This document shows, piece after piece, positions 1 to 64,000 of a stretch of 64,000 nt of DNA. The notes beneath the pieces are model-generated. The model did no database searches, was not told the origin of the DNA, and saw nothing but the letters and a program-made list of their open reading frames with translations. The first letter of the stretch is position 1; each line of letters begins with the position of its first letter. Where the stretch lies: NCBI GenBank assembly GCA_963662465.1, contig OY759599.1, forward strand, positions 6,272,001 to 6,336,000. Direction: 5' to 3'. Origin of the DNA: Desulfatiglandales bacterium. GTDB lineage: Bacteria > Desulfobacterota > DSM-4660 > Desulfatiglandales > Desulfatiglandaceae. The translations under genes and the position numbers were made by a program.

Positions 1-600
1 TTGCATCAGCTTATCGTGCGGAATCGTATCAAAGTAACTTTTCAGGTCGGCGTCCAGTATGAAGGTGTAGCCTTCCTTAATAAGCGCGTCTACTTCTCGC
101 AACGCGTCCTTGCAACCTCTTTGCGGCCTGAAGCCGTAACTCATCGGCAGAAATTCATGCTCGAATATGGGCTCCATAACCATTTTAACCGCTGCCTGCA
201 CTACCCGGTCTTTGACCGTGGGTATCCCCAGCGGGCGTTGTTTGCCGTCGCTTTTCGGAATGTATACCCGTTTTACCGCTTCCGGTCGGTACGTTCCCGC
301 TTTCAAGGTTTCATGCAGTTCGGCAAGGTATTTCTCCGCCTGCTCCTTAAAGCGCTTTATGCTGATACGGTCTATCCCTGCCGCTCCTTTATTGGCTTTG
401 ACACGTCCCCAAGCCGCTTCCAGCGTCGACAAGGCGAACACCTTATCCATCAAACTGTACCATTTACCACCTTTCACCCCGTTACCCAGGGCTGCCAACA
501 TACGTTCCGTCCACACCGATGCTTCCACCCAATCCCATCGGGTTTCTGCCTCGCGTTTAGTTGTTTCCAACACTGCCGAGACTGCTTGATTTAGCTGCAT
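1..600 (-). CDS. ltrA: Group II intron reverse transcriptase/maturase, N-terminal 200 aa (runs off window start)
   Basis: Manual minus-strand translation from ATG at 600 gives MQLNQAVS...VKANKGAAGID...RVYIPKSDGKQRPLGIPTVKDRVVQAA...SYGFRP...LDADLKSYFDTIPH, i.e. RT0-RT3 motifs. Absent from the ORF track because there is no stop in the window. Confidence 0.95.
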   Translation of the reverse strand, partial: MQLNQAVSAVLETTKREAETRWDWVEASVWTERMLAALGNGVKGGKWYSLMDKVFALSTLEAAWGRVKANKGAAGIDRISIKRFKEQAEKYLAELHETLKAGTYRPEAVKRVYIPKSDGKQRPLGIPTVKDRVVQAAVKMVMEPIFEHEFLPMSYGFRPQRGCKDALREVDALIKEGYTFILDADLKSYFDTIPHDKLMQ

Positions 601-1093
601 CTATATGACCTTTCCGTATCTATCTTCCTATCCTCCTTCCCTCGGCACGGTTTTGCTATCCGCGCTTTTCACAACCCGGTATCCGACGCAGGCGGCGGGT
701 ACTGGTCTCACGCCGTAAGCCTTGTTAGCAGGACCGTTCTGTCGCTACGGTACTATGAGGACTCTGACTCCTGCCTCCTGTCACCCCAAGAGACAGGTCT
801 CCCTGCTTATCTCGCTTTACCTTCCAGTCATTCCGACCCCAAACATACCATGCCGTCAAACCATCGCTTTAACCGCCATTACAGCGTGGTCTGTGAGTTT
901 CAGGCTTCACCATGGAACGGTAGGCTCGCCACCACATGACACCGAATCGGGTTCGTCATCCTACGGACTGACTTTTCGCCTCCGGTTGCTCTCCACCCCG
1001 CCTCGCGGCGACGCAGTTACCTTCGGCTACGGAGCTATGGCATACTCCGGTACGGACTTTCACCGCACTGATAAAGCGCCTTCACAGGCGCAC
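1..1093 (-). mobile_element. Group II intron, 5' portion (ribozyme domains plus start of RT ORF)
   Basis: Minus strand begins GTGCGCCTGTGAAGGCGC at 1093 (GUGYG 5' consensus), followed by ~490 nt of non-coding sequence before the RT ATG. Confidence 0.9.
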
Positions 1094-1095
1094 CA

Positions 1096-1117
1096 TTCCC
1101 ACGCTCCGGCGTGGGAA
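1096..1117. repeat. REP-like hairpin TTCCCACGC-TCCG-GCGTGGGAA at the intron insertion site
   Basis: Perfect 9-bp stem with a 4-nt loop, 2 nt from the intron 5' splice site. Confidence 0.75.
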
Positions 1118-1239
1118 CCCATACCGGGCGGCGTTGACACGCCAGGGCTGAACCTGCCTCCCATAACTTTTTAAAACATGATGTGAAAGTCTTTTTCATA
1201 CATTGAAAACCAACACCAGCTCCAAGGCTGGAAAATCCC

Positions 1240-1308
1240 AAAGATCTTGGGGAGACTCCAGAAAAACCATATTCAGGGAAGTTTGTGTTGCGCTTGCTGC
1301 CCAAATAG
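1240..1308 (+). pseudogene. HicB-like antitoxin C-terminal relic
   Basis: Translates LGETPEKPYSGKFVLRL, a typical HicB C-terminal motif; no start codon. Confidence 0.45.
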
Positions 1309-1534
1309 CTAACCAGAGCCTCAACGCATAGGCAGCAGAACATTTGATCTAAAATGCCGAACAAGAACTTCAAAAGCCTTTTTGAAGAAATTGGTTTCCC
1401 TGCCTGAGTGAGTCTCCGATTTTTCTTGCACATTAATAGTATGCCCTACGCTAAACGCAACATGCAGAAAATAGACCCCTCTTCCCAGCATCTTCAGGAT
1501 AAAAAAAGCCTGTATAGTGAATTACATTTTATCT

Positions 1535-1571
1535 GAACTTATAGCCACATAAGTTCTGGCAATCAGAACTT
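1535..1571. promoter_or_regulatory. Overlapping inverted repeats upstream of higBA (candidate operator)
   Basis: GAACTTAT-N6-ATAAGTTC and AAGTTCTG-N5-CAGAACTT, with TTGACA at 1577. Confidence 0.4.
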
Positions 1572-1611
1572 TATCCTTGACACATCGAGACTCAGAGTGT
1601 ATTGAAATTCT

Positions 1612-1917
1612 ATGCACATAATCGCTCGTAACTCACTGATTGAATTTGGGGTAAAATATCCGGATGTCAGAATGGCTGTTGACAGGTGGTGGACTATATG
1701 CAGAAAAAATACTTTTTGTTCTTTCTCCGACCTGAAAAAGACATTCGGCACAGCCGATATGGCAGATAGATGTGTTATTTTCAACATCGGTGGCGGAAAA
1801 TATAGATTGGTCGTAAGAGTCAACTTTGTGGGCCGGAGAATGTGGATAAAGTATGTGTTACCCCATAATGAATATGAAAAGCTTGATCTGAAGGAGGACT
1901 CAAAATGCCGGCCATAG
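1612..1917 (+). CDS. higB: HigB-family mRNA interferase toxin
   Basis: MHIIARNSL...DLKKTFGTAD...VIFNIGGGKYRLVV...HNEYEK motifs; overlaps the downstream antitoxin. Confidence 0.9.
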   Translation: MHIIARNSLIEFGVKYPDVRMAVDRWWTICRKNTFCSFSDLKKTFGTADMADRCVIFNIGGGKYRLVVRVNFVGRRMWIKYVLPHNEYEKLDLKEDSKCRP

Positions 1918-2285
1918 ATGGTATGGATTCCAGAGATTTATATCCACTGATAGTTATAAGAAGCCAGGATGATTACAAAAAGGCACTTGGTTCCATGGAG
2001 ACTGTTTTTGATGAGGAGACAGGTCCCCTGGCAGATTATGCAGAAACACTTGCCATCCTGATTGTGCACTATGAGGAACAGAATTTTCCATTGGAGAAAA
2101 AACAGGGAGTGGAAGTCCTGAAGTTTCTTATGGAACAGAATGGTCTCAAACAAAGGGATCTGGTGGGGACTCTTGGAGGGAAGTCGACTGTTTCGGAGAT
2201 ACTTAATGGGAAAAGGCCATTAAACTTGCAGCACATCAGGACCTTGGCAGATAGATTCCATGTTGTGCCCGGAACCTTTGTTTAA
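1905..2285 (+). CDS. higA: HigA-family HTH antitoxin
   Basis: LKFLMEQNGLKQRDL...KSTVSEILNGKRPLNL XRE-type HTH; toxin-first gene order. Confidence 0.9.
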   Translation: MPAIDGMDSRDLYPLIVIRSQDDYKKALGSMETVFDEETGPLADYAETLAILIVHYEEQNFPLEKKQGVEVLKFLMEQNGLKQRDLVGTLGGKSTVSEILNGKRPLNLQHIRTLADRFHVVPGTFV

Positions 2286-2483
2286 CACGGACACACAGGC
2301 TGACACCGACTTTTTCACCTATCGCAGCTTCTTCCATGACGAAGAAACCCAAAGATTATTTTACCATGAAAACAGGCGATAGGCGATGGGCTATGGGTTC
2401 TGCCGCCATTTTCATCTGCGGGGGTGGCAAATCCCTTGTCATGAGGGTTTACCATGAAAATACATCGCAGGCGCCTGCTGTGA

Positions 2484-2545
2484 GTAGAGACAAGGCATGC
2501 CTTGTCGCTACAGCCTCGACCGTCGCGGCGAGACGCCGCTCACAC
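2484..2545. repeat. REP-like palindromes
   Basis: GTAGAGACAAGGCATGCCTTGTCGCTAC (near-perfect palindrome starting GTAG) and a GCGGCG-AGA-CGCCGC hairpin. Confidence 0.6.
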
Positions 2546-2569
2546 AGCGCCATTTTCATGCGCGGGGGG

Positions 2570-2910
2570 GGGGGGATGCCTGAGGCAATCCAGCGATTCA
2601 TCGATACGAATTCGCTCGACGCGGTATTTGATGTTTATGCCTCGATTATAGAAACATACAAAGACGATTTTGCGAAATATGCAACCCAGTCCGAAGGCGA
2701 ATATTCAAGCCTTTCTTCTTGGATTGTGGCTTGATGAATACCATTTGCGGCGTTCAATGGATAGCATTGAACGAACTTAAGAGAACGTCATTTATCAATA
2801 AAGGCCATGTAGCTGAACAGTTCATTGCCCAACATCTTGTCTTCGTCGGAAAAAACAATGTAAGCCCGTTTTTGACCTACTGGTTGCGCGAAGGGAGGAC
2901 CGGAAATTTG
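2570..2910 (+). pseudogene. Relic of AAA_14/DUF4143 ATPase with an internal deletion
   Basis: GGMPEAIQRFID...DDFAKYATQ joined to LDCGLMNTICG...YWLREGR; close paralog of 29553..30956. Confidence 0.85.
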
Positions 2911-3197
2911 GTGACATTTTAATCCGAAGTTGTTACCTGCGCAAGTTGTTTTTGTAACCGCTTACTGCTGACGAACTCTTATTCTTTGGATCTGTGCAGG
3001 TAGTGACTTACAGATTAAATGCTTCGAAAAAAACAAGATGATCAGTATAATAAGAGGAATTCATTGCTAAAAAAACTTAAAACTGCGTCTTGCCGCCTTA
3101 GCCATTATACATCCTAATTCTCCCCACCATCCCTTCCAGTCTTGCCCTTTCAGCTTTCACCTTTGGGTTTCTATCCATCCTATCCACAGCTCTCATC

Positions 3198-3226
3198 TTG
3201 ACAAATCCAACAAACTGGGTAATACT
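3198..3226 (+). promoter_or_regulatory. Candidate sigma70 promoter of brnTA
   Basis: TTGACA-17 nt-AATACT upstream of a GGAGG RBS. Confidence 0.45.
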
Positions 3227-3255
3227 ATGTATGCCCTAAAAACAGGAGGCTATTT

Positions 3256-3528
3256 TTGCGAATTAATGATTTCGAATGGGATGAGGGTAATGCCTTGCAT
3301 CTCCAACTGGGTCACGGTATTTCGCCGGAAGAGGCAGAAGAGGTCTTTGCCGGCGACCCTTTTTTCAGACGAACAAAAAAAGGGCATTACGCAGTTTTTG
3401 GTCCAACCTTTGAAGGAAGGTATCTGACGATTGTTTTCCAGCTAAAACCCAAAGGCATTGCTCGACCTTTCACCGGCTGGGATATGCGTCGAGCAGAAAT
3501 TCAATACTACAAGAAACACAGGGGATAA
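3256..3528 (+). CDS. BrnT-family toxin
   Basis: FEWDEGN...HGISPEEAEEVF...GRYLTIVF motifs, 90 aa. Confidence 0.85.
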   Translation: MRINDFEWDEGNALHLQLGHGISPEEAEEVFAGDPFFRRTKKGHYAVFGPTFEGRYLTIVFQLKPKGIARPFTGWDMRRAEIQYYKKHRG

Positions 3529-3530
3529 GA

Positions 3531-3824
3531 GTGGCAACACAAAAACCGGCGCCAAAAAACTGGGCGGAGTATTACGACCAGGAAAATATTCTGGAGGAAA
3601 TCCTGGAGGACGCGGTCAATTTCAGCTTGAACGAAGATCTTCTTCAGGCCATCGTTGCAGGCAAGCGTAAGAGAAAACTGAAAAATATCTCTATCAAGAT
3701 AGATCCTCTGCATGTTTCAGCTATCAAGAAGCTTGCTACAATGAAGGCTATCCCTTATCAGACTTTGGTAAGACAGTGGCTTGCAGAGGATATTAGGAAG
3801 GAATTGGATGCGGTCACAAAATAG
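3531..3824 (+). CDS. BrnA/CopG-like antitoxin
   Basis: C-terminal RHH-like ISIKID...IPYQTLVRQWL; directly after brnT. Confidence 0.8.
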   Translation: MATQKPAPKNWAEYYDQENILEEILEDAVNFSLNEDLLQAIVAGKRKRKLKNISIKIDPLHVSAIKKLATMKAIPYQTLVRQWLAEDIRKELDAVTK

Positions 3825-4092
3825 CTGGATTCATGGGCTTATCAACTTCTCCACCTAAATTTGTGCATGTTACCCCATAAAAGAAAAAAGGTTGTAAGTA
3901 TCCTGAAAATCACGTAAATCCTGTCACAATAACCCGGTAATATTCAAAAGGGACAGGCCAATAATTTTATATTGGCGACGTGGGCCGAATTCTCCTTGAT
4001 CTCCATTCCTTCCATCAATTTCCAAACATCAAAAGAACCTTGCCCGACCTTGGGCTTTCTGATATTCTGGCAGCATATTCAAACTCGAACGG

Positions 4093-5103
4093 GTGGAACA
4101 AAAAATGACCTTTGACTCTGAAACGGCTGATTACGACAGCCCGTGGAAAAACGCTCTGGAATGCTATTTTCGTGAATGCATTGAGTTTTTTCTTCCTGAG
4201 ATGGCGCAGGATGTGGATTGGGAAAGGGGATGCCTTTTTTTGGACAAGGAATTTCAGCAGGTGTCCAAAAATGCGGCTGTCGGTCGCAGATATGCCGACA
4301 AACTCGTACAACTGTACCGCAAAGACGGCAGCGATGAATGGGTGTTGGCGCACGTGGAAGTGCAGGGGCAGAAAAGGAAACCGTTCCCTGAGAGGATGTA
4401 CACTTATAATTACCGAACATTTGACCTTTTTCATCGGAAAGTAGCCAGTATCGCGATTCTGGCGGATGAAAATCCTTTGTGGCGTCCGGATCATTTCAGT
4501 TATGAATTGTGGGGAAGTCGTGCCGGGCTGTGGTTTCCATGCGTGAAGCTTCTTGATTACAGTGAGAAATGGACGGAATTGGAGGCATCGACCAATCCCT
4601 TTGCCTCGGTTGTGATGGCGCATTTAAAGGCGGTTGAAACCAAGGGAGACAACGAGCAGCGATACCGGTGGAAGCTGATCCTCATTAAAAGGCTTTACCG
4701 CCAGGGATACTCTAAAGCAGATGTGCTCAGGCTGTTTGCATTTATAGATTGGGTCATGTCCCTGCCTGCGGATATGGAAAAAGGCCTTTGGACGGAAATC
4801 CAAAAGTTCGAGGAGGAAACGAAAATGGAATATGTTACCAGCGTGGAAAGAATCGGTATGGAGAAAGGCATGGAGAAAGGCATGGAGAAAGGCATGGAGA
4901 AAGGCATGGAGAAAGGCAGCCTGAATCTTCTGTGCCGTCTCATTGCGAAGCGATTTAAAACCGGTTACGAATCGCTTCCTCCGATCTTCACGGGTTTGCG
5001 TGCGGAAGATATCGAAGATCTTGGCGAGCGTTTCCTGGATGCCGAGAGCGTGGATGAGATTCGTCGATGGGCGGAAGAAAAACGCAGGGCGAGGATGCAG
5101 TAG
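4093..5103 (+). CDS. Rpn-family (PD-(D/E)XK, transposase_31-like) nuclease
   Basis: DSPWK...RRYADKLV...HVEVQ...RMYTYNYR motifs and C-terminal GMEK repeats. Confidence 0.85.
   Translation: MEQKMTFDSETADYDSPWKNALECYFRECIEFFLPEMAQDVDWERGCLFLDKEFQQVSKNAAVGRRYADKLVQLYRKDGSDEWVLAHVEVQGQKRKPFPERMYTYNYRTFDLFHRKVASIAILADENPLWRPDHFSYELWGSRAGLWFPCVKLLDYSEKWTELEASTNPFASVVMAHLKAVETKGDNEQRYRWKLILIKRLYRQGYSKADVLRLFAFIDWVMSLPADMEKGLWTEIQKFEEETKMEYVTSVERIGMEKGMEKGMEKGMEKGMEKGSLNLLCRLIAKRFKTGYESLPPIFTGLRAEDIEDLGERFLDAESVDEIRRWAEEKRRARMQ
4858..4917 (+). repeat. 12-bp coding tandem repeat (ATGGAGAAAGGC)x5
   Basis: Directly visible; encodes MEKG repeats. Confidence 0.95.
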
Positions 5104-5311
5104 CGCAGGGACTCAGCCCATGGACATCTGGGTGGCGCTTTGTAAAAAACATGGAACAGAAGTGGGATGTCCATAAAAAGCTAAGAAAGTTGCCAGGCGT
5201 ACAATGATTTCCCGCTTGCCGAGGCCGCGTATCGGTTGTTATTCGAAAATTATTGCAGAAGGGAATAGGTTCAGACCTCAATCTTTTGACAGGATTAACA
5301 GGATCAACTGG

Positions 5312-5419
5312 ATAAAAGAAAAAAGGTTATAAGTATCCTGAAAATCACGTAAATCCTGTCACATTTGACCTTTTTCATCGGAAAGTAGCCAGTATCGCGA
5401 TTCTGGCGGATTAAAATCC
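5312..5419 (+). pseudogene. Collapsed duplicate of the rpn upstream region and an rpn internal segment
   Basis: 5312-5363 matches 3877-3928 and 5361-5419 matches about 4417-4475; the two parts join at an ACA microhomology. Confidence 0.8.
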
Positions 5420-5867
5420 GGCTCAATGCGGATTAACGTGAAAAAATGTTTCGCCACCAGGAAAAACCTCGGTGCATTCGTCATAAAGAATCGTATGTAT
5501 TCGGAATCCGACGAACCCATGGTTATTTTTCCCACGCGGTAGGTCAGGGTGCGGCGCGTCTCGTTTTTTCCTCTGACGCTGTTGAATCCCAAATGGGTTG
5601 AAATCCATCAAACGACCGAAAAAAACCCGAACGCGCCGTTCCCTGACATTTTTACGATCACCCCAACGTCGCCAATGGCGATTATCGGTTTATGCCGAAT
5701 CAATGTCAGGTAATCCCGTGTGTGGACGTGTGGGATTTTGAACGTTCATGGAGGTTGGAGTGAAAATAGAAATTTCGCGGTAAAAATGTAAACGCGGGAT
5801 AACTTGACCTACGGACTATACGACTTTTCCCCTCCGGGAATGTTTTCACGTTAATCCGCGATGAACC
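5420..5867. mobile_element. MITE-like non-autonomous element, 448 bp
   Basis: Terminal inverted repeats GGCTCAATGCGGATTAACGTGAAAA / GGTTCATCGCGGATTAACGTGAAAA (22/25). The left end cuts the rpn relic exactly. No credible ORF and no TSD. Confidence 0.65.
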
Positions 5868-5901
5868 GAATAGCCATGGCTCAGTGCGATTACCAACACA
5901 A

Positions 5902-6200
5902 GGGTCGCGTGTTTATATAAAGCTTGGCAAGCAGCGAGCGGTTTTTCATTCTCCTCACCCACAAAAAGAGGCGGTCAAAGGGGCAGTTGAAGATATTAGA
6001 TCGTTTTTGAAATGAGCAGGAGTTCAACCATGAGCAAATTAAATATCCTGGCATATAAAGGGTACTTCGGAGAAGTTTCCTTTGACAGTGATGCGAAAGT
6101 GTTCTACGGGCGTGTCATAAATACACGAGATACGATAACTTTCCAGTCAGATAACGCCAAACAGCTTGAAAAGGAATTTCAGGTTTCGGTGGATCCTTAG
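5902..6200 (+). pseudogene. hicA-hicB toxin-antitoxin relic
   Basis: GSRV...AVFHSPHPQKE...GAVEDIRSFLK*AGVQP (HicA C-terminus with a stop), then MSKLNILAYKGYFGEV...QVSVD (truncated HicB from ATG at 6030). Confidence 0.8.
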
Positions 6201-6289
6201 CGTAATACCCAAGGCGGCAGGGCCGCAGGTTTAGTGTTAAGTTCAAGCGGTTACAGATTTTCTTGTTTTTTGTGGCAGAAATTCCGGGA

Positions 6290-6678
6290 GTAAGGGCCGC
6301 GTGGCGGAACAGTTCATCGCCCAACACCTCGCTTTTTTTGGAAAAAACAACGTGACCCCATCTCTAACCTATTGGTTGCGGAAAAAAAGATCAGCCAATG
6401 CCAAGATTGATTTTGTGACGCTGTTGGATGAATCGATCGTTCCTGTCGAGGTTAAAGCCGGCAAAAGTGGTTCGCTCAAGTCCCTTTTGCAGTTCGTAAA
6501 CCAAAAAGAAATCAAAACCGCCGTGCGCTTTGATTTGAATCCGCCTACCTTGCAACATGTCTCACACGCCATTCGCCAGGCCGATAAATCCCTACCGATA
6601 GCGTTTGCTCTATTATCTCTTCCGCTTTACATGATTGAGGAACTGTTCAGAATTTTTTCTGCAAGAAACGCCGGCTGA
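6290..6678 (+). pseudogene. C-terminal relic of DUF4143 ATPase
   Basis: AEQFIAQHL...IVPVEVKAGKSGSLKSL...LPLYMIEEL, homologous to the C-terminus of 29553..30956. Confidence 0.85.
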
Positions 6679-6854
6679 CGTGCTCAAAATGTGGTTACGA
6701 ACTGAGTCTGATAAACCATATCTGAACATTTGGAAAACAGGGAAAGAAAATTTGACAAAAAATTGGGATTCGATAAATCAACCTTTTGAAAAAATTGAAC
6801 TTGCAAGGATACTTTTGCCAAATCTGCCACGCAAAGCGATCTGCTGTGCCTGCA

Positions 6855-7010
6855 GTAAGGTGTTCGACTACGTGCCCATGGCCGCCGGTGAAAAACTCAA
6901 ATATGTTAGTGTGGATTCTGATGGCCAGTCTCGAGACATCAGCCGGGCGCTTGCTCTGCTCGAAAAAGCATAGATCATCATGAAAGCCTGTCACACGGGC
7001 GCATCCGATT
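6855..7010 (+). pseudogene. Internal relic of DUF4143 ATPase
   Basis: KVFDYVPMAAGEKLKY...LLEKA*IIMKACHT, homologous to about 30270-30420. Confidence 0.75.
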
Positions 7011-7108
7011 CTGCTGCATCTTTTAACCGTTGTTCTATCTTTTAGCCCAGTGTTTCGCGAACGGACTCGATCGGGTACGCCAGGTGCGAGGGACTTTCCG
7101 GCCCACAT

Positions 7109-7168
7109 CTGCCAAAAAATGTCACATTATCTGGCAAAAAATGTCACATTTTTTGCCAGATAATGACC
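7109..7168. promoter_or_regulatory. Candidate enhancer (PilR-type bEBP binding site) upstream of the pilins
   Basis: Direct repeat CAAAAAATGTCACATT x2 inside the palindrome ATTATCTGGCAAAAAA...TTTTTTGCCAGATAAT, about 120-180 bp upstream of the sigma54 site. Confidence 0.6.
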
Positions 7169-7285
7169 TAAAGGGAAAAATCCGTATTTTTAAAAAAGAC
7201 ATGTTCCAGAATTGCATGGTTTTTTTTCGGTCTATTGTTCTGTTTATGGGGAATTTTTTCAGCATTGATGCTTTTGTCAATATGA

Positions 7286-7301
7286 TGGCATAATATTTGC
7301 T
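7286..7301 (+). promoter_or_regulatory. sigma54 (-24/-12) promoter of the pilin genes
   Basis: TGGCA-TAATAT-TTGCT matches TGGCA-N6-TTGCW; type IVa pilA genes are classically RpoN/PilR dependent. Confidence 0.8.
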
Positions 7302-7394
7302 TGTCTATAATGCAAGTTGTGGGGATCATATCTTTCCCAGCGATAATGTCGTACAAGTATCATCTTGTAACAACCGTAAAAAGAAAGGTGTCTG

Positions 7395-7760
7395 TTGATG
7401 ATTAAGCACGTGGAAAGAGGTTTTACCCTTATTGAACTGATGATTGTTATTGCCATTATCGGTATTCTGGCGGCCATCGCCATCCCTCAATTTACTGAGT
7501 ACCTCAAAAGGGGGAGCAATGCTGCGGCCAAAACAGACGTGCGGACTGCGTCCATTGTGGAAGAGTCGTATTTTGTGGATAATCAATCATACGCCAACGA
7601 TGTGAATGCGCTCATCAGTTCAGGGTTCAGGGCGTCGGAGAATGTCACCCTGACGGTGAGCGGCGACAACCAGGGGTATACGCTCACCAGTTACCATGAC
7701 AACGGCGATGAGACCTATATCATTACAGGACCCCTGGGGAATTTTACCTTTATCAGATAA
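7395..7760 (+). CDS. pilA: Type IVa pilin 1 (112-aa mature form)
   Basis: Class III signal [23 protein letters not shown] with E5 and P22. Confidence 0.92.
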
Positions 7761-7879
7761 TGCGTCATTTCAATAAATAAAATATCAATTTAAAGCGAAA
7801 AGGAGGTGTTGCTTTTTTAAGGAGAGGGTGTTTTTTTTGAATCGTTTTAGTTAAAGGAAAACCAGAAAGGAGACTCAAA

Positions 7880-8254
7880 ATGTTGAGGAAAATTAAGAAA
7901 AATAGGAATGAAAAGGGTTTTACCCTTATTGAACTGATGATTGTTATTGCCATCATCGGTATTTTGGCGGCCATCGCCATCCCGCAGTTCACTGCGTATC
8001 GGGCCAGATCATATGACGCTTCGGCCGCATCGGACCTTAACAATGCTGCAAAGGCGCTGGTGGATTATGTGGGCAAGTATGAAGCGTATCCGACTAGCAT
8101 AGATTCTCTTAGCACCAATACCTCTAAAGGTGTGACCCTTACCGGGGCTGTTAATGTTGCGGATTGGGCCATGACGGCTACCCATGCGGAGGGCAACAGA
8201 AATTATTTTCTTAGTAACGCATCCGGCAGATTAACCTACTCAGAAAAAGAATAG
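7880..8254 (+). CDS. pilA: Type IVa pilin 2 (111-aa mature form), probable major pilin
   Basis: Basic leader, then [33 protein letters not shown]; strong AGGAG RBS. Confidence 0.93.
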   Translation: MLRKIKKNRNEKGFTLIELMIVIAIIGILAAIAIPQFTAYRARSYDASAASDLNNAAKALVDYVGKYEAYPTSIDSLSTNTSKGVTLTGAVNVADWAMTATHAEGNRNYFLSNASGRLTYSEKE

Positions 8255-8273
8255 GTTTTCACCTGCATGACCT

Positions 8274-10433
8274 TTATTCTAAAGGGTGAACCGGCATAAA
8301 AGGCGGTTCACCTTTTTTTTTGAGGGTGTCAGCCAGATCCCCATATTTTTTTGATCTGCATTGACATTCTGTGGCAAGAAGAGCGAGAAGATCTTTCCGG
8401 TATGAGAGGCGGAGGTTGTTCAGTGGCGCGATATCTTCCGCCATCCAATCCGTGAATGTTCTAATTCGTGCCGGGTTTCCATCAAAAATATTGAAAAAGC
8501 GGGTCATAGCTTGATCCTTTTTTTTCGCCATTCCCCTGGAAGCGTAGAGTTCTGCCATATAGAGCAGGGCGAGGGGATTATTCCCATCAAGGGCCAAAGA
8601 TTTTTTGAAATGAATCAATGCTTTTCCCCCCTGATTGTTCAATTTATAAGCAAGACCCAAGAATGTCATTGTTTTGGGGTCCAGGGGGTCCTTTTGGATG
8701 GCCTTTTTAAAATTTTGGATTGCCTCATCCGTCCTTCCCCGAGCCATGAGTAGAAAGCCCAGGGCGGCATAACCTGATGCAACCCTTGGGTTGCCCTTAA
8801 TGGCTTTTTGAAATTCTGATTCGGCTTCATCATAATGGCCGTTTTTCATCAACCGTATCCCTTTGTTGATGTGGGTTGGCAGGAAAAGGGGTTGAAATCG
8901 CAATGCCTGTTCATAATGAAATGCGGCCATTTTATCATCCCCCAATTTTTCATGGATTGCACCGATATTATGGTGGGTCCAGGCATTGGCTGCCAGATTG
9001 TTTTTATTCTCTTTGGAAAGGGCAATCATGTATTCTTCCAATGCTTTCAGGTGCAGATTCTTCTTTCCGTAAACCGAGCCCAGGTTGTTGTGGGGCCTGG
9101 GGAGGTCCGGGTATTTTTTGACGCAATCCAGGTATAATCTATAATCCGTTTGCCAGACCATGTTTCGCATAAATGTGCTGTGTCCCCAACTGATGGGAAT
9201 CAAGACCAGCAATGCCCATAAGACCCCTTTGATGATTCCCTTGTTGGAGAAAAACCGTATTCCTTTCAGGAGCAAAATGATGATGGGCGCAAAAAAGAGC
9301 ATGGAAGGAAGATAGTTTCGATGTTCAAAGATGAGTTCCACCGGGAAAATCGATCCCTCTATGAGATGATTGAGGAAAAAAAATATAATGCAAAAGCCTA
9401 TGAAAGGTCGTTTTCTGAAGGCGGTCAGGGTGATTCCCAGGAGTACCAGCATTGCAAGAATGGAAATGATGGTTGAGGGGGGGGTGAAAAAACCGGTGGA
9501 AAGAATTATATCATGCTCGAAGCATAATCGATTGGGCATGGGGTATAAGAGCAGGGAGATATAGAACAGGATCACTCTGGGTTCCGTCAACAACCTCTCC
9601 CCCAATGTAAACCCCCTGTTCCGGTAGCCGGAAATGAGGTTTTCCGGTTTGAAAATGGATGGTCCGGCCAGAATCCATGCAAGGGCGAGGCAGATAAGGA
9701 GGATAATGCCTAGGAAAAACGCATATCGTATGAGGTTTTTTCGGGTTGCGCCCTGGATGAGAAACAGATCAAAAACCAGGAGGATGACGGGCAGCATGAC
9801 GGCATTTTCTTTTGATGCGATGGCCATGAGGCCGCAGGTGAAGCATAAGAGGTAATAGATGAATTTGGATGAATTTCGTTGCGAAATTTTTCCTTTGAGA
9901 TAAAAATACATGGACATAATAAAGAACAATGCCGCCATGATGGCCATCCGTTGGACGATGTAGGTGACGGCTTGGGTCTGAATCGGGTTAAGCGCCCAGA
10001 AAACAGTGGAAAAAAGAGCGACGGCATAGGCGTCAGGTCCATATCTTATTTTCAAAATGGGCAAATTCAGGGTTTCAACGATAAAGAGAAAAAGAAAGAA
10101 AGAGGCCAGAAAATGGATGGCTAGGTTGACCATATGGTAGCCGTAAACATCGGTTCCACCGGAATAATAATTGAGTGCAAAGCTCAGGCATGCCGCAGGT
10201 CTGTATAGTTTTCCCTTTCCGTCCCAAGAGGCGTAAAAGGTTTTCTTGATATTGTCCATGCTCAATTCGGTGAGGTGGAGCGGTTGGTTTTTGAGAATAT
10301 TGTTTACATCGTCAAAATGCCATGACGCGTTAAACGTGTTGGAATAGGCGAGTAAAACGAGGACAAACAGGGAGATGAAGGCAAAGAGATTTTTCCGGCA
10401 TGGTGAGAGTGATATTTCGGGTTGCAGGTTCAT
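8274..10433 (-). CDS. TMTC-like GT-C membrane glycosyltransferase with C-terminal TPRs
   Basis: Loop WHFDD..., YRP, AVTYIVQR, SKENA and EHRNYLPS motifs; about 11 TM segments; multiple TPRs. Confidence 0.85.
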   Translation of the reverse strand: MNLQPEISLSPCRKNLFAFISLFVLVLLAYSNTFNASWHFDDVNNILKNQPLHLTELSMDNIKKTFYASWDGKGKLYRPAACLSFALNYYSGGTDVYGYHMVNLAIHFLASFFLFLFIVETLNLPILKIRYGPDAYAVALFSTVFWALNPIQTQAVTYIVQRMAIMAALFFIMSMYFYLKGKISQRNSSKFIYYLLCFTCGLMAIASKENAVMLPVILLVFDLFLIQGATRKNLIRYAFFLGIILLICLALAWILAGPSIFKPENLISGYRNRGFTLGERLLTEPRVILFYISLLLYPMPNRLCFEHDIILSTGFFTPPSTIISILAMLVLLGITLTAFRKRPFIGFCIIFFFLNHLIEGSIFPVELIFEHRNYLPSMLFFAPIIILLLKGIRFFSNKGIIKGVLWALLVLIPISWGHSTFMRNMVWQTDYRLYLDCVKKYPDLPRPHNNLGSVYGKKNLHLKALEEYMIALSKENKNNLAANAWTHHNIGAIHEKLGDDKMAAFHYEQALRFQPLFLPTHINKGIRLMKNGHYDEAESEFQKAIKGNPRVASGYAALGFLLMARGRTDEAIQNFKKAIQKDPLDPKTMTFLGLAYKLNNQGGKALIHFKKSLALDGNNPLALLYMAELYASRGMAKKKDQAMTRFFNIFDGNPARIRTFTDWMAEDIAPLNNLRLSYRKDLLALLATECQCRSKKYGDLADTLKKKGEPPFMPVHPLE
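8285..8321 (+). terminator. Rho-independent terminator for the pilin transcript
   Basis: GGTGAACCG-N10-CGGTTCACC followed by T9; lies within the 3' end of the convergent gene. Confidence 0.75.
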
Positions 10434-10760
10434 GTGTTTGTCTCCATGTCAAGACTTCAATGGATATTGCCGTAAAAACAATATAGCGCTTTCAATTTTC
10501 ATGTAATCCATAAAGGACATGGGGTCAAGGATGATCATTTCACCCTTTGCCGAAATAAATTATTATGAAAATCAATTTTATGCCCTGGTTTTAAAAAAAA
10601 CATGAATGCCTTGAGATTCTAAATGTCATGGATCCCGCTCATGGCCAATGTCATCGGGATTGTTTTTTCCGCCGTATTTGTTTATATTATTAATGATATT
10701 TGAACATTCCGGGCGCTAAAAAAAAGCTAAGGGTTCACATAAACCGAAGGGGTCGTAATT

Positions 10761-11686
10761 TTGAAGCTGGATATTGTTATCCCCATCTACAACGAAGAGG
10801 AAAACCTCCAGGTCCTGCACGACAGGTTGAAGCATGTATGTGACGGGTTGGAGGATGTTTCATGGCGGGTTATATATGTAAATGATGGAAGTCTCGACCG
10901 TTCACTTCATATGATGCTCGCCCAGGGTCGGGGGGATTCAAGGTTTACCACCATTGAACTTTCCCGCAATTTTGCCACCAGGCCGCCATTGCAGCGGGTC
11001 TGGCCTGTGCGGACGGTGATTGTGTGGTGACCATGGATGGCGATCTTCAGGATCCACCTGAAATCATCCCCGAATTGTTGGATTGCCGGCGGAAAGGGGC
11101 CGGCATCGTTAGAGCCCAGCGCCGCAGCCGCAAGGAAACCGGGGTGCGTCGATTGGGGTTCGATATGTTTTACAGGCTTTTTACGTGGATCAGTGATTTT
11201 CCCATTCCCCCCCATACGGGCATTTTCGGGTTACTTGATAGCCGGGCTGTGGATGAATTGAACAAGTTGCCGGAGAAAAACCGCTTTTTTCCCGGTCTCA
11301 GGAGTTGGGTCGGTCTTCGGCAGGAAGTGGTCTATTACGACCGGCAGGATCGGGCCGGCGGAAGCCCGAAGCAGTCCCTAAACAGGTTGATCCGTTATGC
11401 TCTGGATGCGATATTCAGTTTTTCCTACAAGCCCCTGAGAATTATGACGGGTGTGGGCGCGTGTATCAGCGCTCTTGGTTTTTTCCTGGCCTGTTTTTTC
11501 ATTATTAAGCGGCTCCTGGGCATTGAAATTGCTCCTACCGGGTTTACGACGTTAGTGACCGTGGTGCTTTTTCTGGGCGGCATTCAGCTTATGGCCATCG
11601 GGTTGTTGGGGGAGTACCTGGCTAGAATTTATGATGAAGTAAAGCAGCGGCCCCTCTTTATTATCAAGAACCGTCATGGTGTCTGA
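10761..11686 (+). pseudogene. GtrB/ArnC-like polyprenol-phosphate GT2, frameshifted near 10975
   Basis: The two ORFs 10761..11030 and 11024..11686 join into one GT2 (VIPIYNEE, VNDGS, SRNFGHQAA, DGDLQDPP, two C-terminal TMs) if one G is restored in TTTGCCAC. Could be a sequencing error. Confidence 0.85.
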
Positions 11687-11689
11687 TCC

Positions 11690-13762
11690 ATGAAACTTCT
11701 CACCGCAAAAACCGTGGCGCCGTATCTTTTGATCATCACGGCATTTGCCGTGTATCTCAGTACGATGGCCCCGACGGTTTATCTGGGTGACAGCGGCGAG
11801 TTGACCGCCGGGGCCTTTGCCCTCGGTGTTCCCCATGCCAGCGGATATCCTCTTTATTCCCTTCTGGGAAAAATTTTCTGCATGCTTCCCCTGGGAAATA
11901 TCGGGTTTCGGATGAATTTGATGTCGGGGGTTTTTTTAACCCTTACAGTCTGGTTGGTTTATGTGATCATCCTGAGGGTTACATCCTCTGCTTTGCCGGC
12001 GGTAACAGCAGCCCTTTATCTTGCGTTTACGCCGCTTTTTTGGTTCCAGTGCGTATCCGCGGAGGTTTATCCCCTGCATGTTTTTTTTGTGGCATTGATG
12101 ATAAAATTGCTCTGGGATTGGGATAAAAATGGGGAATTTCGTTTTTTGCTGCTTTTTGTTTTTGTGACCGGACTCAGTTTCGGCAACCACATGCAGACCG
12201 TGATGTTGGCGCCGGGGGTTTTATTCCTCATTATTTCCAGGGATAAAAAGGTGCTTTTTCGTTTCAGGTATTTCATTGTCATAACCCTGTTTTTTGTTCT
12301 TGCCCTTACCCTCTATCTCTATCTCCCCATCCGTACGGATGCCGGCGCTGCCATTCATTGGGGTGATCCCAATAGCCTTGATCGTTTTTGGGACCATATA
12401 ACGGCACGAACGCACAGGGGGAAATACATTTTCAGCAGCGGTCCTACGGAATACCTTTCGAGGACCCTGGCGGCATTGCAGCTCTTCAGCAAGCAATATG
12501 GCATCCTTCTTTTGTTTGCGTTTTGGGGGTGGCTGAAGCGTTTGCCCACGCGGTGGAAAATATCGGTTATCCTGGTGTTCATTTTTGATTTGCTCTATTC
12601 TGTTTTTTTGAATGTGATAGCGTTTAAATTTACGCCGTTTATGCTGCCCTCATTTGTCGTGATTGCCGTACTCATGGGGCTTGGTATTGCTGATGCGCTC
12701 CAAACGATGATGACTTATGATAAAATCAATATAAAACTTAAACGAACTGTTCAATTTGCCTGTTGCCTGCTGCCGGCAATCCCCTTTTTTTCCGGGTATG
12801 GCCTATGCAATCAAAGCTGTAACTACATGGCCTACGAGCATGCCGTAAATATTTTCAGGACCCCCGAATATGCCGGTACTGTTTTCCTGGATGGGGACAA
12901 TAACATCTTTCCAGCGGTTTATGGGCGGTTGGTCGAAGGAATGGGGGATGATATTACCGTATACGATCGGCTCAACCTTATTTTCAGATGGTCCGTCAAT
13001 GATGCGTCGTTTAGTGTTAAGGGAAAATGGAACGAAATTAAAACCCTTGTGGAAAAGAAAATCATTGAAGAAAAAGCGGAAAAAGGGGTCTATTATGCGG
13101 TTTTTGACCCCTTTTCCATTCCATTGCCGAGTGAATTTCGTGCAATCCCCTATGGCGTTTTGTGGAAAGTTATTCTTCGGGGGCCACCGGCAAAGACGGA
13201 TGTTTCAATTGGTTTGTGGGATTACTACTATAAAGAAAGCATTCACGACCCCTTCCAGAAGGATTTCATGAATCGAAATATACGTGCGCATTATTATTTT
13301 TTAAACTATGCCCAAGACCTGTGGCAGGCGGGTCGGATTGGTGAGAGCCTGAAGAATTTGGAAATGGCATCCAGAATTGCCTACGATGACGCATCCGTTC
13401 ACTCAAACATTGCGATTTTTTTTATCAAGAGACGCCTTTTTGATGCAGCGCAGCAAGAACTTGAAAAAGCAATGCTTTACCAAGGGCATGCTAATTTGAG
13501 CGGCATCTTCAATAACTGGGGCTATTTTTACCATGAGAAAGGTGAATATGAAATGGCTGCGGCCCATTTGCAAAAGGCTTTGCAGGAAAGTCCTAATAAT
13601 TTAAGTTATCTAAATAATATTGGGTTTGCCCTGTATGAGGCGGGTAAAAAGGAAGCGGCACGAGAGGCTTTTGAAAAATCGCTGACCATTAACAAAGATC
13701 AGCCGGACATAAAGGCCTTCATGAAAAAGAAAGGCCTCCAAATAGGAAAAAGAATTGACTAG
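11690..13762 (+). CDS. DUF2723 (TMEM260-like) GT-C glycosyltransferase with TPRs
   Basis: GDSGEL...LGVPHASGYPLY and AEVY motifs, multi-TM, GDN motif, C-terminal TPRs. Confidence 0.85.
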   Translation: MKLLTAKTVAPYLLIITAFAVYLSTMAPTVYLGDSGELTAGAFALGVPHASGYPLYSLLGKIFCMLPLGNIGFRMNLMSGVFLTLTVWLVYVIILRVTSSALPAVTAALYLAFTPLFWFQCVSAEVYPLHVFFVALMIKLLWDWDKNGEFRFLLLFVFVTGLSFGNHMQTVMLAPGVLFLIISRDKKVLFRFRYFIVITLFFVLALTLYLYLPIRTDAGAAIHWGDPNSLDRFWDHITARTHRGKYIFSSGPTEYLSRTLAALQLFSKQYGILLLFAFWGWLKRLPTRWKISVILVFIFDLLYSVFLNVIAFKFTPFMLPSFVVIAVLMGLGIADALQTMMTYDKINIKLKRTVQFACCLLPAIPFFSGYGLCNQSCNYMAYEHAVNIFRTPEYAGTVFLDGDNNIFPAVYGRLVEGMGDDITVYDRLNLIFRWSVNDASFSVKGKWNEIKTLVEKKIIEEKAEKGVYYAVFDPFSIPLPSEFRAIPYGVLWKVILRGPPAKTDVSIGLWDYYYKESIHDPFQKDFMNRNIRAHYYFLNYAQDLWQAGRIGESLKNLEMASRIAYDDASVHSNIAIFFIKRRLFDAAQQELEKAMLYQGHANLSGIFNNWGYFYHEKGEYEMAAAHLQKALQESPNNLSYLNNIGFALYEAGKKEAAREAFEKSLTINKDQPDIKAFMKKKGLQIGKRID

Positions 13763-15575
13763 GCAGAATGACAGGCTTGTGGTTTTTGTTATATTTTTTG
13801 TGGCCGTTGCCCTGCGTCTCCTTCATTTTTCTTCAAGTTCCGAAAATCCCCTCCTGTATATGCCCGTGTTGGATGAACGCTATTATATTGATTTAGGCAA
13901 GGATATTGCCGCAGGTCACTGGGTCGGAGAGGACCGAGTTTTTTTTATGGACCCGCTCTACGGCTATTTTCTCGGGGTTATATTTGGACTTTTTGGGGAC
14001 AACCTCACCACCGTCAGAATTATTCAGATTCTTTTTGACGCCCTCAATGTACTGCTTATCTATACCATAGGGAAAAAGGTGTTGAGTCGGTTTGCCGGTA
14101 TTTCAGGCGCCTTGTTCTATGCCTTGTACCCGGTTGCTTTATTTTATACCCTCTTGATCCTGAAAACCACCCTTTCCATAACCGCATCCCTGGCCTTTGT
14201 TTTGTTGCTGTTGGTTGCGCTGGAAAAAAGCCGGAAGATGCATTGGTTAAACCTTGGACTTCTGGCCGGCGCCATGACTTGTCTCCGAGCAAATTTTGTT
14301 CTGGTGGTGCCCTTGACCATCCTTTTTTGCCTTTTCTTGAACAAAAGCCCGTGGCGAGTCGTCATGGGACAGTCGTTTCTTCTTTTTGCCGGATTGGTTA
14401 CCGTGCTTTCAGTGGGTGCCTTGCGAAATTACCGGGTCAGCAACGATATTGTGTTTTTCAACAGCCAAGGTGGCCGTTTGCTTTACAGTTCGAATAACCC
14501 GGAAAATATCACCGGCCTTTATAAGACGCCATCATTCGCCCGTCCCGATCCTGAAGCCTCGGAGCGCGATTTTCACAGGGAAGCTGAATTCAGGCGGGGT
14601 GAGGTTCTTAGCCAGAGACAAGTTTCCAGGTACTGGACAGGCAGGACCATTGGGTTTTTGGTTAATAATCCAGTTATGATACCGACCCTTCTGTACAATA
14701 AATTCAAAAGAACCCTGGGGAATTGTGAAATTGCCAATAACCATTCTTACTATACCGCCTCAATTTTTTCTCCATGGATAAGATGGCCAAAATATTGCTT
14801 TGCGTTTGCACTGGCTCTGGGGGTGCCGGGTTTGGTAATGGGTATTCGAAGAAACAGGGAAATTGCCGTGTTTCTGATACCGGTTTTGACGGTGCTTGCA
14901 ACGGTCCTTGTTTTTTATACCTCATCCCGCTTAAGAATGCCCCTTGTGCCGTTTTTATTGATTGGAGCAGCCATTTTTCTAAACATTACCATGGAGTGGA
15001 TAAAAAAAAAAGAAACGCCAAAAATTCTGGTGGCGTTACTCTCCATGGTTATCCTTGGCTGGCTATCTTTGTCGGTTCCCTGCCCGAAAGAACCGGGTCG
15101 GGAACAGTTTATTCTTGCCAAGGCCTACCTTCGGCAGGGAGATCTTCATAAGGCCAGGCAATTGGCCTTGAAAGGAAGAAAGGCTTTCCCTTCTCAGACG
15201 AGATTCCTAATTTTATTGGGAATGATCGCCATATCAAGCGATCTCCCGGATCAGGCCATTCAACATAACCGGCGTGTATTGGCCATTGAACCTGAAAACG
15301 TTGATGCCCATCACAATATGGGTGTGGCGTATTTATCCATGAAAAAATCGGAACAGGCCGTCACATGGTTCCAAAAGGCCCTGGCCATTGAAGAGAGAAC
15401 GGAAACGCTGTTCTGGCTGGCAAAGGCATATGAGGAAGGTGGTCATTATTCATCAGCTAGAAAAAAATACGACAAATTCCTCAGCGCTTCCAAGAAGGCA
15501 GATCCGCTAAGGGGAACGGCAATTGACCATTTGGAAAGCCTTAACCGGTTACAGAGGCGTTATGGAAAAGAATGA
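13755..15575 (+). CDS. PMT_2/GT39-like membrane glycosyltransferase with TPRs
   Basis: N-terminal TM then LDERYY acidic loop, PLYGYFLG, RLRMP; C-terminal TPRs. Confidence 0.8.
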   Translation: MTRQNDRLVVFVIFFVAVALRLLHFSSSSENPLLYMPVLDERYYIDLGKDIAAGHWVGEDRVFFMDPLYGYFLGVIFGLFGDNLTTVRIIQILFDALNVLLIYTIGKKVLSRFAGISGALFYALYPVALFYTLLILKTTLSITASLAFVLLLLVALEKSRKMHWLNLGLLAGAMTCLRANFVLVVPLTILFCLFLNKSPWRVVMGQSFLLFAGLVTVLSVGALRNYRVSNDIVFFNSQGGRLLYSSNNPENITGLYKTPSFARPDPEASERDFHREAEFRRGEVLSQRQVSRYWTGRTIGFLVNNPVMIPTLLYNKFKRTLGNCEIANNHSYYTASIFSPWIRWPKYCFAFALALGVPGLVMGIRRNREIAVFLIPVLTVLATVLVFYTSSRLRMPLVPFLLIGAAIFLNITMEWIKKKETPKILVALLSMVILGWLSLSVPCPKEPGREQFILAKAYLRQGDLHKARQLALKGRKAFPSQTRFLILLGMIAISSDLPDQAIQHNRRVLAIEPENVDAHHNMGVAYLSMKKSEQAVTWFQKALAIEERTETLFWLAKAYEEGGHYSSARKKYDKFLSASKKADPLRGTAIDHLESLNRLQRRYGKE

Positions 15576-16311
15576 ATATAGGATTATGCACGATATTGAA
15601 AGGACCTATTGGTGGTTTAGAGGAAAACAATTTTTAATAGACGTGTTCTTAAAAAGGTATTTGAGTGAGTCGAAAGATAACAAGTTGTTGGATATTGGGT
15701 GTGGAACCGGTATTATTCTGGAACTTATGAAAAAGCATGGCAGCGGATACGGGATCGAGCTTTCGGCACTGGGTATCAAAATGTTGAAGCAAAAAAATCT
15801 AAATTTGCTTGTTCAATCCGATGCTAATCGACCTATGCCATTCAAGGATGATGTATTTTCGGCAATAACATGCCTTGATGTTTTAGAACATCTTGATAGT
15901 GATTTTGAGCTTTTAAAAGAGATGGTTAGAATATGTAAGCCGGGAGGGGTCATTGTTATCACAGTACCGGCAATGCGTTTTTTATGGAGTATTCATGACG
16001 AGGCCTTGCATCACAAGCGACGATACACTAAGAAACAATTGCTAAATCGGATTGGAGCTCTGAACTGTACAGTGGTTAAATCCAGTTATTTCAATTCATG
16101 CCTATTTTTTCCAATTGCTTTCGTAAGACTCATGAAGTCGCTTTTTAGAGATGGGAAGGTGGTTAAATCCGACTTCTTTATGGCTCTCCCTAAATGGTTG
16201 AACAGAACCCTGTATTTTTTTTATTCAACAGAGCTAAATTGTTTGAGATTTACAACCATTCCGTTTGGTCTATCTGTTCTGCTGATAGTTCAAAAACCTG
16301 AAACAAACTAA
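15562..16311 (+). CDS. Class I SAM-dependent methyltransferase
   Basis: LDIGCGTG, LDVLEHL, TVPA..LWSIHDE...HKRRY; start moved to the ATG at 15562. Confidence 0.88.
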   Translation: MEKNEYRIMHDIERTYWWFRGKQFLIDVFLKRYLSESKDNKLLDIGCGTGIILELMKKHGSGYGIELSALGIKMLKQKNLNLLVQSDANRPMPFKDDVFSAITCLDVLEHLDSDFELLKEMVRICKPGGVIVITVPAMRFLWSIHDEALHHKRRYTKKQLLNRIGALNCTVVKSSYFNSCLFFPIAFVRLMKSLFRDGKVVKSDFFMALPKWLNRTLYFFYSTELNCLRFTTIPFGLSVLLIVQKPETN

Positions 16312-16321
16312 CTGCCAATAA

Positions 16322-18616
16322 TTGACGAATATGACTGGAAGCAAACAGAAAGTTCAAAGCCTTGTTGTCATCTGTTTTCTTGTGGTAATCGCAATCGCTT
16401 TTTTCGGCAAAGTAATTTATTCAGGGGATACGCTTTATGGAAGCGACTTTCTGCTCTATTTTTACCCCATAAAACGTTTTGTCTATGATTATTTTTGTAC
16501 AAATGGGTCCCTTCCTTTTTGGAATTCCAATCTTTTTTCAGGAACGCCATTTATTGCCAATATTCAAGCATCCATGTTTTACCCTTTAGGGTTTCTGTAT
16601 TACCTGCTCCCCACCGAAATCGCCTATCTCTATGCCACCATCCTTCACTGTATACTCGGCGCTGTCTTCATGTACATGCTTATGCGAACCGTATCCGTGT
16701 CTAAAGCAGGTGCCTTTGTATCGGGTTTTATCTTCATATTTAACGGCTATTTTATGGCACATCTGTATGCTGGTCATCTGACTTTTGTGCAGAATTACAT
16801 ATGGATCCCCCTTATCTTTCTTTTCCTGATTCGCTTTATGAGAACAGGAAGTTTTAAATATGCAGTTGTAGCAGGCATGGGATTGGGTATTCAAATTCTG
16901 GGAGGATTTCCCCAAATCGCCTTTTATACAATCCTGGCAATCATGGCATATGTCCTGTTTTTTGCGGTAGGTCGCATACGAAAGGGAAAACCTGAAAGCG
17001 CCATGGGTTCAGCTATGGCCGTAGTCATCATATTATGTGTCGGTTTCGGTCTGGCGGCGGTTCAAGTGCTGCCGACTCTTGAGTTTTCAGGGCTTTCAGG
17101 CAGGGCCGGTGGTGTCAACTATGGATTTGCGACTTCCGATTCTCTGGATTTTGGAGATCTTTTCGCTTTTTTATCTCCTGAAATTTTTGGAAATGCCATT
17201 GATCATACTTATTGGAAAAGTCCTGAGAGATGGCATTTTTGGGAAACATGTGCCTATGTGGGCCTATTGCCGCTGCTGCTGATTTTTGTGAAAATTGAGA
17301 GCGGGCGATTGCGTCGCTTGAGGCTGTTCTGCATAATCTTGATTTGTGGTGCCATGTTTGTTGCCTTTGGCAAAAACAACCCTTTTTACCCAATGGTATA
17401 TCAATTGCCGGGTTTCGGAAGTTTTCGCATTCCAGCACAAATTATCTTTTTGTACATATTCGGTATTGCAGTTTTGGCGGGAATGGGTCTGGACCGGTTG
17501 GGGGATTCGGATGTTATGCTTAGCAAGTGGTTTGCACCTTTCATTTTCTTTGCAGGCGGCCTCTTGTTTTTTTTGCTGATTGGGCTTTATTTTTTTCCAA
17601 ATGCTTTATTTTATTATCTTTTTAAAACTTTTTCTTCCGGAGATGTTTCAAATATCAATATGGGAGAGCTTTATGTCAAAACTTGTCTTTCAGTTCAAAA
17701 AAGTATCCTGGTTCTATTTGGATCGGTTTTGCTGATTTTGTTTAGAAAAAGTCAAAAGCTCAACCTGCGCGTTTTCAAGGCAATGGCCATAGCGATTATT
17801 TTTGTGGATTTATGGCTGTTTTCAGGAGGATTCATCAGGCCCTGCCAAATTGAAACCGGTCCGGTCAAAAAAGAACTTATTTCAGGATTGAATAAATGCC
17901 CTGCCCAAGGGAGGGTGGCGGCCTGGGGCGACTTGTTCATGCCCAATGACGGCCTCAGGTATGAATTTCCATCTATATTAGGTTATGATCCCCTGATCTT
18001 GAAGCGGTACATAAAATATTTTGAAACGAGCCGGAATCGGCCTTCCAATGACCATGTGATTGTTCTTTTTCAGATGAAGGACCCGGGTGCAAAATTATTA
18101 CATCTTCTTAATGTAACGCAAGCCGTCCCCAAAAAAGAAATCATATTTGTTGAGAACAATCCCATCCCATACGCAAATTTTGTGGGCCATGCCCTTGTGA
18201 AAAACACCGACGAGGTCCTTCCATTTATGAAAAGTGAGGCCTTTGATCCATCAAAAATGGTTATTTTTGAACGGGAATATGCCCCTGGATGCCTGCCTGA
18301 AGCGGGAACGGAATCCCCAGAAGGGTCATTTACCATTATGGCTTATGAAAACCATGCCATACGGTTGAAGACGTCATCTGACAGGGCCGGTTTTCTGGTA
18401 CTCAGCGAAATATTTTATCCGGGATGGCAGGCAACGGTTGATGGGGAAAAAGTGCCTGTTTTTCGTGGAAACTATATCTTTCGTGTGATTCCACTAAATG
18501 GGGGAGAACATGACGTGGTCTTTGAGTTTGTCTCCCGCCCCTTTCAGATTGGGGCCATCATCTCCTCACTGACTTTTTTGGTTTCCCTGCTGTTTTTCGT
18601 GAGGCGAAAAAGATAA
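16322..18616 (+). CDS. YfhO-family GT-C membrane protein
   Basis: GSDF..YFYP, PFWN...SGTP, FRIPA and C-terminal LSEIFYPGWQATVDG. Confidence 0.85.
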   Translation: MTNMTGSKQKVQSLVVICFLVVIAIAFFGKVIYSGDTLYGSDFLLYFYPIKRFVYDYFCTNGSLPFWNSNLFSGTPFIANIQASMFYPLGFLYYLLPTEIAYLYATILHCILGAVFMYMLMRTVSVSKAGAFVSGFIFIFNGYFMAHLYAGHLTFVQNYIWIPLIFLFLIRFMRTGSFKYAVVAGMGLGIQILGGFPQIAFYTILAIMAYVLFFAVGRIRKGKPESAMGSAMAVVIILCVGFGLAAVQVLPTLEFSGLSGRAGGVNYGFATSDSLDFGDLFAFLSPEIFGNAIDHTYWKSPERWHFWETCAYVGLLPLLLIFVKIESGRLRRLRLFCIILICGAMFVAFGKNNPFYPMVYQLPGFGSFRIPAQIIFLYIFGIAVLAGMGLDRLGDSDVMLSKWFAPFIFFAGGLLFFLLIGLYFFPNALFYYLFKTFSSGDVSNINMGELYVKTCLSVQKSILVLFGSVLLILFRKSQKLNLRVFKAMAIAIIFVDLWLFSGGFIRPCQIETGPVKKELISGLNKCPAQGRVAAWGDLFMPNDGLRYEFPSILGYDPLILKRYIKYFETSRNRPSNDHVIVLFQMKDPGAKLLHLLNVTQAVPKKEIIFVENNPIPYANFVGHALVKNTDEVLPFMKSEAFDPSKMVIFEREYAPGCLPEAGTESPEGSFTIMAYENHAIRLKTSSDRAGFLVLSEIFYPGWQATVDGEKVPVFRGNYIFRVIPLNGGEHDVVFEFVSRPFQIGAIISSLTFLVSLLFFVRRKR

Positions 18617-18624
18617 ACGCCGCA

Positions 18625-20979
18625 TCATTCTCGTTTTGGGGTTTTGTTCCCATGTAGAAGACGGGGTCCCATGAAGCGAAAAATGACGGAGGCAAGAACG
18701 ATAAGGAGCATCAGGGCGGTTGCGGCAATGCCGATTTTTATGGAAAAGGGGTCAAATACCAGCCTTACCCTATGGTTTCCCTGGGGAATTTTGACGGTTC
18801 TGAAAAGGTAATTTCCTCTCAATATGGTTTCCGGTCGACCGTCAACAAACGCCTTCCAGCCGGGATAGTAAACTTCGCTCAAAAAGAGGTAGCCGGGATT
18901 TTTAGCGTGAAGGGAGATTTCAATTTCGTCCGCTCTGTAAGAAAGGATCTCCGTTTCGTTTTCGCGACCATTTTTTGCGGGAAGATCCGGGTTGTGCGGT
19001 AGAGGATGGGCATCTTCCTTTTCAAGCAGTACCCGTTTTAAAGGATCAAACCCGGGATCGGCCATACGACTCAGGATTTCATCCTTCGGGACGATTTCGT
19101 GTTCGGAAACGATGAAGGTGCGTGGGAGGTATGAATTTCTAAGTGAGTACCTGCGATCCGAGTGAGACAGTTCATATTTTACATTAAGCAGGTCCATGAA
19201 AACGCTTTTTCCGTGAGGCACATAATAGAATAATACGGCGCCGGGCCCTAACAGATTCTTGTTGTAGGCGCGGATATACTCATAATAACGATGAAGATAA
19301 AGGGGGTTATACCCCGCTACGGTCTGGTATCCTAAATACATTTCCAAATTAGGGCTCATGTTGTGGGGTAGGCTGCCGACGCGGAATATGCTTTGATCCC
19401 GGGCCAGGCTTTGGTTAAGACCGTTTTTGATGGTTTCAACATTACCATATACCTTGTCGCCGTAACGGATTGCGCCTCGGTTGAGATAGCCTAAATCGAA
19501 TAACAAGAGTAAACCCAACAGGGCGGCTGCAACCCTGGTACTCAGAAGACCCTTTAGAAACAGCAGAATAATGAGCAGAATGGCAGCGCTCAGCAGGGTG
19601 AAAATATGAAACCCGGAACCGATGATTTTTATGGCATATGCCAGCTTTTCGGGAATGGCCTCGTCCAGCACAAAGGGTGAGAATAACCTGAGGATCAGCG
19701 ATTGATCCCTATGAAATAGGATATCCATTGAAACCAGGAGGAGCACGGGAATAAAAAAAATGGTTATGCGTTTCAGAACGGATGACTTTGGAAGTCCAAA
19801 AAGGCCGTCCATGCCTTTGCCCGCCAGCAGGCTGAACGCAAACACCCACAGGTAAATAATTTTGGCAGGTGCTCGGATTCTATCGAAACCGGGAAGCAGG
19901 TAAATCAGCCGGTAAAGGGGGGTGTTGGCGCCCAGCGCCAGAAAAAAAGAAATCAGGGCCAGTATCCCTGCAAAAAGTGTAATTTTTCGGTTGTCGAAGG
20001 GCTTAAAGGAAATGAAGCACATTAGAAACAGGGGAAGGATGCCCACGTAAAGGTTGTATAAGGGGATGCTCCATGGGGTATTTGAAACCCAGAAATCGTT
20101 GTTGGCATATTTCCCGAAAAAATCGGGTATGAACGTAGTGATAATCCCTTCGGGCGGGTAAGAACCCAGGGTGACCAGATTGTAAGCGTCAAATGCGGAA
20201 CGGACGGACAGGTTAATGAATCCAAAGGCCGGCACAAGCTGTATGGCGGCAATTCCGGTCCCCACAACAAAAAACAGGAGAAGGATGCTGATTGGCCGTA
20301 ATATCCTTTTAATTTTCAGCCCTTCATAGGACGTCAAGCAAACACAAAAAAGAGATGCTGCCATCAATGTGTAAAGAGCATCCTGTGGGGAACCTGATAG
20401 AATCTGGATGCCCCAGAAAAGCCCCGCCAAGGCCAAATGGAAAAACGGGTTTCCGGGCTTAATTGCCCGGTTCAGGAAATAAATGACCAGCGGCAGCCAG
20501 ACATAAGCCTGTACCCGGAACATCTGGCCGTCATAAAGGGTGGCCATGATAAGGCCATTGCAGGTGAAGATGGCGGCGGCAACGAAACTTCCCGCAGCGC
20601 CGGTGTTCAGGGACCGCATGAGAAGATACATGAAAAGAGCCGCTAAAAGCATATGGAAAAACATGGTGTAGCCGAATGCCGTTGCAGGGGCCATCAACCA
20701 GAAAAGGATATCAAGGGGATAAAAAATGGTGGATTCAAAATGGGCCCAAAACGGCATGCCGCTGAAGATATACGGGTTCCAGAATGGAATTGAATTGTGG
20801 TTATGGAATTCGTTGTAAAGGAACTGCTTCATCCCCTGGTAAAAGGCAACGAAATCGGAGCCGTACAGGAGATGACCGTTGATAATGACGCCCCTGAAGA
20901 TGAACAAGCAAAAAAATGCCAGAACTCCGATCATTAAAAGATCTTTTTTGCCGGGGTAGATGGTTGTCCTATTTTTCAA
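18625..20979 (-). CDS. YfhO-family GT-C membrane protein (divergent paralog)
   Basis: GSDF, PFWNPY..SGMP, IRAPAK and LSEVYYPGWKAFVDG. Confidence 0.85.
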   Translation of the reverse strand: MKNRTTIYPGKKDLLMIGVLAFFCLFIFRGVIINGHLLYGSDFVAFYQGMKQFLYNEFHNHNSIPFWNPYIFSGMPFWAHFESTIFYPLDILFWLMAPATAFGYTMFFHMLLAALFMYLLMRSLNTGAAGSFVAAAIFTCNGLIMATLYDGQMFRVQAYVWLPLVIYFLNRAIKPGNPFFHLALAGLFWGIQILSGSPQDALYTLMAASLFCVCLTSYEGLKIKRILRPISILLLFFVVGTGIAAIQLVPAFGFINLSVRSAFDAYNLVTLGSYPPEGIITTFIPDFFGKYANNDFWVSNTPWSIPLYNLYVGILPLFLMCFISFKPFDNRKITLFAGILALISFFLALGANTPLYRLIYLLPGFDRIRAPAKIIYLWVFAFSLLAGKGMDGLFGLPKSSVLKRITIFFIPVLLLVSMDILFHRDQSLILRLFSPFVLDEAIPEKLAYAIKIIGSGFHIFTLLSAAILLIILLFLKGLLSTRVAAALLGLLLLFDLGYLNRGAIRYGDKVYGNVETIKNGLNQSLARDQSIFRVGSLPHNMSPNLEMYLGYQTVAGYNPLYLHRYYEYIRAYNKNLLGPGAVLFYYVPHGKSVFMDLLNVKYELSHSDRRYSLRNSYLPRTFIVSEHEIVPKDEILSRMADPGFDPLKRVLLEKEDAHPLPHNPDLPAKNGRENETEILSYRADEIEISLHAKNPGYLFLSEVYYPGWKAFVDGRPETILRGNYLFRTVKIPQGNHRVRLVFDPFSIKIGIAATALMLLIVLASVIFRFMGPRLLHGNKTPKRE

Positions 20980-21111
20980 GATTACCTCAGGTTGTCCGGG
21001 TTGTTTTGTTAAGATGAGCTGTTTTCATCTTTGTTTACTTCACTAGCGGTGAATGTTATGATTACATCGAATTTGAAAGAAAAAGTCGCTTGTTGTATGT
21101 TACGATTACAA

Positions 21112-21762
21112 ATGAAAAATTTCAGGTCCATATTTATCCTTCTTGCCCTGGTTGCCATCCTTTTGACGGCGGTCTGGATCAGGGTGTTTTTTGGTTCCAT
21201 GCAGGCCTATGAGAAGGGCGAAATCCATCTTAAAGCAGTTGAATATATAAAAGCAATTACCTTTTTTGATCGTTCTATTCACTGGTATGCGCCGTTCAAT
21301 CCCTATGTTCATAAATCAGCGGAGCGTCTCTGGGAGATAAGCAGGAATGCAGAGAAGAGGGGGGATATTCGTCTGGCACTCATCGCAGCCAGAACGCTCA
21401 GGCGGGGTTTTGTGGCGGCAAGGAGCTTTTACATCCCTGACCGGAACTGGATTGAGCGGTGTGATCTCAGAATTCATGAATTGGTGTTTGTGGAACAGGC
21501 GCAAAGGGGATTGAAAATTGCGGAAAAGCCTCTAGAACCGGTCTCTGTTCTTAATCATCCCCAGGTCAAAGCGCCGGATCCCATGTGGAGCACTATTTTG
21601 CTTGTGGGTCTTTTGGGATGGATCGGGACTGTCATTGCCTTTATCATGAGGGGATTTAGGATACCCCGGGATTCAATGGGTTTTAAGCCTTTGTGTTTTC
21701 AATGGATCTCTCTTTGGGCTGCCTTTTTTTCAATGTGGATTTTTGGGATGGTGAATGCTTGA
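21112..21762 (+). CDS. Conserved hypothetical membrane protein (N-terminal TM, TPR-like helices, two C-terminal TMs)
   Basis: Clear paralog of 54901..55578 (DRSIHWY.PFNPYVHKSA, AARSFY); start chosen at MKNFRS. Confidence 0.75.
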   Translation: MKNFRSIFILLALVAILLTAVWIRVFFGSMQAYEKGEIHLKAVEYIKAITFFDRSIHWYAPFNPYVHKSAERLWEISRNAEKRGDIRLALIAARTLRRGFVAARSFYIPDRNWIERCDLRIHELVFVEQAQRGLKIAEKPLEPVSVLNHPQVKAPDPMWSTILLVGLLGWIGTVIAFIMRGFRIPRDSMGFKPLCFQWISLWAAFFSMWIFGMVNA

Positions 21763-21777
21763 TGAAAGGATAAGGGG

Positions 21778-23187
21778 GTGAATATACCGAATCGGCAATT
21801 TTCCAATGGCGAACGGGGACCCAGAAAAAACCTTGGCTACCACGATGAAGTGGATCGTCTCTATGGTTTTCTGGTTCCGGAGAATGTCCGCGTGTTGGAA
21901 TTGGGTTGCAGCAAGGGTCGATTATTGTCCCGGCTTCATCCGAAAAAAGGCGTCGGTATTGATATTGATCACCATAAGATTCATTCAGCGCGTTCGCTTT
22001 TCAAGCACAAACCGGAGCTCCGGTTTCTCCACGGGAATGTGGAAGATTTTGATTGGTCGGATGAAGATCCTTTCGACTATATCATTGCTTCCGACCTGAC
22101 GGCTTATCTGCAGGATATCCAAAAAACGCTGGGTCGCCTTCACCAGGTATGCACTTCCCATACGAGAATCATTGTTTCTTTTCACTCCAACCTCTGGCGG
22201 CCGATTTTTTATTTTGCAGTCTTAATGGGCCGAAAAAAGCGTATCCAAAAATCTAACTGGTTGTCTGTGAGTGATATCAAGAACCTGCTTTCTCTCTCGG
22301 GCTTTGCCGCCGTATCCAGTGGAGGGCGGACGCTCTTGCCCTGCAAAATACCGGTTTTGACCCCGGTCATGAACAGGTTTGCAGCCAAATTGCCCTTCAT
22401 CGAACACCTGTGCCTCAATTGGTATGTTGTGGCCCGCCCTACACCCAGACCTGTTAACCGGGAACCATCGGTTTCAGTTTTAGTGCCTACGCGAAACGAA
22501 AAGGGAAATATTGACGCTATTTTCTCAAAAACGCCAACAATGGGTCGATGGACTGAACTCGTTTTTGTGGATGGCAATTCCGGCGATGGTACGGTCGAGG
22601 CCATTGAACAGGGCATTTTGCGATACAAGGATGGTTTTAAGCGAATTCTCCTGTTGAAACAAGCCGGCAAGGGTAAGGGGCAAGCGGTTCGTCAGGGTTT
22701 TGACCAATGCCGGGGCGAAATTTTGATGATCCTCGATTCGGATTTAACCATGCCTGCTGAAGAACTGCCCAAATATTATGAGGCGCTCGTTCAGGGTCAT
22801 GGTGAGTTTATCAACGGGTGCCGTCTGGTTTACCCTATGGGAGAAGAGGCCATGCGTTTTTTGAATATGGTGGCCAACTATGCTTTTGGACACCTTTTTT
22901 CATGGTTTCTGAATCAGACGGTGAAAGATACGCTTTGCGGCACAAAAGTTCTGTGGCGTCGGGACTATGTTCAAATTGATGCCAATCGGTCCTATTTTGG
23001 TGACTTTGATCCTTTTGGCGATTTTGATTTGCTTTTTGGCGCTTCCCGTCTCAACTTGAAGATTATCGACATGCCGATCCGATACCGTAAGCGGACCTAT
23101 GGCGACATCAAAATAGATCGTTTTAGAGATGGTTTGCTATTGCTTAAGATGTGCTGGATCGCATTTTGTAAGCTGAAACTGGCTTGA
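21778..23187 (+). CDS. Bifunctional SAM methyltransferase-like / GT2 glycosyltransferase
   Basis: N-terminal VLELGCSKG; C-terminal VPTRNEKGN, VDGNS, LDSDL, DTLCGTK, DPFGDFDLLFG. Confidence 0.88.
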   Translation: MNIPNRQFSNGERGPRKNLGYHDEVDRLYGFLVPENVRVLELGCSKGRLLSRLHPKKGVGIDIDHHKIHSARSLFKHKPELRFLHGNVEDFDWSDEDPFDYIIASDLTAYLQDIQKTLGRLHQVCTSHTRIIVSFHSNLWRPIFYFAVLMGRKKRIQKSNWLSVSDIKNLLSLSGFAAVSSGGRTLLPCKIPVLTPVMNRFAAKLPFIEHLCLNWYVVARPTPRPVNREPSVSVLVPTRNEKGNIDAIFSKTPTMGRWTELVFVDGNSGDGTVEAIEQGILRYKDGFKRILLLKQAGKGKGQAVRQGFDQCRGEILMILDSDLTMPAEELPKYYEALVQGHGEFINGCRLVYPMGEEAMRFLNMVANYAFGHLFSWFLNQTVKDTLCGTKVLWRRDYVQIDANRSYFGDFDPFGDFDLLFGASRLNLKIIDMPIRYRKRTYGDIKIDRFRDGLLLLKMCWIAFCKLKLA

Positions 23188-23202
23188 CCCATGTGAAGAA
23201 AA

Positions 23203-24780
23203 ATGGAGAGGTTCATGCGTTATCCGGGCTTTGATCTTTTCAACCATGCGCATCTTTGGGTCGTTTCCGCTTTTTTCCTATGCTTTTTGGTTCTGGGCCT
23301 GAATGTTTTTAAAGATTATGGTATGTCTTGGGACGAGGCCCATCAGCGTACCGTCGCCATGCTTGTTTCAAATTATGTTTTGGAGAATGATAACACACTC
23401 CTTAACACGCCCCATCCAAAATACCATGGTCCGGTGGTCCCCGTGGTTCTATTTTCATTGGAAAAACTGTTGGGTCTCGAAGCATCCAGAACAAAAGTAT
23501 TATTATGGCATTTTGGAAATTTCCTGTTTTTTTTCCTCGGCGTGCTTTTCTTTTATTTTCTATGTGTTCATAGATTTAAGAGTTGGAAGATCGCTCTGCT
23601 GGGTGCCCTTTTTTTAATTCTCAGCCCAAGAATTTTCGCCCATGCATTTTTCAACCATAAGGATCTCCCATTTCTATCCGTTTTTATCATTTGCATTTAT
23701 TCGCTTATCCGGCTTCTTGAGAAAAAGACAACCCCAAGGATATGTGTTCATGCTTTGCTCTGTGCAATCCTCATCGACATTCGCATCCCGGGTGTGATTC
23801 TTCCCTCTTTAACAGTTTTCCTCCTGGGGATGGACTGTTTTCTTGCGCCGGACAGGAAGCAAGCCTTTTTTATCTTTATGAGAGACTTTTCGGTGTTTTG
23901 CTCTGCAACCATTATTTTTGTAGTTTTGTTATGGCCCAGTTTATGGGAAAATCCCCTTGGGGAATTTATCAATGCATATAATTTCATGAAGAAGATTCAA
24001 TGGGGTGGGACGGTTCTCTATTTGGGGCGGTTCATTGAGAGCAATAATCTACCGTGGCATTACATTCCAGTATGGATTTCCATAACAACCCCGTTATTGT
24101 ATATGATTTTTTTCCTGTTAGGGCTTTTCTTCATGGGCGCTCATTTTTTTAAGTTTCCCCTGGAATTTTACCGAAAAAGAAAAATAGATCTCATTTGTTT
24201 CATATGGTTTTTTCTCCCCATTGCCATGATCCTCATCCACAAGTCCACTATTTTTGATGGCTGGCGCCATCTCTATTTTATTTATCCGGCCATGATTTTA
24301 ATTTCACTCAATGGCCTGGTGTGTTTGTGGAAGTTTTTGAACAACATTAAAAACCGTAAGGCCTTTGTGATTTTATCCTCTTTGGTCATCATGCTCGTTG
24401 TTTTTTCCGTTACAAAGACGGCCTATCTGATGACCAGAGATCATCCTTATCAAAATGTGCATTTCAACTTTCTTGCAGGCAGCGATAAGCGGCATCGCTT
24501 TGAGCTTGATTATTGGGGGCTGTCTTACAGGGAGGCGTTGGAATACATTTTGGATAACGATAGTAGAGACATGATTAAAGTTCAAGTTGCCAATCCGCCA
24601 GGTGAACTCAACAAAGAACTGCTCACGGAAAGGGCGAAACAAAGGTTGTCTTTTGTAGAAAGCCAGGGGGATTACTTCGTAACCAACTATCGATGGCATC
24701 CCAATGATTATTTGGGGAAAGAGTTGTTTTCAATACATGTGGGCAGTGAAAAGATTAACGCCGTATATGAATTACGCTAG
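23203..24780 (+). CDS. PMT_2/GT39-like membrane glycosyltransferase
   Basis: DYGMSWDE acidic loop, FNHKDLP, PWHY, GWRH and DYWG motifs; multi-TM. Confidence 0.8.
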   Translation: MERFMRYPGFDLFNHAHLWVVSAFFLCFLVLGLNVFKDYGMSWDEAHQRTVAMLVSNYVLENDNTLLNTPHPKYHGPVVPVVLFSLEKLLGLEASRTKVLLWHFGNFLFFFLGVLFFYFLCVHRFKSWKIALLGALFLILSPRIFAHAFFNHKDLPFLSVFIICIYSLIRLLEKKTTPRICVHALLCAILIDIRIPGVILPSLTVFLLGMDCFLAPDRKQAFFIFMRDFSVFCSATIIFVVLLWPSLWENPLGEFINAYNFMKKIQWGGTVLYLGRFIESNNLPWHYIPVWISITTPLLYMIFFLLGLFFMGAHFFKFPLEFYRKRKIDLICFIWFFLPIAMILIHKSTIFDGWRHLYFIYPAMILISLNGLVCLWKFLNNIKNRKAFVILSSLVIMLVVFSVTKTAYLMTRDHPYQNVHFNFLAGSDKRHRFELDYWGLSYREALEYILDNDSRDMIKVQVANPPGELNKELLTERAKQRLSFVESQGDYFVTNYRWHPNDYLGKELFSIHVGSEKINAVYELR

Positions 24781-24914
24781 GATTTTTTTTATGCGAGTTC
24801 AAAAGAAGTATCCCCTGCAATGATTGACTGGTTTGCATTTAAATACTACAATTTCGAAATCTTAAGGATGTAGAGGGTGGCGTTTTATGCCTCGAATTAT
24901 TGATTGGAGTTCAT

Positions 24915-25799
24915 ATGGAAGAAATGAAGGATTCGGATATTTCCGTCATCATCCCGGCCCACAATGAAGCCCATAATATCGGCAAGATAGTGTCTCGGAT
25001 CCAGGCGCTTCATCCCGATTTTGAAATCATTGTCATTGATGATGGTTCAACGGACGGCACAGGAGAATTGGCCGGAGAAGCGGGGGCGATCGTTTACAAG
25101 CATCCCTATAATATCGGAAACGGCGCCGCTATCAAGAGCGGCATCAGGATTGCCTCCGGCCAAGTGCTGGTATTTATGGATGCGGATGGACAGCATGATC
25201 CGGCGGACCTGGATCAACTGCTTCAGCATTTTCCGGAATTCGATATGGTGGTGGGCGCCAGGCCCGGGGGAACGCAGGATTCAAAGATCAGGGCCTTGGG
25301 AAACCGGATATACAATCATCTGGCATCATACGTGACGAATTTTCCCATCCGGGATTTGACATCGGGTTTCAGGGCTATTAAGTCGGATCTGGCGCGAAAT
25401 CTGCTTTATCTTTTGCCCAATACCTACTCTTATCCCACAACGATGACGTTGGGAATCCTCAGATCCGGAAAGAGTGTAAAATATGTGAGCATCAATGTTC
25501 AGTCGAGAAAAACGGGTAAAAGCGAGATTCGGATTATTAAGGATGGCGTCAGGTTTTTTATGATCATTGTCAGGATATGTACCTTTTATTCACCTCTTAA
25601 GGTTTTTCTTCCCACGAGTATGGGTCTTTTTCTGCTGGGTCTTGCCTATTATACCTATACCTTTCTTACTTCCGGTCGATTTACCAACATGAGTGCGCTT
25701 TTGTTTACCACCTCCATTCTCATCTTCATGCTGGGCTTGATTTCCGAGCAGATCAGCCAGATGCGCTTTGAAAAGAGTGAAGGGGATCGGTTTGTTTGA
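24915..25799 (+). CDS. DPM1-like polyprenol-phosphate GT2 (copy 1)
   Basis: IIPAHNE, IDDGSTD, DADGQH, DLTSGFRA, two C-terminal TMs. Confidence 0.9.
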   Translation: MEEMKDSDISVIIPAHNEAHNIGKIVSRIQALHPDFEIIVIDDGSTDGTGELAGEAGAIVYKHPYNIGNGAAIKSGIRIASGQVLVFMDADGQHDPADLDQLLQHFPEFDMVVGARPGGTQDSKIRALGNRIYNHLASYVTNFPIRDLTSGFRAIKSDLARNLLYLLPNTYSYPTTMTLGILRSGKSVKYVSINVQSRKTGKSEIRIIKDGVRFFMIIVRICTFYSPLKVFLPTSMGLFLLGLAYYTYTFLTSGRFTNMSALLFTTSILIFMLGLISEQISQMRFEKSEGDRFV

Positions 25800-26071
25800 A
25801 TCCAAACTTGCTGGAAGATTTCTACCAGCCCGGCAGGGATTGAATCGAAAAATGCGACCGGAGGATTTTTACGCTTCAAAAAGTTGCCCGGAAGAAAAGG
25901 GTGCATTCAATTGATGAAACCCCGGGTAAAAGCGCGATACTGGAAGACCCTCAGGTCAGGGGGCCGGGTATCTTGGGGATGGTAAAGGCTTAGCGTGTTT
26001 CAAACACGATTCTGCTGTCCACGGAATTCTCGTATTAATGTCAAAAGATTTGGGCTTTTTTCCGGATCGAT

Positions 26072-27331
26072 TCAGGAGAGCAACCAGTGAACGGGAATGT
26101 TCCAGATCCGTTCCTCAAGCTTTTTGATGGAATTTGACATATTCAGCAAAAGGCCGACATTGTTTTCATTGAGGGAAACAAATTTCCGCAGGTGTCGAAT
26201 ATCGGCGCCATGTGGGGTGTCCCGCTGCTTGATTTCACTATAAAACGTTAACCCGTTCTCAATATTCTTGAAAACAGCATCTGCTTCTACGCCGGTTGAT
26301 GTTCTGGCAAAATAGATATCCTCACGAAGTGTTTCCTGGTAGACTCCTTTTCGCAATTCTGAAATAACCGCGTTTTCAAAGCAGTTCCCATCTTCCATCC
26401 TGAAATTGTTCATCAACGATCTGAAAATCCCGGTATCAATGAAATACCATTTTGGCATTTTTTTCATGCGCTTGCCGATGTTCTCGAAAAATGGCAAACT
26501 GGACCAGGCAACAAAAAGCTGACGATAATAGTTCATGAATCTGCGGATTGTATCGGCTGAAAGCGCGCAATCTCTTGCGAGTTCACTGATGTTCATCAAT
26601 GATCCGACACGTGTGGCAAAGAGCAGCTCAAACCGTTCAAATGATTCCTGGTTTCTCAAATCAACGATTTCTCTTAAATCCGTGTCAAGGTAGGTCTGAC
26701 GGTAATTATTGAGCCATTGCCTGCGATCTTCCGGATTTGTCCGTGTCAGGAATTCGGGATAGCCACCATACAATGTAAATTCGCGAAATTTTTCTGACAG
26801 CATGTTTGATTGTTTTGCTGGAAGATAAAATTCCGACAGTTCTGTTTCGACGTCCTTTACCGATGGCGCATATAATAGTTTTTTCAGCAAAGACTGTTCA
26901 GAGTGACAGATAAATTCTCTAAATGACATGGGAAACAGGGTATAAACAGAAACCCTTCCCGCCAATGATTCTTTGATTCTCCGGTTCAGCAGCAGGTGAT
27001 TTGAACCTGTGATGAGAAACCGGCCCTTTCTTTCAGGTTGGATGTCGACTTGAAGTTGAATTAGCTCAATAAGGGTCGGCATCTGTTGTACTTCGTCTAA
27101 AACAATGAGGTGTTTCCCAAAGTACTCAAATTCCTTTCGAGCGTTTGTCGCCAATGCTCGTCGGGTGTCTGGATCCTTGAGATTATAGTACTGGATGTCA
27201 AGATCACTTTTGATGAGATGCTGTGACAGGGTGGTTTTTCCTGCCTGACGGGGACCCATAATCGCAGTGACACGGTCAATTTTCAACGAATGCTGGATAT
27301 GCCGCGTCAAATCCCTCGAAAGTAAATTCAC
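26072..27331 (-). CDS. AAA_14 + DUF4143 ATPase (family A, copy 1)
   Basis: GPRQAGKT Walker A, LDEVQ, TGS, GGYPE, KWYFIDTG, EAD...EIK. Confidence 0.9.
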   Translation of the reverse strand: MNLLSRDLTRHIQHSLKIDRVTAIMGPRQAGKTTLSQHLIKSDLDIQYYNLKDPDTRRALATNARKEFEYFGKHLIVLDEVQQMPTLIELIQLQVDIQPERKGRFLITGSNHLLLNRRIKESLAGRVSVYTLFPMSFREFICHSEQSLLKKLLYAPSVKDVETELSEFYLPAKQSNMLSEKFREFTLYGGYPEFLTRTNPEDRRQWLNNYRQTYLDTDLREIVDLRNQESFERFELLFATRVGSLMNISELARDCALSADTIRRFMNYYRQLFVAWSSLPFFENIGKRMKKMPKWYFIDTGIFRSLMNNFRMEDGNCFENAVISELRKGVYQETLREDIYFARTSTGVEADAVFKNIENGLTFYSEIKQRDTPHGADIRHLRKFVSLNENNVGLLLNMSNSIKKLEERIWNIPVHWLLS

Positions 27332-27499
27332 TTACCGACCCTCTTTGATATCATTTCGATCCGAATGACTGAATTCTAACGATGGCATCGTCAAATTGCA
27401 AGGATAATCCGCGATTTTATCGATATTTATCATTAAGTTTCGCCAGGCGCATATAGCGTCGGTGTAAATTCGTACCGGACCGATGGGCTCTCAGGTAAG

Positions 27500-27790
27500 C
27501 AGCGAACATTAGTACTCCTATGACTCCGATGAAGGCTGCCCCTCGCTTGAAAAGCCTGCTTCCGATGGCGAACACTAAAAGGGTGTTTATGGCTCCGATA
27601 AATATCTGAAAGCATTTAATAAAGGGCCAGATTACGCCGAACAACTTGTTCAAAATAGCCAAAAAGTAGAGATAGAAGGGACTCAGGTCGACCAGCCTTT
27701 CTCCAATGTCCACGCCGTTGGCCAGTTTTTCCGCAAAAAAGGGATATTTAATGAATAGGATCGGCACGTCAATCCAGATTAGGAAGAATA
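27500..27790 (-). pseudogene. Relic of a GT39-like membrane glycosyltransferase
   Basis: SPFYLYFLAIL...QIFIGAINTLLVFAIG resembles the N-terminal part of 13755..15575; truncated. Confidence 0.55.
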
Positions 27791-28342
27791 TACGGATGCA
27801 AATAGCAGCCCATGGCGTACAGGGTGTAATCCTGCTGTATTGTTTTCACAGGTAGTCGAATTCCACTGGGGCCTGATTACAAGCCCGGAAATGAGAGGTG
27901 AAATCGATCATCGCAATACAAATTCATTGATTTATATCGAAAAAATTCTTAGTCTCCGTTAAATATTGCCAAATTGTTTTGTTGCATGTTTTGCAGTGGT
28001 TGTCCAAAATCTTAAGTGATTATTATAAATGGATTTATTTGAAAAGATAAAAGAAAAATTTAGAAAGGGTGAATCTGCCGTTAGTGATCATGCCGTCATT
28101 GAAGGCAGAAAAGATGGTATTGCGCCAAAAACAGTTGCCAGGAATCGGAGAAGCTGCTGCTGATGTGAATGAAATGCGCTTTCTGACTCAGCGCTGACCC
28201 GCATACCATCAATAAACCTTTTCGCCATCAAGCCCACAGTATCTACAGGCCTGGAATAAGCAGGAGTTGCCTGCTCTTGAACAGAAAGTTGTTTATTATG
28301 CGTGGTTTGGCATAGGATAAGAAGATACATGGGGGGTGTTCT

Positions 28343-28666
28343 ATGGTGCGTGGCAAAGTATTCCAGTGTGAGATCACCGTCTCTTCAGGTGTGAAGGATA
28401 AGCTACTGATAAAACAAAATATTGAAATTTGGGAACTGGAAGAAGTCATATACGACGACAAACACGCTTTCTCAATTTCACACAGCGACTGCTATTTCGT
28501 GTATGGACAAACTTTTGCAGGCAGATACTTGCTGGTACTCGTCAGAGTTCTCTCCCAAGAAGAAGTCCACAAACTTGGGCTGGAGGTTGGGCGTAGTTTC
28601 GTGAAAATCATAACCGCCAGGGATAGAAACCAAAGGAAAATTTATCTCAAGAGAAAAGGAGGTTAG
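28343..28666 (+). CDS. BrnT-like toxin
   Basis: K.NI...ELEEV, GQTFAGRYLLV and IITARD motifs. Confidence 0.75.
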   Translation: MVRGKVFQCEITVSSGVKDKLLIKQNIEIWELEEVIYDDKHAFSISHSDCYFVYGQTFAGRYLLVLVRVLSQEEVHKLGLEVGRSFVKIITARDRNQRKIYLKRKGG

Positions 28667-28668
28667 CT

Positions 28669-28941
28669 ATGGGGAAACCATCAGAAAATGTAGCTGATTT
28701 GCCCGAAATGGACGATGCACAATTGGCGCAATTTTGGGATCGACACGAGCCTGAGGATTTTAATGGCTGGGAAGAGGGAGGCTTGAACTTCCAGCGTCCA
28801 CCCAAGAAACTCATTCAGTTGAGGCTCGAACCGAGAGATGTCAGACTTATTGATAAGGAGTCAAAACGTACCGGAATTGAACGTTCACAGCTTGTGCGAG
28901 CATGGGTGAAAGAGAAAATTGAACAGCTACTTGACGCTTAA
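28669..28941 (+). CDS. BrnA/CopG-like antitoxin
   Basis: AQFWDRH...IQLRLE...SQLVRAWVKEKI. Confidence 0.75.
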   Translation: MGKPSENVADLPEMDDAQLAQFWDRHEPEDFNGWEEGGLNFQRPPKKLIQLRLEPRDVRLIDKESKRTGIERSQLVRAWVKEKIEQLLDA

Positions 28942-29331
28942 GTAAGCTATCTCAAATTGTTCAGTCTGCATGCTTAGGGTTTTCACCGCTCGGAGCTCGC
29001 AGAGCTTGAAAATATTTTTGTTTTTGCTGCCCACACATTTCTTCGATCTGTGACAAAGAACGTATAATTTGCCAGTGGCAGAGTATTGATTTCTCGCACC
29101 ACTCTTTCTATTCAGTCTAGGCGATCGGCGCTACCCTTTTAAAATTCAAGTGCGCCGAACTTTTTTCGTGCATTTTCCAGAGGCCGGCGGGTTCTCAGAT
29201 TCTGTAAAAAACGGCTCCCAAAAGTCCACAATTGGAATGATTGACTGATTCGCATTTGGATATTACAATATGGCAACATAAGAAAGCAGGGATGGGGTTC
29301 CACTCCTCAATCTATTTGATCGGCGATCGTA

Positions 29332-29405
29332 GTGGAAAAAATAAGGGAATCTGATGTCTCCGCTATCATTCCGGCGCATAATGAAGCCAACAATATTGAA
29401 AAGAT
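29332..29405 (+). pseudogene. 5' relic of the DPM1-like GT2
   Basis: VEKIRESDVSAIIPAHNEANNIEK versus MEKIKESDVSVIIPAHNEARHIG at 55650; repeated at about 62079. Confidence 0.7.
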
Positions 29406-29552
29406 GGAAGAAAAGGGGCTGGTCCATAAAGTGGGGAGCTGCCCCCATGCGCGATTTACGCCCGATTTCGCTTGCATCGCTAATAATAGACCCTTATAAT
29501 CCTCTCACCTTGCAGAAAACAAGACCCTGTTACAGGCGTATTCAAAATTAAA

Positions 29553-30956
29553 ATGGAACGGATTGCAGAAAAAAGACTGACGGATTGGCTCGATTCAAGT
29601 TACCGCAAACCCTTGATCATTCGTGGTGCGCGTCAGGTGGGAAAGTCAACGCTGGTCAGACAGTTTGCAGGCCATAAAGAATTGGTTCTCCATGAAGTCA
29701 ATCTTGAACGGCATCCGACATTGGTGGATGTTTTTAAAACTCACGATACCGGAAAGATCCTTCGGGAACTTGAATTTATCTGTGGGAAAGGACCGATTTC
29801 AGGACAAGAGGGGTTGCTTTTCCTGGATGAAATACAGGCAGCGCCGATCGCCATTCAGGCCCTTCGATATTTCCATGAGGATCATCCCGAACTACCCGTA
29901 ATCGCAGCCGGTTCCCTCCTCGAATTTACAATGAGCAAACATTCCTTTTCCATGCCCGTGGGTCGAGTTGAATACCTCTACCTGGGTCCAGTAACCTTTA
30001 AAGAAACGCTGGCGGCCATGGGCAAGAGTACTTTGCTGAACTTGTTGAACCATTATCAACTGAATGAGGCTTTTCCGCAATCCGCCCACGACCTCTTATT
30101 GGAATTGTTAAGAGTCTGGCTGCTGGTGGGAGGAATGCCTGAAGCAATCCAGCGATTCATCGATACCCATTCGCTCGACGCGGTTTTTGATGTCCATGCC
30201 TCGATTATTGAGACCTATAAAGACGATTTCGCAAAATATGCGACCCAGGCCGACCTGCTCCGTCTTCACAAGGTGTTTAACTATGTTCCCATGGCTGCCG
30301 GAGATAAATTCAAATACGTTCGCGTAGACCCCGATGAACAATCCAGAACCCTGAGCAGGGCGGTTGATTTGCTTGAAAAAGCACAAATTATCATGAAAGT
30401 CTCTCATACGGATGCATCCGGTCTGCCGCTTGGTGCTACCCTAAACAGACGAATATTCAAGACTTTCTTCTTGGATTGCGGGTTAATGAATACCATTTGC
30501 GGCGTTCAATGGATATCGTTGAACGAACTTAAGCGAACGTCATTTATCAATAAAGGTCGTATGGCTGAACAGTTCATCGCGCAACATCTTGCCTATATTG
30601 GAAAAAATAATGTAAGCCCGTTTTTGACCTACTGGTTGCGGGAAGGAAGAGCCGGAAATGCTGAGGTTGATTTTGTTGCACAATTAGGCCAAATCATTGT
30701 TCCCGTTGAGGTGAAAGCAGGCAAGAGCGGGTCTCTCAAATCGCTCCAGCAGTTTGTTTATCAAAAAAAGACCCGGGTCGGTGTTCGTTTTGATTTAAAC
30801 ATCCCCTCATTGCAACATGTTTCCCACACGCTGAGCCAAGGGGGAGAATCTGTACAAGTTGAATTTGATCTGATCTCCCTTCCTCTCTATATGATAGAGG
30901 AACTGCCCAGGGTTTTTGGGGAAGTTGTGCCTTATGGGTACTCAAAACAGCGCTAA
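29553..30956 (+). CDS. AAA_14 + DUF4143 ATPase (family B, intact)
   Basis: GARQVGKS, LDEIQ, AAGS, GGMPE, EVDF...PVEVKAG. Confidence 0.9.
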   Translation: MERIAEKRLTDWLDSSYRKPLIIRGARQVGKSTLVRQFAGHKELVLHEVNLERHPTLVDVFKTHDTGKILRELEFICGKGPISGQEGLLFLDEIQAAPIAIQALRYFHEDHPELPVIAAGSLLEFTMSKHSFSMPVGRVEYLYLGPVTFKETLAAMGKSTLLNLLNHYQLNEAFPQSAHDLLLELLRVWLLVGGMPEAIQRFIDTHSLDAVFDVHASIIETYKDDFAKYATQADLLRLHKVFNYVPMAAGDKFKYVRVDPDEQSRTLSRAVDLLEKAQIIMKVSHTDASGLPLGATLNRRIFKTFFLDCGLMNTICGVQWISLNELKRTSFINKGRMAEQFIAQHLAYIGKNNVSPFLTYWLREGRAGNAEVDFVAQLGQIIVPVEVKAGKSGSLKSLQQFVYQKKTRVGVRFDLNIPSLQHVSHTLSQGGESVQVEFDLISLPLYMIEELPRVFGEVVPYGYSKQR

Positions 30957-31017
30957 GTTCCGTGAAAAGGCAGGAAAGCGTTATCGGGAAAATAGGGAGG
31001 CAGGCGAAGGATAAAAA

Positions 31018-31692
31018 ATGGCAGTCAAAGGGATGCTGAAGGGATTTCCGTTATTTGTTCTGGTAGTGGTGGCTTTGGTACTCCTTTTCTGGCTCTTTTC
31101 AGGATTTATACTGACCCGGGTGGGCCGATTCCTGATATGTAATCAAAAACCGTTTGCCGCCGATGCCGTGGTGGTGTTGAGTACCGGCGTGGAGTACTAT
31201 CCCCGCCTGATGGAGGCTGCGGATCTGTTTCGAAAAGGGTTTGCCCGAAAGGTGGTGATCAATGGCAACCGAAAGACGGATGTTCTCCGTGAGCTTGAGA
31301 AAAGGGGCTTTGAAAAATGCTGTCCGTGGCATGAAGAAACAGTTAGAATTCTGGAAGTCTTGGGCGTGCCAAGGAAAGACGTTCTGCCGATCAACGCCGA
31401 GGATGCCTATGACACGGTCAGCGAGGCGAAAATTGTGGGCCGGCAGCTTATGGAAAGAGGATTTAAACGCCTGATTATCACAACCAGCAAATCGCATACA
31501 TGTCGTGCGTACCATATCTGGAGCAGCATGTTTAAAGGCGAGATGTTCATATGCACTGTTTCCGCAAAAACAGATCCTTTTGATGTCAATGGCTGGTGGA
31601 AACAGGGCCGGCAGATACGGTGGGTGTTGGCGGAGTATGGGGCCTGGATTTATTACGGGTGGAAGGAAGTTATGGGGTTTGGGGGAGGATGA
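31018..31692 (+). CDS. YdcF/ElyC (DUF218) family protein
   Basis: N-terminal TM, ADAVVVLS, DTVSEA, ITTSKSH.RA, late E residue. Confidence 0.82.
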   Translation: MAVKGMLKGFPLFVLVVVALVLLFWLFSGFILTRVGRFLICNQKPFAADAVVVLSTGVEYYPRLMEAADLFRKGFARKVVINGNRKTDVLRELEKRGFEKCCPWHEETVRILEVLGVPRKDVLPINAEDAYDTVSEAKIVGRQLMERGFKRLIITTSKSHTCRAYHIWSSMFKGEMFICTVSAKTDPFDVNGWWKQGRQIRWVLAEYGAWIYYGWKEVMGFGGG

Positions 31693-31695
31693 TGC

Positions 31696-32004
31696 ATGGG
31701 GAAATTGGGAGATGTGAAACGCATGTTTGATCCCACCCTTTTCTGGGATGCGGAAGCCATAGATGCCGAGCGTCATGCGGATTATGTTATAGCGAGGGTC
31801 CTGGATTTCGGGGATGAAAAGGACGTAAAGAGGCTAAGGGAAATATACTCTGACAATGAGCTGATTAAGGTCGTAAGGACGAGGCGGGGGCTCTTGCCGA
31901 TAACGAAACGATTCTGGTCAGTGTATTTTAATATCTTACCGCTAAGGGAGGAAGGGAATGTTTCAGGAAGCTCTCCCAGAAAATGCGTTGAACCTGATCG
32001 ATAA
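31696..32004 (+). CDS. DUF6922-like small protein (partner of AbiEii-like nucleotidyltransferase)
   Basis: LFWD...YVIARVLDFG...FW motif. Confidence 0.7.
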   Translation: MGKLGDVKRMFDPTLFWDAEAIDAERHADYVIARVLDFGDEKDVKRLREIYSDNELIKVVRTRRGLLPITKRFWSVYFNILPLREEGNVSGSSPRKCVEPDR

Positions 32005-32287
32005 AATCGCAGACCGGATCAGTGGCTTTTACCTGGCCGGGGGGACAGGACTTGCGCTTCAATTGGGCCACAGGGTATCGGAAGACCTTGATTTTTTCTC
32101 GGAAGAAAGATTCAAAGGCACGGGGATTAACCTTTATCATTTGCTGAAGAGCCTGGTCTATTTCGAAGATGCGGAGAATGACCCTGATCCGGTTTTGCTG
32201 CCGGATGGAAAACGTCCGGATTGGAATAAAATCAAACTTTTTTTTGAAGGAAACATCAAGAACTTTGAAAGAATTTTGATCAAATAA
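31958..32287 (+). pseudogene. AbiEii-like nucleotidyltransferase with an in-frame internal deletion
   Basis: FYLAGGTGLALQLGHRVSEDLDFF fused directly to LKSLVYFEDAE...W..IK; only 109 aa. Confidence 0.75.
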
Positions 32288-32306
32288 CCGAGGTTCGGAT
32301 CAAACC

Positions 32307-33380
32307 ATGATGCTAAGAATCCTTTTCATTACCCGAAACTATCCGCCAAAGGTAGGTGGTCTCGAGGAATACAGCTATCATCTGATCCGGGAATTTGAGT
32401 CCCGTGTGCCGACCCATAAGATCACCTTGTCAAAGTCAAAAAAACACCTCCCGTGGTTTTTTCCGTATTCCTTTTTTAAGGCGCTTTATGTCATCCGGAA
32501 ATATCCCGTTTCACATGTTCACCTATGCGACGGTATGCTTGCGCCCGTGGGCCGGCTCCTGAAGGGCCTGACCGGAACAACGGTTACCGCAACGGTGCAT
32601 GGTTTGGACATTACCTATCGTAATCAGCTTTACCAAAAGGTGATTCCATTGTGCATTGAAAGTCTGGATCGGATTGTTTGTATCAGCCATTCTACCCGGG
32701 AGGAGGTATTGAAACGAACCCGCATTTTTCCTGAAAATTGCGCAGTTATTCCCAACGGGGTCAATTCCGATGAAATGTACATTCCGCAGCCGAAAACAGA
32801 ACTTTTGAGAAAATTTGAGACGTTAACCCATCTAACATTTTCAAACCGGAAAATTTTGTTCACACTTGGCCACCTGGTAAAGAGAAAAGGGGTTGCATGG
32901 TTTACGGCGCACGTGATGCCGAAACTACCGGAAGAATATGTTTACCTGGTCGCAGGGGATGGTTCCGAAAAAGCGCGTATTGAGAAGATCATACTGGATC
33001 ATCAACTTCAAGAGCGCATGTTCCTTCTGGGTGAGGTATCGAATGAAATCCGCAATATTCTCTACAACCTCGCGGATATTTTTGTCATGCCCAATATTAC
33101 CGTTCCCAATGATGTGGAAGGTTTCGGCATTGTCGCCATAGAGGCGGGGAGTTGTGGCCTTCCGGTTGTTGCCACGAATATTCAGGGAATACGGGATGCT
33201 GTGATTGATGGAAAGACGGGTTTTTTGATTCAGGAGGGAGGCGTGGAGGGATTTCTTGAAAGCATCCAGAACATGGCGCTCAGAAAAGTGGATGTAAGGG
33301 CAATCGTAAATGAAACATTTGCCTGGTCAAAGATCTCAGCGCAATACCAAGATTTTATTTCCCCGTCCCGTTTCCTTTGA
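32307..33380 (+). CDS. GT4 glycosyltransferase
   Basis: YPPKVGG, KRKG, EGFGIVAIEA. Confidence 0.9.
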   Translation: MMLRILFITRNYPPKVGGLEEYSYHLIREFESRVPTHKITLSKSKKHLPWFFPYSFFKALYVIRKYPVSHVHLCDGMLAPVGRLLKGLTGTTVTATVHGLDITYRNQLYQKVIPLCIESLDRIVCISHSTREEVLKRTRIFPENCAVIPNGVNSDEMYIPQPKTELLRKFETLTHLTFSNRKILFTLGHLVKRKGVAWFTAHVMPKLPEEYVYLVAGDGSEKARIEKIILDHQLQERMFLLGEVSNEIRNILYNLADIFVMPNITVPNDVEGFGIVAIEAGSCGLPVVATNIQGIRDAVIDGKTGFLIQEGGVEGFLESIQNMALRKVDVRAIVNETFAWSKISAQYQDFISPSRFL

Positions 33381-34125
33381 TCAGAAGCCAGACGTACCCC
33401 GGGCACAAACCGTAGGCATATTGAACGATAAATTTTGCCAACTTTCTTTTAATCGTGGTCGGTCGGATCATATATTCAGCAGAAAAAGCCTTGGGCTGTT
33501 CAATGATTTTTCGTGTATAGTCAATGTGATAAAAGTGGCGGGTTAGTTTTCTGAGCCCCCAATAACTGAGATGCCTTTCCGGATAATGGGAACCCTTGCC
33601 TGAAACCCTCATGTAGATATGGGCCAGTGGTCTCGGGAGAACCGAAAGAAATGGCAGCCTGTGATGTGGTTCCATCAGATTGATCCGGTTTCCTGCAGCG
33701 AAGTAGCAAACTCCTCCCGGCTTCAGGACCCTGTATATTTCCGCCAGCAATCTATCCGCGTCCGGTACGTGTTCGTAGACATGCGCACAGATGATGACAT
33801 TAAAGTGTGATTTCGGAAAGGGAACGTCCATGGCATCAGCAAAATTGAATCTGACGTGATCCTTCGTAAAATTCTCTTTTGCATATTGAATGGCAGGCTC
33901 ATCCGTGTCAATCCCAACCACTTCACCCAAATAATCCGAGAGATAATTGGCGATGATTCCCGTTGAACATCCTACATCAAGAAGGGAGAGCGATTTTAGT
34001 TCAGCGCCGTAAAAATCGTTCAATACGGCAACGATGGTTTTTGCCTTTTTTTGTCTTGCTTCATGATTGTAGACAGCCTGAGGATGTTTCTCAGAGAAAG
34101 GGCATTGGCAATGAATGTTTGTCAT
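33355..34125 (-). CDS. Class I SAM-dependent methyltransferase
   Basis: LDVGCSTG, HVYEHV, RVLKPGG. Confidence 0.88.
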   Translation of the reverse strand: MTNIHCQCPFSEKHPQAVYNHEARQKKAKTIVAVLNDFYGAELKSLSLLDVGCSTGIIANYLSDYLGEVVGIDTDEPAIQYAKENFTKDHVRFNFADAMDVPFPKSHFNVIICAHVYEHVPDADRLLAEIYRVLKPGGVCYFAAGNRINLMEPHHRLPFLSVLPRPLAHIYMRVSGKGSHYPERHLSYWGLRKLTRHFYHIDYTRKIIEQPKAFSAEYMIRPTTIKRKLAKFIVQYAYGLCPGYVWLLIKGNGTGK

Positions 34126-34148
34126 AATGCTATTGGGTGTAATTCGTT

Positions 34149-35144
34149 TTATCCCAACACTTCCTCGAAAAGATCTTTGTATTCATTCACCATACGTTTA
34201 AGGGTAAACATTTTTTCTACTTTGGCCCTGTTGTATTCCCCCATTTCGCGTCTGAGATTGGGAGCGTTTGCCAGGAGGTTGATTTTTTCGGCGAAAGAAT
34301 CCACATTACCGATGGGGCACAGAAATCCCCCCTTGCCGTGATCGATCTGTTCCGGGAGAGAACTGCAGTCGCTTGCGATCACCGGAAGTCCGCACGCCAT
34401 ACCTTCCAATACTGAGAGGCTCAAACCTTCCCGCACCGTTGGAAGCAACAATATGTCCATTTCTCGATACCGGTCTGCCATTTGTTCGAAAGGAATGGTT
34501 CCAATTGCTTTAAGGCCCTTTGCTGTTTGTAATGGTTTTTTGGTTCTGAGTCCCTGGGTGAAATAAATTGTCACATCTTTTTTTAGTCGCTTACCGATGG
34601 CATGCAACCAGTGTGCGCCTTTCCTGCGAGTGAGATTTCCGGAGAAAAAGACACGCAATTCTTTTCGAGGAGTGTTTGAGCGGGCCGGAATAAACCGGGC
34701 CGTATCGATGCCATTGTAGATGACCCTGATGGGATGGTGTATGTTTAAATCCTTCTTTGCAAGGCGGGCGGTAAAATTGCTGACGGCTGTTATCGTATGG
34801 GCTCTGCGAATAGCCATCTTGGACCATAATCGCAGATCCGTTGCATAATGAATTCTTTGGAGGGAAGAGCTGTAAGAACGCATCCAGGGGTCAAGGACGT
34901 AGTTATGGAAAGTGAGTATCGTGGGAATTTTCTTCCGATGAGAAAAAATAGCATAGTCCGGGCTGGTGTGGATTAGTCGCGTATATTTGATTGGGGCAAA
35001 ACCCCGTAAGACGAAAGGGAAAAAAGTCCAGGAGGGATTATAGCCTGCCACATTGTAACCGGGGATTTCCGTTCCCAGGGTTTTGTGTACAATATAAGCC
35101 CCGTTGCCTGTCGCTATAGGACTTAGTATCTGGTGTTTTTTCAA
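34149..35144 (-). CDS. GT4 glycosyltransferase
   Basis: IYNGID, RRKG, EGLSLSVLEGMACG. Confidence 0.9.
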   Translation of the reverse strand: MKKHQILSPIATGNGAYIVHKTLGTEIPGYNVAGYNPSWTFFPFVLRGFAPIKYTRLIHTSPDYAIFSHRKKIPTILTFHNYVLDPWMRSYSSSLQRIHYATDLRLWSKMAIRRAHTITAVSNFTARLAKKDLNIHHPIRVIYNGIDTARFIPARSNTPRKELRVFFSGNLTRRKGAHWLHAIGKRLKKDVTIYFTQGLRTKKPLQTAKGLKAIGTIPFEQMADRYREMDILLLPTVREGLSLSVLEGMACGLPVIASDCSSLPEQIDHGKGGFLCPIGNVDSFAEKINLLANAPNLRREMGEYNRAKVEKMFTLKRMVNEYKDLFEEVLG

Positions 35145-36484
35145 ATGCTTTCCTTTTGTTCAAAATTCAGGACATGAGCCATTTTTTGAGCCAATGCCTT
35201 CCTGCTGTAATGGTCAATTTTTTCCTGGATAGGAGCAAATGGAAATGATTTTTTCATCCAGCAGGAGAGGAATTGCTCGATTGCGCTTGCTATTTCCTGT
35301 TTGTCTTTGGGATCCACCTTAAGACCGATATTTGTTTCTTGAATGATTTCAGCGGCGGTGTTGTCTTTGGCCAGGGCCAATACCGGTTTTCCGGATTGCA
35401 TATAGTCAAAAATTTTGCTTGTCGCTATTGATCTCTGCTCGTGCGACGTTATCAAGAGCATGGCATCGGCTTCCATCATTATATGAATAGCATCCCTTTT
35501 TGGCACCGACGGGTGGAAGTGAACGATGTCTTCTATCCCCAACCTCCTGACCTGTTCAATCTCAGGACCAGATTCGATTCCGAAAAAGATAACGGATAAT
35601 TGGGAAATGAATTCGGGTTTTGCTCGTTTTAAATCTTGTATGGCAGCGAATAGCAGCGTTGGATCTCTGTCTTTTCTAGCAGCGGATAATCTGCCCATAT
35701 GAACCATCACCATTCTTTTTGTTCTATTTTTATCCAGAAATTTTTCGACAATACCCGAAAATGGTTCGACAGCACACCACTCCTCAGGATCGAACCCATT
35801 GGGGATCACGAAAACATCCTCTTTCGAAATACCGAATCGATTCCTTAGATCAACGGCCAATGGTTTGCTCACAGTTGTTATTCTGTCTGGTCGTGAAAGC
35901 AACATCCTCTCCAAAAAACATTCCGCTCTTTGGCGTAGGCCTCTGCCCTTGCGTATTTCAAGGTACGGCTCAAACATCCATCCGTCCCTTAGATCGGCCA
36001 CCCAATGAAGCGCCAGAAACCTTTTCATCATCCACCCAATTAGATGAGCAGATTCTGGTGGTGATGTTGTTAGCACAACGTCAAATTTTTCTTTAGTGTG
36101 CAATTTATTTGCAACCACAAAAGCATTAAAAGCCCAATAGAGCTGTCTATCAGGGAAGTAGAATAATCTTTTGTGCCAATCAGTAGACTTCTTTCTTCTG
36201 GTGTTTATAGGGCAGCGATTCTTTGGACCTCCAATTTTAGCCCAACGGGATATGGAATTTAGAAAAAGGCTTTCCGCGGCGGAAATCGGATCCACGGAAC
36301 GATAGATGCGTTCCCCGAAAAGACCTGTTGCTTGAAATCTTGGGCGAGTTTCTCTAAAACTTAGAACGACAACTTCATTACCTTGGGCGCCCAGATACTT
36401 TGAAAATGAAAATGCCCGTTGTGAGCCTGTCAGGATACTCATCGGGGAAGTATCATACGCATAGGCGACCAGCAGAATTTTCAT
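35141..36484 (-). CDS. GT4-like glycosyltransferase
   Basis: TTSPP, WVADLRD.W, IPNGFD, SKIFDYM. Confidence 0.85.
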   Translation of the reverse strand: MKILLVAYAYDTSPMSILTGSQRAFSFSKYLGAQGNEVVVLSFRETRPRFQATGLFGERIYRSVDPISAAESLFLNSISRWAKIGGPKNRCPINTRRKKSTDWHKRLFYFPDRQLYWAFNAFVVANKLHTKEKFDVVLTTSPPESAHLIGWMMKRFLALHWVADLRDGWMFEPYLEIRKGRGLRQRAECFLERMLLSRPDRITTVSKPLAVDLRNRFGISKEDVFVIPNGFDPEEWCAVEPFSGIVEKFLDKNRTKRMVMVHMGRLSAARKDRDPTLLFAAIQDLKRAKPEFISQLSVIFFGIESGPEIEQVRRLGIEDIVHFHPSVPKRDAIHIMMEADAMLLITSHEQRSIATSKIFDYMQSGKPVLALAKDNTAAEIIQETNIGLKVDPKDKQEIASAIEQFLSCWMKKSFPFAPIQEKIDHYSRKALAQKMAHVLNFEQKESI

Positions 36485-37482
36485 TTCAAGGGGGGCTCCT
36501 TTTTCCTATTCAACTCGGCGAAACGTACCCTGGGCATTCGTAAAGCCAATATTTTTCGGTAAAAGGATACCCCCCCCAACCCAAGGAAAAAGCCCGCCCA
36601 TGTACGGAATTCAAAAGGATTTAGGCGGATAGCGCGCCCATACGCTTTTATCCCTTGCGAGAAATAACCTGCCAGCAAATACTCATTACCAAGTTTGGCA
36701 TATCGATATCCCATGGCCTTCCGATAAGGCCTCTTTCCAAGATATCTGGCAAATTCTTCAATGAATTTCGCAAAGGCAATTTCGCCTTTTAACATCATTT
36801 CCGGATTTGAGGTTAACCTTAACCCTTGGTGTTCCATATACCATACTAAATACCTATCAAGGAGAACAATGCGAAATTGAGAAAGGTATCGCAGTGCCCA
36901 CTGGCGGTCTTCATGAGCTCGAAAAGTCTCATCGAAAAGGCCTACCTGATCAAACACTTCTTTTTTGATTAGAAGCGTCTGAGGGGGCAGGTTGCCGTCT
37001 TGAAACAAAAGGCTATTTCTTATTATTTGGTTGGAAGGTGAATAATGCGTACGCCGAATTTCGTTCCCGGTATTGTTGTGAATAATCATTTGGCAGAAAA
37101 TTGCTTGAATTCGAGGCGTTTCAAGTTTTCTCAAAAGATTGAATTGAGATTCCAGTTTTTCCGGCATCCAATGGTCGTCATCGTCCAGAAAAGCGAGATA
37201 GGCACCCTTTGCTATTCGAATGCCGGCATTTCGTGACGCAGAAACCCCCAAGGGCTTTATGTGGTGGTGAATGACAATAGAAATATCTTGGTAAGCTATC
37301 TTGAACCAGTTTGACTTTACCTTCTCATCAGAACCATCATCCACGACCACGATCTCAATGGGACGATACGTTTGCTCCGCAACACTGGCTATGGCCCTAC
37401 GCAATAGCGCCGGCCTGTTGTAGGTTGGAATGATCGTGCTTATAAGTGGTGTGGCGTTTTGGGGCATTAGATGTTTCGTCAT
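36481..37482 (-). CDS. GT2 glycosyltransferase
   Basis: IIPTYNR, VDDGS, FLDDDD, ED. Confidence 0.9.
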   Translation of the reverse strand: MTKHLMPQNATPLISTIIPTYNRPALLRRAIASVAEQTYRPIEIVVVDDGSDEKVKSNWFKIAYQDISIVIHHHIKPLGVSASRNAGIRIAKGAYLAFLDDDDHWMPEKLESQFNLLRKLETPRIQAIFCQMIIHNNTGNEIRRTHYSPSNQIIRNSLLFQDGNLPPQTLLIKKEVFDQVGLFDETFRAHEDRQWALRYLSQFRIVLLDRYLVWYMEHQGLRLTSNPEMMLKGEIAFAKFIEEFARYLGKRPYRKAMGYRYAKLGNEYLLAGYFSQGIKAYGRAIRLNPFEFRTWAGFFLGLGGVSFYRKILALRMPRVRFAELNRKKEPPLK

Positions 37483-37858
37483 CTATTTTGTTCCTGGGCC
37501 GAGGACATTATTATTGGTTATGCTTTTGCCAAGTGTTGAATCGTATTTAAAACCTGCCTCTGCATGAATTGCCGGGGTTACGCGCATATCGTAATGGAGA
37601 TAATGCTGGCCTATGCTGACGACGTCGTGCCCAATGACCTTTTCCATTTTCCAGAGCTTCTTTCTGACGCTTAAGCTCGTCCACCCATCGAAGGAATAGC
37701 AGGACGGATGAAGTCAAATCTCCCAGCCCTGCCGGTCTATCTCCCGGGCCAATTCCACTACTGTGCATCTCTGATTGTCGAATATGACGGACTTAGACGG
37801 TTTTTAGGCGCAATCAACTGATGCTTTTGCCGACATTAAAAGAGTATAAGTCTGACCC

Positions 37859-39100
37859 CTATCCTCGCAAGTTCAATGCCAAATCCTCATACATCTTTAC
37901 AAGTCGTTCACTATCATTTTTCCATGAATATTCACCAAGGGCAGCTTGATGACCATGTTGGCCGTATTTTTTGGCAATTTCATCCCCATCTTCGTAAACC
38001 TTTACAAGGCAATCTGCAAGATCTTCACTATTATTTGCATTAAATACCAAACCACTTTCGGTATCTTCGACGATTCTCTTTAAGGGCTTGCAACTGCTTA
38101 CAATAACAGGTTTTTTCATGATCATATACTGAAAAAGTTTATGCGGAACTGTTGTATTTGTATGCTCAAAGTCATTGTGTGGCACAAGACAAACCTTGCT
38201 CGCAGCAATATAGCTACTAACTTTGTTTGCTGGAACCCAATCAACTAACTCCAAATAGCTGGACGCATTTTCTTTTTCTGCAATTTGCATAATCTGTTGG
38301 CGCTGTTTGGGGACTTGTGTTCCTACAATCAGTAATTTAAAATCTGCAATGCTCTTACCCGCCACGGTAGCTGCACGTATTGCCGTATCAATACCCCTAT
38401 GAGGTCCGATTCCTCCGATATATAGGGCTACCCAACTCTCTTTATAGTGTTCAATTAATTTTTCATCTAAGTCAGAAGCATTGAATGTGCTTTCATCCTC
38501 TGTGTTTGAAACAATACATACCCTTTCACGTGGAATATCGTAATCATTTATAATTCTTTCTGCCGCTTCAGGCACAACAACGATAATGCGATAGCAATTA
38601 CGCAACGTCAGTTTTTCACGCCACCGCCACAGGTAATAATTGGTTATTATAGAAGAACGTAATTTGCGCAAAGGTTGAAGATTACTTCTATAAGCGATCA
38701 TAGCTGCCGGCATGTTTTCATGTAAATCGGCAACTAAAGGCAAATTATGTTTTTTTGCAATTTTTAATGCTGTGGGAACAATAGTAAAATCATGAGCATG
38801 TAAAACATCAGGCCTGACTTTTTTTGCAAAAGTATCTATAGCAAGAAGCCAGCCTCCTTTAATTAAAGTGAACTTTTCCAAGATCTTATGAAGAAGATCC
38901 TGCTGAGATTGGATTTCAGCCCGGTACACTTCAAGCCCATAACCAAATGTTTCATATACTTTTTGACTTGGACTTGCCTTTTGCGTCAAAAGGGATACCT
39001 TAAAACCAGCTTTGATAAGAACACGAGCTTCCTTCTCAATCCGTATATCTGGTGGAAAGCCCCGACTTACATCCAAGATCATGCCTATTTTTAATGCCAC
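37859..39100 (-). CDS. GT4 glycosyltransferase
   Basis: DIRIEKEA, HAHD, DLHE, PHKLFQYM. Confidence 0.85.
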   Translation of the reverse strand: MALKIGMILDVSRGFPPDIRIEKEARVLIKAGFKVSLLTQKASPSQKVYETFGYGLEVYRAEIQSQQDLLHKILEKFTLIKGGWLLAIDTFAKKVRPDVLHAHDFTIVPTALKIAKKHNLPLVADLHENMPAAMIAYRSNLQPLRKLRSSIITNYYLWRWREKLTLRNCYRIIVVVPEAAERIINDYDIPRERVCIVSNTEDESTFNASDLDEKLIEHYKESWVALYIGGIGPHRGIDTAIRAATVAGKSIADFKLLIVGTQVPKQRQQIMQIAEKENASSYLELVDWVPANKVSSYIAASKVCLVPHNDFEHTNTTVPHKLFQYMIMKKPVIVSSCKPLKRIVEDTESGLVFNANNSEDLADCLVKVYEDGDEIAKKYGQHGHQAALGEYSWKNDSERLVKMYEDLALNLRG

Positions 39101-39214
39101 TAAAACCCTCCTCGAAATAAATCACTACATTTGGGTGTTGATAAAAAAATCGTTCTAAAGATTCATATAACTGCTTATGAAGCGAGAATCGGCATTTGAG
39201 AATTATTGCAACGT

Positions 39215-40489
39215 TCATTTTTGGATCTCCTTCAGAAACTGTCTATAATATTTTGTATGAAGGGCATATGATACCATTCTTGACAAAAGGCTCGCTACTG
39301 CTGCTCCCTCAGCTCCCCACATAGGCACAAAAACAGCATTGCCAATAACATTAACTGCAGAAGCCACTAAGGACATATCCCTTTTCCATTTACCTTTTCC
39401 TTGAGCTCCAAAGAACATATTATACGGCTGATACATCCCTTGAAAAAAAGCTGCCAGCGCTAATGGCAAGATCAAGGGAACTACTGGTAAAAAGTCATCG
39501 GTGAAGAGAAAGACCACGATAAACCTTCCCAACAGTACCAAACTAACTACACCAGTGAGTAGCCACAGAAAATTTAATTGAATAACCTTTGGAGGTATCC
39601 GATCCTTATTAGCTAAACTTTTGAACAGGCTTATGGACAGTGACTGGGATAGCATCGCCAGCGGTGAGGTAATGGCATTTGATAGAGAGTAAAAACCAAG
39701 CTGGGTTGTGTTAACGAAGTAAGTGATGAAAATGCCATCCAGCTTATAAGTTGACTGATCGGCAATCTGCCCCCAGTAAAGGTGAATCCCATATTCCTTA
39801 GTTTTTAACCAAATGATTCTGAAGCTCCCCCTCAAATTGTTCAATGAAGGCTTAAAGCTATATATTATCGTTGCTACAACAATAATTGTTGCCGACAGGT
39901 TCAGCAAAATAAGCATGGTTACGCTTACACGAGCGAGATCGATCAATACGAGTAATCCAGCTACGTAGAGCACCTTCGGGATAACATTAAACAAGGAAAG
40001 ATTTGCTATTTTATTTGTTCCCCGCCCAATCTGTGGTATCAGAAGCGAAAAGGGCAGCACAATTAACAGAGGCGAAAAAATCCTCAATATGTATCTGATA
40101 TTTGTATAGAAGACCTTGTCCACAAAAAAACTTGAGATAAAGATAAACAGAGCGAAGCTGAGACCAACGCCCACGCCGATGAGGGCCAGAGCTCCTATCA
40201 ACTCCTGCTCCCGCCCTTTATCCCTCTCTTGCGCCAGGAGTAATCCACCAGCGCTGAAAAACCCAAAGCGAAAAAACAGGACGGAGAAGCCTGTTACAGT
40301 ACCAAAGAAGGCCAGCACACCATAATCCTTGGGCCCCAATATTCGGGTATTCAGTGAGCTTGCCACTATTCCAAGCACAATTAACAATATCTGCGAGGCA
40401 TACAGCGTTACGGTCTGTTTAGCAGTCTTAGAAAAGGCGTATCCTTTAAGCGCAATTACCGCTTTACTTGCTACATCTCTAATTTGCAT
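39215..40489 (-). CDS. wzx: Wzx-type oligosaccharide flippase
   Basis: RILGPKDYG, LGFYSLS, WGAEGAAVA; about 12 TMs; start placed at MQIRD. Confidence 0.82.
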   Translation of the reverse strand: MQIRDVASKAVIALKGYAFSKTAKQTVTLYASQILLIVLGIVASSLNTRILGPKDYGVLAFFGTVTGFSVLFFRFGFFSAGGLLLAQERDKGREQELIGALALIGVGVGLSFALFIFISSFFVDKVFYTNIRYILRIFSPLLIVLPFSLLIPQIGRGTNKIANLSLFNVIPKVLYVAGLLVLIDLARVSVTMLILLNLSATIIVVATIIYSFKPSLNNLRGSFRIIWLKTKEYGIHLYWGQIADQSTYKLDGIFITYFVNTTQLGFYSLSNAITSPLAMLSQSLSISLFKSLANKDRIPPKVIQLNFLWLLTGVVSLVLLGRFIVVFLFTDDFLPVVPLILPLALAAFFQGMYQPYNMFFGAQGKGKWKRDMSLVASAVNVIGNAVFVPMWGAEGAAVASLLSRMVSYALHTKYYRQFLKEIQK

Positions 40490-41673
40490 ACCTCGCTCAG
40501 ACCTTTCAACATCCATGCCTGTCCCCATCGAATATATGGGATCTTGGTCTTCCATTCAATGCCTTTTAGATTTCGAATCATGTAGTAAAAATACCCTGTC
40601 GAGTCCTGCATATTTTCACTTATCCAACGGGCCGTGTTTGCCAGATATTCCCTTCCTGACGGGAAATCCGGAGTCAGGGTTGCAGTGCATAATAAGGCCT
40701 CAGCACAGGTATGGATGTTGATAGGGTACTTGTTTTCAGGGGTAAGCTTGGGAATGGTCTTGTGCTCAAAAAAATTGGTTAGGTAAAATCGATAATACCG
40801 ATCTACTGCTCGATAAATCCTCTCTTCCCTTGTGAACTTCCAGACAGAATGTAGGCATCGAATCTCGAAACCGCTGTGGTAATGGTCAATGTGAAACTGA
40901 TTATCCTGATCTTTGCCCCAGTAGCAGAGCGACCCATCCTCATTCTGCTCACTTAATGCATAATTTACAGCCTTTGAGCCCAGCTCAACAAACTTATCAT
41001 TACCGATCTCTTTGCCCACCCTGATAAGAAACTCCGCCACGAACAAATTCGCATTATGCACGTGAAAACCATCAAGCGGCGTATAACTAAAACAGATCTT
41101 ATCTTTATCAATTTGATCAATATTGAGGTTTTGTATGAAGAAATTGCAGATACTCGTACATGTTCTTAAATATTTTCTTTCTCCTGTCAAAATGTAAAAA
41201 TTCCAATATGCGTTTCCTACAGTCGTGCTAACCACACTGGAAGGCGTCGCCTTAGGAATGAAGATGCGGGACTGCCAATCGAAGGGGTACCCCCAGCACT
41301 TGCCAGAGTATCCCACACTATAATTCTTATCAAGCCACCTGACAGTCTCTTCAGCTTTTTCCAGATAAGAACGCTTTTTAGTCACCTGATAGAGATTCAA
41401 ATACCCATCAGCAAATAATCCCATTGCCTTCGCATTGATTTCTTTCTTAACCCGGAAGATTCTCCTCAAAAGAAGAGGAGCAAATAACTCTGTTTTGAAA
41501 GTCACCTCCCTTATCATTTTCTCAAAAACAGTAGGAGTGTCGTTTCTGAAAAGAGGCAGGCCCTTCAAATCGTAAGGATCATATCCCGCCCAACCGTTAC
41601 GAGATAGCCAAGCATCCAGTTGTCCAATCGATTGGTACACCTGTTCAATCAGAGGAATAGAGGACGTTGGCAC
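40471..41673 (-). CDS. Conserved glycan-cluster protein, probable alpha/alpha-toroid fold
   Basis: GYDPYD, NAK..GL, WGYPFDWQSR, VHNAN, IDHYH, RWGQAW; recognised as a family recurrent in polysaccharide loci, function unknown. Confidence 0.65.
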   Translation of the reverse strand: MPTSSIPLIEQVYQSIGQLDAWLSRNGWAGYDPYDLKGLPLFRNDTPTVFEKMIREVTFKTELFAPLLLRRIFRVKKEINAKAMGLFADGYLNLYQVTKKRSYLEKAEETVRWLDKNYSVGYSGKCWGYPFDWQSRIFIPKATPSSVVSTTVGNAYWNFYILTGERKYLRTCTSICNFFIQNLNIDQIDKDKICFSYTPLDGFHVHNANLFVAEFLIRVGKEIGNDKFVELGSKAVNYALSEQNEDGSLCYWGKDQDNQFHIDHYHSGFEIRCLHSVWKFTREERIYRAVDRYYRFYLTNFFEHKTIPKLTPENKYPINIHTCAEALLCTATLTPDFPSGREYLANTARWISENMQDSTGYFYYMIRNLKGIEWKTKIPYIRWGQAWMLKGLSEVCKLEM

Positions 41674-41677
41674 TTCG

Positions 41678-41938
41678 TCACCTTTGGCCCAAGCGGCCTA
41701 ACAATCTCTTATTTTCGACGAATATTTTAGGAAGCATGGTTGAAAGCTCATACCCAAGGCAGGTCACAACAGCGATGATACCTGTAAATGATGCAAAAAG
41801 GGCGGCAACACCAAACGCCTCTGGCGCAAACAGCCTGGCGACGATCGGCGCGACAAGCACAGCAAGTCCCTGAGCAAAGACGCTGCCGGTAACAAGCTTT
41901 AGGACATTTCCTGCAAAGCTGGATGTTGGTTTGGACAT
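41678..41938 (-). pseudogene. Truncated Wzx flippase (N-terminal part only)
   Basis: FAGNVLKLVTGSVFAQ...ARLFAPEAFGV...GYE, then an abrupt end. Confidence 0.8.
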
Positions 41939-41942
41939 GTAA

Positions 41943-43106
41943 TTATGTTGGCTGATGAGCTGTTAAACATTGGACTATTTTCTCTGCAGCTCTGCCATCT
42001 CCATAAAGTTTAGGGCGAGGGTTGGCCGTTTTAAAAGATCTGATGGCATTTATTATGTTTTCCCTGTTTGCCCCGACTACTACATTCCAGCCCGTTTCAA
42101 CTGTCTCAACCCATTCTGTTTCTGTTCTCATTGTTATGCAGGGTACTCCGAAAAAGTATGCCTCTTTTTGCATGCCACCGGAGTCGGTGAGGATGGCTTT
42201 TGCGTTTTGCTCAAGAACGAGCATATCCAGATAACCGACGGGAGAAATACATCTTAATTTTGAATCTTTCACAAAGTCCACAGAGGTTGCTTTTAAGTCT
42301 GTAAGGCATTGTTTTGTGCGGGGGTGAACGGGAAATACGATCGGTTCTTTGATTTCGAGAAAGGCGGACAAAATACTTTGAAAGTTTTCATGTATGTCTG
42401 TGTTATATGGGCGATGGACTGTTGCCAGCAGGTATCCCTTCGGCTTCAGCCCCAGATCCTCAAGAATCGTCGATTGTCTGCGGGCAATTTCAAAAAATTG
42501 CAGGACGGCATCGTACATGGTGTCGCCGACATTAATAACCAAAGGTGAAAGGTGAAAGCTAAAAGCTGAAAGTGCCTTTTCAAAAAACCTTCTCTCAAGC
42601 AGTTTACCATCATTAATTATGTTGCTGAAACCCTCTTTTTGGAGATTTTGAACTGCCGTTTGGGAGGGACAAAAGAGTAGATCAGAACAGTGATCCGTCA
42701 GAACCCTGTTGTGTTCTTCGGGCATTCCTCTGTTAAATGATCGGAGGCCTGCTTCTACATGCGCTACCGGGATATGGAGTTTTGCCGCGGCAAGAGCGCC
42801 GGCGAGGGTGGAATTCGTGTCGCCATAAACCAGAACCCAATCCGGTTTTTCCCTGATTAGGAGTTCTTCGATCTTTTCCAACATGCGACCGGTCATTGCT
42901 CCGTGGGAAGAGCTGTTTATGCCAAGATTATAATCGGGTTTTGGGATATTCAGTTCCTTGAAGAACACATCGGACATATCGGCGTCAAAGTGCTGGCCGG
43001 TGTGGACGATGACCTCGATGATGCGATTATGTTCGACAATGGCGCGGCTGACAGGAGCTGCTTTGATGAATTGTGGCCGGGCGCCGAGTATGGTTATAAT
43101 TTTCAT
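41943..43106 (-). CDS. wecB: Non-hydrolysing UDP-GlcNAc(3NAcA) 2-epimerase (WecB/WbpI type)
   Basis: GARPQFIK, HTGQH, YGDTNST, HVEAGLRS, TDSGG, ETEW. Confidence 0.92.
   Translation of the reverse strand: MKIITILGARPQFIKAAPVSRAIVEHNRIIEVIVHTGQHFDADMSDVFFKELNIPKPDYNLGINSSSHGAMTGRMLEKIEELLIREKPDWVLVYGDTNSTLAGALAAAKLHIPVAHVEAGLRSFNRGMPEEHNRVLTDHCSDLLFCPSQTAVQNLQKEGFSNIINDGKLLERRFFEKALSAFSFHLSPLVINVGDTMYDAVLQFFEIARRQSTILEDLGLKPKGYLLATVHRPYNTDIHENFQSILSAFLEIKEPIVFPVHPRTKQCLTDLKATSVDFVKDSKLRCISPVGYLDMLVLEQNAKAILTDSGGMQKEAYFFGVPCITMRTETEWVETVETGWNVVVGANRENIINAIRSFKTANPRPKLYGDGRAAEKIVQCLTAHQPT
42541..42572 (-). repeat. Heptamer repeat (CTTTCAS)x4.5 inside the epimerase CDS
   Basis: Minus strand reads CTTTCAG CTTTTAG CTTTCAC CTTTCAC CTTT; the same motif occurs intergenically near 3148. 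Confidence 0.75.
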
Positions 43107-43161
43107 TTGTTTTCTCTCACAGAGTACTCAGGGATACAGTGGGGTGATTTTAAAAAAGGTA

Positions 43162-44754
43162 TTAAGAATTAAGGATCAGACCATCTTCGGCCTCTGTGTA
43201 TTTTTTCCCACATACTGTGCATGTTAAGTCATCGGCAAGTTTTTCTCCGCACTCGCATGCCCAGCCGATCTGTTTCCCCGGATTTCCAACGACCAAAGCG
43301 TAATCCGACGCATCTCTGTTGACGAGTGCGGCGGCTCCTATGAATGCAAACGAACCAATGGTCACGCCACAAATGATGGTGCAGTTTGCTCCCAGGGTTG
43401 CGCCGTGCTTGACCAGGGTGGGTCGTACCTGATCCATCTTCCGAATTTTGGCCCTTGGGTTGTATATATTTGTAAATACCGCAGATGGTCCACAAAAGAC
43501 CCCATCCTGAAGGGTTACCCCTTTATAAACACTCACGTTGTTCTGAATTTTGCAGCCATCCCCAATGGTCACATCCGGACCGATTACGACGTTTTGTCCT
43601 ATGTTGCAGTTCTGACCAATTTTGGACCCCGAAAGGATGTGTGAAAAATGCCAGATCTTTGTACCACTGCCTATTTCCGATCCTTTGTCAATGACCGCTG
43701 TTTCATGTGTGAAATATCCTTCAGGGGTAGTGGCGGGTTGGAGGTCGTGGGTTTCAGGTAAAGATAAGACGATTTTCATCCCAACTGCATCCAAGGACTG
43801 CTGCGCAGCATTAAGGACTTTCAGGACACTGAGGCCTTCGTTTCCATCGGTGTGCGGCCTGCTACCTGTTGAGATGCACTTTAAAAAGTGTTCGCATTCG
43901 TTACGCAGCGGTTCGGATTCATAAAGCTGTACCCTTTCTGCTTCACCCTTGACAGATAAGGGTGCATTGTTTTCCCAGTTTATCTGGTGCGAGTAGAGGA
44001 GGAGTTTATCCTTCCAGGGCAGGGTGTCGTTGAATACTGCCATCTTTTTATCGCCAACAACCACCAGCTTCTGTTCCTTGAACGGGTGCAGCCAGGAAAC
44101 AAAGATATGGGCATGGAGTCCTGAGGGAAATTCCATATGGGTGACGGTTACATCCGCGATACTTTTGTGCAGATAATTGCCGCCGGTGGCATGTACAGCT
44201 TCCGGTTCTTCACCGGCGAGAGCAAGGATCATTGAGATGTCATGAGGTGCGAATGACCAGAGGATATTTTCTTCACGGCGGATTTTTCCAAGATTCAACC
44301 TGTTTGAGTATATGTAATTGATTCTGCCGAGTTCCCCTCTCAGGGTTTTTTCTTTTAGCTTAACAAACGCCGGATGATAATGCAGCAGGTGTCCCACCAT
44401 GAGGACAAGATTTTTTTTATCGGCTAGAGCGGTAAGTTTTTTACCCTCGGTCGTATGAAGGACAAGGGGTTTTTCAACATAAACGTGTTTGCCTGTAAGC
44501 AGGGCCTCACGCGCCAGCGTATAATGTGTTTCCGCTGGAGTGGCGATAACCACGCCTTCTATTTCCTTACGGGAAAGAACGTCATTTAAGGCAAAACAGG
44601 TCTCCATACCTGGATATTGTTTTTTGAAAATGTTTAGAACTGTTTCATTTTTGTCACATACGAGTTTAAGCGCACCAAGTTCGTAGTAGTTTCGAATAAG
44701 ATTTTTTCCCCAGTAACCGCTTCCAATTACTGCAATATTTTGAGAATTCGACAT
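43162..44754 (-). CDS. Fused Gfo/Idh/MocA oxidoreductase (WbpB-like) and hexapeptide N-acetyltransferase (WbpD-like)
   Basis: GSGYWG, VEKP and APHD; C-terminal [29 protein letters not shown]. Confidence 0.9.
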
Positions 44755-44786
44755 CTTATGCCCCTATTTCATTGTAGGATGGTGCT

Positions 44787-46141
44787 TCATTTTGTTTGTT
44801 CGAAAAGAGTCAACGGCGCACGATTTTTCTGAATAGATCTGATGAGGATATAAGGTGTAAAAAGAGCCATCCCGTATAAGAAGGGGCGAAGAGGAACTGA
44901 ATATCTGGGGAACGGAGCCCCTATCATGTGTATAAGCGTATAATAAATGAGCAGAAGAGAGCAAAACCGTGCTGTCAAAAGAGACACTTGGGTTAGATTA
45001 AGCTTTGCCTGAGGAAACCATGCCATGAAACATCCAAATAAGGTCAGCACCAATAAGGGGTAATGGAGGCTGTACATCAATCCATGGGTAACCCGAAAGA
45101 ATGTGTTGTGAAAATAAGGTGAATTCGTCACAGGATAGACAAAAACGTCACCCGATCCCTGGATGATGTCCCATGGGCCAGAATACCCTTGGCTTATCCA
45201 GCAGATACCATTTTGCGTGTCGTAAAGGTGCCCGCACAAACCGGTCCGAAATCTCCCTGATAACCGAAAATGTATCCGCTGAAATCTCTTTCGCTTTTGG
45301 ATCATACCGGTATGGAAAGCCGTGGCTTTGAGGGAGTCCCTCATACATGAAATCCGGATAGAGACCATGATGCAGAAAGTTGACCATAAGCCGATTGTCA
45401 GTGGGTGTATTCAGAGTATAAATGTTTCGCCCGATCCAGGGCAGAAACGCCAGAAAAAAGCCCACCAGCAACGTAGCCGACATTCGCACTCCCTTTCTCC
45501 AGCCGTAATGAAAAATAAAAAAGGCAAGCCAACACCAGGGAAAAGAATTGAAGGCTGGGTCTCACCAGGGAGGTGATTCCGATCACAATTCCAATAACAG
45601 CTGCAAACCAGACTGACGGCTTTTTTGCGAACAAGGTGATCAGGTATCCCAACAGGACCAGCAGAAAGCAGAAAAGGGTTTCGGTCAAAATATAGCTGTT
45701 TGAAACAATCAGATGCGGGCTGAGGGCCACCAAAAGTGCTGGGGCTAATGACCAGGGCGGAGAGAGGCATTTTTCAAAAAGGAGAAATGTAAAAAGGATT
45801 GTGAGTGTACTGATGAACACCTGCGAAAACAAAATCCAGCTAAACATTGTCCGGTTCGGTAAGCCATCGACAAAAAGGGCCAAAAACAATGGATAGCCCG
45901 GGGAACGAACTGCATCCGGCTTCACCGGAGAGTCAAGATCCTTGGGGTTGCCCACTTGGTGAGAGTAAGTATGCTTGTGCCTCAAGTTGTATGCATACAT
46001 GAAATACTGGCCTGCATCGGCACGCAGTGGTTTGATGACTTCGGTTTTTAATACGGATTCGCATCTCAGATAGAAGCCTGACACGAGAATCAATATCAGG
46101 GCAGGGAGAAGCACGAATGAACTTTTCTTATCTATTACCAT
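44787..46141 (-). pseudogene. PMT_2/GT39-like glycosyltransferase split by two +1 frameshifts (about 45515 and 45178)
   Basis: Three consecutive frames (RADAGQY..RSPGYP..TETL / PWIGRN / PRYSVPLRP) join if one T in a T6 run and one C in CCC are removed. Confidence 0.75.
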
Positions 46142-46493
46142 TCTTGTAACCGCTTACGGTTTCCTCATGATCCTTTTTGGAATTAGCAGGGTTCTTCCAA
46201 CAGCTCCGAGAATACGTTTATGTGGAAGAAAAGGTTCAAAGGGGCAGAGGCACAAAGGCACAAAGTGGAAGATTGACGTTATGATGCCGCGCCTGGCGAT
46301 GTATTCCATGTCATGGCCCTGGGAGAGCAAAGTGTCGATTTCGCCAAAATTGGCATTTCCGACAATTTCTGATGCCCTGTTTCGGCTTGAGGCCACTGTT
46401 TCCAAAATTTTCTCCTGAGGCCATCCAAGGCGGCTGTTATCAACTCAAAGTGTGCTGAGGGATGGAGGTAACAGATGAAGTTAAAACTTAATT

Positions 46494-48453
46494 GTATCCT
46501 ATTCAACCCCCCCCCACAGGATTCGGAAAATTAGGATGCAACCTTGAAGTGAAGTAACAAACAGCGGCATAATCCTACAGCATCATACGGCCGAGAGCAA
46601 TATGATTGCTGCGAAGGATGGGGTGTGAAATTCTTGTTTTAATGATTTGGTGAAGGGAACAGCTACCCGGGCTGTATCTTCTCTCTTTCAATAATCAGAT
46701 CAGATAGCGCTGGCATACTGAACTTTTTGGAAACCCTGTCGCTAATGTATTCGAAAGCGTTGACCCCCAATTTCTTGGCGGTTTGGACAATGGTGAGAAA
46801 GGCATCTTTCGCTGTTGTTCCTGCCTCGGATATCGTATGTAGGCTGACATCCTGCCTACGTTTTTCAACTCTTGCCCCCAACTCTGAATCATTGTTATGC
46901 AGTGGCAACCAGGGGTATTTCAGGACCAACAAGAGTTCGTCCTTTTTATTCCTGGTTTTTTCTATACGATCGTTTAGAGCGTCATAAATCGTTTTGGTGG
47001 AAAATAGCTCGTCGAATTCGATGGATAACTTTGCCGCTGTTTCAGGACTTGGATTCTGTTTGTATTTCAGAAGATCACCATAGAAATCCCAGAAACGTGT
47101 CTTGAAATCCTTGAGAGCATCAACACTGCATGGTACGACCGGATCCAAACGATTGTAGTGACGACCCTCATGAATCCAGCAAAGGGCCAGCTCCTCAACA
47201 ATCTTCTTAAATTGAGGCGCATCATCGGCTAGCAAAATGTCTACAATCGGAACATCTGTTTGGCGATGATAGGCGGCTATGGCAGCGGCTTCCATGATTC
47301 TGGCCTTTGTGTTTTTTCCTTTTCCTTTTTTAAAGACCTTTTGCAGCAACAGTTGCATTTCCGCTTCACATTCCTTGTCTTCGGTCAAATCCCGAAGCTG
47401 ATCGGTCACTTTCTTTGAAACCTTGAAATCCGCCATTAAACAAAATGCTTTCTGATCAAAACGGTATGTTCTTTCCCTGCCACACAGCAACAAATCAAGT
47501 ATCGTGAGACGATCTTTGCGCGGGACGGTGAAAAAGGCTGTATAATATGGATTACAGAGAATCTGTGAATAGTGGTTTTTGCCGTTAACCCTTACCGTGG
47601 TATCGTCGATTTGGTGATAAGGCGTATGCTCCAATGCAGCGCGGAAGATGTCTTTTTTCTCCTGGTTGAACCCGGTTTCATCATTGGTAAGGATTCGTGA
47701 AATAGTCGATTGTGAAATGTCTATGCCACAGTTTTCAAGCAACTCCCGAATTTTTGGCTGAGACATGTTTGCTACATATTTCAGCGTGCAAACCAGCGAT
47801 CGTATCCCGGGACCGAACTTACCAACTATCCCGGCGGGTAATTCTCCTACGTAAGTGCGTTTCTCGGAAGGTGAATAAAAGATCTCTTTTCTATATTCGA
47901 CGTTGTCTGTTGTGATCAGGATTTCCTGCACAAGGATAGGTTCATAGCCTCTATATTCGGCATCAGCGGGCAATACGGAGGGATCGACTTTACATATTTC
48001 GGTTCGATCGATTGGGATGTTTTTCTTCTTGCTTTTCGGCTTTTCCTCTTTTCCTTCTCGTTGCTTTCTGTCCTTTTCCGAGGATATGTTTTTGCTTTTA
48101 CCGCTTCCTTTTTTGCCGGGAATTTTCGGCTTGCCCTGTTCTCCTTTCAGTCTGTTGTTTTCATCGCGAAGTTTTTGGATTTCAATCTTTAACTTTTCGT
48201 TTTCTTCGCTCAATCTTTCGATAAGATTTATAAAAATGGGAAGAGCTTCGGAATGTGGTTTCTGGAGGGAACTGTCTACTCGAAAATCAATATTGTGAAG
48301 TATTTCCTTTATCTCCTGGCGGCTCATATTTTGAGCATAGCATTATCCTTATCTGTTTGTCCTTTAAAAAATGCATCTTTTTTATTTTTTTTCCCTACCT
48401 TTCTAAATCTTCTCGCACTGAATCCACGGGAGAGGGGGGCTTGAATAGGATAC
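46494..48453 (-). mobile_element. IS66-family insertion sequence, single-ORF type, 1960 bp
   Basis: TIRs begin GTATCCTATTCAA; 8-bp TSD ACTTAATT at 46486-46493 and 48454-48461. Confidence 0.92.
46663..48327 (-). CDS. IS66-family transposase
   Basis: N-terminal coiled coil, IDDT, LADD, CWIHEGRH, PLHNNDSELGAR. Confidence 0.88.
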   Translation of the reverse strand: MSRQEIKEILHNIDFRVDSSLQKPHSEALPIFINLIERLSEENEKLKIEIQKLRDENNRLKGEQGKPKIPGKKGSGKSKNISSEKDRKQREGKEEKPKSKKKNIPIDRTEICKVDPSVLPADAEYRGYEPILVQEILITTDNVEYRKEIFYSPSEKRTYVGELPAGIVGKFGPGIRSLVCTLKYVANMSQPKIRELLENCGIDISQSTISRILTNDETGFNQEKKDIFRAALEHTPYHQIDDTTVRVNGKNHYSQILCNPYYTAFFTVPRKDRLTILDLLLCGRERTYRFDQKAFCLMADFKVSKKVTDQLRDLTEDKECEAEMQLLLQKVFKKGKGKNTKARIMEAAAIAAYHRQTDVPIVDILLADDAPQFKKIVEELALCWIHEGRHYNRLDPVVPCSVDALKDFKTRFWDFYGDLLKYKQNPSPETAAKLSIEFDELFSTKTIYDALNDRIEKTRNKKDELLLVLKYPWLPLHNNDSELGARVEKRRQDVSLHTISEAGTTAKDAFLTIVQTAKKLGVNAFEYISDRVSKKFSMPALSDLIIEREKIQPG

Positions 48454-48484
48454 ACTTAATTTTTAAGATGTGATGCTAAAGCTC

Positions 48485-48742
48485 TTATTTTAATCCGGAT
48501 AGTACATCCCTGGGGCTGATTAGCCAGTGTTCTCCATTTTTGATTTTATTATTTTTGCACCATACTGCCATGATTATTTTTTTATCAGTCTGTTTGGGGA
48601 AGTTGGCGACAGATTTTGTTAACTTGCTTATTGTTGCTTTAATATTCGTTTTCTCCTCCCACTTTGCCTCGCCGAATAATAAGCGGAGGGATGGGGACAG
48701 GCTAATTATTGCTATTATTAAATCCTCCTTTTTGATTGGCAT
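48485..48742 (-). pseudogene. C-terminal relic of an archaeal-type ATPase/PD-(D/E)XK protein
   Basis: DLI...LLFGEAKW motif with no N-terminus. Confidence 0.4.
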
Positions 48743-49034
48743 ATCGAAATTCCAGGATATTCAGGTTAACATGCCATGAAAGGAGTTGTACGTTTTGAAG
48801 GTGTACAATAACAAAGGAGTATGAACATGCCCCAAATTCTTGTCAAAAACAACAGCCGAGTATCGCTGAGAATCCCGGTCGAGGACAAGGGCTTCTCGTG
48901 CGTGCAGTCGCCTTGCAACAGACTACTACACCGAATCACAAATTCCTCGGGGGTTAATAAAACTGAAATACATCCTAAATTCAAGTGATTGCTTTACACG
49001 AATACCCCACGAATTTATGATTTGCTGTACTACT

Positions 49035-49421
49035 CTGACGGATTTTGTCATCCGACATGCGGTAGAGGCGGCGAAAACGCTGATCGATCAAGCCGAGAGA
49101 TTTACGCTCAGCGAACGGGACAGCTTGCGCGTTCTCGAACTGTTGGAAAACCATCCGGCACCGAATGCGAAGCTAATGAAGGCTGCTCATGCCTTGCCTG
49201 AGCGACCGAGACCATTCCTCCCTGACATGAAAGCCGATTTCCAGGGCATGTAATCGGGACGTCTTTGACTGCGGCGACGCTTCCTTGAATGCGTTCCTGC
49301 GCCGCCATGCACGCAAGAACCATGAACGAGGCGGGGCCAAGACGTTTTTGGCCATCAAAGACGGCGACGGTAAAAGAATTCTCGGTTTCTACAGCCTCGC
49401 GCCGGCTTCAGTTGCCTATTA
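49035..49421 (+). pseudogene. TacA (DUF1778)-TacT (GNAT) toxin-antitoxin relic
   Basis: LTDFVIRHAVEAAK...LSERD...PNAKL, then RDVFDCGDASLNAFLRRHARKNH...ILGFYSL*; both truncated. Confidence 0.8.
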
Positions 49422-49577
49422 GGCTCTTTGAGGCTTCACTCAGGGAAGCATAGCCGCAAAGACCATAAGGGCATACGGTGCGTTTCCATTGCTTGGCAGC
49501 TTGGCCACCCGGCCGAAGATCACAGTGAATACCAGCATGGTCAATAAAGGCATAATAAATCATTAGGTCATGTCAAA

Positions 49578-49895
49578 CTACAGGATTTCCTGGCCGGTAC
49601 TCTTAATTTCATCAATAAGTATTCCACCTTGTGCATAGTCCTCAGGAGTAAAAGGGATGGGCTCAATCCTGCTGTCTATTCCACGTCTTAAAGGGACAAT
49701 AAGCCTTCTATCTGAATATCTGTCACCTTTAAATGAGGATGAAATAACAGCAATATCTATATCACTGTCTTCCCTTGACGTCCCTTTCATAATAGAACCA
49801 AACAACAATACTTTTTCGATAGAGATATTATTTTCTTTTAAACGTAATATATATTCTTTTATTAAATTGATGATTGAAGATTTTGAAGAAGCCAT
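49578..49895 (-). CDS. MNT (minimal nucleotidyltransferase) antitoxin-like protein
   Basis: LFGS...DSDIDIAV. Confidence 0.85.
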   Translation of the reverse strand: MASSKSSIINLIKEYILRLKENNISIEKVLLFGSIMKGTSREDSDIDIAVISSSFKGDRYSDRRLIVPLRRGIDSRIEPIPFTPEDYAQGGILIDEIKSTGQEIL

Positions 49896-50160
49896 TTCTT
49901 TAACCTCTCAATTTGTTCAAGCTTATTCTTCGTAAATTCCACGGTGCTTTTCTTATAGAATGAGAACTTATCATCCGGATACCTTGCTTCAAGGTTGAAA
50001 TCTGAGACCTTCTCAAGTAATTCCAGGTTGTCATCATTCAATTCCAGGTCGGCTTTTTCGGCAAGATATACAAGGTTGTGTGAAAATGGCGGTGTTTTAT
50101 CCTTTTTATCGGTAAAAAACGCCTTTAAGATTTTCTCAACCGTTAAATGTCCAAAAAAAT
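49862..50160 (-). pseudogene. HEPN-domain protein, 5'-truncated
   Basis: FFGHLTVEKILKA...PPFSHNL...NLEARYPD read manually; no start found. Confidence 0.75.
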
Positions 50161-50249
50161 GAGACTGCTAATTGCTGATTGAAAGGCAAAGAAAATAATG
50201 AGGGATGGTGGAGACAACGAATCTGAATCATTGGCTGCGTTCCCAATCA

Positions 50250-50639
50250 TTACAGCAAGCAACGCGCGAGTTCCTCATAAAGTGGAAATTTGCGATCCGC
50301 TGACATCAGCTGCCCCTCATGGGCCAGTGCAGTCGCAATGATAATTCTGTCTTGCGGGTCACTGTGGTGTTCGGGAAGGTCGACTGCGATACCAGCAATC
50401 TGCGGTGTAATGGGCAAGAGCATAATTCCAGACCCCTTCAACGCCTTTTCGAACCAAGAGATCTTGTCGCAAGGCAGCACAATGCGGCTATGACGTTCAA
50501 GCCAGGCAACTTCAAAACAACTGATCGCGGAAACCGCTACAGTATCAGCAGCCTCAATCAACTTTTTTCGATTAGCCCCGAGTTCAGCAGCCTCGCTATT
50601 AACCCACCAGAGCCATATGTGAGTGTCCAGGATAATCAC
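50250..50639 (-). CDS. vapC: VapC (PIN-domain) toxin
   Basis: ILDTHIWLW, SAISCFE, HSDPQDRIIIA, SAD; GTGA overlap with the antitoxin stop. Confidence 0.9.
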   Translation of the reverse strand: MIILDTHIWLWWVNSEAAELGANRKKLIEAADTVAVSAISCFEVAWLERHSRIVLPCDKISWFEKALKGSGIMLLPITPQIAGIAVDLPEHHSDPQDRIIIATALAHEGQLMSADRKFPLYEELARCLL

Positions 50640-50863
50640 TTTGGCAAATTCCAATCAGTCTCGGGAACACTGCTGATAATATCACCAAGGATGCGGGTTT
50701 TTCCGGCGATATCGGGATGGGGGCTGCGACATCGCGACTGACCTACCCGAACATCGTCAAGCACCAAGAGGATGATCTCCAGGTGTTTGTTGGGTGGAAG
50801 TTTCGGCACATGTTTCAGATTGCCGGACTGGTCTGTTTCAAGTATCAAGCGTTCCGCATACAT
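50636..50863 (-). CDS. Probable antitoxin of vapC
   Basis: 75 aa, translationally coupled upstream of vapC. Confidence 0.7.
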   Translation of the reverse strand: MYAERLILETDQSGNLKHVPKLPPNKHLEIILLVLDDVRVGQSRCRSPHPDIAGKTRILGDIISSVPETDWNLPK

Positions 50864-51059
50864 GATTTTTCCCTCACATTAATGTTAATACAGATCTCGT
50901 AGTATATCTGCATTCTTCATAAATATTCCAAATTCCCTCATAGTTGTCAATCAATTCGTTAGCTTTTTCTATCCATAGTGAGGGCCGTTAGCACTCCTTG
51001 AGATTTTGTGGGTTTCCGGAAAAAGAAGATGCTTTTTCATGTTGATTTTTCTTTCTGTC

Positions 51060-51379
51060 TTCAATACGTCGGCAATCTCTTTGTATTCTGTTATGCCCAC
51101 ACCAAACGCTTTTGCCGCGATATGTTTGCCCAAATCCATGAGCGCTTCAAGGGCGCGCCTGAGGCATGATTCCGCCGACCAGACGTTTCTTCGATCGGCC
51201 GTAAATGAGCTGTAATTTTCCAGTGGTAAGGTCCGAATTTCTCGTACCATTTTTTCGCTCCAGTCCAGGCGATCGGCAATGACCCGTTTTGAAACTCTAT
51301 TCGGGCTCATTTTTTTCTCCCATTATAAGGGCGATACGTTCTCGTTCCAAAGGGATCAGGTCCCCCGCGCGTCTGAGGA
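51060..51379 (-). pseudogene. MntA C-terminus and HepT (DUF86) relic, cut by the IS
   Basis: AESCLRRALEALMDLGKHI...EYKEI lacks the RX4HXY motif; the upstream partner is truncated at the IS end. Confidence 0.7.
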
Positions 51380-53385
51380 CGCATAAGTCTAAATGTTGTG
51401 GGGTTGTATAACCCATCAAAATTAAAAGGCGTTTTCGGTAAACAAGAATGCATTATGAACATTCATAACTTGAATCCAAGGTAAGTCAAATGTTTGGCCG
51501 TTGGCTAATTCAAAGGGACTTTTATGAGCATTTTTTGCGCCAGGTAAAAATGGGACAAAATTCCTGATAGTCGCATGTGCTCGAAAGAAAAGACTTGCCC
51601 ATTTCTTATCTCGAAAACTCTCAATTTGTTTTAGTTTACGTTTGATTCCTTTTAAATAATTGTCAACAATGGAGGTTGTTTGTTTTATCCCATTTCTATT
51701 TTTATGAGAGGTATAATGAGTGGCATTTTCTTTTAATTCTACTACCCTCTTTTTTAGTAATGGATGAGAAAATGCATCGTCATCTAATGCCTTAATCTTT
51801 ACTTCCAAGTTAACTTTAGATGTGGATGTTTTCAAAACTTTCTTAAATTTTTTATAAAGCTTGTCCACTTCTTGGTCGGTACATTTTGATTCTTTTTGAT
51901 ATTTTGATAGTGCATCGTAGAAGTTTTTCAAACAATGACGATGGCAATATCCGACCCAAATGTTATGGAATACGGTCTTGATAGCATTGGTTGAGGCTTT
52001 CCACTTATCTTTTGTTACACCAAGGATTTTGAAGTCGATTTTTTGCAAAAAATCCTCAAATGAACCGCACAGGTTTTCTTCATCAACATGATCAACATAA
52101 TCGGAGTGCCATACTAATAAATTTTCAGGATCGACCATAACTACAGAATAAGTTCTTAAATTTGGTTCTTTTTCAAAGCCCTCATCTTCCTGTAGATATC
52201 CTGAGCCTTTCACTCCTGCTCTTGTTAGTATTGTTGCAGGATGAAGTGTTCCTGCCCATCGATTCCAGTTCAAGATGGTTTGTTTGCTTTTGACACTTTT
52301 TTTGCCAATAATTTTAAGGCTTTCGATGGCTCCTTGAATGCTCGCATTAAAACGGTACATATTCCGAAATACGTGCCCAATAATCTCTATACCAAAATTC
52401 TTTTCCCTTGGGAGAAAGCTGGGAACAAGAGAGAACTTTTGTTTGCACTTCCGGCATTGTATCATGCGGATTGGGAATGTCTGTTGTTCTCCTCCATTCA
52501 TTATTGTTTTTCGAGGATTCCCGCGGAAACCAGATAAAATATATTCTTTAGGTCCAGAACATGTTGAATTATGGCCTGTGTGGTGATCATATTTATCGAG
52601 TTTATCTAATACTTCAATGCGAAACTTCTTACTATCTTTTACGAGAGCATGATAGCTTTCGGTGTTATTATAAGGAAAGATATATGTTTGATTTCCTCGT
52701 TTAGAAACAAGGTCTTCCATTTTCTTTTTTACATTTTCGATTATGGATTTATCAAAAGATTTTAACATCCCTATCTCAAATGCAATACTGATTGTACTAT
52801 CACGACTTTTTACATTATTCAATTTTTTAGTAATATTACTTATCATTGAACGAATTGAATAAAAGATTCTAATTTTCTGTCGATCCCGTTGTGTTTTTGG
52901 AATGCTTTTTTTCCCTTTTATTGGCTTACAAATATCCCATAATTGACTTATTAACCTACCAAGTTCATCAATAAGAGCAGACAATGTTACATAAAAATAT
53001 TGCAATGATTGAAACATCTCCCTTTCATTGATCCATGATCTGATGGCATTAATGCATTTCTCAATTTCAAAGAAAATCTCAGGATACTGTTTTGGATCGT
53101 AATAACATTGTCTTGCAAGTCTGTTTTGAGCTTTGTCCAACATTGTCAAAGCTCTCTTAATATTATTAATCATGTGCAACCTCTCTAATTTAACATAGAC
53201 TGTTGCACTATGATTATGCACACTTATCAAAAAAAGTCCCTAACTTTTTTCCGCTAAGGCGAATTCAGGAAAAAATGTTTGGCCTCACGAAATGCGCTTT
53301 GATTAGGATATTGATTCTGAACCGTTTAACAGATGAAATAATTTCAATATGTTAGAGTAAACCCCACAACATTTAGACTTATGCG
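51380..53385 (-). mobile_element. Unclassified IS, copy 1 (2006 bp)
   Basis: Perfect 26-bp TIR CGCATAAGTCTAAATGTTGTGGGGTT at both ends; flanks do not form a TSD. Confidence 0.92.
51422..53230 (-). CDS. Putative DDE/DDD transposase with CxxH motif (likely start 53173)
   Basis: Sole ORF between the TIRs; CRKC Zn-ribbon half, QEDE, TKD, CHRH, TTSIVDNY...KRK. Confidence 0.8.
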   Translation of the reverse strand: MISVHNHSATVYVKLERLHMINNIKRALTMLDKAQNRLARQCYYDPKQYPEIFFEIEKCINAIRSWINEREMFQSLQYFYVTLSALIDELGRLISQLWDICKPIKGKKSIPKTQRDRQKIRIFYSIRSMISNITKKLNNVKSRDSTISIAFEIGMLKSFDKSIIENVKKKMEDLVSKRGNQTYIFPYNNTESYHALVKDSKKFRIEVLDKLDKYDHHTGHNSTCSGPKEYILSGFRGNPRKTIMNGGEQQTFPIRMIQCRKCKQKFSLVPSFLPREKNFGIEIIGHVFRNMYRFNASIQGAIESLKIIGKKSVKSKQTILNWNRWAGTLHPATILTRAGVKGSGYLQEDEGFEKEPNLRTYSVVMVDPENLLVWHSDYVDHVDEENLCGSFEDFLQKIDFKILGVTKDKWKASTNAIKTVFHNIWVGYCHRHCLKNFYDALSKYQKESKCTDQEVDKLYKKFKKVLKTSTSKVNLEVKIKALDDDAFSHPLLKKRVVELKENATHYTSHKNRNGIKQTTSIVDNYLKGIKRKLKQIESFRDKKWASLFFRAHATIRNFVPFLPGAKNAHKSPFELANGQTFDLPWIQVMNVHNAFLFTENAF

Positions 53386-53853
53386 GTCCTTCATATGTTC
53401 CAGGCTATGCCACATGGTAATGCAGTCAAAGCACTCGGTATGATCTATCTCATTGAGCGTATGCTTTACATCAAGGCCGAAAATTCTCACCGGACGCGGA
53501 TTGATTTCCGTCCCCATGACTTTCCATCCCGCCGCTCTTGCCGCAAGCAAAAAGGAACCGTCACCACACCCGATATCAAGCAATCGTTTTTCAGTTGTGT
53601 TATCCACTGTACGTTCGATAAACCGGAGGCGTTGTCTTGTACGAAACTTTGAGGTCACGCCGTGACGGCTGCCTTAATAGTGGTTTTCATAATACCGAGT
53701 CAAGTTGGCAGGGTAGGGACTGGTATGTCCGAGCCCGCATTTTGTACAACCTAAAATGGCGAAAGACTCGCTTGTTATGGGGTCGCGAACTTCACTGAAA
53801 CGGGGAAGTAACCTACCATTACATACGTTGCAAGACTGGTGCGTCGAATTCAT
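53386..53853 (-). pseudogene. SAM methyltransferase truncated by the IS, with an in-frame stop
   Basis: MNSTHQSCNVC...CTKCG...HY*G...LDIGCGDG...WHSLEHMKD, ending at the IS boundary. Confidence 0.8.
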
Positions 53854-54632
53854 TCATCCAACCTGGGAAACAATTTCGAGGAGATGATTTTCATCTTGGC
53901 CATACGAAAAATAAAGGCAGTCAACAGGCATCCAAAACCGTATTTTATGCTTTTGGTCAAATTGATAGAAGACGCTTCGGCAAAATACTTTGTTGGGCAA
54001 CTGATTTCAGCCACAGTATATCCCATCCAGATAACCTGTGTCAGCATCTGATTGTCAAACACAAAATCATTTGAATTATTTTCAATTGGAAGCTTTTCGA
54101 GCAGTTCACGGGAAAAGGCCCGGTAACCGGTGTGGTATTCGGATAATTTGGCCCCTGTAAGAATGTTTTCGACAAAAGTGAGAAAACGATTGGCGATATA
54201 TTTCCACAGCGGCATGCCGCTTTTTAATGCAGATCCACCCAGGATTCTGGACCCCAAAACACAATGATAAAGGCCGTTGCCGATCATTGAAGTCATTGCG
54301 GGAATCAGTTTAGGCGTATACTGATAGTCAGGATGAACCATGATGATGATATCGGCTTTTGTTTTCAAAATGATATTATAGCATGACTTTTGATTGCCGC
54401 CGTATCCCAGATTCCGGGAATGTTTATGAACGATAGTCTTGGGAAGTTCTTGAGCGATTTTGACCGTCTCGTCCTGACTTGCATCGTCGACGATGACGAC
54501 CAGATCGACGATCTCCTGATCCATCACTTCGCTATATGTTTTCTGTAGCGTTTTCGCCGCATTGTACGCGGGCATTGCCACAACAACTTTCTTATCCTTG
54601 TACACAAAATACCTCTGACGATAGTGGCTCAC
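53850..54632 (-). CDS. DPM1-like GT2 glycosyltransferase
   Basis: MPAYNA, VDDAS, GYGGNQK, HPDYQY, EYHTGYRA. Confidence 0.9.
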   Translation of the reverse strand: MSHYRQRYFVYKDKKVVVAMPAYNAAKTLQKTYSEVMDQEIVDLVVIVDDASQDETVKIAQELPKTIVHKHSRNLGYGGNQKSCYNIILKTKADIIIMVHPDYQYTPKLIPAMTSMIGNGLYHCVLGSRILGGSALKSGMPLWKYIANRFLTFVENILTGAKLSEYHTGYRAFSRELLEKLPIENNSNDFVFDNQMLTQVIWMGYTVAEISCPTKYFAEASSINLTKSIKYGFGCLLTAFIFRMAKMKIISSKLFPRLDE

Positions 54633-54900
54633 ATTTCTGTTCTATACATCTCAAAATGCCGGTAAACTTTCGATTTCCAAAAAGCTGTACAGAAAATATC
54701 GTTTTTTGTCACTTTTAGCAAGTTTAAGGTATTTGCTTTGAAAGGCTATGAAAAGTTTTTTGTTCTTTTCGGAATTTCTTGTGGAAATGGCGGCCTCCAC
54801 AGGTTATTTACTTAATTCAAAAGGGGTGTTATGGTTAGCCCCTGAGTGTCTGATATTCTCCAAGGAGCCGCTGATCAACATAAATTCAGCTTTGGACCGT

Positions 54901-55578
54901 ATGACTCATTTTTTACCGCGCCTTTCGAAGAGCCGAACACAGAGCGCTATTCTTGCGGGCTTTGCCTTGATAATCATCCTCCTGGCTATGGTGTGGGTAC
55001 GGACCTTTTATGGTTCAATGAAAACCTACCAGAAAGGCGAAATCCATTTTAAGGCAAATCAGTACATCAACGCAATTACATTCTATGACCGTTCAATCCA
55101 CTGGTATACGCCATTCAATCCTTACGTTCACAAATCGGCCCGCCATCTGTGGGAAATTAGCATGGATGCTCAGGCAAGGGGGGATATTCGCCTGGCACTA
55201 ATTGCAGTCAAAACAATCAAGCGGGGATTTGTCGCTGCAAGGAGCTTTTACACGCCGGGCAGGGATTGGATCGAAAAATGCGACATAAGAATGTCTGAGC
55301 TTTTGAAATTTGAACAAGGTAAGAAAAATCATCTAAAACGAGAGGGAAAAGTGGAAGTCTTACTCCTTGACAACCCACAGGTAAAAGGCCCTGACATCCT
55401 ATGGAGCATCATTTTGCTTATCGGTCTCCTGGGATGGATCGGATCTGCCATTGGGTTTATCATTTCAAGGTTCCGAACCTCCAACCCCTCAGGGTTGTTA
55501 AGCTTTTCTAATTTCAAGTGGGTATTGTTCTGGGCTGTCTTCTTTGCAATCTGGATTGTTGGGATGATGAAGGCTTAG
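54901..55578 (+). CDS. Conserved hypothetical membrane protein (paralog of 21112..21762)
   Basis: Shared motifs DRSIHWY.PFNPYVHKSA and GFVAARSFY; start uncertain. Confidence 0.75.
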   Translation: MTHFLPRLSKSRTQSAILAGFALIIILLAMVWVRTFYGSMKTYQKGEIHFKANQYINAITFYDRSIHWYTPFNPYVHKSARHLWEISMDAQARGDIRLALIAVKTIKRGFVAARSFYTPGRDWIEKCDIRMSELLKFEQGKKNHLKREGKVEVLLLDNPQVKGPDILWSIILLIGLLGWIGSAIGFIISRFRTSNPSGLLSFSNFKWVLFWAVFFAIWIVGMMKA

Positions 55579-55649
55579 CGCGGCCTTTAACTCTTAGGCA
55601 AACCAATAAAATGACCGATAATTTTACATTTTAGAGAGCAGGTGGATCA

Positions 55650-56534
55650 ATGGAGAAAATCAAAGAATCTGATGTTTCCGTCATCATCCCGGCCCACAAT
55701 GAAGCCCGGCACATTGGCAATGTGGTTTCCCATGTTATGGCCCTTCATCCCGATTTTGAAATTATTGTCATTGATGATGGTTCAACGGACGGTACGGGAG
55801 ATATGGCTCGTGAGGCCGGGGCCATTGTTTACCGGCATCCCTACAATATCGGCAACGGGGCCGCCATCAAGAGCGGTGTTCGGATTGCATCGGGCCGGGT
55901 TCTGGTGTTCATGGATGCGGATGGACAGCATGATCCCGCGGACCTGGCTCAACTGATTCAATATTTTCCGGAATTCGATATGGTGGTGGGCGCCAGGCCC
56001 GGGGGAACGCAGGATTCAAAGATCAGGGCCTTGGGAAATCGGACATACAATCGTTTGGCTTCCTACGTGACAAATTTTCCCATCCGGGATTTGACCTCGG
56101 GTTTCAGGGCCATTAAGTCGGATCTGGCGCGAAATCTGCTCTATCTTTTGCCCAATACCTACTCTTATCCCACAACCATGACGTTGGGAATCCTCAGGTC
56201 CGGCAAGAGTGTAAAATATGTGAAAATCAATATTCAGTCGAGAAAGACGGGGAAAAGTGAGATTCGGATTGTTAAGGATGGCGTCCGGTTTTTTATGATC
56301 ATTGTCAGGATATGCACCTTTTATTCCCCTCTTAAGATTTTTCTCCCCACAAGTATGGGCCTTTTTCTGGTGGGTCTTTCCTATTATGCCTATACATTCC
56401 TTACTTCCGGTCGATTTACCAACATGAGCGCTCTTCTGTTTACGACGTCTATTTTGATTTTTATGCTGGGCTTGATTTCCGAACAGATCAGCCAGATGCG
56501 ATTTGAGAAGAGTGAAGGGGATCGGTTTGTTTGA
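55650..56534 (+). CDS. DPM1-like polyprenol-phosphate GT2 (copy 2)
   Basis: Close paralog of 24915..25799. Confidence 0.9.
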   Translation: MEKIKESDVSVIIPAHNEARHIGNVVSHVMALHPDFEIIVIDDGSTDGTGDMAREAGAIVYRHPYNIGNGAAIKSGVRIASGRVLVFMDADGQHDPADLAQLIQYFPEFDMVVGARPGGTQDSKIRALGNRTYNRLASYVTNFPIRDLTSGFRAIKSDLARNLLYLLPNTYSYPTTMTLGILRSGKSVKYVKINIQSRKTGKSEIRIVKDGVRFFMIIVRICTFYSPLKIFLPTSMGLFLVGLSYYAYTFLTSGRFTNMSALLFTTSILIFMLGLISEQISQMRFEKSEGDRFV

Positions 56535-56805
56535 ATCCAAACTCGCTGGAAGATTTCTACCAGCCCGGCAGGGATTGGATGAAAAAATGCGACCGGAGGA
56601 TTTTTACCTCCAAAAAGTTGCCCGGAAGAAAAGGGTGCATTCAATTGATGAAACCCCGGGTAAAAGCGCGATACTGGAAGACCCTCAGGTCAGGGGGCTG
56701 GGTATCTTGGGGATGGTAAAGGCTTAGCGTGTTTCAAACACGATTCTGCTGTCCACGGAATTCTCGTATCAATGGCAAAATATTTGGGCTTTTTTCCGGA
56801 TCGAT

Positions 56806-58065
56806 TCAGGAGAGCAACCAGTGAACGGGAATGTTCCAGATCCGTTCCTCAAGCTTTTTGATGGAATTTGACATATTCAGCAAAAGGCCGACATTGTTTT
56901 CATTGAGGGAAACAAATTTCCGCAGGTGTCGAATATCGACGCCATGTGGGGTGTCCCGCTGCTTGATTTCACTATAAAACGTTAACCCGTTCTCAATATT
57001 CTTGAAAACAGCATCTGCTTCTACGCCGGTTGATGTCCTGGCAAAATAGATATCCTCACGAAGTGTTTCCTGGTAGACTCCTTTTCGCAATTCTGAAATA
57101 ACCGCGTTTTCAAAGCAGTTCCCATCTTCCATCCTGAAATTGTTCATCAACGATCTGAAAATCCCGGTATCAATGAAATACCATTTTGGCATTTTTTTCA
57201 TGCGCTTGCCGATGTTCTCGAAAAATGGCAAACTGGACCAGGCAACAAAAAGCTGACGATAATAGTTCATGAATCTGCGGATTGTATCGGCTGAAAGCGC
57301 GCAATCTCTTGCGAGTTCACTGATGTTCATCAATGATCCGACACGTGTGGCAAAGAGCAGCTCAAACCGTTCAAATGATTCCTGGTTTCTCAAATCAACG
57401 ATTTCTCTCAAATCCGTGTCAAGGTAGGTCTGACGGTAATTATTGAGCCATTGCCTGCGATCTTCCGGATTTGTCCGTGTCAGGAATTCGGGATAGCCGC
57501 CATACAATGTAAATTCGCGAAATTTTTCTGACAGCATGTTTGATTGTTTTGCTGGAAGATAAAATTCCGACAGTTCTGTTTCGACGTCCTTTACCGATGG
57601 CGCATATAATAGTTTTTTCAGCAAAGACTGCTCAGAGTGACTGACAAGTTCTCTGAATGACAAGGGGAACAGGGTATAAACAGAAACCCTTCCCGCCAAT
57701 GATTCTTTGATTCTCCGGTTCAGCAGAAGGTGATTTGAACCTGTGATGAGAAACCGGCCCTTTCTTTCAGGTTGGATGTCGACTTGAAGTTGAATTAGCT
57801 CAATAAGGCTCGGCATCTGTTGTACTTCATCTAAAACAATGAGGTGTTTCCCAAAGTACTCAAATTCTTTTCGAGCGTTTGCTGCCAATGCCTGTCGGGT
57901 GTCCGGATCCTTGAGATTGTAGTACTGGATGTCAAGATCACTTTTGATGAGATGCTGTGACAGGGTGGTTTTTCCTGCCTGACGGGGACCCATAATCGCA
58001 GTGACACGGTCAATTTTCAACGAATGCTGGATATGCCGCGTCAAATCCCTCGAAAGTAAATTCAC
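56806..58065 (-). CDS. AAA_14 + DUF4143 ATPase (family A, copy 2)
   Basis: Differs from 26072..27331 by only a few residues. Confidence 0.9.
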   Translation of the reverse strand: MNLLSRDLTRHIQHSLKIDRVTAIMGPRQAGKTTLSQHLIKSDLDIQYYNLKDPDTRQALAANARKEFEYFGKHLIVLDEVQQMPSLIELIQLQVDIQPERKGRFLITGSNHLLLNRRIKESLAGRVSVYTLFPLSFRELVSHSEQSLLKKLLYAPSVKDVETELSEFYLPAKQSNMLSEKFREFTLYGGYPEFLTRTNPEDRRQWLNNYRQTYLDTDLREIVDLRNQESFERFELLFATRVGSLMNISELARDCALSADTIRRFMNYYRQLFVAWSSLPFFENIGKRMKKMPKWYFIDTGIFRSLMNNFRMEDGNCFENAVISELRKGVYQETLREDIYFARTSTGVEADAVFKNIENGLTFYSEIKQRDTPHGVDIRHLRKFVSLNENNVGLLLNMSNSIKKLEERIWNIPVHWLLS

Positions 58066-58233
58066 TTACCGACCCTCCTTGATATCATTTCGATCCGAAT
58101 GGCTAAATTCTAACGATAGTATCGTCGGATTGCAAGGATAATCCGCGATTTTATCGATATTTCTCATTAAGTTTCGCCAGGCGCATATAGCGTCGGTGTA
58201 AATTCGTACCGGACCGACGGGCTCTCAGGTAAG

Positions 58234-58524
58234 CAGCGAACATTAGTACTCCTATGACTCCGATGAAGGCTGCCCCTCGCTTGAAAAGCCTGCTTCCGAT
58301 GGCGAACACTAAAAGGGTGTTTATGGCTCCGATGAATATCTGAAAGCATTTAATAAAGGGCCAGATTACGCCGAACAACTTGTTCAAAATAGCCAAAAAG
58401 TAGAGATAGAAGGGACTCAGGTTGACCAGCCTTTCTCCAATGTCCACGCCGTTGGCCAGTTTTTCCGCAAAAAAGGGATATTTAATGAATAGGATCGGCA
58501 CGTCAATCCAGATTAGGAAGAATA
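58234..58524 (-). pseudogene. GT39-like relic (duplicate)
   Basis: Copy of 27500..27790. Confidence 0.55.
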
Positions 58525-58846
58525 TACGGATGCAAATAGCAGCCCATGGCGTACAGGGTGTAATCCTGCTGTATTGTTTTCAAAGGTAGTCGAATTCCAC
58601 TGGGGCCTGATTACAAGCCCGGAAATGAGAGGTGAAATCGATCATCGCAATACAAATTCATTGATTTATATCGAAAAAATTCTTAGTCTCCGTTAAATAT
58701 TGCCAAATTGTTTTGTTGCATGTTTTGCAGTGGTTGTCCAAAATCTTAAGTGATTGTTATAAATGGATTTATTTGAAAAGATAAAAGAAAAATTTAGAAA
58801 GGGTGAATATGCCGTTAGTGATCATGCCGTCATTGAAGGCAGAAAA

Positions 58847-60851
58847 CGCATAAGTCTAAATGTTGTGGGGTTTACTCTAACATATTGAAATTATTTCATC
58901 TGTTAAACGGTTCCGAATCAATATCCTAATCAAAGCGCATTTCGTGAGGCCAAACATTTTTTCCTGAATTCGCCTTAGCGGAAAAAAGTTAGGGACTTTT
59001 TTTGATAAGTGTGCATAATCATAGTGCAACAGTCTATGTTAAATTAGAGAGGTTGCACATGATTAATAATATTAAGAGAGCTTTGACAATGTTGGACAAA
59101 GCTCAAAACAGACTTGCAAGACAATGTTATTACGATCCAAAACAGTATCCTGAGATTTTCTTTGAAATTGAGAAATGCATTAATGCCATCAGATCATGGA
59201 TCAATGAAAGGGAGATGTTTCAATCATTGCAATATTTTTATGTAACATTGTCTGCTCTTATTGATGAACTTGGTAGGTTAATAAGTCAATTATGGGATAT
59301 TTGTAAGCCAATAAAAGGGAAAAAAAGCATTCCAAAAACACAACGGGATCGACAGAAAATTAGAATCTTTTATTCAATTCGTTCAATGATAAGTAATATT
59401 ACTAAAAAATTGAATAATGTAAAAAGTCGTGATAGTACAATCAGTATTGCATTTGAGATAGGGATGTTAAAATCTTTTGATAAATCCATAATCGAAAATG
59501 TAAAAAAGAAAATGGAAGACCTTGTTTCTAAACGAGGAAATCAAACATATATCTTTCCTTATAATAACACCGAAAGCTATCATGCTCTCGTAAAAGATAG
59601 TAAGAAGTTTCGCATTGAAGTATTAGATAAACTCGATAAATATGATCACCACACAGGCCATAATTCAACATGTTCTGGACCTAAAGAATATATTTTATCT
59701 GGTTTCCGCGGGAATCCTCGAAAAACAATAATGAATGGAGGAGAACAACAGACATTCCCAATCCGCATGATACAATGCCGGAAGTGCAAACAAAAGTTCT
59801 CTCTTGTTCCCAGCTTTCTCCCAAGGGAAAAGAATTTTGGTATAGAGATTATTGGGCACGTATTTCGGAATATGTACCGTTTTAATGCGAGCATTCAAGG
59901 AGCCATCGAAAGCCTTAAAATTATTGGCAAAAAAAGTGTCAAAAGCAAACAAACCATCTTGAACTGGAATCGATGGGCAGGAACACTTCATCCTGCAACA
60001 ATACTAACAAGAGCAGGAGTGAAAGGCTCAGGATATCTACAGGAAGATGAGGGCTTTGAAAAAGAACCAAATTTAAGAACTTATTCTGTAGTTATGGTCG
60101 ATCCTGAAAATTTATTAGTATGGCACTCCGATTATGTTGATCATGTTGATGAAGAAAACCTGTGCGGTTCATTTGAGGATTTTTTGCAAAAAATCGACTT
60201 CAAAATCCTTGGTGTAACAAAAGATAAGTGGAAAGCCTCAACCAATGCTATCAAGACCGTATTCCATAACATTTGGGTCGGATATTGCCTCGTCATTGTT
60301 TGAAAAACTTCTACGATGCACTATCAAAATATCAAAAAGAATCAAAATGTACCGACCAAGAAGTGGACAAGCTTTATAAAAAATTTAAGAAAGTTTTGAA
60401 AACATCCACATCTAAAGTTAACTTGGAAGTAAAGATTAAGGCATTAGATGACGATGCATTTTCTCATCCATTACTAAAAAAGAGGGTAGTAGAATTAAAA
60501 GAAAATGCCACTCATTATACCTCTCATAAAAATAGAAATGGGATAAAACAAACAACCTCCATTGTTGACAATTATTTAAAAGGAATCAAACGTAAACTAA
60601 AACAAATTGAGAGTTTTCGAGATAAGAAATGGGCAAGTCTTTTCTTTCGAGCACATGCGACTATCAGGAATTTTGTCCCATTTTTACCTGGCGCAAAAAA
60701 TGCTCATAAAAGTCCCTTTGAATTAGCCAACGGCCAAACATTTGACTTACCTTGGATTCAAGTTATGAATGTTCATAATGCATTCTTGTTTACCGAAAAC
60801 GCCTTTTAATTTTGATGGGTTATACAACCCCACAACATTTAGACTTATGCG
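58847..60851 (+). mobile_element. Unclassified IS, copy 2 (2005 bp)
   Basis: Same 26-bp TIRs; 8-bp TSD GCAGAAAA (58839-58846 and 60852-60859); the empty site is visible in duplicate copy 1 near 28105. Confidence 0.95.
59002..60809 (+). pseudogene. Transposase frameshifted by a 1-bp deletion near 60290
   Basis: TGCCATCGT in copy 1 is TGCCTCGT here, splitting the ORF at CHRH. Confidence 0.88.
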
Positions 60852-61089
60852 GCAGAAAAGATGGTATTGCGCCAAAAACAGTTGCCAGGAATCGGAGAAG
60901 CTGTTGCTGATGTGAATGAAATGCGCTTTCTGACTCAGCGCTGACCCGCATACCATCAATAAACCTTTTCGCCATCAAGCCCACAGTATCTACAAGCCTG
61001 GAATAAGCAGGAGTTGCCTGCTCTTGAACAGAAAGTTGTTTATTATGCGTGGTTTGGCATAGGATAAGAAGATAAATGGGGGGTGTTCT

Positions 61090-61413
61090 ATGGTGCGTGG
61101 CAAGGTATTCCAGTGTGAGATCACCGTCTCTTCAGGTGTGAAGGATAAGCTACTGATAAAACACAATATTGAAATTTGGGAACTGGAAGAAGTCATATAC
61201 GACGACAAACACGCTTTCTCAATTTCACACAGCGACTGCTATTTCGTGTATGGACAAACTTTTGCAGGCAGATACTTGCTGGTACTCGTCAGAGTTCTCT
61301 CCCAAGAAGAAGTCCACAAACTTGGGCTGGAGGTTGGGCGTAGTTTCGTGAAAATCATAACCGCCAGGGATAGAAACCAAAGGAAAATTTATCTCAAGAG
61401 AAAAGGAGGTTAG
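61090..61413 (+). CDS. BrnT-like toxin (duplicate)
   Basis: One residue different from 28343..28666. Confidence 0.75.
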   Translation: MVRGKVFQCEITVSSGVKDKLLIKHNIEIWELEEVIYDDKHAFSISHSDCYFVYGQTFAGRYLLVLVRVLSQEEVHKLGLEVGRSFVKIITARDRNQRKIYLKRKGG

Positions 61414-61415
61414 CT

Positions 61416-61688
61416 ATGGGGAAACCATCAGAAAATGTAGCTGATTTGCCCGAAATGGACGATGCACAATTGGCGCAATTTTGGGATCGACACGAGCCTG
61501 AGGATTTTAATGGCTGGGAAGAGGGAGGCTTGAACTTCCAGCGTCCACCCAAGAAACTCATTCAGTTGAGGCTCGAACCGAGAGATGTCAGACTTATTGA
61601 TAAGGAGTCAAAACGTACCGGAATTGAACGTTCACAGCTTGTGCGAGCATGGGTGAAAGAGAAAATTGAACAGCTACTTGACGCTTAA
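61416..61688 (+). CDS. BrnA/CopG-like antitoxin (duplicate)
   Basis: Protein identical to 28669..28941. Confidence 0.75.
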   Translation: MGKPSENVADLPEMDDAQLAQFWDRHEPEDFNGWEEGGLNFQRPPKKLIQLRLEPRDVRLIDKESKRTGIERSQLVRAWVKEKIEQLLDA

Positions 61689-62299
61689 GTAAGCTATCTC
61701 AAATTGTTCAGTCTGCATGCTTAGGGTTTTCACCGCTCGGAGCTCGCAGAGCTTGAAAATATTTTTGTTTTTGCTGCCCACACATTTCTTCGATCTGTGA
61801 CAAAGAACGTATAATTTGCCAGTGGCAGAGTATTGATTTCTCGCACCACTCTTTCTATTCAGTCTAGGCGATCGGCGCTACCCTTTTAAAATTCAAGTGC
61901 GCCGAACTTTTTTCGTGCATTTTCCAGAGGCCGGCGGGTTCTCAGATTCTGTAAAAAACGGCTCCCAAAAGCCCACAATTGGAATGATTGACTGATTCGC
62001 ATTTGGATATTACAATATCGCAACATAAGAAAGCAGGGATGGGGTTCCACTCCTCAATCTATTTGATCGGCGATCGTAGTGGAAAAAATAAGGGAATCTG
62101 ATGTCTCCGCTATCATTCCGGCGCATAATGAAGCCAACAATATTGAAAAGATGGAAGAAAAGGGGCTGGTCCATAAAGTGGGGAGCTGCCCCCATGCGCG
62201 ATTTACGCCCGATTTCGCTTGCATCGCTAATAATAGACCCTTATAATCCTCTCACCTTGCAGAAAACAAGCCCCTGTTACAGGCGTATTCAAAATTAAA

Positions 62300-62803
62300 A
62301 TGGAACGGATTGCAGAAAAAAGACTGACGGATTGGCTCGATTCAAGTTACCGCAAACCCTTGATCATTCGTGGTGCGCGTCAGGTGGGAAAGTCAACGCT
62401 GGTCAGACAGTTTGCAGGCCATAAAGAATTGGTCCTCCATGAAGTCAATCTTGAACGGCATCCGACATTGGTGGATGTTTTTAAAACTCACGATACCGGA
62501 AAGATCCTTCGAGAACTTGAATTTATCTGTGGGAAAGGACCGATTTCAGGACAAGAGGGGTTGCTTTTCCTGGATGAAATACAGGCAGCGCCGATCGCCA
62601 TTCAGGCCCTTCGATATTTCTATGAGGATCATCCCGAACTACCCGTAATCGCAGCCGGTTCCCTCCTCGAATTTACAATGAGCAAACATTCCTTTTCCAT
62701 GCCCGTGGGTCGGGTTGAATACCTCTACCTGGGTCCCGTAACCTTTGAAGAAACGCTGGCGGCCATGGGCAAGAGTACTTTGCTGAACTTGTTGAACCAT
62801 TAT
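62300..62803 (+). pseudogene. DUF4143 ATPase family B, 3'-truncated duplicate
   Basis: Matches 29553 up to LLNHY, then unrelated sequence. Confidence 0.88.
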
Positions 62804-62929
62804 ACCCTTGAACTCAGAACCCAGGTTTTTGGCTATTTCCCAATATTAAAACATGTCATTTTTGGAGATGTTCCAATGTATTCCTGTCATTATTTTGGAT
62901 AATTTCCAATATAAATCACCATAGGGGGA

Positions 62930-63067
62930 AAATGATGGAAAGAAGTTCTCTCCGAAATGCTTCAGGGTATAGGTCTTGCCGACCTGTCGAGCGCCGCTTA
63001 GCACCAAGGGCTTCTTGGCAGCGGCGTTTTGCCATGTTTTCAGATTATTAAGCAGATCTCTTTTCAT
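62930..63067 (-). pseudogene. N-terminal relic of a third AAA_14 ATPase
   Basis: MKRDLLNNLKTW...KPLVLSGARQVGKTY, truncated. Confidence 0.75.
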
Positions 63068-63481
63068 TCAAACGTCCAAGCTTGTATGTAAGTGATGCTT
63101 GTTTAATGATTAAATTGCCACTTTCTGGTAGCACTTTTTATTAAATATTGTTGGACACACCCTTTGTCTTAATCGTTCTTTTAACTATAATATAATGATC
63201 CAACCTCACAATATCCCAAACATCGACTGGCGGTATTGTGCGCTGATATCTCTAACCATGAGTCGCCAGGTGAGTTCGTGGGACGCGAGGAGATCGTGCA
63301 CATGCTTTTCAGCGACTTTCCCGGCTTGCGCAATTGGGAATCAGGTGTATAAACTGCCTCGGGGAGTTTTTCTGTTGTTTGCAAAGTCTCGCCCATTTTG
63401 GTTTTATTAGACAGGATTGACAGGATTTATTGGATTTGGCGCTAAGTACACTTGAAAAATAGGGAGACGCTGGTACCTTTC

Positions 63482-63883
63482 CTATTCTACATCAAGATGG
63501 GATTTGACAATGGAAACGAACCGTCCTGCCTTCACCGCCAGATCCGCAGTCTGATCCCGTGTCACCTCGAAATATTCCCTATAGTCACCCCGTTGCCTTA
63601 ACTCAAATGCCTTGTTAACCCAACGGCCCATTTCCCTGTCGAATATCCCTTCCTTAATGAAACGCCGATTGAAATATCCAAGAACGCCGCTGTGCTTTGA
63701 CGACGAATAGGGCTCATAAATCAGCAACGCCAAAATCGCATAAAACATCGCGTAATATAATCGGTTGATTATGGATCGAGGGCTCTTTCCGCCCGAAAGA
63801 AGAAATGTTGCTTCATCAAGGCTTTCTCGGGCCTGTTCCAATCTGTATTGGGCAAGCGCTTTCTTATCAGCCGCAACACTCAA
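63482..63883 (-). CDS. HEPN-domain protein
   Basis: NRLYYAMFY...SKHSGV...RQRGDY. Confidence 0.88.
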   Translation of the reverse strand: MSVAADKKALAQYRLEQARESLDEATFLLSGGKSPRSIINRLYYAMFYAILALLIYEPYSSSKHSGVLGYFNRRFIKEGIFDREMGRWVNKAFELRQRGDYREYFEVTRDQTADLAVKAGRFVSIVKSHLDVE

Positions 63884-63999
63884 ATTCTTATACCTTCTCT
63901 GCTTATTGATCTATAAATGGGTGATTCCCTAAGTGGGCCTTCATGCAGTTCCTTGCTCCCAAAAATCACCGCGGATATGAGACAATCATAATCGAGGTT
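63880..63999 (-). CDS. MNT nucleotidyltransferase, C-terminus (runs off window end)
   Basis: ...ISAVIF...SPIYRSISREGIRI*, overlapping the HEPN start. Confidence 0.7.
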   Translation of the reverse strand, partial: NLDYDCLISAVIFGSKELHEGPLRESPIYRSISREGIRI

Positions 64000-64000
64000 G

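Follow-up and report, generated by a model that had tools for sequence, protein, structure and literature searches.

Why should two type IV pilin genes be followed by six membrane enzymes of the GT-C type drawn from four families? The locus occupies positions 7395-25799 of the window (the whole 64,000-nucleotide stretch analysed, from a Desulfatiglandales genome) and comprises two pilin genes, six GT-C-type genes, three GT2 genes and two methyltransferase domains, within a wider island that holds GT4, Wzx and sugar-nucleotide genes, IS elements and one duplication. An earlier note on this DNA had listed these genes, all of which were found in their places, and had read them as a single glycosylation pathway. 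Its gene content for 'six GT-C enzymes directly after the pilins' stands, but the TMTC-like gene and the second YfhO-type gene lie on the minus strand while the rest of the cassette is on the plus strand, and the cassette is therefore not a single operon. The explanation that we prefer, at a probability of a little under 60%, is a variable pilA-locus cassette that glycosylates the pilins, with lipid-linked sugars made by the GT2 enzymes and transferred by the GT-C enzymes. In this view the GT2 enzymes would charge polyprenyl phosphate with single sugars, and on the periplasmic side the TMTC-like and TMEM260-like enzymes would then pass these to Ser/Thr of membrane-anchored pilins, the folded pilin head perhaps being recognised by their TPR tails. 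The YfhO and PMT_2 enzymes might lengthen or vary the glycan, or act on further proteins of the cell surface. A flippase is assumed, from outside the cassette, in which no GtrA or PF03706 flippase gene was found; two GtrA domains are encoded elsewhere in the genome.

The candidate acceptors are pilA1 (7395..7760, plus strand; 112 aa mature; PF07963, E 1.6e-10) and pilA2 (7880..8254, plus strand; 111 aa mature; PF07963, E 2e-11), type IVa pilins and the only two of major type found in the genome. Their heads are indeed rich in Ser/Thr, as previously claimed (21% and 22%, against a background of 11%), but this is not evidence for modification: Ser/Thr content is 23% in GT-C-linked pilins (n=81) and 23% in unlinked pilins (n=10; p 0.94; alignment excluding the out-of-frame pilA1 row), and we rejected it as a marker of linkage. 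N-glycosylation was likewise set aside, the excess of N-X-S/T sites in the 81 related pilins being too weak (130 seen, 96 expected), and the GPGG motif of pilins does not track TMEM260-like genes (13/16 vs 51/69). A comparison for co-evolution of pilin and TMTC-like sequences at 26 loci gave rho 0.21, from 325 pairs that are not independent of one another.

The case for the pilus as the target comes from a survey of gene neighbourhoods, whose counts derive from related genomes that are not independent of one another. Within the class, a GT-C gene lies no more than 3 kb from a pilA-type gene in 65 of 79 genomes (six unlinked, eight not assignable), where chance would give roughly 1% (8 kb for each of 12 GT-C genes, in 8.16 Mb). 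The TMTC-like gene is the commonest occupant of the position next after pilA, filling it at 40 of 100 loci, and since it is convergent in 27 of these and co-oriented in 13, the adjacency survives inversion; the same slot is taken by a distant TMTC-like family at ten loci, the PMT_2 enzyme with TPRs at five, and the TMEM260-like gene and a 570-aa PMT_2 family at three each. In named records the TMTC link also appears in Desulfobulbales and Syntrophales (31 linked, nine unlinked, 13 not assignable). PF11028, the family of the TMEM260-like enzyme, occurs in 25 of 123 class genomes: 17 have it within 10 kb of pilA, seven are not assignable and one is weak and unlinked. Across the phylum, 40 TMEM260-like loci include 15 near pilA (12 adjacent), ten within 1 kb of pilB and nine unlinked. 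The ten pilB-linked loci have a flippase-like gene alongside but are surrounded by housekeeping genes (ribF, aroE); their linkage may be inherited synteny. The earlier note had named loss of pilin linkage as one of the points on which its reading could fail; linkage proves to be conserved, both in the class and, by pilA or pilB, at 25 of the 40 phylum loci. Given that GT-C genes flank pilus genes in most related genomes, the cassette likely sugar-coats the pilus. If so, the type IV pili of many Desulfobacterota, including cable bacteria and syntrophs, would be glycosylated by swappable cassettes, which would matter for resistance to phages, for attachment to surfaces and for how pilin conductivity is interpreted. 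The available text of a study of cable bacteria (PMC10580974) describes a cluster in which pilA stands with sugar-modifying enzymes and with genes for TPR proteins, reading the latter as protein-interaction factors and not, in that text, as GT-C enzymes; in two loci of named cable bacteria the TMTC-like gene comes after pilA.

The acidic first-loop motifs to which the earlier note drew attention are borne out: FDD in the TMTC-like protein (residues 40-42; both Asp, D41-D42, kept in 45 of 46 aligned relatives), GDSGE in the PF11028 protein (residues 33-37; D34 invariant, 17/17), LDE in the PMT_2 enzyme with TPRs (kept in 4 of 11 rows, the ones covering that region), WDE in the 525-aa protein (D44 invariant, 44/44) and GSD in the first YfhO-type enzyme (Asp kept in 12 of 13). 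The family labels attached to these proteins hold in respect of GT-C-type folds, but not in full: the TMTC-like membrane part matches no Pfam family even at E 2, DUF1736 (PF08409) included, and the 525-aa protein by itself falls below the PMT_2 cut-off.

The TMTC-like protein (8274..10433, minus strand; 719 aa) is encoded convergently with pilA2 across a gap of 19 bp and has C-terminal TPRs by family matches; a second TMTC-like gene lies elsewhere in the genome, and none was found in plasmids. To judge from the model (pLDDT 66.8), the membrane part is GT-C-like, the top 20 structural matches all being GT-C-fold chains (best Z 14.6, rmsd 4.8, 289 aligned). In the Atlas, the match ranked 25th is a eukaryotic DUF1736 cluster (score 0.91); sequence search of solved structures gave nothing useful, Foldseek returned weak GT-C rows only, and family-against-family profile comparisons were uninformative. 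Prokaryotic homologues of human TMTC1-4 (GT105) are mentioned, but not characterised, in the available text of PMC7801869. The human enzymes share with our protein the GT-C and TPR layout and the motifs DD (M1, D41-D42), YRP (M2, Y77-R78-P79) and KE (M4, K208-E209), all conserved, and perhaps an E..Y/R pattern near the last loop (EHRNY where M7 has ERxxY), as judged by eye against Table 4 of that paper. By the same inspection, others appear altered: R162 lacks the Asp of RxD (M3), EH stands for DW (M5), and no PxxP (M6) was seen.

A functional precedent is TfpW of Pseudomonas aeruginosa group IV, described in the available text of a preprint (bioRxiv 10.1101/2020.04.19.049825) as glycosylating pilin Ser/Thr. 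The likeness, drawn from described features, covers adjacency to pilA, the GT-C fold, a DDX motif in the first periplasmic loop, approximately 11 membrane helices, C-terminal TPRs and a lipid-phosphate-sugar donor, the last of these predicted for the cassette. However, TfpW is a single enzyme co-transcribed with pilA, while here there are six GT-Cs from four families and the TMTC-like gene is on the opposite strand; moreover, the YX6PFX7P motif of TfpW loop 4 occurs in 0/46 TMTC-like relatives and 0/25 proteins of the distant family, a shorter YX6P pattern being present in 36/46. A D-arabinofuranose donor is unlikely here, since the one domain tested, the DprE1-type PF04030, was not found in this 100%-complete genome (3/14 control genomes were positive). 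Glycosylation by TfpW blocks phages, a role that the cassette may share. With TfpW, and the streptococcal GtrB/PgtC2 and Pgf systems considered below, as precedents that the earlier note overlooked, its suggestion that the system is undescribed is not supported, and we see the cassette as likely a richer version of the Pseudomonas design. The largely open-access literature that was searched contains no description of the cassette itself.

The TMEM260-like enzyme (11690..13762, plus strand; 690 aa, with TPRs; PF11028, E 3e-33) is by sequence a clear relative of human TMEM260 (GT117): residues 17-437, the whole membrane part, align with PDB 9rql at E 1.9e-32, GDSGE and C-terminal TPRs are shared, and D34 aligns with the catalytic D52, whose replacement in D52A inactivates the human enzyme in the available text of PMC10214176. 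Here the enzyme is bacterial and pilus-linked, and is accompanied by a membrane protein of 220 aa (21031..21762, plus strand, ATG at 21100). This three-helix protein, at about 21100-21762, was absent from the earlier note's gene list. It has no Pfam family and 260 relatives, and matches only generic helical repeats; its model (pLDDT 85.5) has an anchor helix, TPR-like helical hairpins and two C-terminal helices. PF11028 is also present in 18 of the 20 genomes that carry it, and we regard it as a candidate partner of the enzyme.

The human sequon, Px6Px3Px2GGx3T, resembles the general TIG pattern. It is absent from both pilins but has five matches among all ORFs longer than 200 aa; all five fall in two TIG proteins whose N-termini resemble export sequences, in a genome that encodes 18 TIG domains in five proteins (no Big_9 domains were found); a genome of the same genus also has both enzyme and sequon. 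These observations suggest that the locus might be a general kit for surface proteins that happens to stand at pilA, in which the TMEM260-like enzyme modifies IPT/TIG domains, the GtrB-like and YfhO enzymes modify Ser/Thr-rich linkers, and pilin is a minor substrate, or none, for most of the six. PgtC2 and PgfM1, of the YfhO family, glycosylate many membrane proteins according to the available text of bioRxiv 10.1101/2024.05.05.592596. We nevertheless think this unlikely: IPT/TIG domains and PF11028 do not co-occur in the class (PF11028 in 4/18 TIG-positive and 21/105 TIG-negative genomes), two genomes that carry the sequon gave no PF11028 match, and the tight linkage to pilA is left unexplained. 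A bolder extension of the pilin reading, which we find doubtful, is that both animal-type enzymes work in Desulfobacterota as interchangeable pilin modifiers, building here, with YfhO and PMT_2, a methylated glycan stepwise in the periplasm, while the TMEM260-like enzyme and its 220-aa partner also read the human IPT sequon. The IPT-sequon specificity of TMEM260-type enzymes would then predate eukaryotes. Were pilins the substrate, the TMEM260-like and TMTC-like enzymes of bacteria would gain an acceptor that is small and simple to express, and the mechanism of two human enzyme families linked to disease could then be tested in a bacterium.

The first GT2 (10761..11686, plus strand; PF00535), a predicted polyprenyl-phosphate sugar synthase resembling GtrB and PgfS, is frameshifted in the assembly by a one-base gap, but the missing base is present in contigs of all three sequencing runs (3/3), so that the frameshift is an assembly error and the gene is intact. 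Its C-terminal part scores 166 bits against PgfS (cut-off 500), its ortholog at a related locus matches the GtrB-type sll0501 at E 3e-76, and a YfhO gene is present at seven of the eight loci that have it. Here the YfhO-type proteins are convergently encoded (16322..18616, plus strand, 764 aa, PF09586 at 45 bits, cut-off 28.5; and 18625..20979, minus strand, 784 aa, 73.6 bits), the best PF09586 stretch being the last 80 residues only; of 15 genomes that carry a close ortholog of the first, 14 also have PF11028. A GtrB-like GT2 paired with two YfhO enzymes per cluster, for extracytoplasmic O-glycosylation of proteins, is the arrangement of the streptococcal GtrB/PgtC2 and PgfS/PgfM1/PgfM2 systems in the available text of bioRxiv 10.1101/2024.05.05.592596, although our cassette is from a Gram-negative organism, adds TMEM260-like and TMTC-like enzymes and methyltransferases, and does not reach the NCBIfam cut-off of either PgfS or PgfM2 (20.7 bits against 1500 for the latter).

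According to the same text, YfhO homologues also glycosylate teichoic acids, which, with the GtrB-like GT2, is consistent with GT-Cs that decorate LPS or some other polymer of the envelope with side sugars, in the manner of Gtr and ArnT systems, at a pilA locus that is simply a hotspot for variable surface genes. The PMT_2 enzyme with TPRs (13755..15575, plus strand; 606 aa; PF13231, E 2.9e-14, and TPR families) has a weak match to ArnT (E 2.2e-7), and the make-up of the wider island fits the same picture. Yet the genome has another ArnT-like gene, which stands in a different place with genes of LPS type; the two enzymes most tightly linked to pilA have TPR tails and are members of families that act on proteins; and the distance to pilA is mostly no more than a few hundred bases, whichever way the genes point and across several taxonomic orders. 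We therefore judge this polymer reading quite improbable. The second PMT_2-type enzyme (23203..24780, plus strand; 525 aa), which lacks TPRs, is assigned through its alignment, 35 of whose 44 members match PF13231 (alone, E 0.0037); two relatives are named 'glycosyltransferase family 39' at source, and sequence search of solved structures gave nothing useful.

The last GT2 (24900..25799, plus strand; PF00535, E 4.7e-32), with two C-terminal helices and a near-identical paralog from a duplication at 55650-56534, scores best against AglJ (120 bits, cut-off 325) and matches ArnC and DPM synthase structures at E ~1e-13. Resemblance of the GT2s to GtrB, ArnC, AglJ and DPMS supports the lipid-phosphate-sugar donors proposed earlier, while the matches do not fix the sugar. 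Haloarchaeal glycosylation builds its oligosaccharide on a lipid monophosphate, and the relatives of this GT2 sit with GT4 and Asn-synthase-like genes. One could thus envisage assembly on polyprenyl monophosphate in the cytoplasm, by the AglJ-like GT2 and then GT4 and GT2 genes at 32307-46141, a Wzx-like flip, and transfer en bloc to pilin by one GT-C. The TMTC-like model has AglB, STT3 and PglB among its best structural matches, and TfpW has itself been proposed as polymerase and oligosaccharyltransferase, in the available text of bioRxiv 10.1101/2020.04.19.049825. However, oligosaccharyltransferase and PMT structural scores are tied, a search of the genome found no STT3 domain, the AglJ score is far under the cut-off, and the GT-C that usually partners this GT2 (21 of 22 loci) was not found in the genome; we give this scheme very little credence. 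The earlier note recognised no PglL/TfpO-type enzyme, which holds for the cassette, and no such Wzy_C-domain gene was found in the window; the genome has five elsewhere, whose proteins have no match in 100 pilA loci.

Returning to pilin glycosylation by a variable cassette, what counts against it is that the enzyme families are not specific to pilins: TMTC-like loci outside Desulfobacterota are mostly unlinked (15, against two linked), nine of the 40 TMEM260-like loci in the phylum are unlinked, and this genome has its second TMTC-like gene elsewhere. Six GT-Cs are also far above the number in most relatives: of the long linked loci, 44 in all, 15 carry a single GT-C family and no more than five carry four. 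The cassette is thus a mosaic, its six enzymes being modules that come and go, and not one fixed sequential pathway as formerly supposed. Methylation of the pilin heads, also proposed, does not fit the methyltransferases, a class I SAM enzyme (15523..16311, plus strand, likely start 15562; PF08241, E 3.5e-18) and a 469-aa methyltransferase-GT2 fusion without a predicted membrane span by hydropathy (21778..23187, plus strand; PF13847 and PF00535). Neither has an export signal, the former is predicted to be cytoplasmic, and SAM is cytoplasmic, which makes a sugar or lipid-linked donor the likelier target; methylation of the sugar would thus precede flipping. The five closest relatives of the class I enzyme at pilA loci (E < 1e-25) are all in loci that contain YfhO.

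The locus is real, conserved and testable, and it is probably a form of GT-C pilin glycosylation; our literature search found no description of this gene combination. At 7395-25799 the gene set claimed by the earlier note was confirmed, namely two type IVa pilin genes (pilA1 and pilA2), six multi-pass membrane proteins, three GT2s and two methyltransferase domains, together with one further unnamed protein gene; two of these genes, the TMTC-like one and YfhO2, are read from the minus strand. The first GT2 gene is broken in two in the assembly, and the missing base is present at full depth in contigs from all three runs checked (two samples from one study, possibly the source). The genome is complete (8.16 Mb) and, judging by how its relatives are named, likely belongs to the Desulfobacterota; pilA1 and pilA2 were the only major-type pilins found in it, the remaining pilus machine (pilMNOPQ with a PilB-like ATPase, pilC and pilT) being located elsewhere; no PilB above the family cut-off was found in this genome or in the control genomes. 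The pilA locus has moved away from pilR, which lies 1.26 Mb distant here and comes before pilA in 53 of 100 related loci.

The 690-aa protein passes the PF11028 cut-off and aligns over its residues 17-437 with human TMEM260 (E 1.9e-32), with D34 opposite D52; the available text of PMC10214176 reports the human D52A mutant as inactive. The membrane part of the 719-aa TMTC-like protein has no Pfam match; GT-C-fold chains supply all top 20 structural matches of its model (pLDDT 66.8; best Z 14.6, unrelated chains falling to 6.4), and the TMTC motifs DD, YRP and KE are retained when compared by eye. The 606-aa protein scores above its Pfam cut-off, as do both YfhOs; the 525-aa protein falls below that for PMT_2, yet 35/44 members of its alignment match PMT_2. 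The first GT2 has a GtrB-like ortholog (E 3e-76), and the last resembles ArnC/DPMS/AglJ. A second TMTC-like gene (33% identity, FDG replacing FDD) occurs elsewhere in the genome (G000:C1:4823049-4825193), near a cluster for type II secretion and polysaccharide and with no pilA link.

The proposed linkage between GT-C genes and pilA is conserved. A pilA2 query matched 92 of 123 class genomes, and 100 loci were fetched from 79 of them, excluding the window genome, weak matches and most contig-edge matches. A GT-C gene lies within 3 kb of pilA in 74 loci, against a rough chance expectation of about 1%, and is absent in 14, with 12 cut short; per genome this is 65 linked, 6 unlinked and 8 cut short, the 79 being kin rather than independent. 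Next after pilA stands the TMTC-like ortholog 40 times, with both orientations represented, and a different GT-C family 21 times. In a set of 76 loci taken from genome records, partly overlapping the class set, the TMTC link was present in 31, absent in 9 and unassigned in 13 for Desulfobacterota, and in 2, 15 and 6 respectively under other labels. This TMTC-like gene follows pilA in named cable bacteria (L139, L188). The gene directly after pilA in G077, a related genome, encodes a protein of 420 aa (L093:13264-14526) that has roughly eight membrane helices, matches no Pfam family and is possibly another pilin-modifying family. In L102, L104, L122, L124 and L125, where the pilins are long (180-220 aa), the genes that follow encode 250-350 aa, some of them ABC-transporter parts, and take the place of a GT-C.

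PF11028 occurs in 25/123 class genomes, within 10 kb of pilA in 17, unlinked in 1 and unassigned in 7, as read from coordinates. Across the phylum it occurs in 44/301 genomes, and the 40 loci fetched from 37 of these (related, not independent) comprise 15 near pilA, 10 within 1 kb of pilB, 9 unlinked and 6 unassigned. Gene order at the pilB loci is ribF, flippase-like, TMEM260-like, (aroE), pilB, pilT, pilC, and pilA follows in 2/9 extended loci. This run (L267-L274, L276, L277) is conserved in other Desulfobacterota families, with a TIGR00374 flippase-like gene and a sensor kinase after pilC.

The single sequential six-enzyme pathway of the earlier note found no support as stated, the genes behaving instead as modules: the 44 long linked loci carry one GT-C family in 15, two in 13, three in 11 and four in only 5. 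The GtrB-like GT2 accompanies a TMEM260-like gene in 8/8 loci and YfhO in 7/8, the last GT2 accompanies a 570-aa GT-C in 21/22, and four same-genus genomes (L039, L046, L116, L123) have three cassette types. The unnamed protein of the cassette (220 aa) co-occurs with PF11028 in 18/20 genomes, and genomes without it have PF11028 in 7/103. The 570-aa family, not found in the window genome, is present in 35/100 loci and just once shares a locus with a TMEM260-like gene. It marks a second pilin locus type (L034, L036-L038, L040, L065, L074, L094) comprising this PMT_2-family GT-C, pilin, AglJ-like GT2, GT4, radical SAM, DUF218 and epimerase.

We consider pilin a main substrate of the cassette with a probability of about 0.58, and rate all six GT-Cs working in one chain below this. 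The pilin heads are indeed Ser/Thr-rich, as had been noted, but unlinked pilins are equally rich, and the richness fails as evidence for modification. The human TMEM260 sequon, as given in the available text of bioRxiv 10.64898/2026.09.21.753134, is absent from the pilins, and its 5 exact matches in genome ORFs >200 aa all fall in two IPT/TIG proteins. These repeat proteins (G000:C1:3201623-3203812 and 5092917-5096984) look exported. TIG and PF11028 do not co-occur across the class, and pilin is therefore the better class-wide guess. Under pilin modification, GT2s would load sugars on polyprenyl phosphate, methyltransferases would work in the cytoplasm, and a flippase encoded outside the cassette would move the lipid-linked donor; a TPR-bearing GT-C may then prime pilin Ser/Thr, and YfhO and PMT_2 enzymes may lengthen the glycan or act on other proteins.

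The locus shares layout and position with TfpW, which glycosylates pilin (bioRxiv 10.1101/2020.04.19.049825, available text) and whose modification blocks phages (bioRxiv 10.1101/150227, likewise). Although it would work like TfpW, the YX6PFX7P motif occurs in 0 of 46 TMTC-like relatives, and the one domain searched for from the D-arabinofuranose donor pathway (DprE1-type, PF04030) was not found in the genome; because these two features fail we do not class it as a TfpW member. From the accessible portions of the respective papers, GtrB/PgtC2 and Pgf perform protein O-glycosylation by GT2 plus YfhO (bioRxiv 10.1101/2024.05.05.592596); TMTC and TMEM260 place single mannoses on beta-strands, with substrate recruitment proposed for the TPRs (PMC11292533); and cable bacteria have pilA with TPR and sugar-modifying genes, the TPR genes not being called GT-Cs there (PMC10580974).

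By-eye naming of window 1-7000, before pilA1, gives a remnant of group II intron type, pairs resembling toxin-antitoxin systems, genes that look like Rpn-type transposases, and fragments of AAA/DUF4143. A second glycan cluster (32307-46141, mostly minus strand) contains GT4s, a GT2, a methyltransferase, a Wzx-like flippase, a UDP-GlcNAc 2-epimerase and an oxidoreductase-acetyltransferase fusion; it also has a PMT_2-like gene broken at about 45400, and contigs confirm this break as real. A 5-kb segment is duplicated (24915-30056 and 55650-62803, 95-99% identical), both copies carrying a truncated PMT_2-like remnant; a 2-kb IS breaks the second copy and recurs inverted at 51380-53385.
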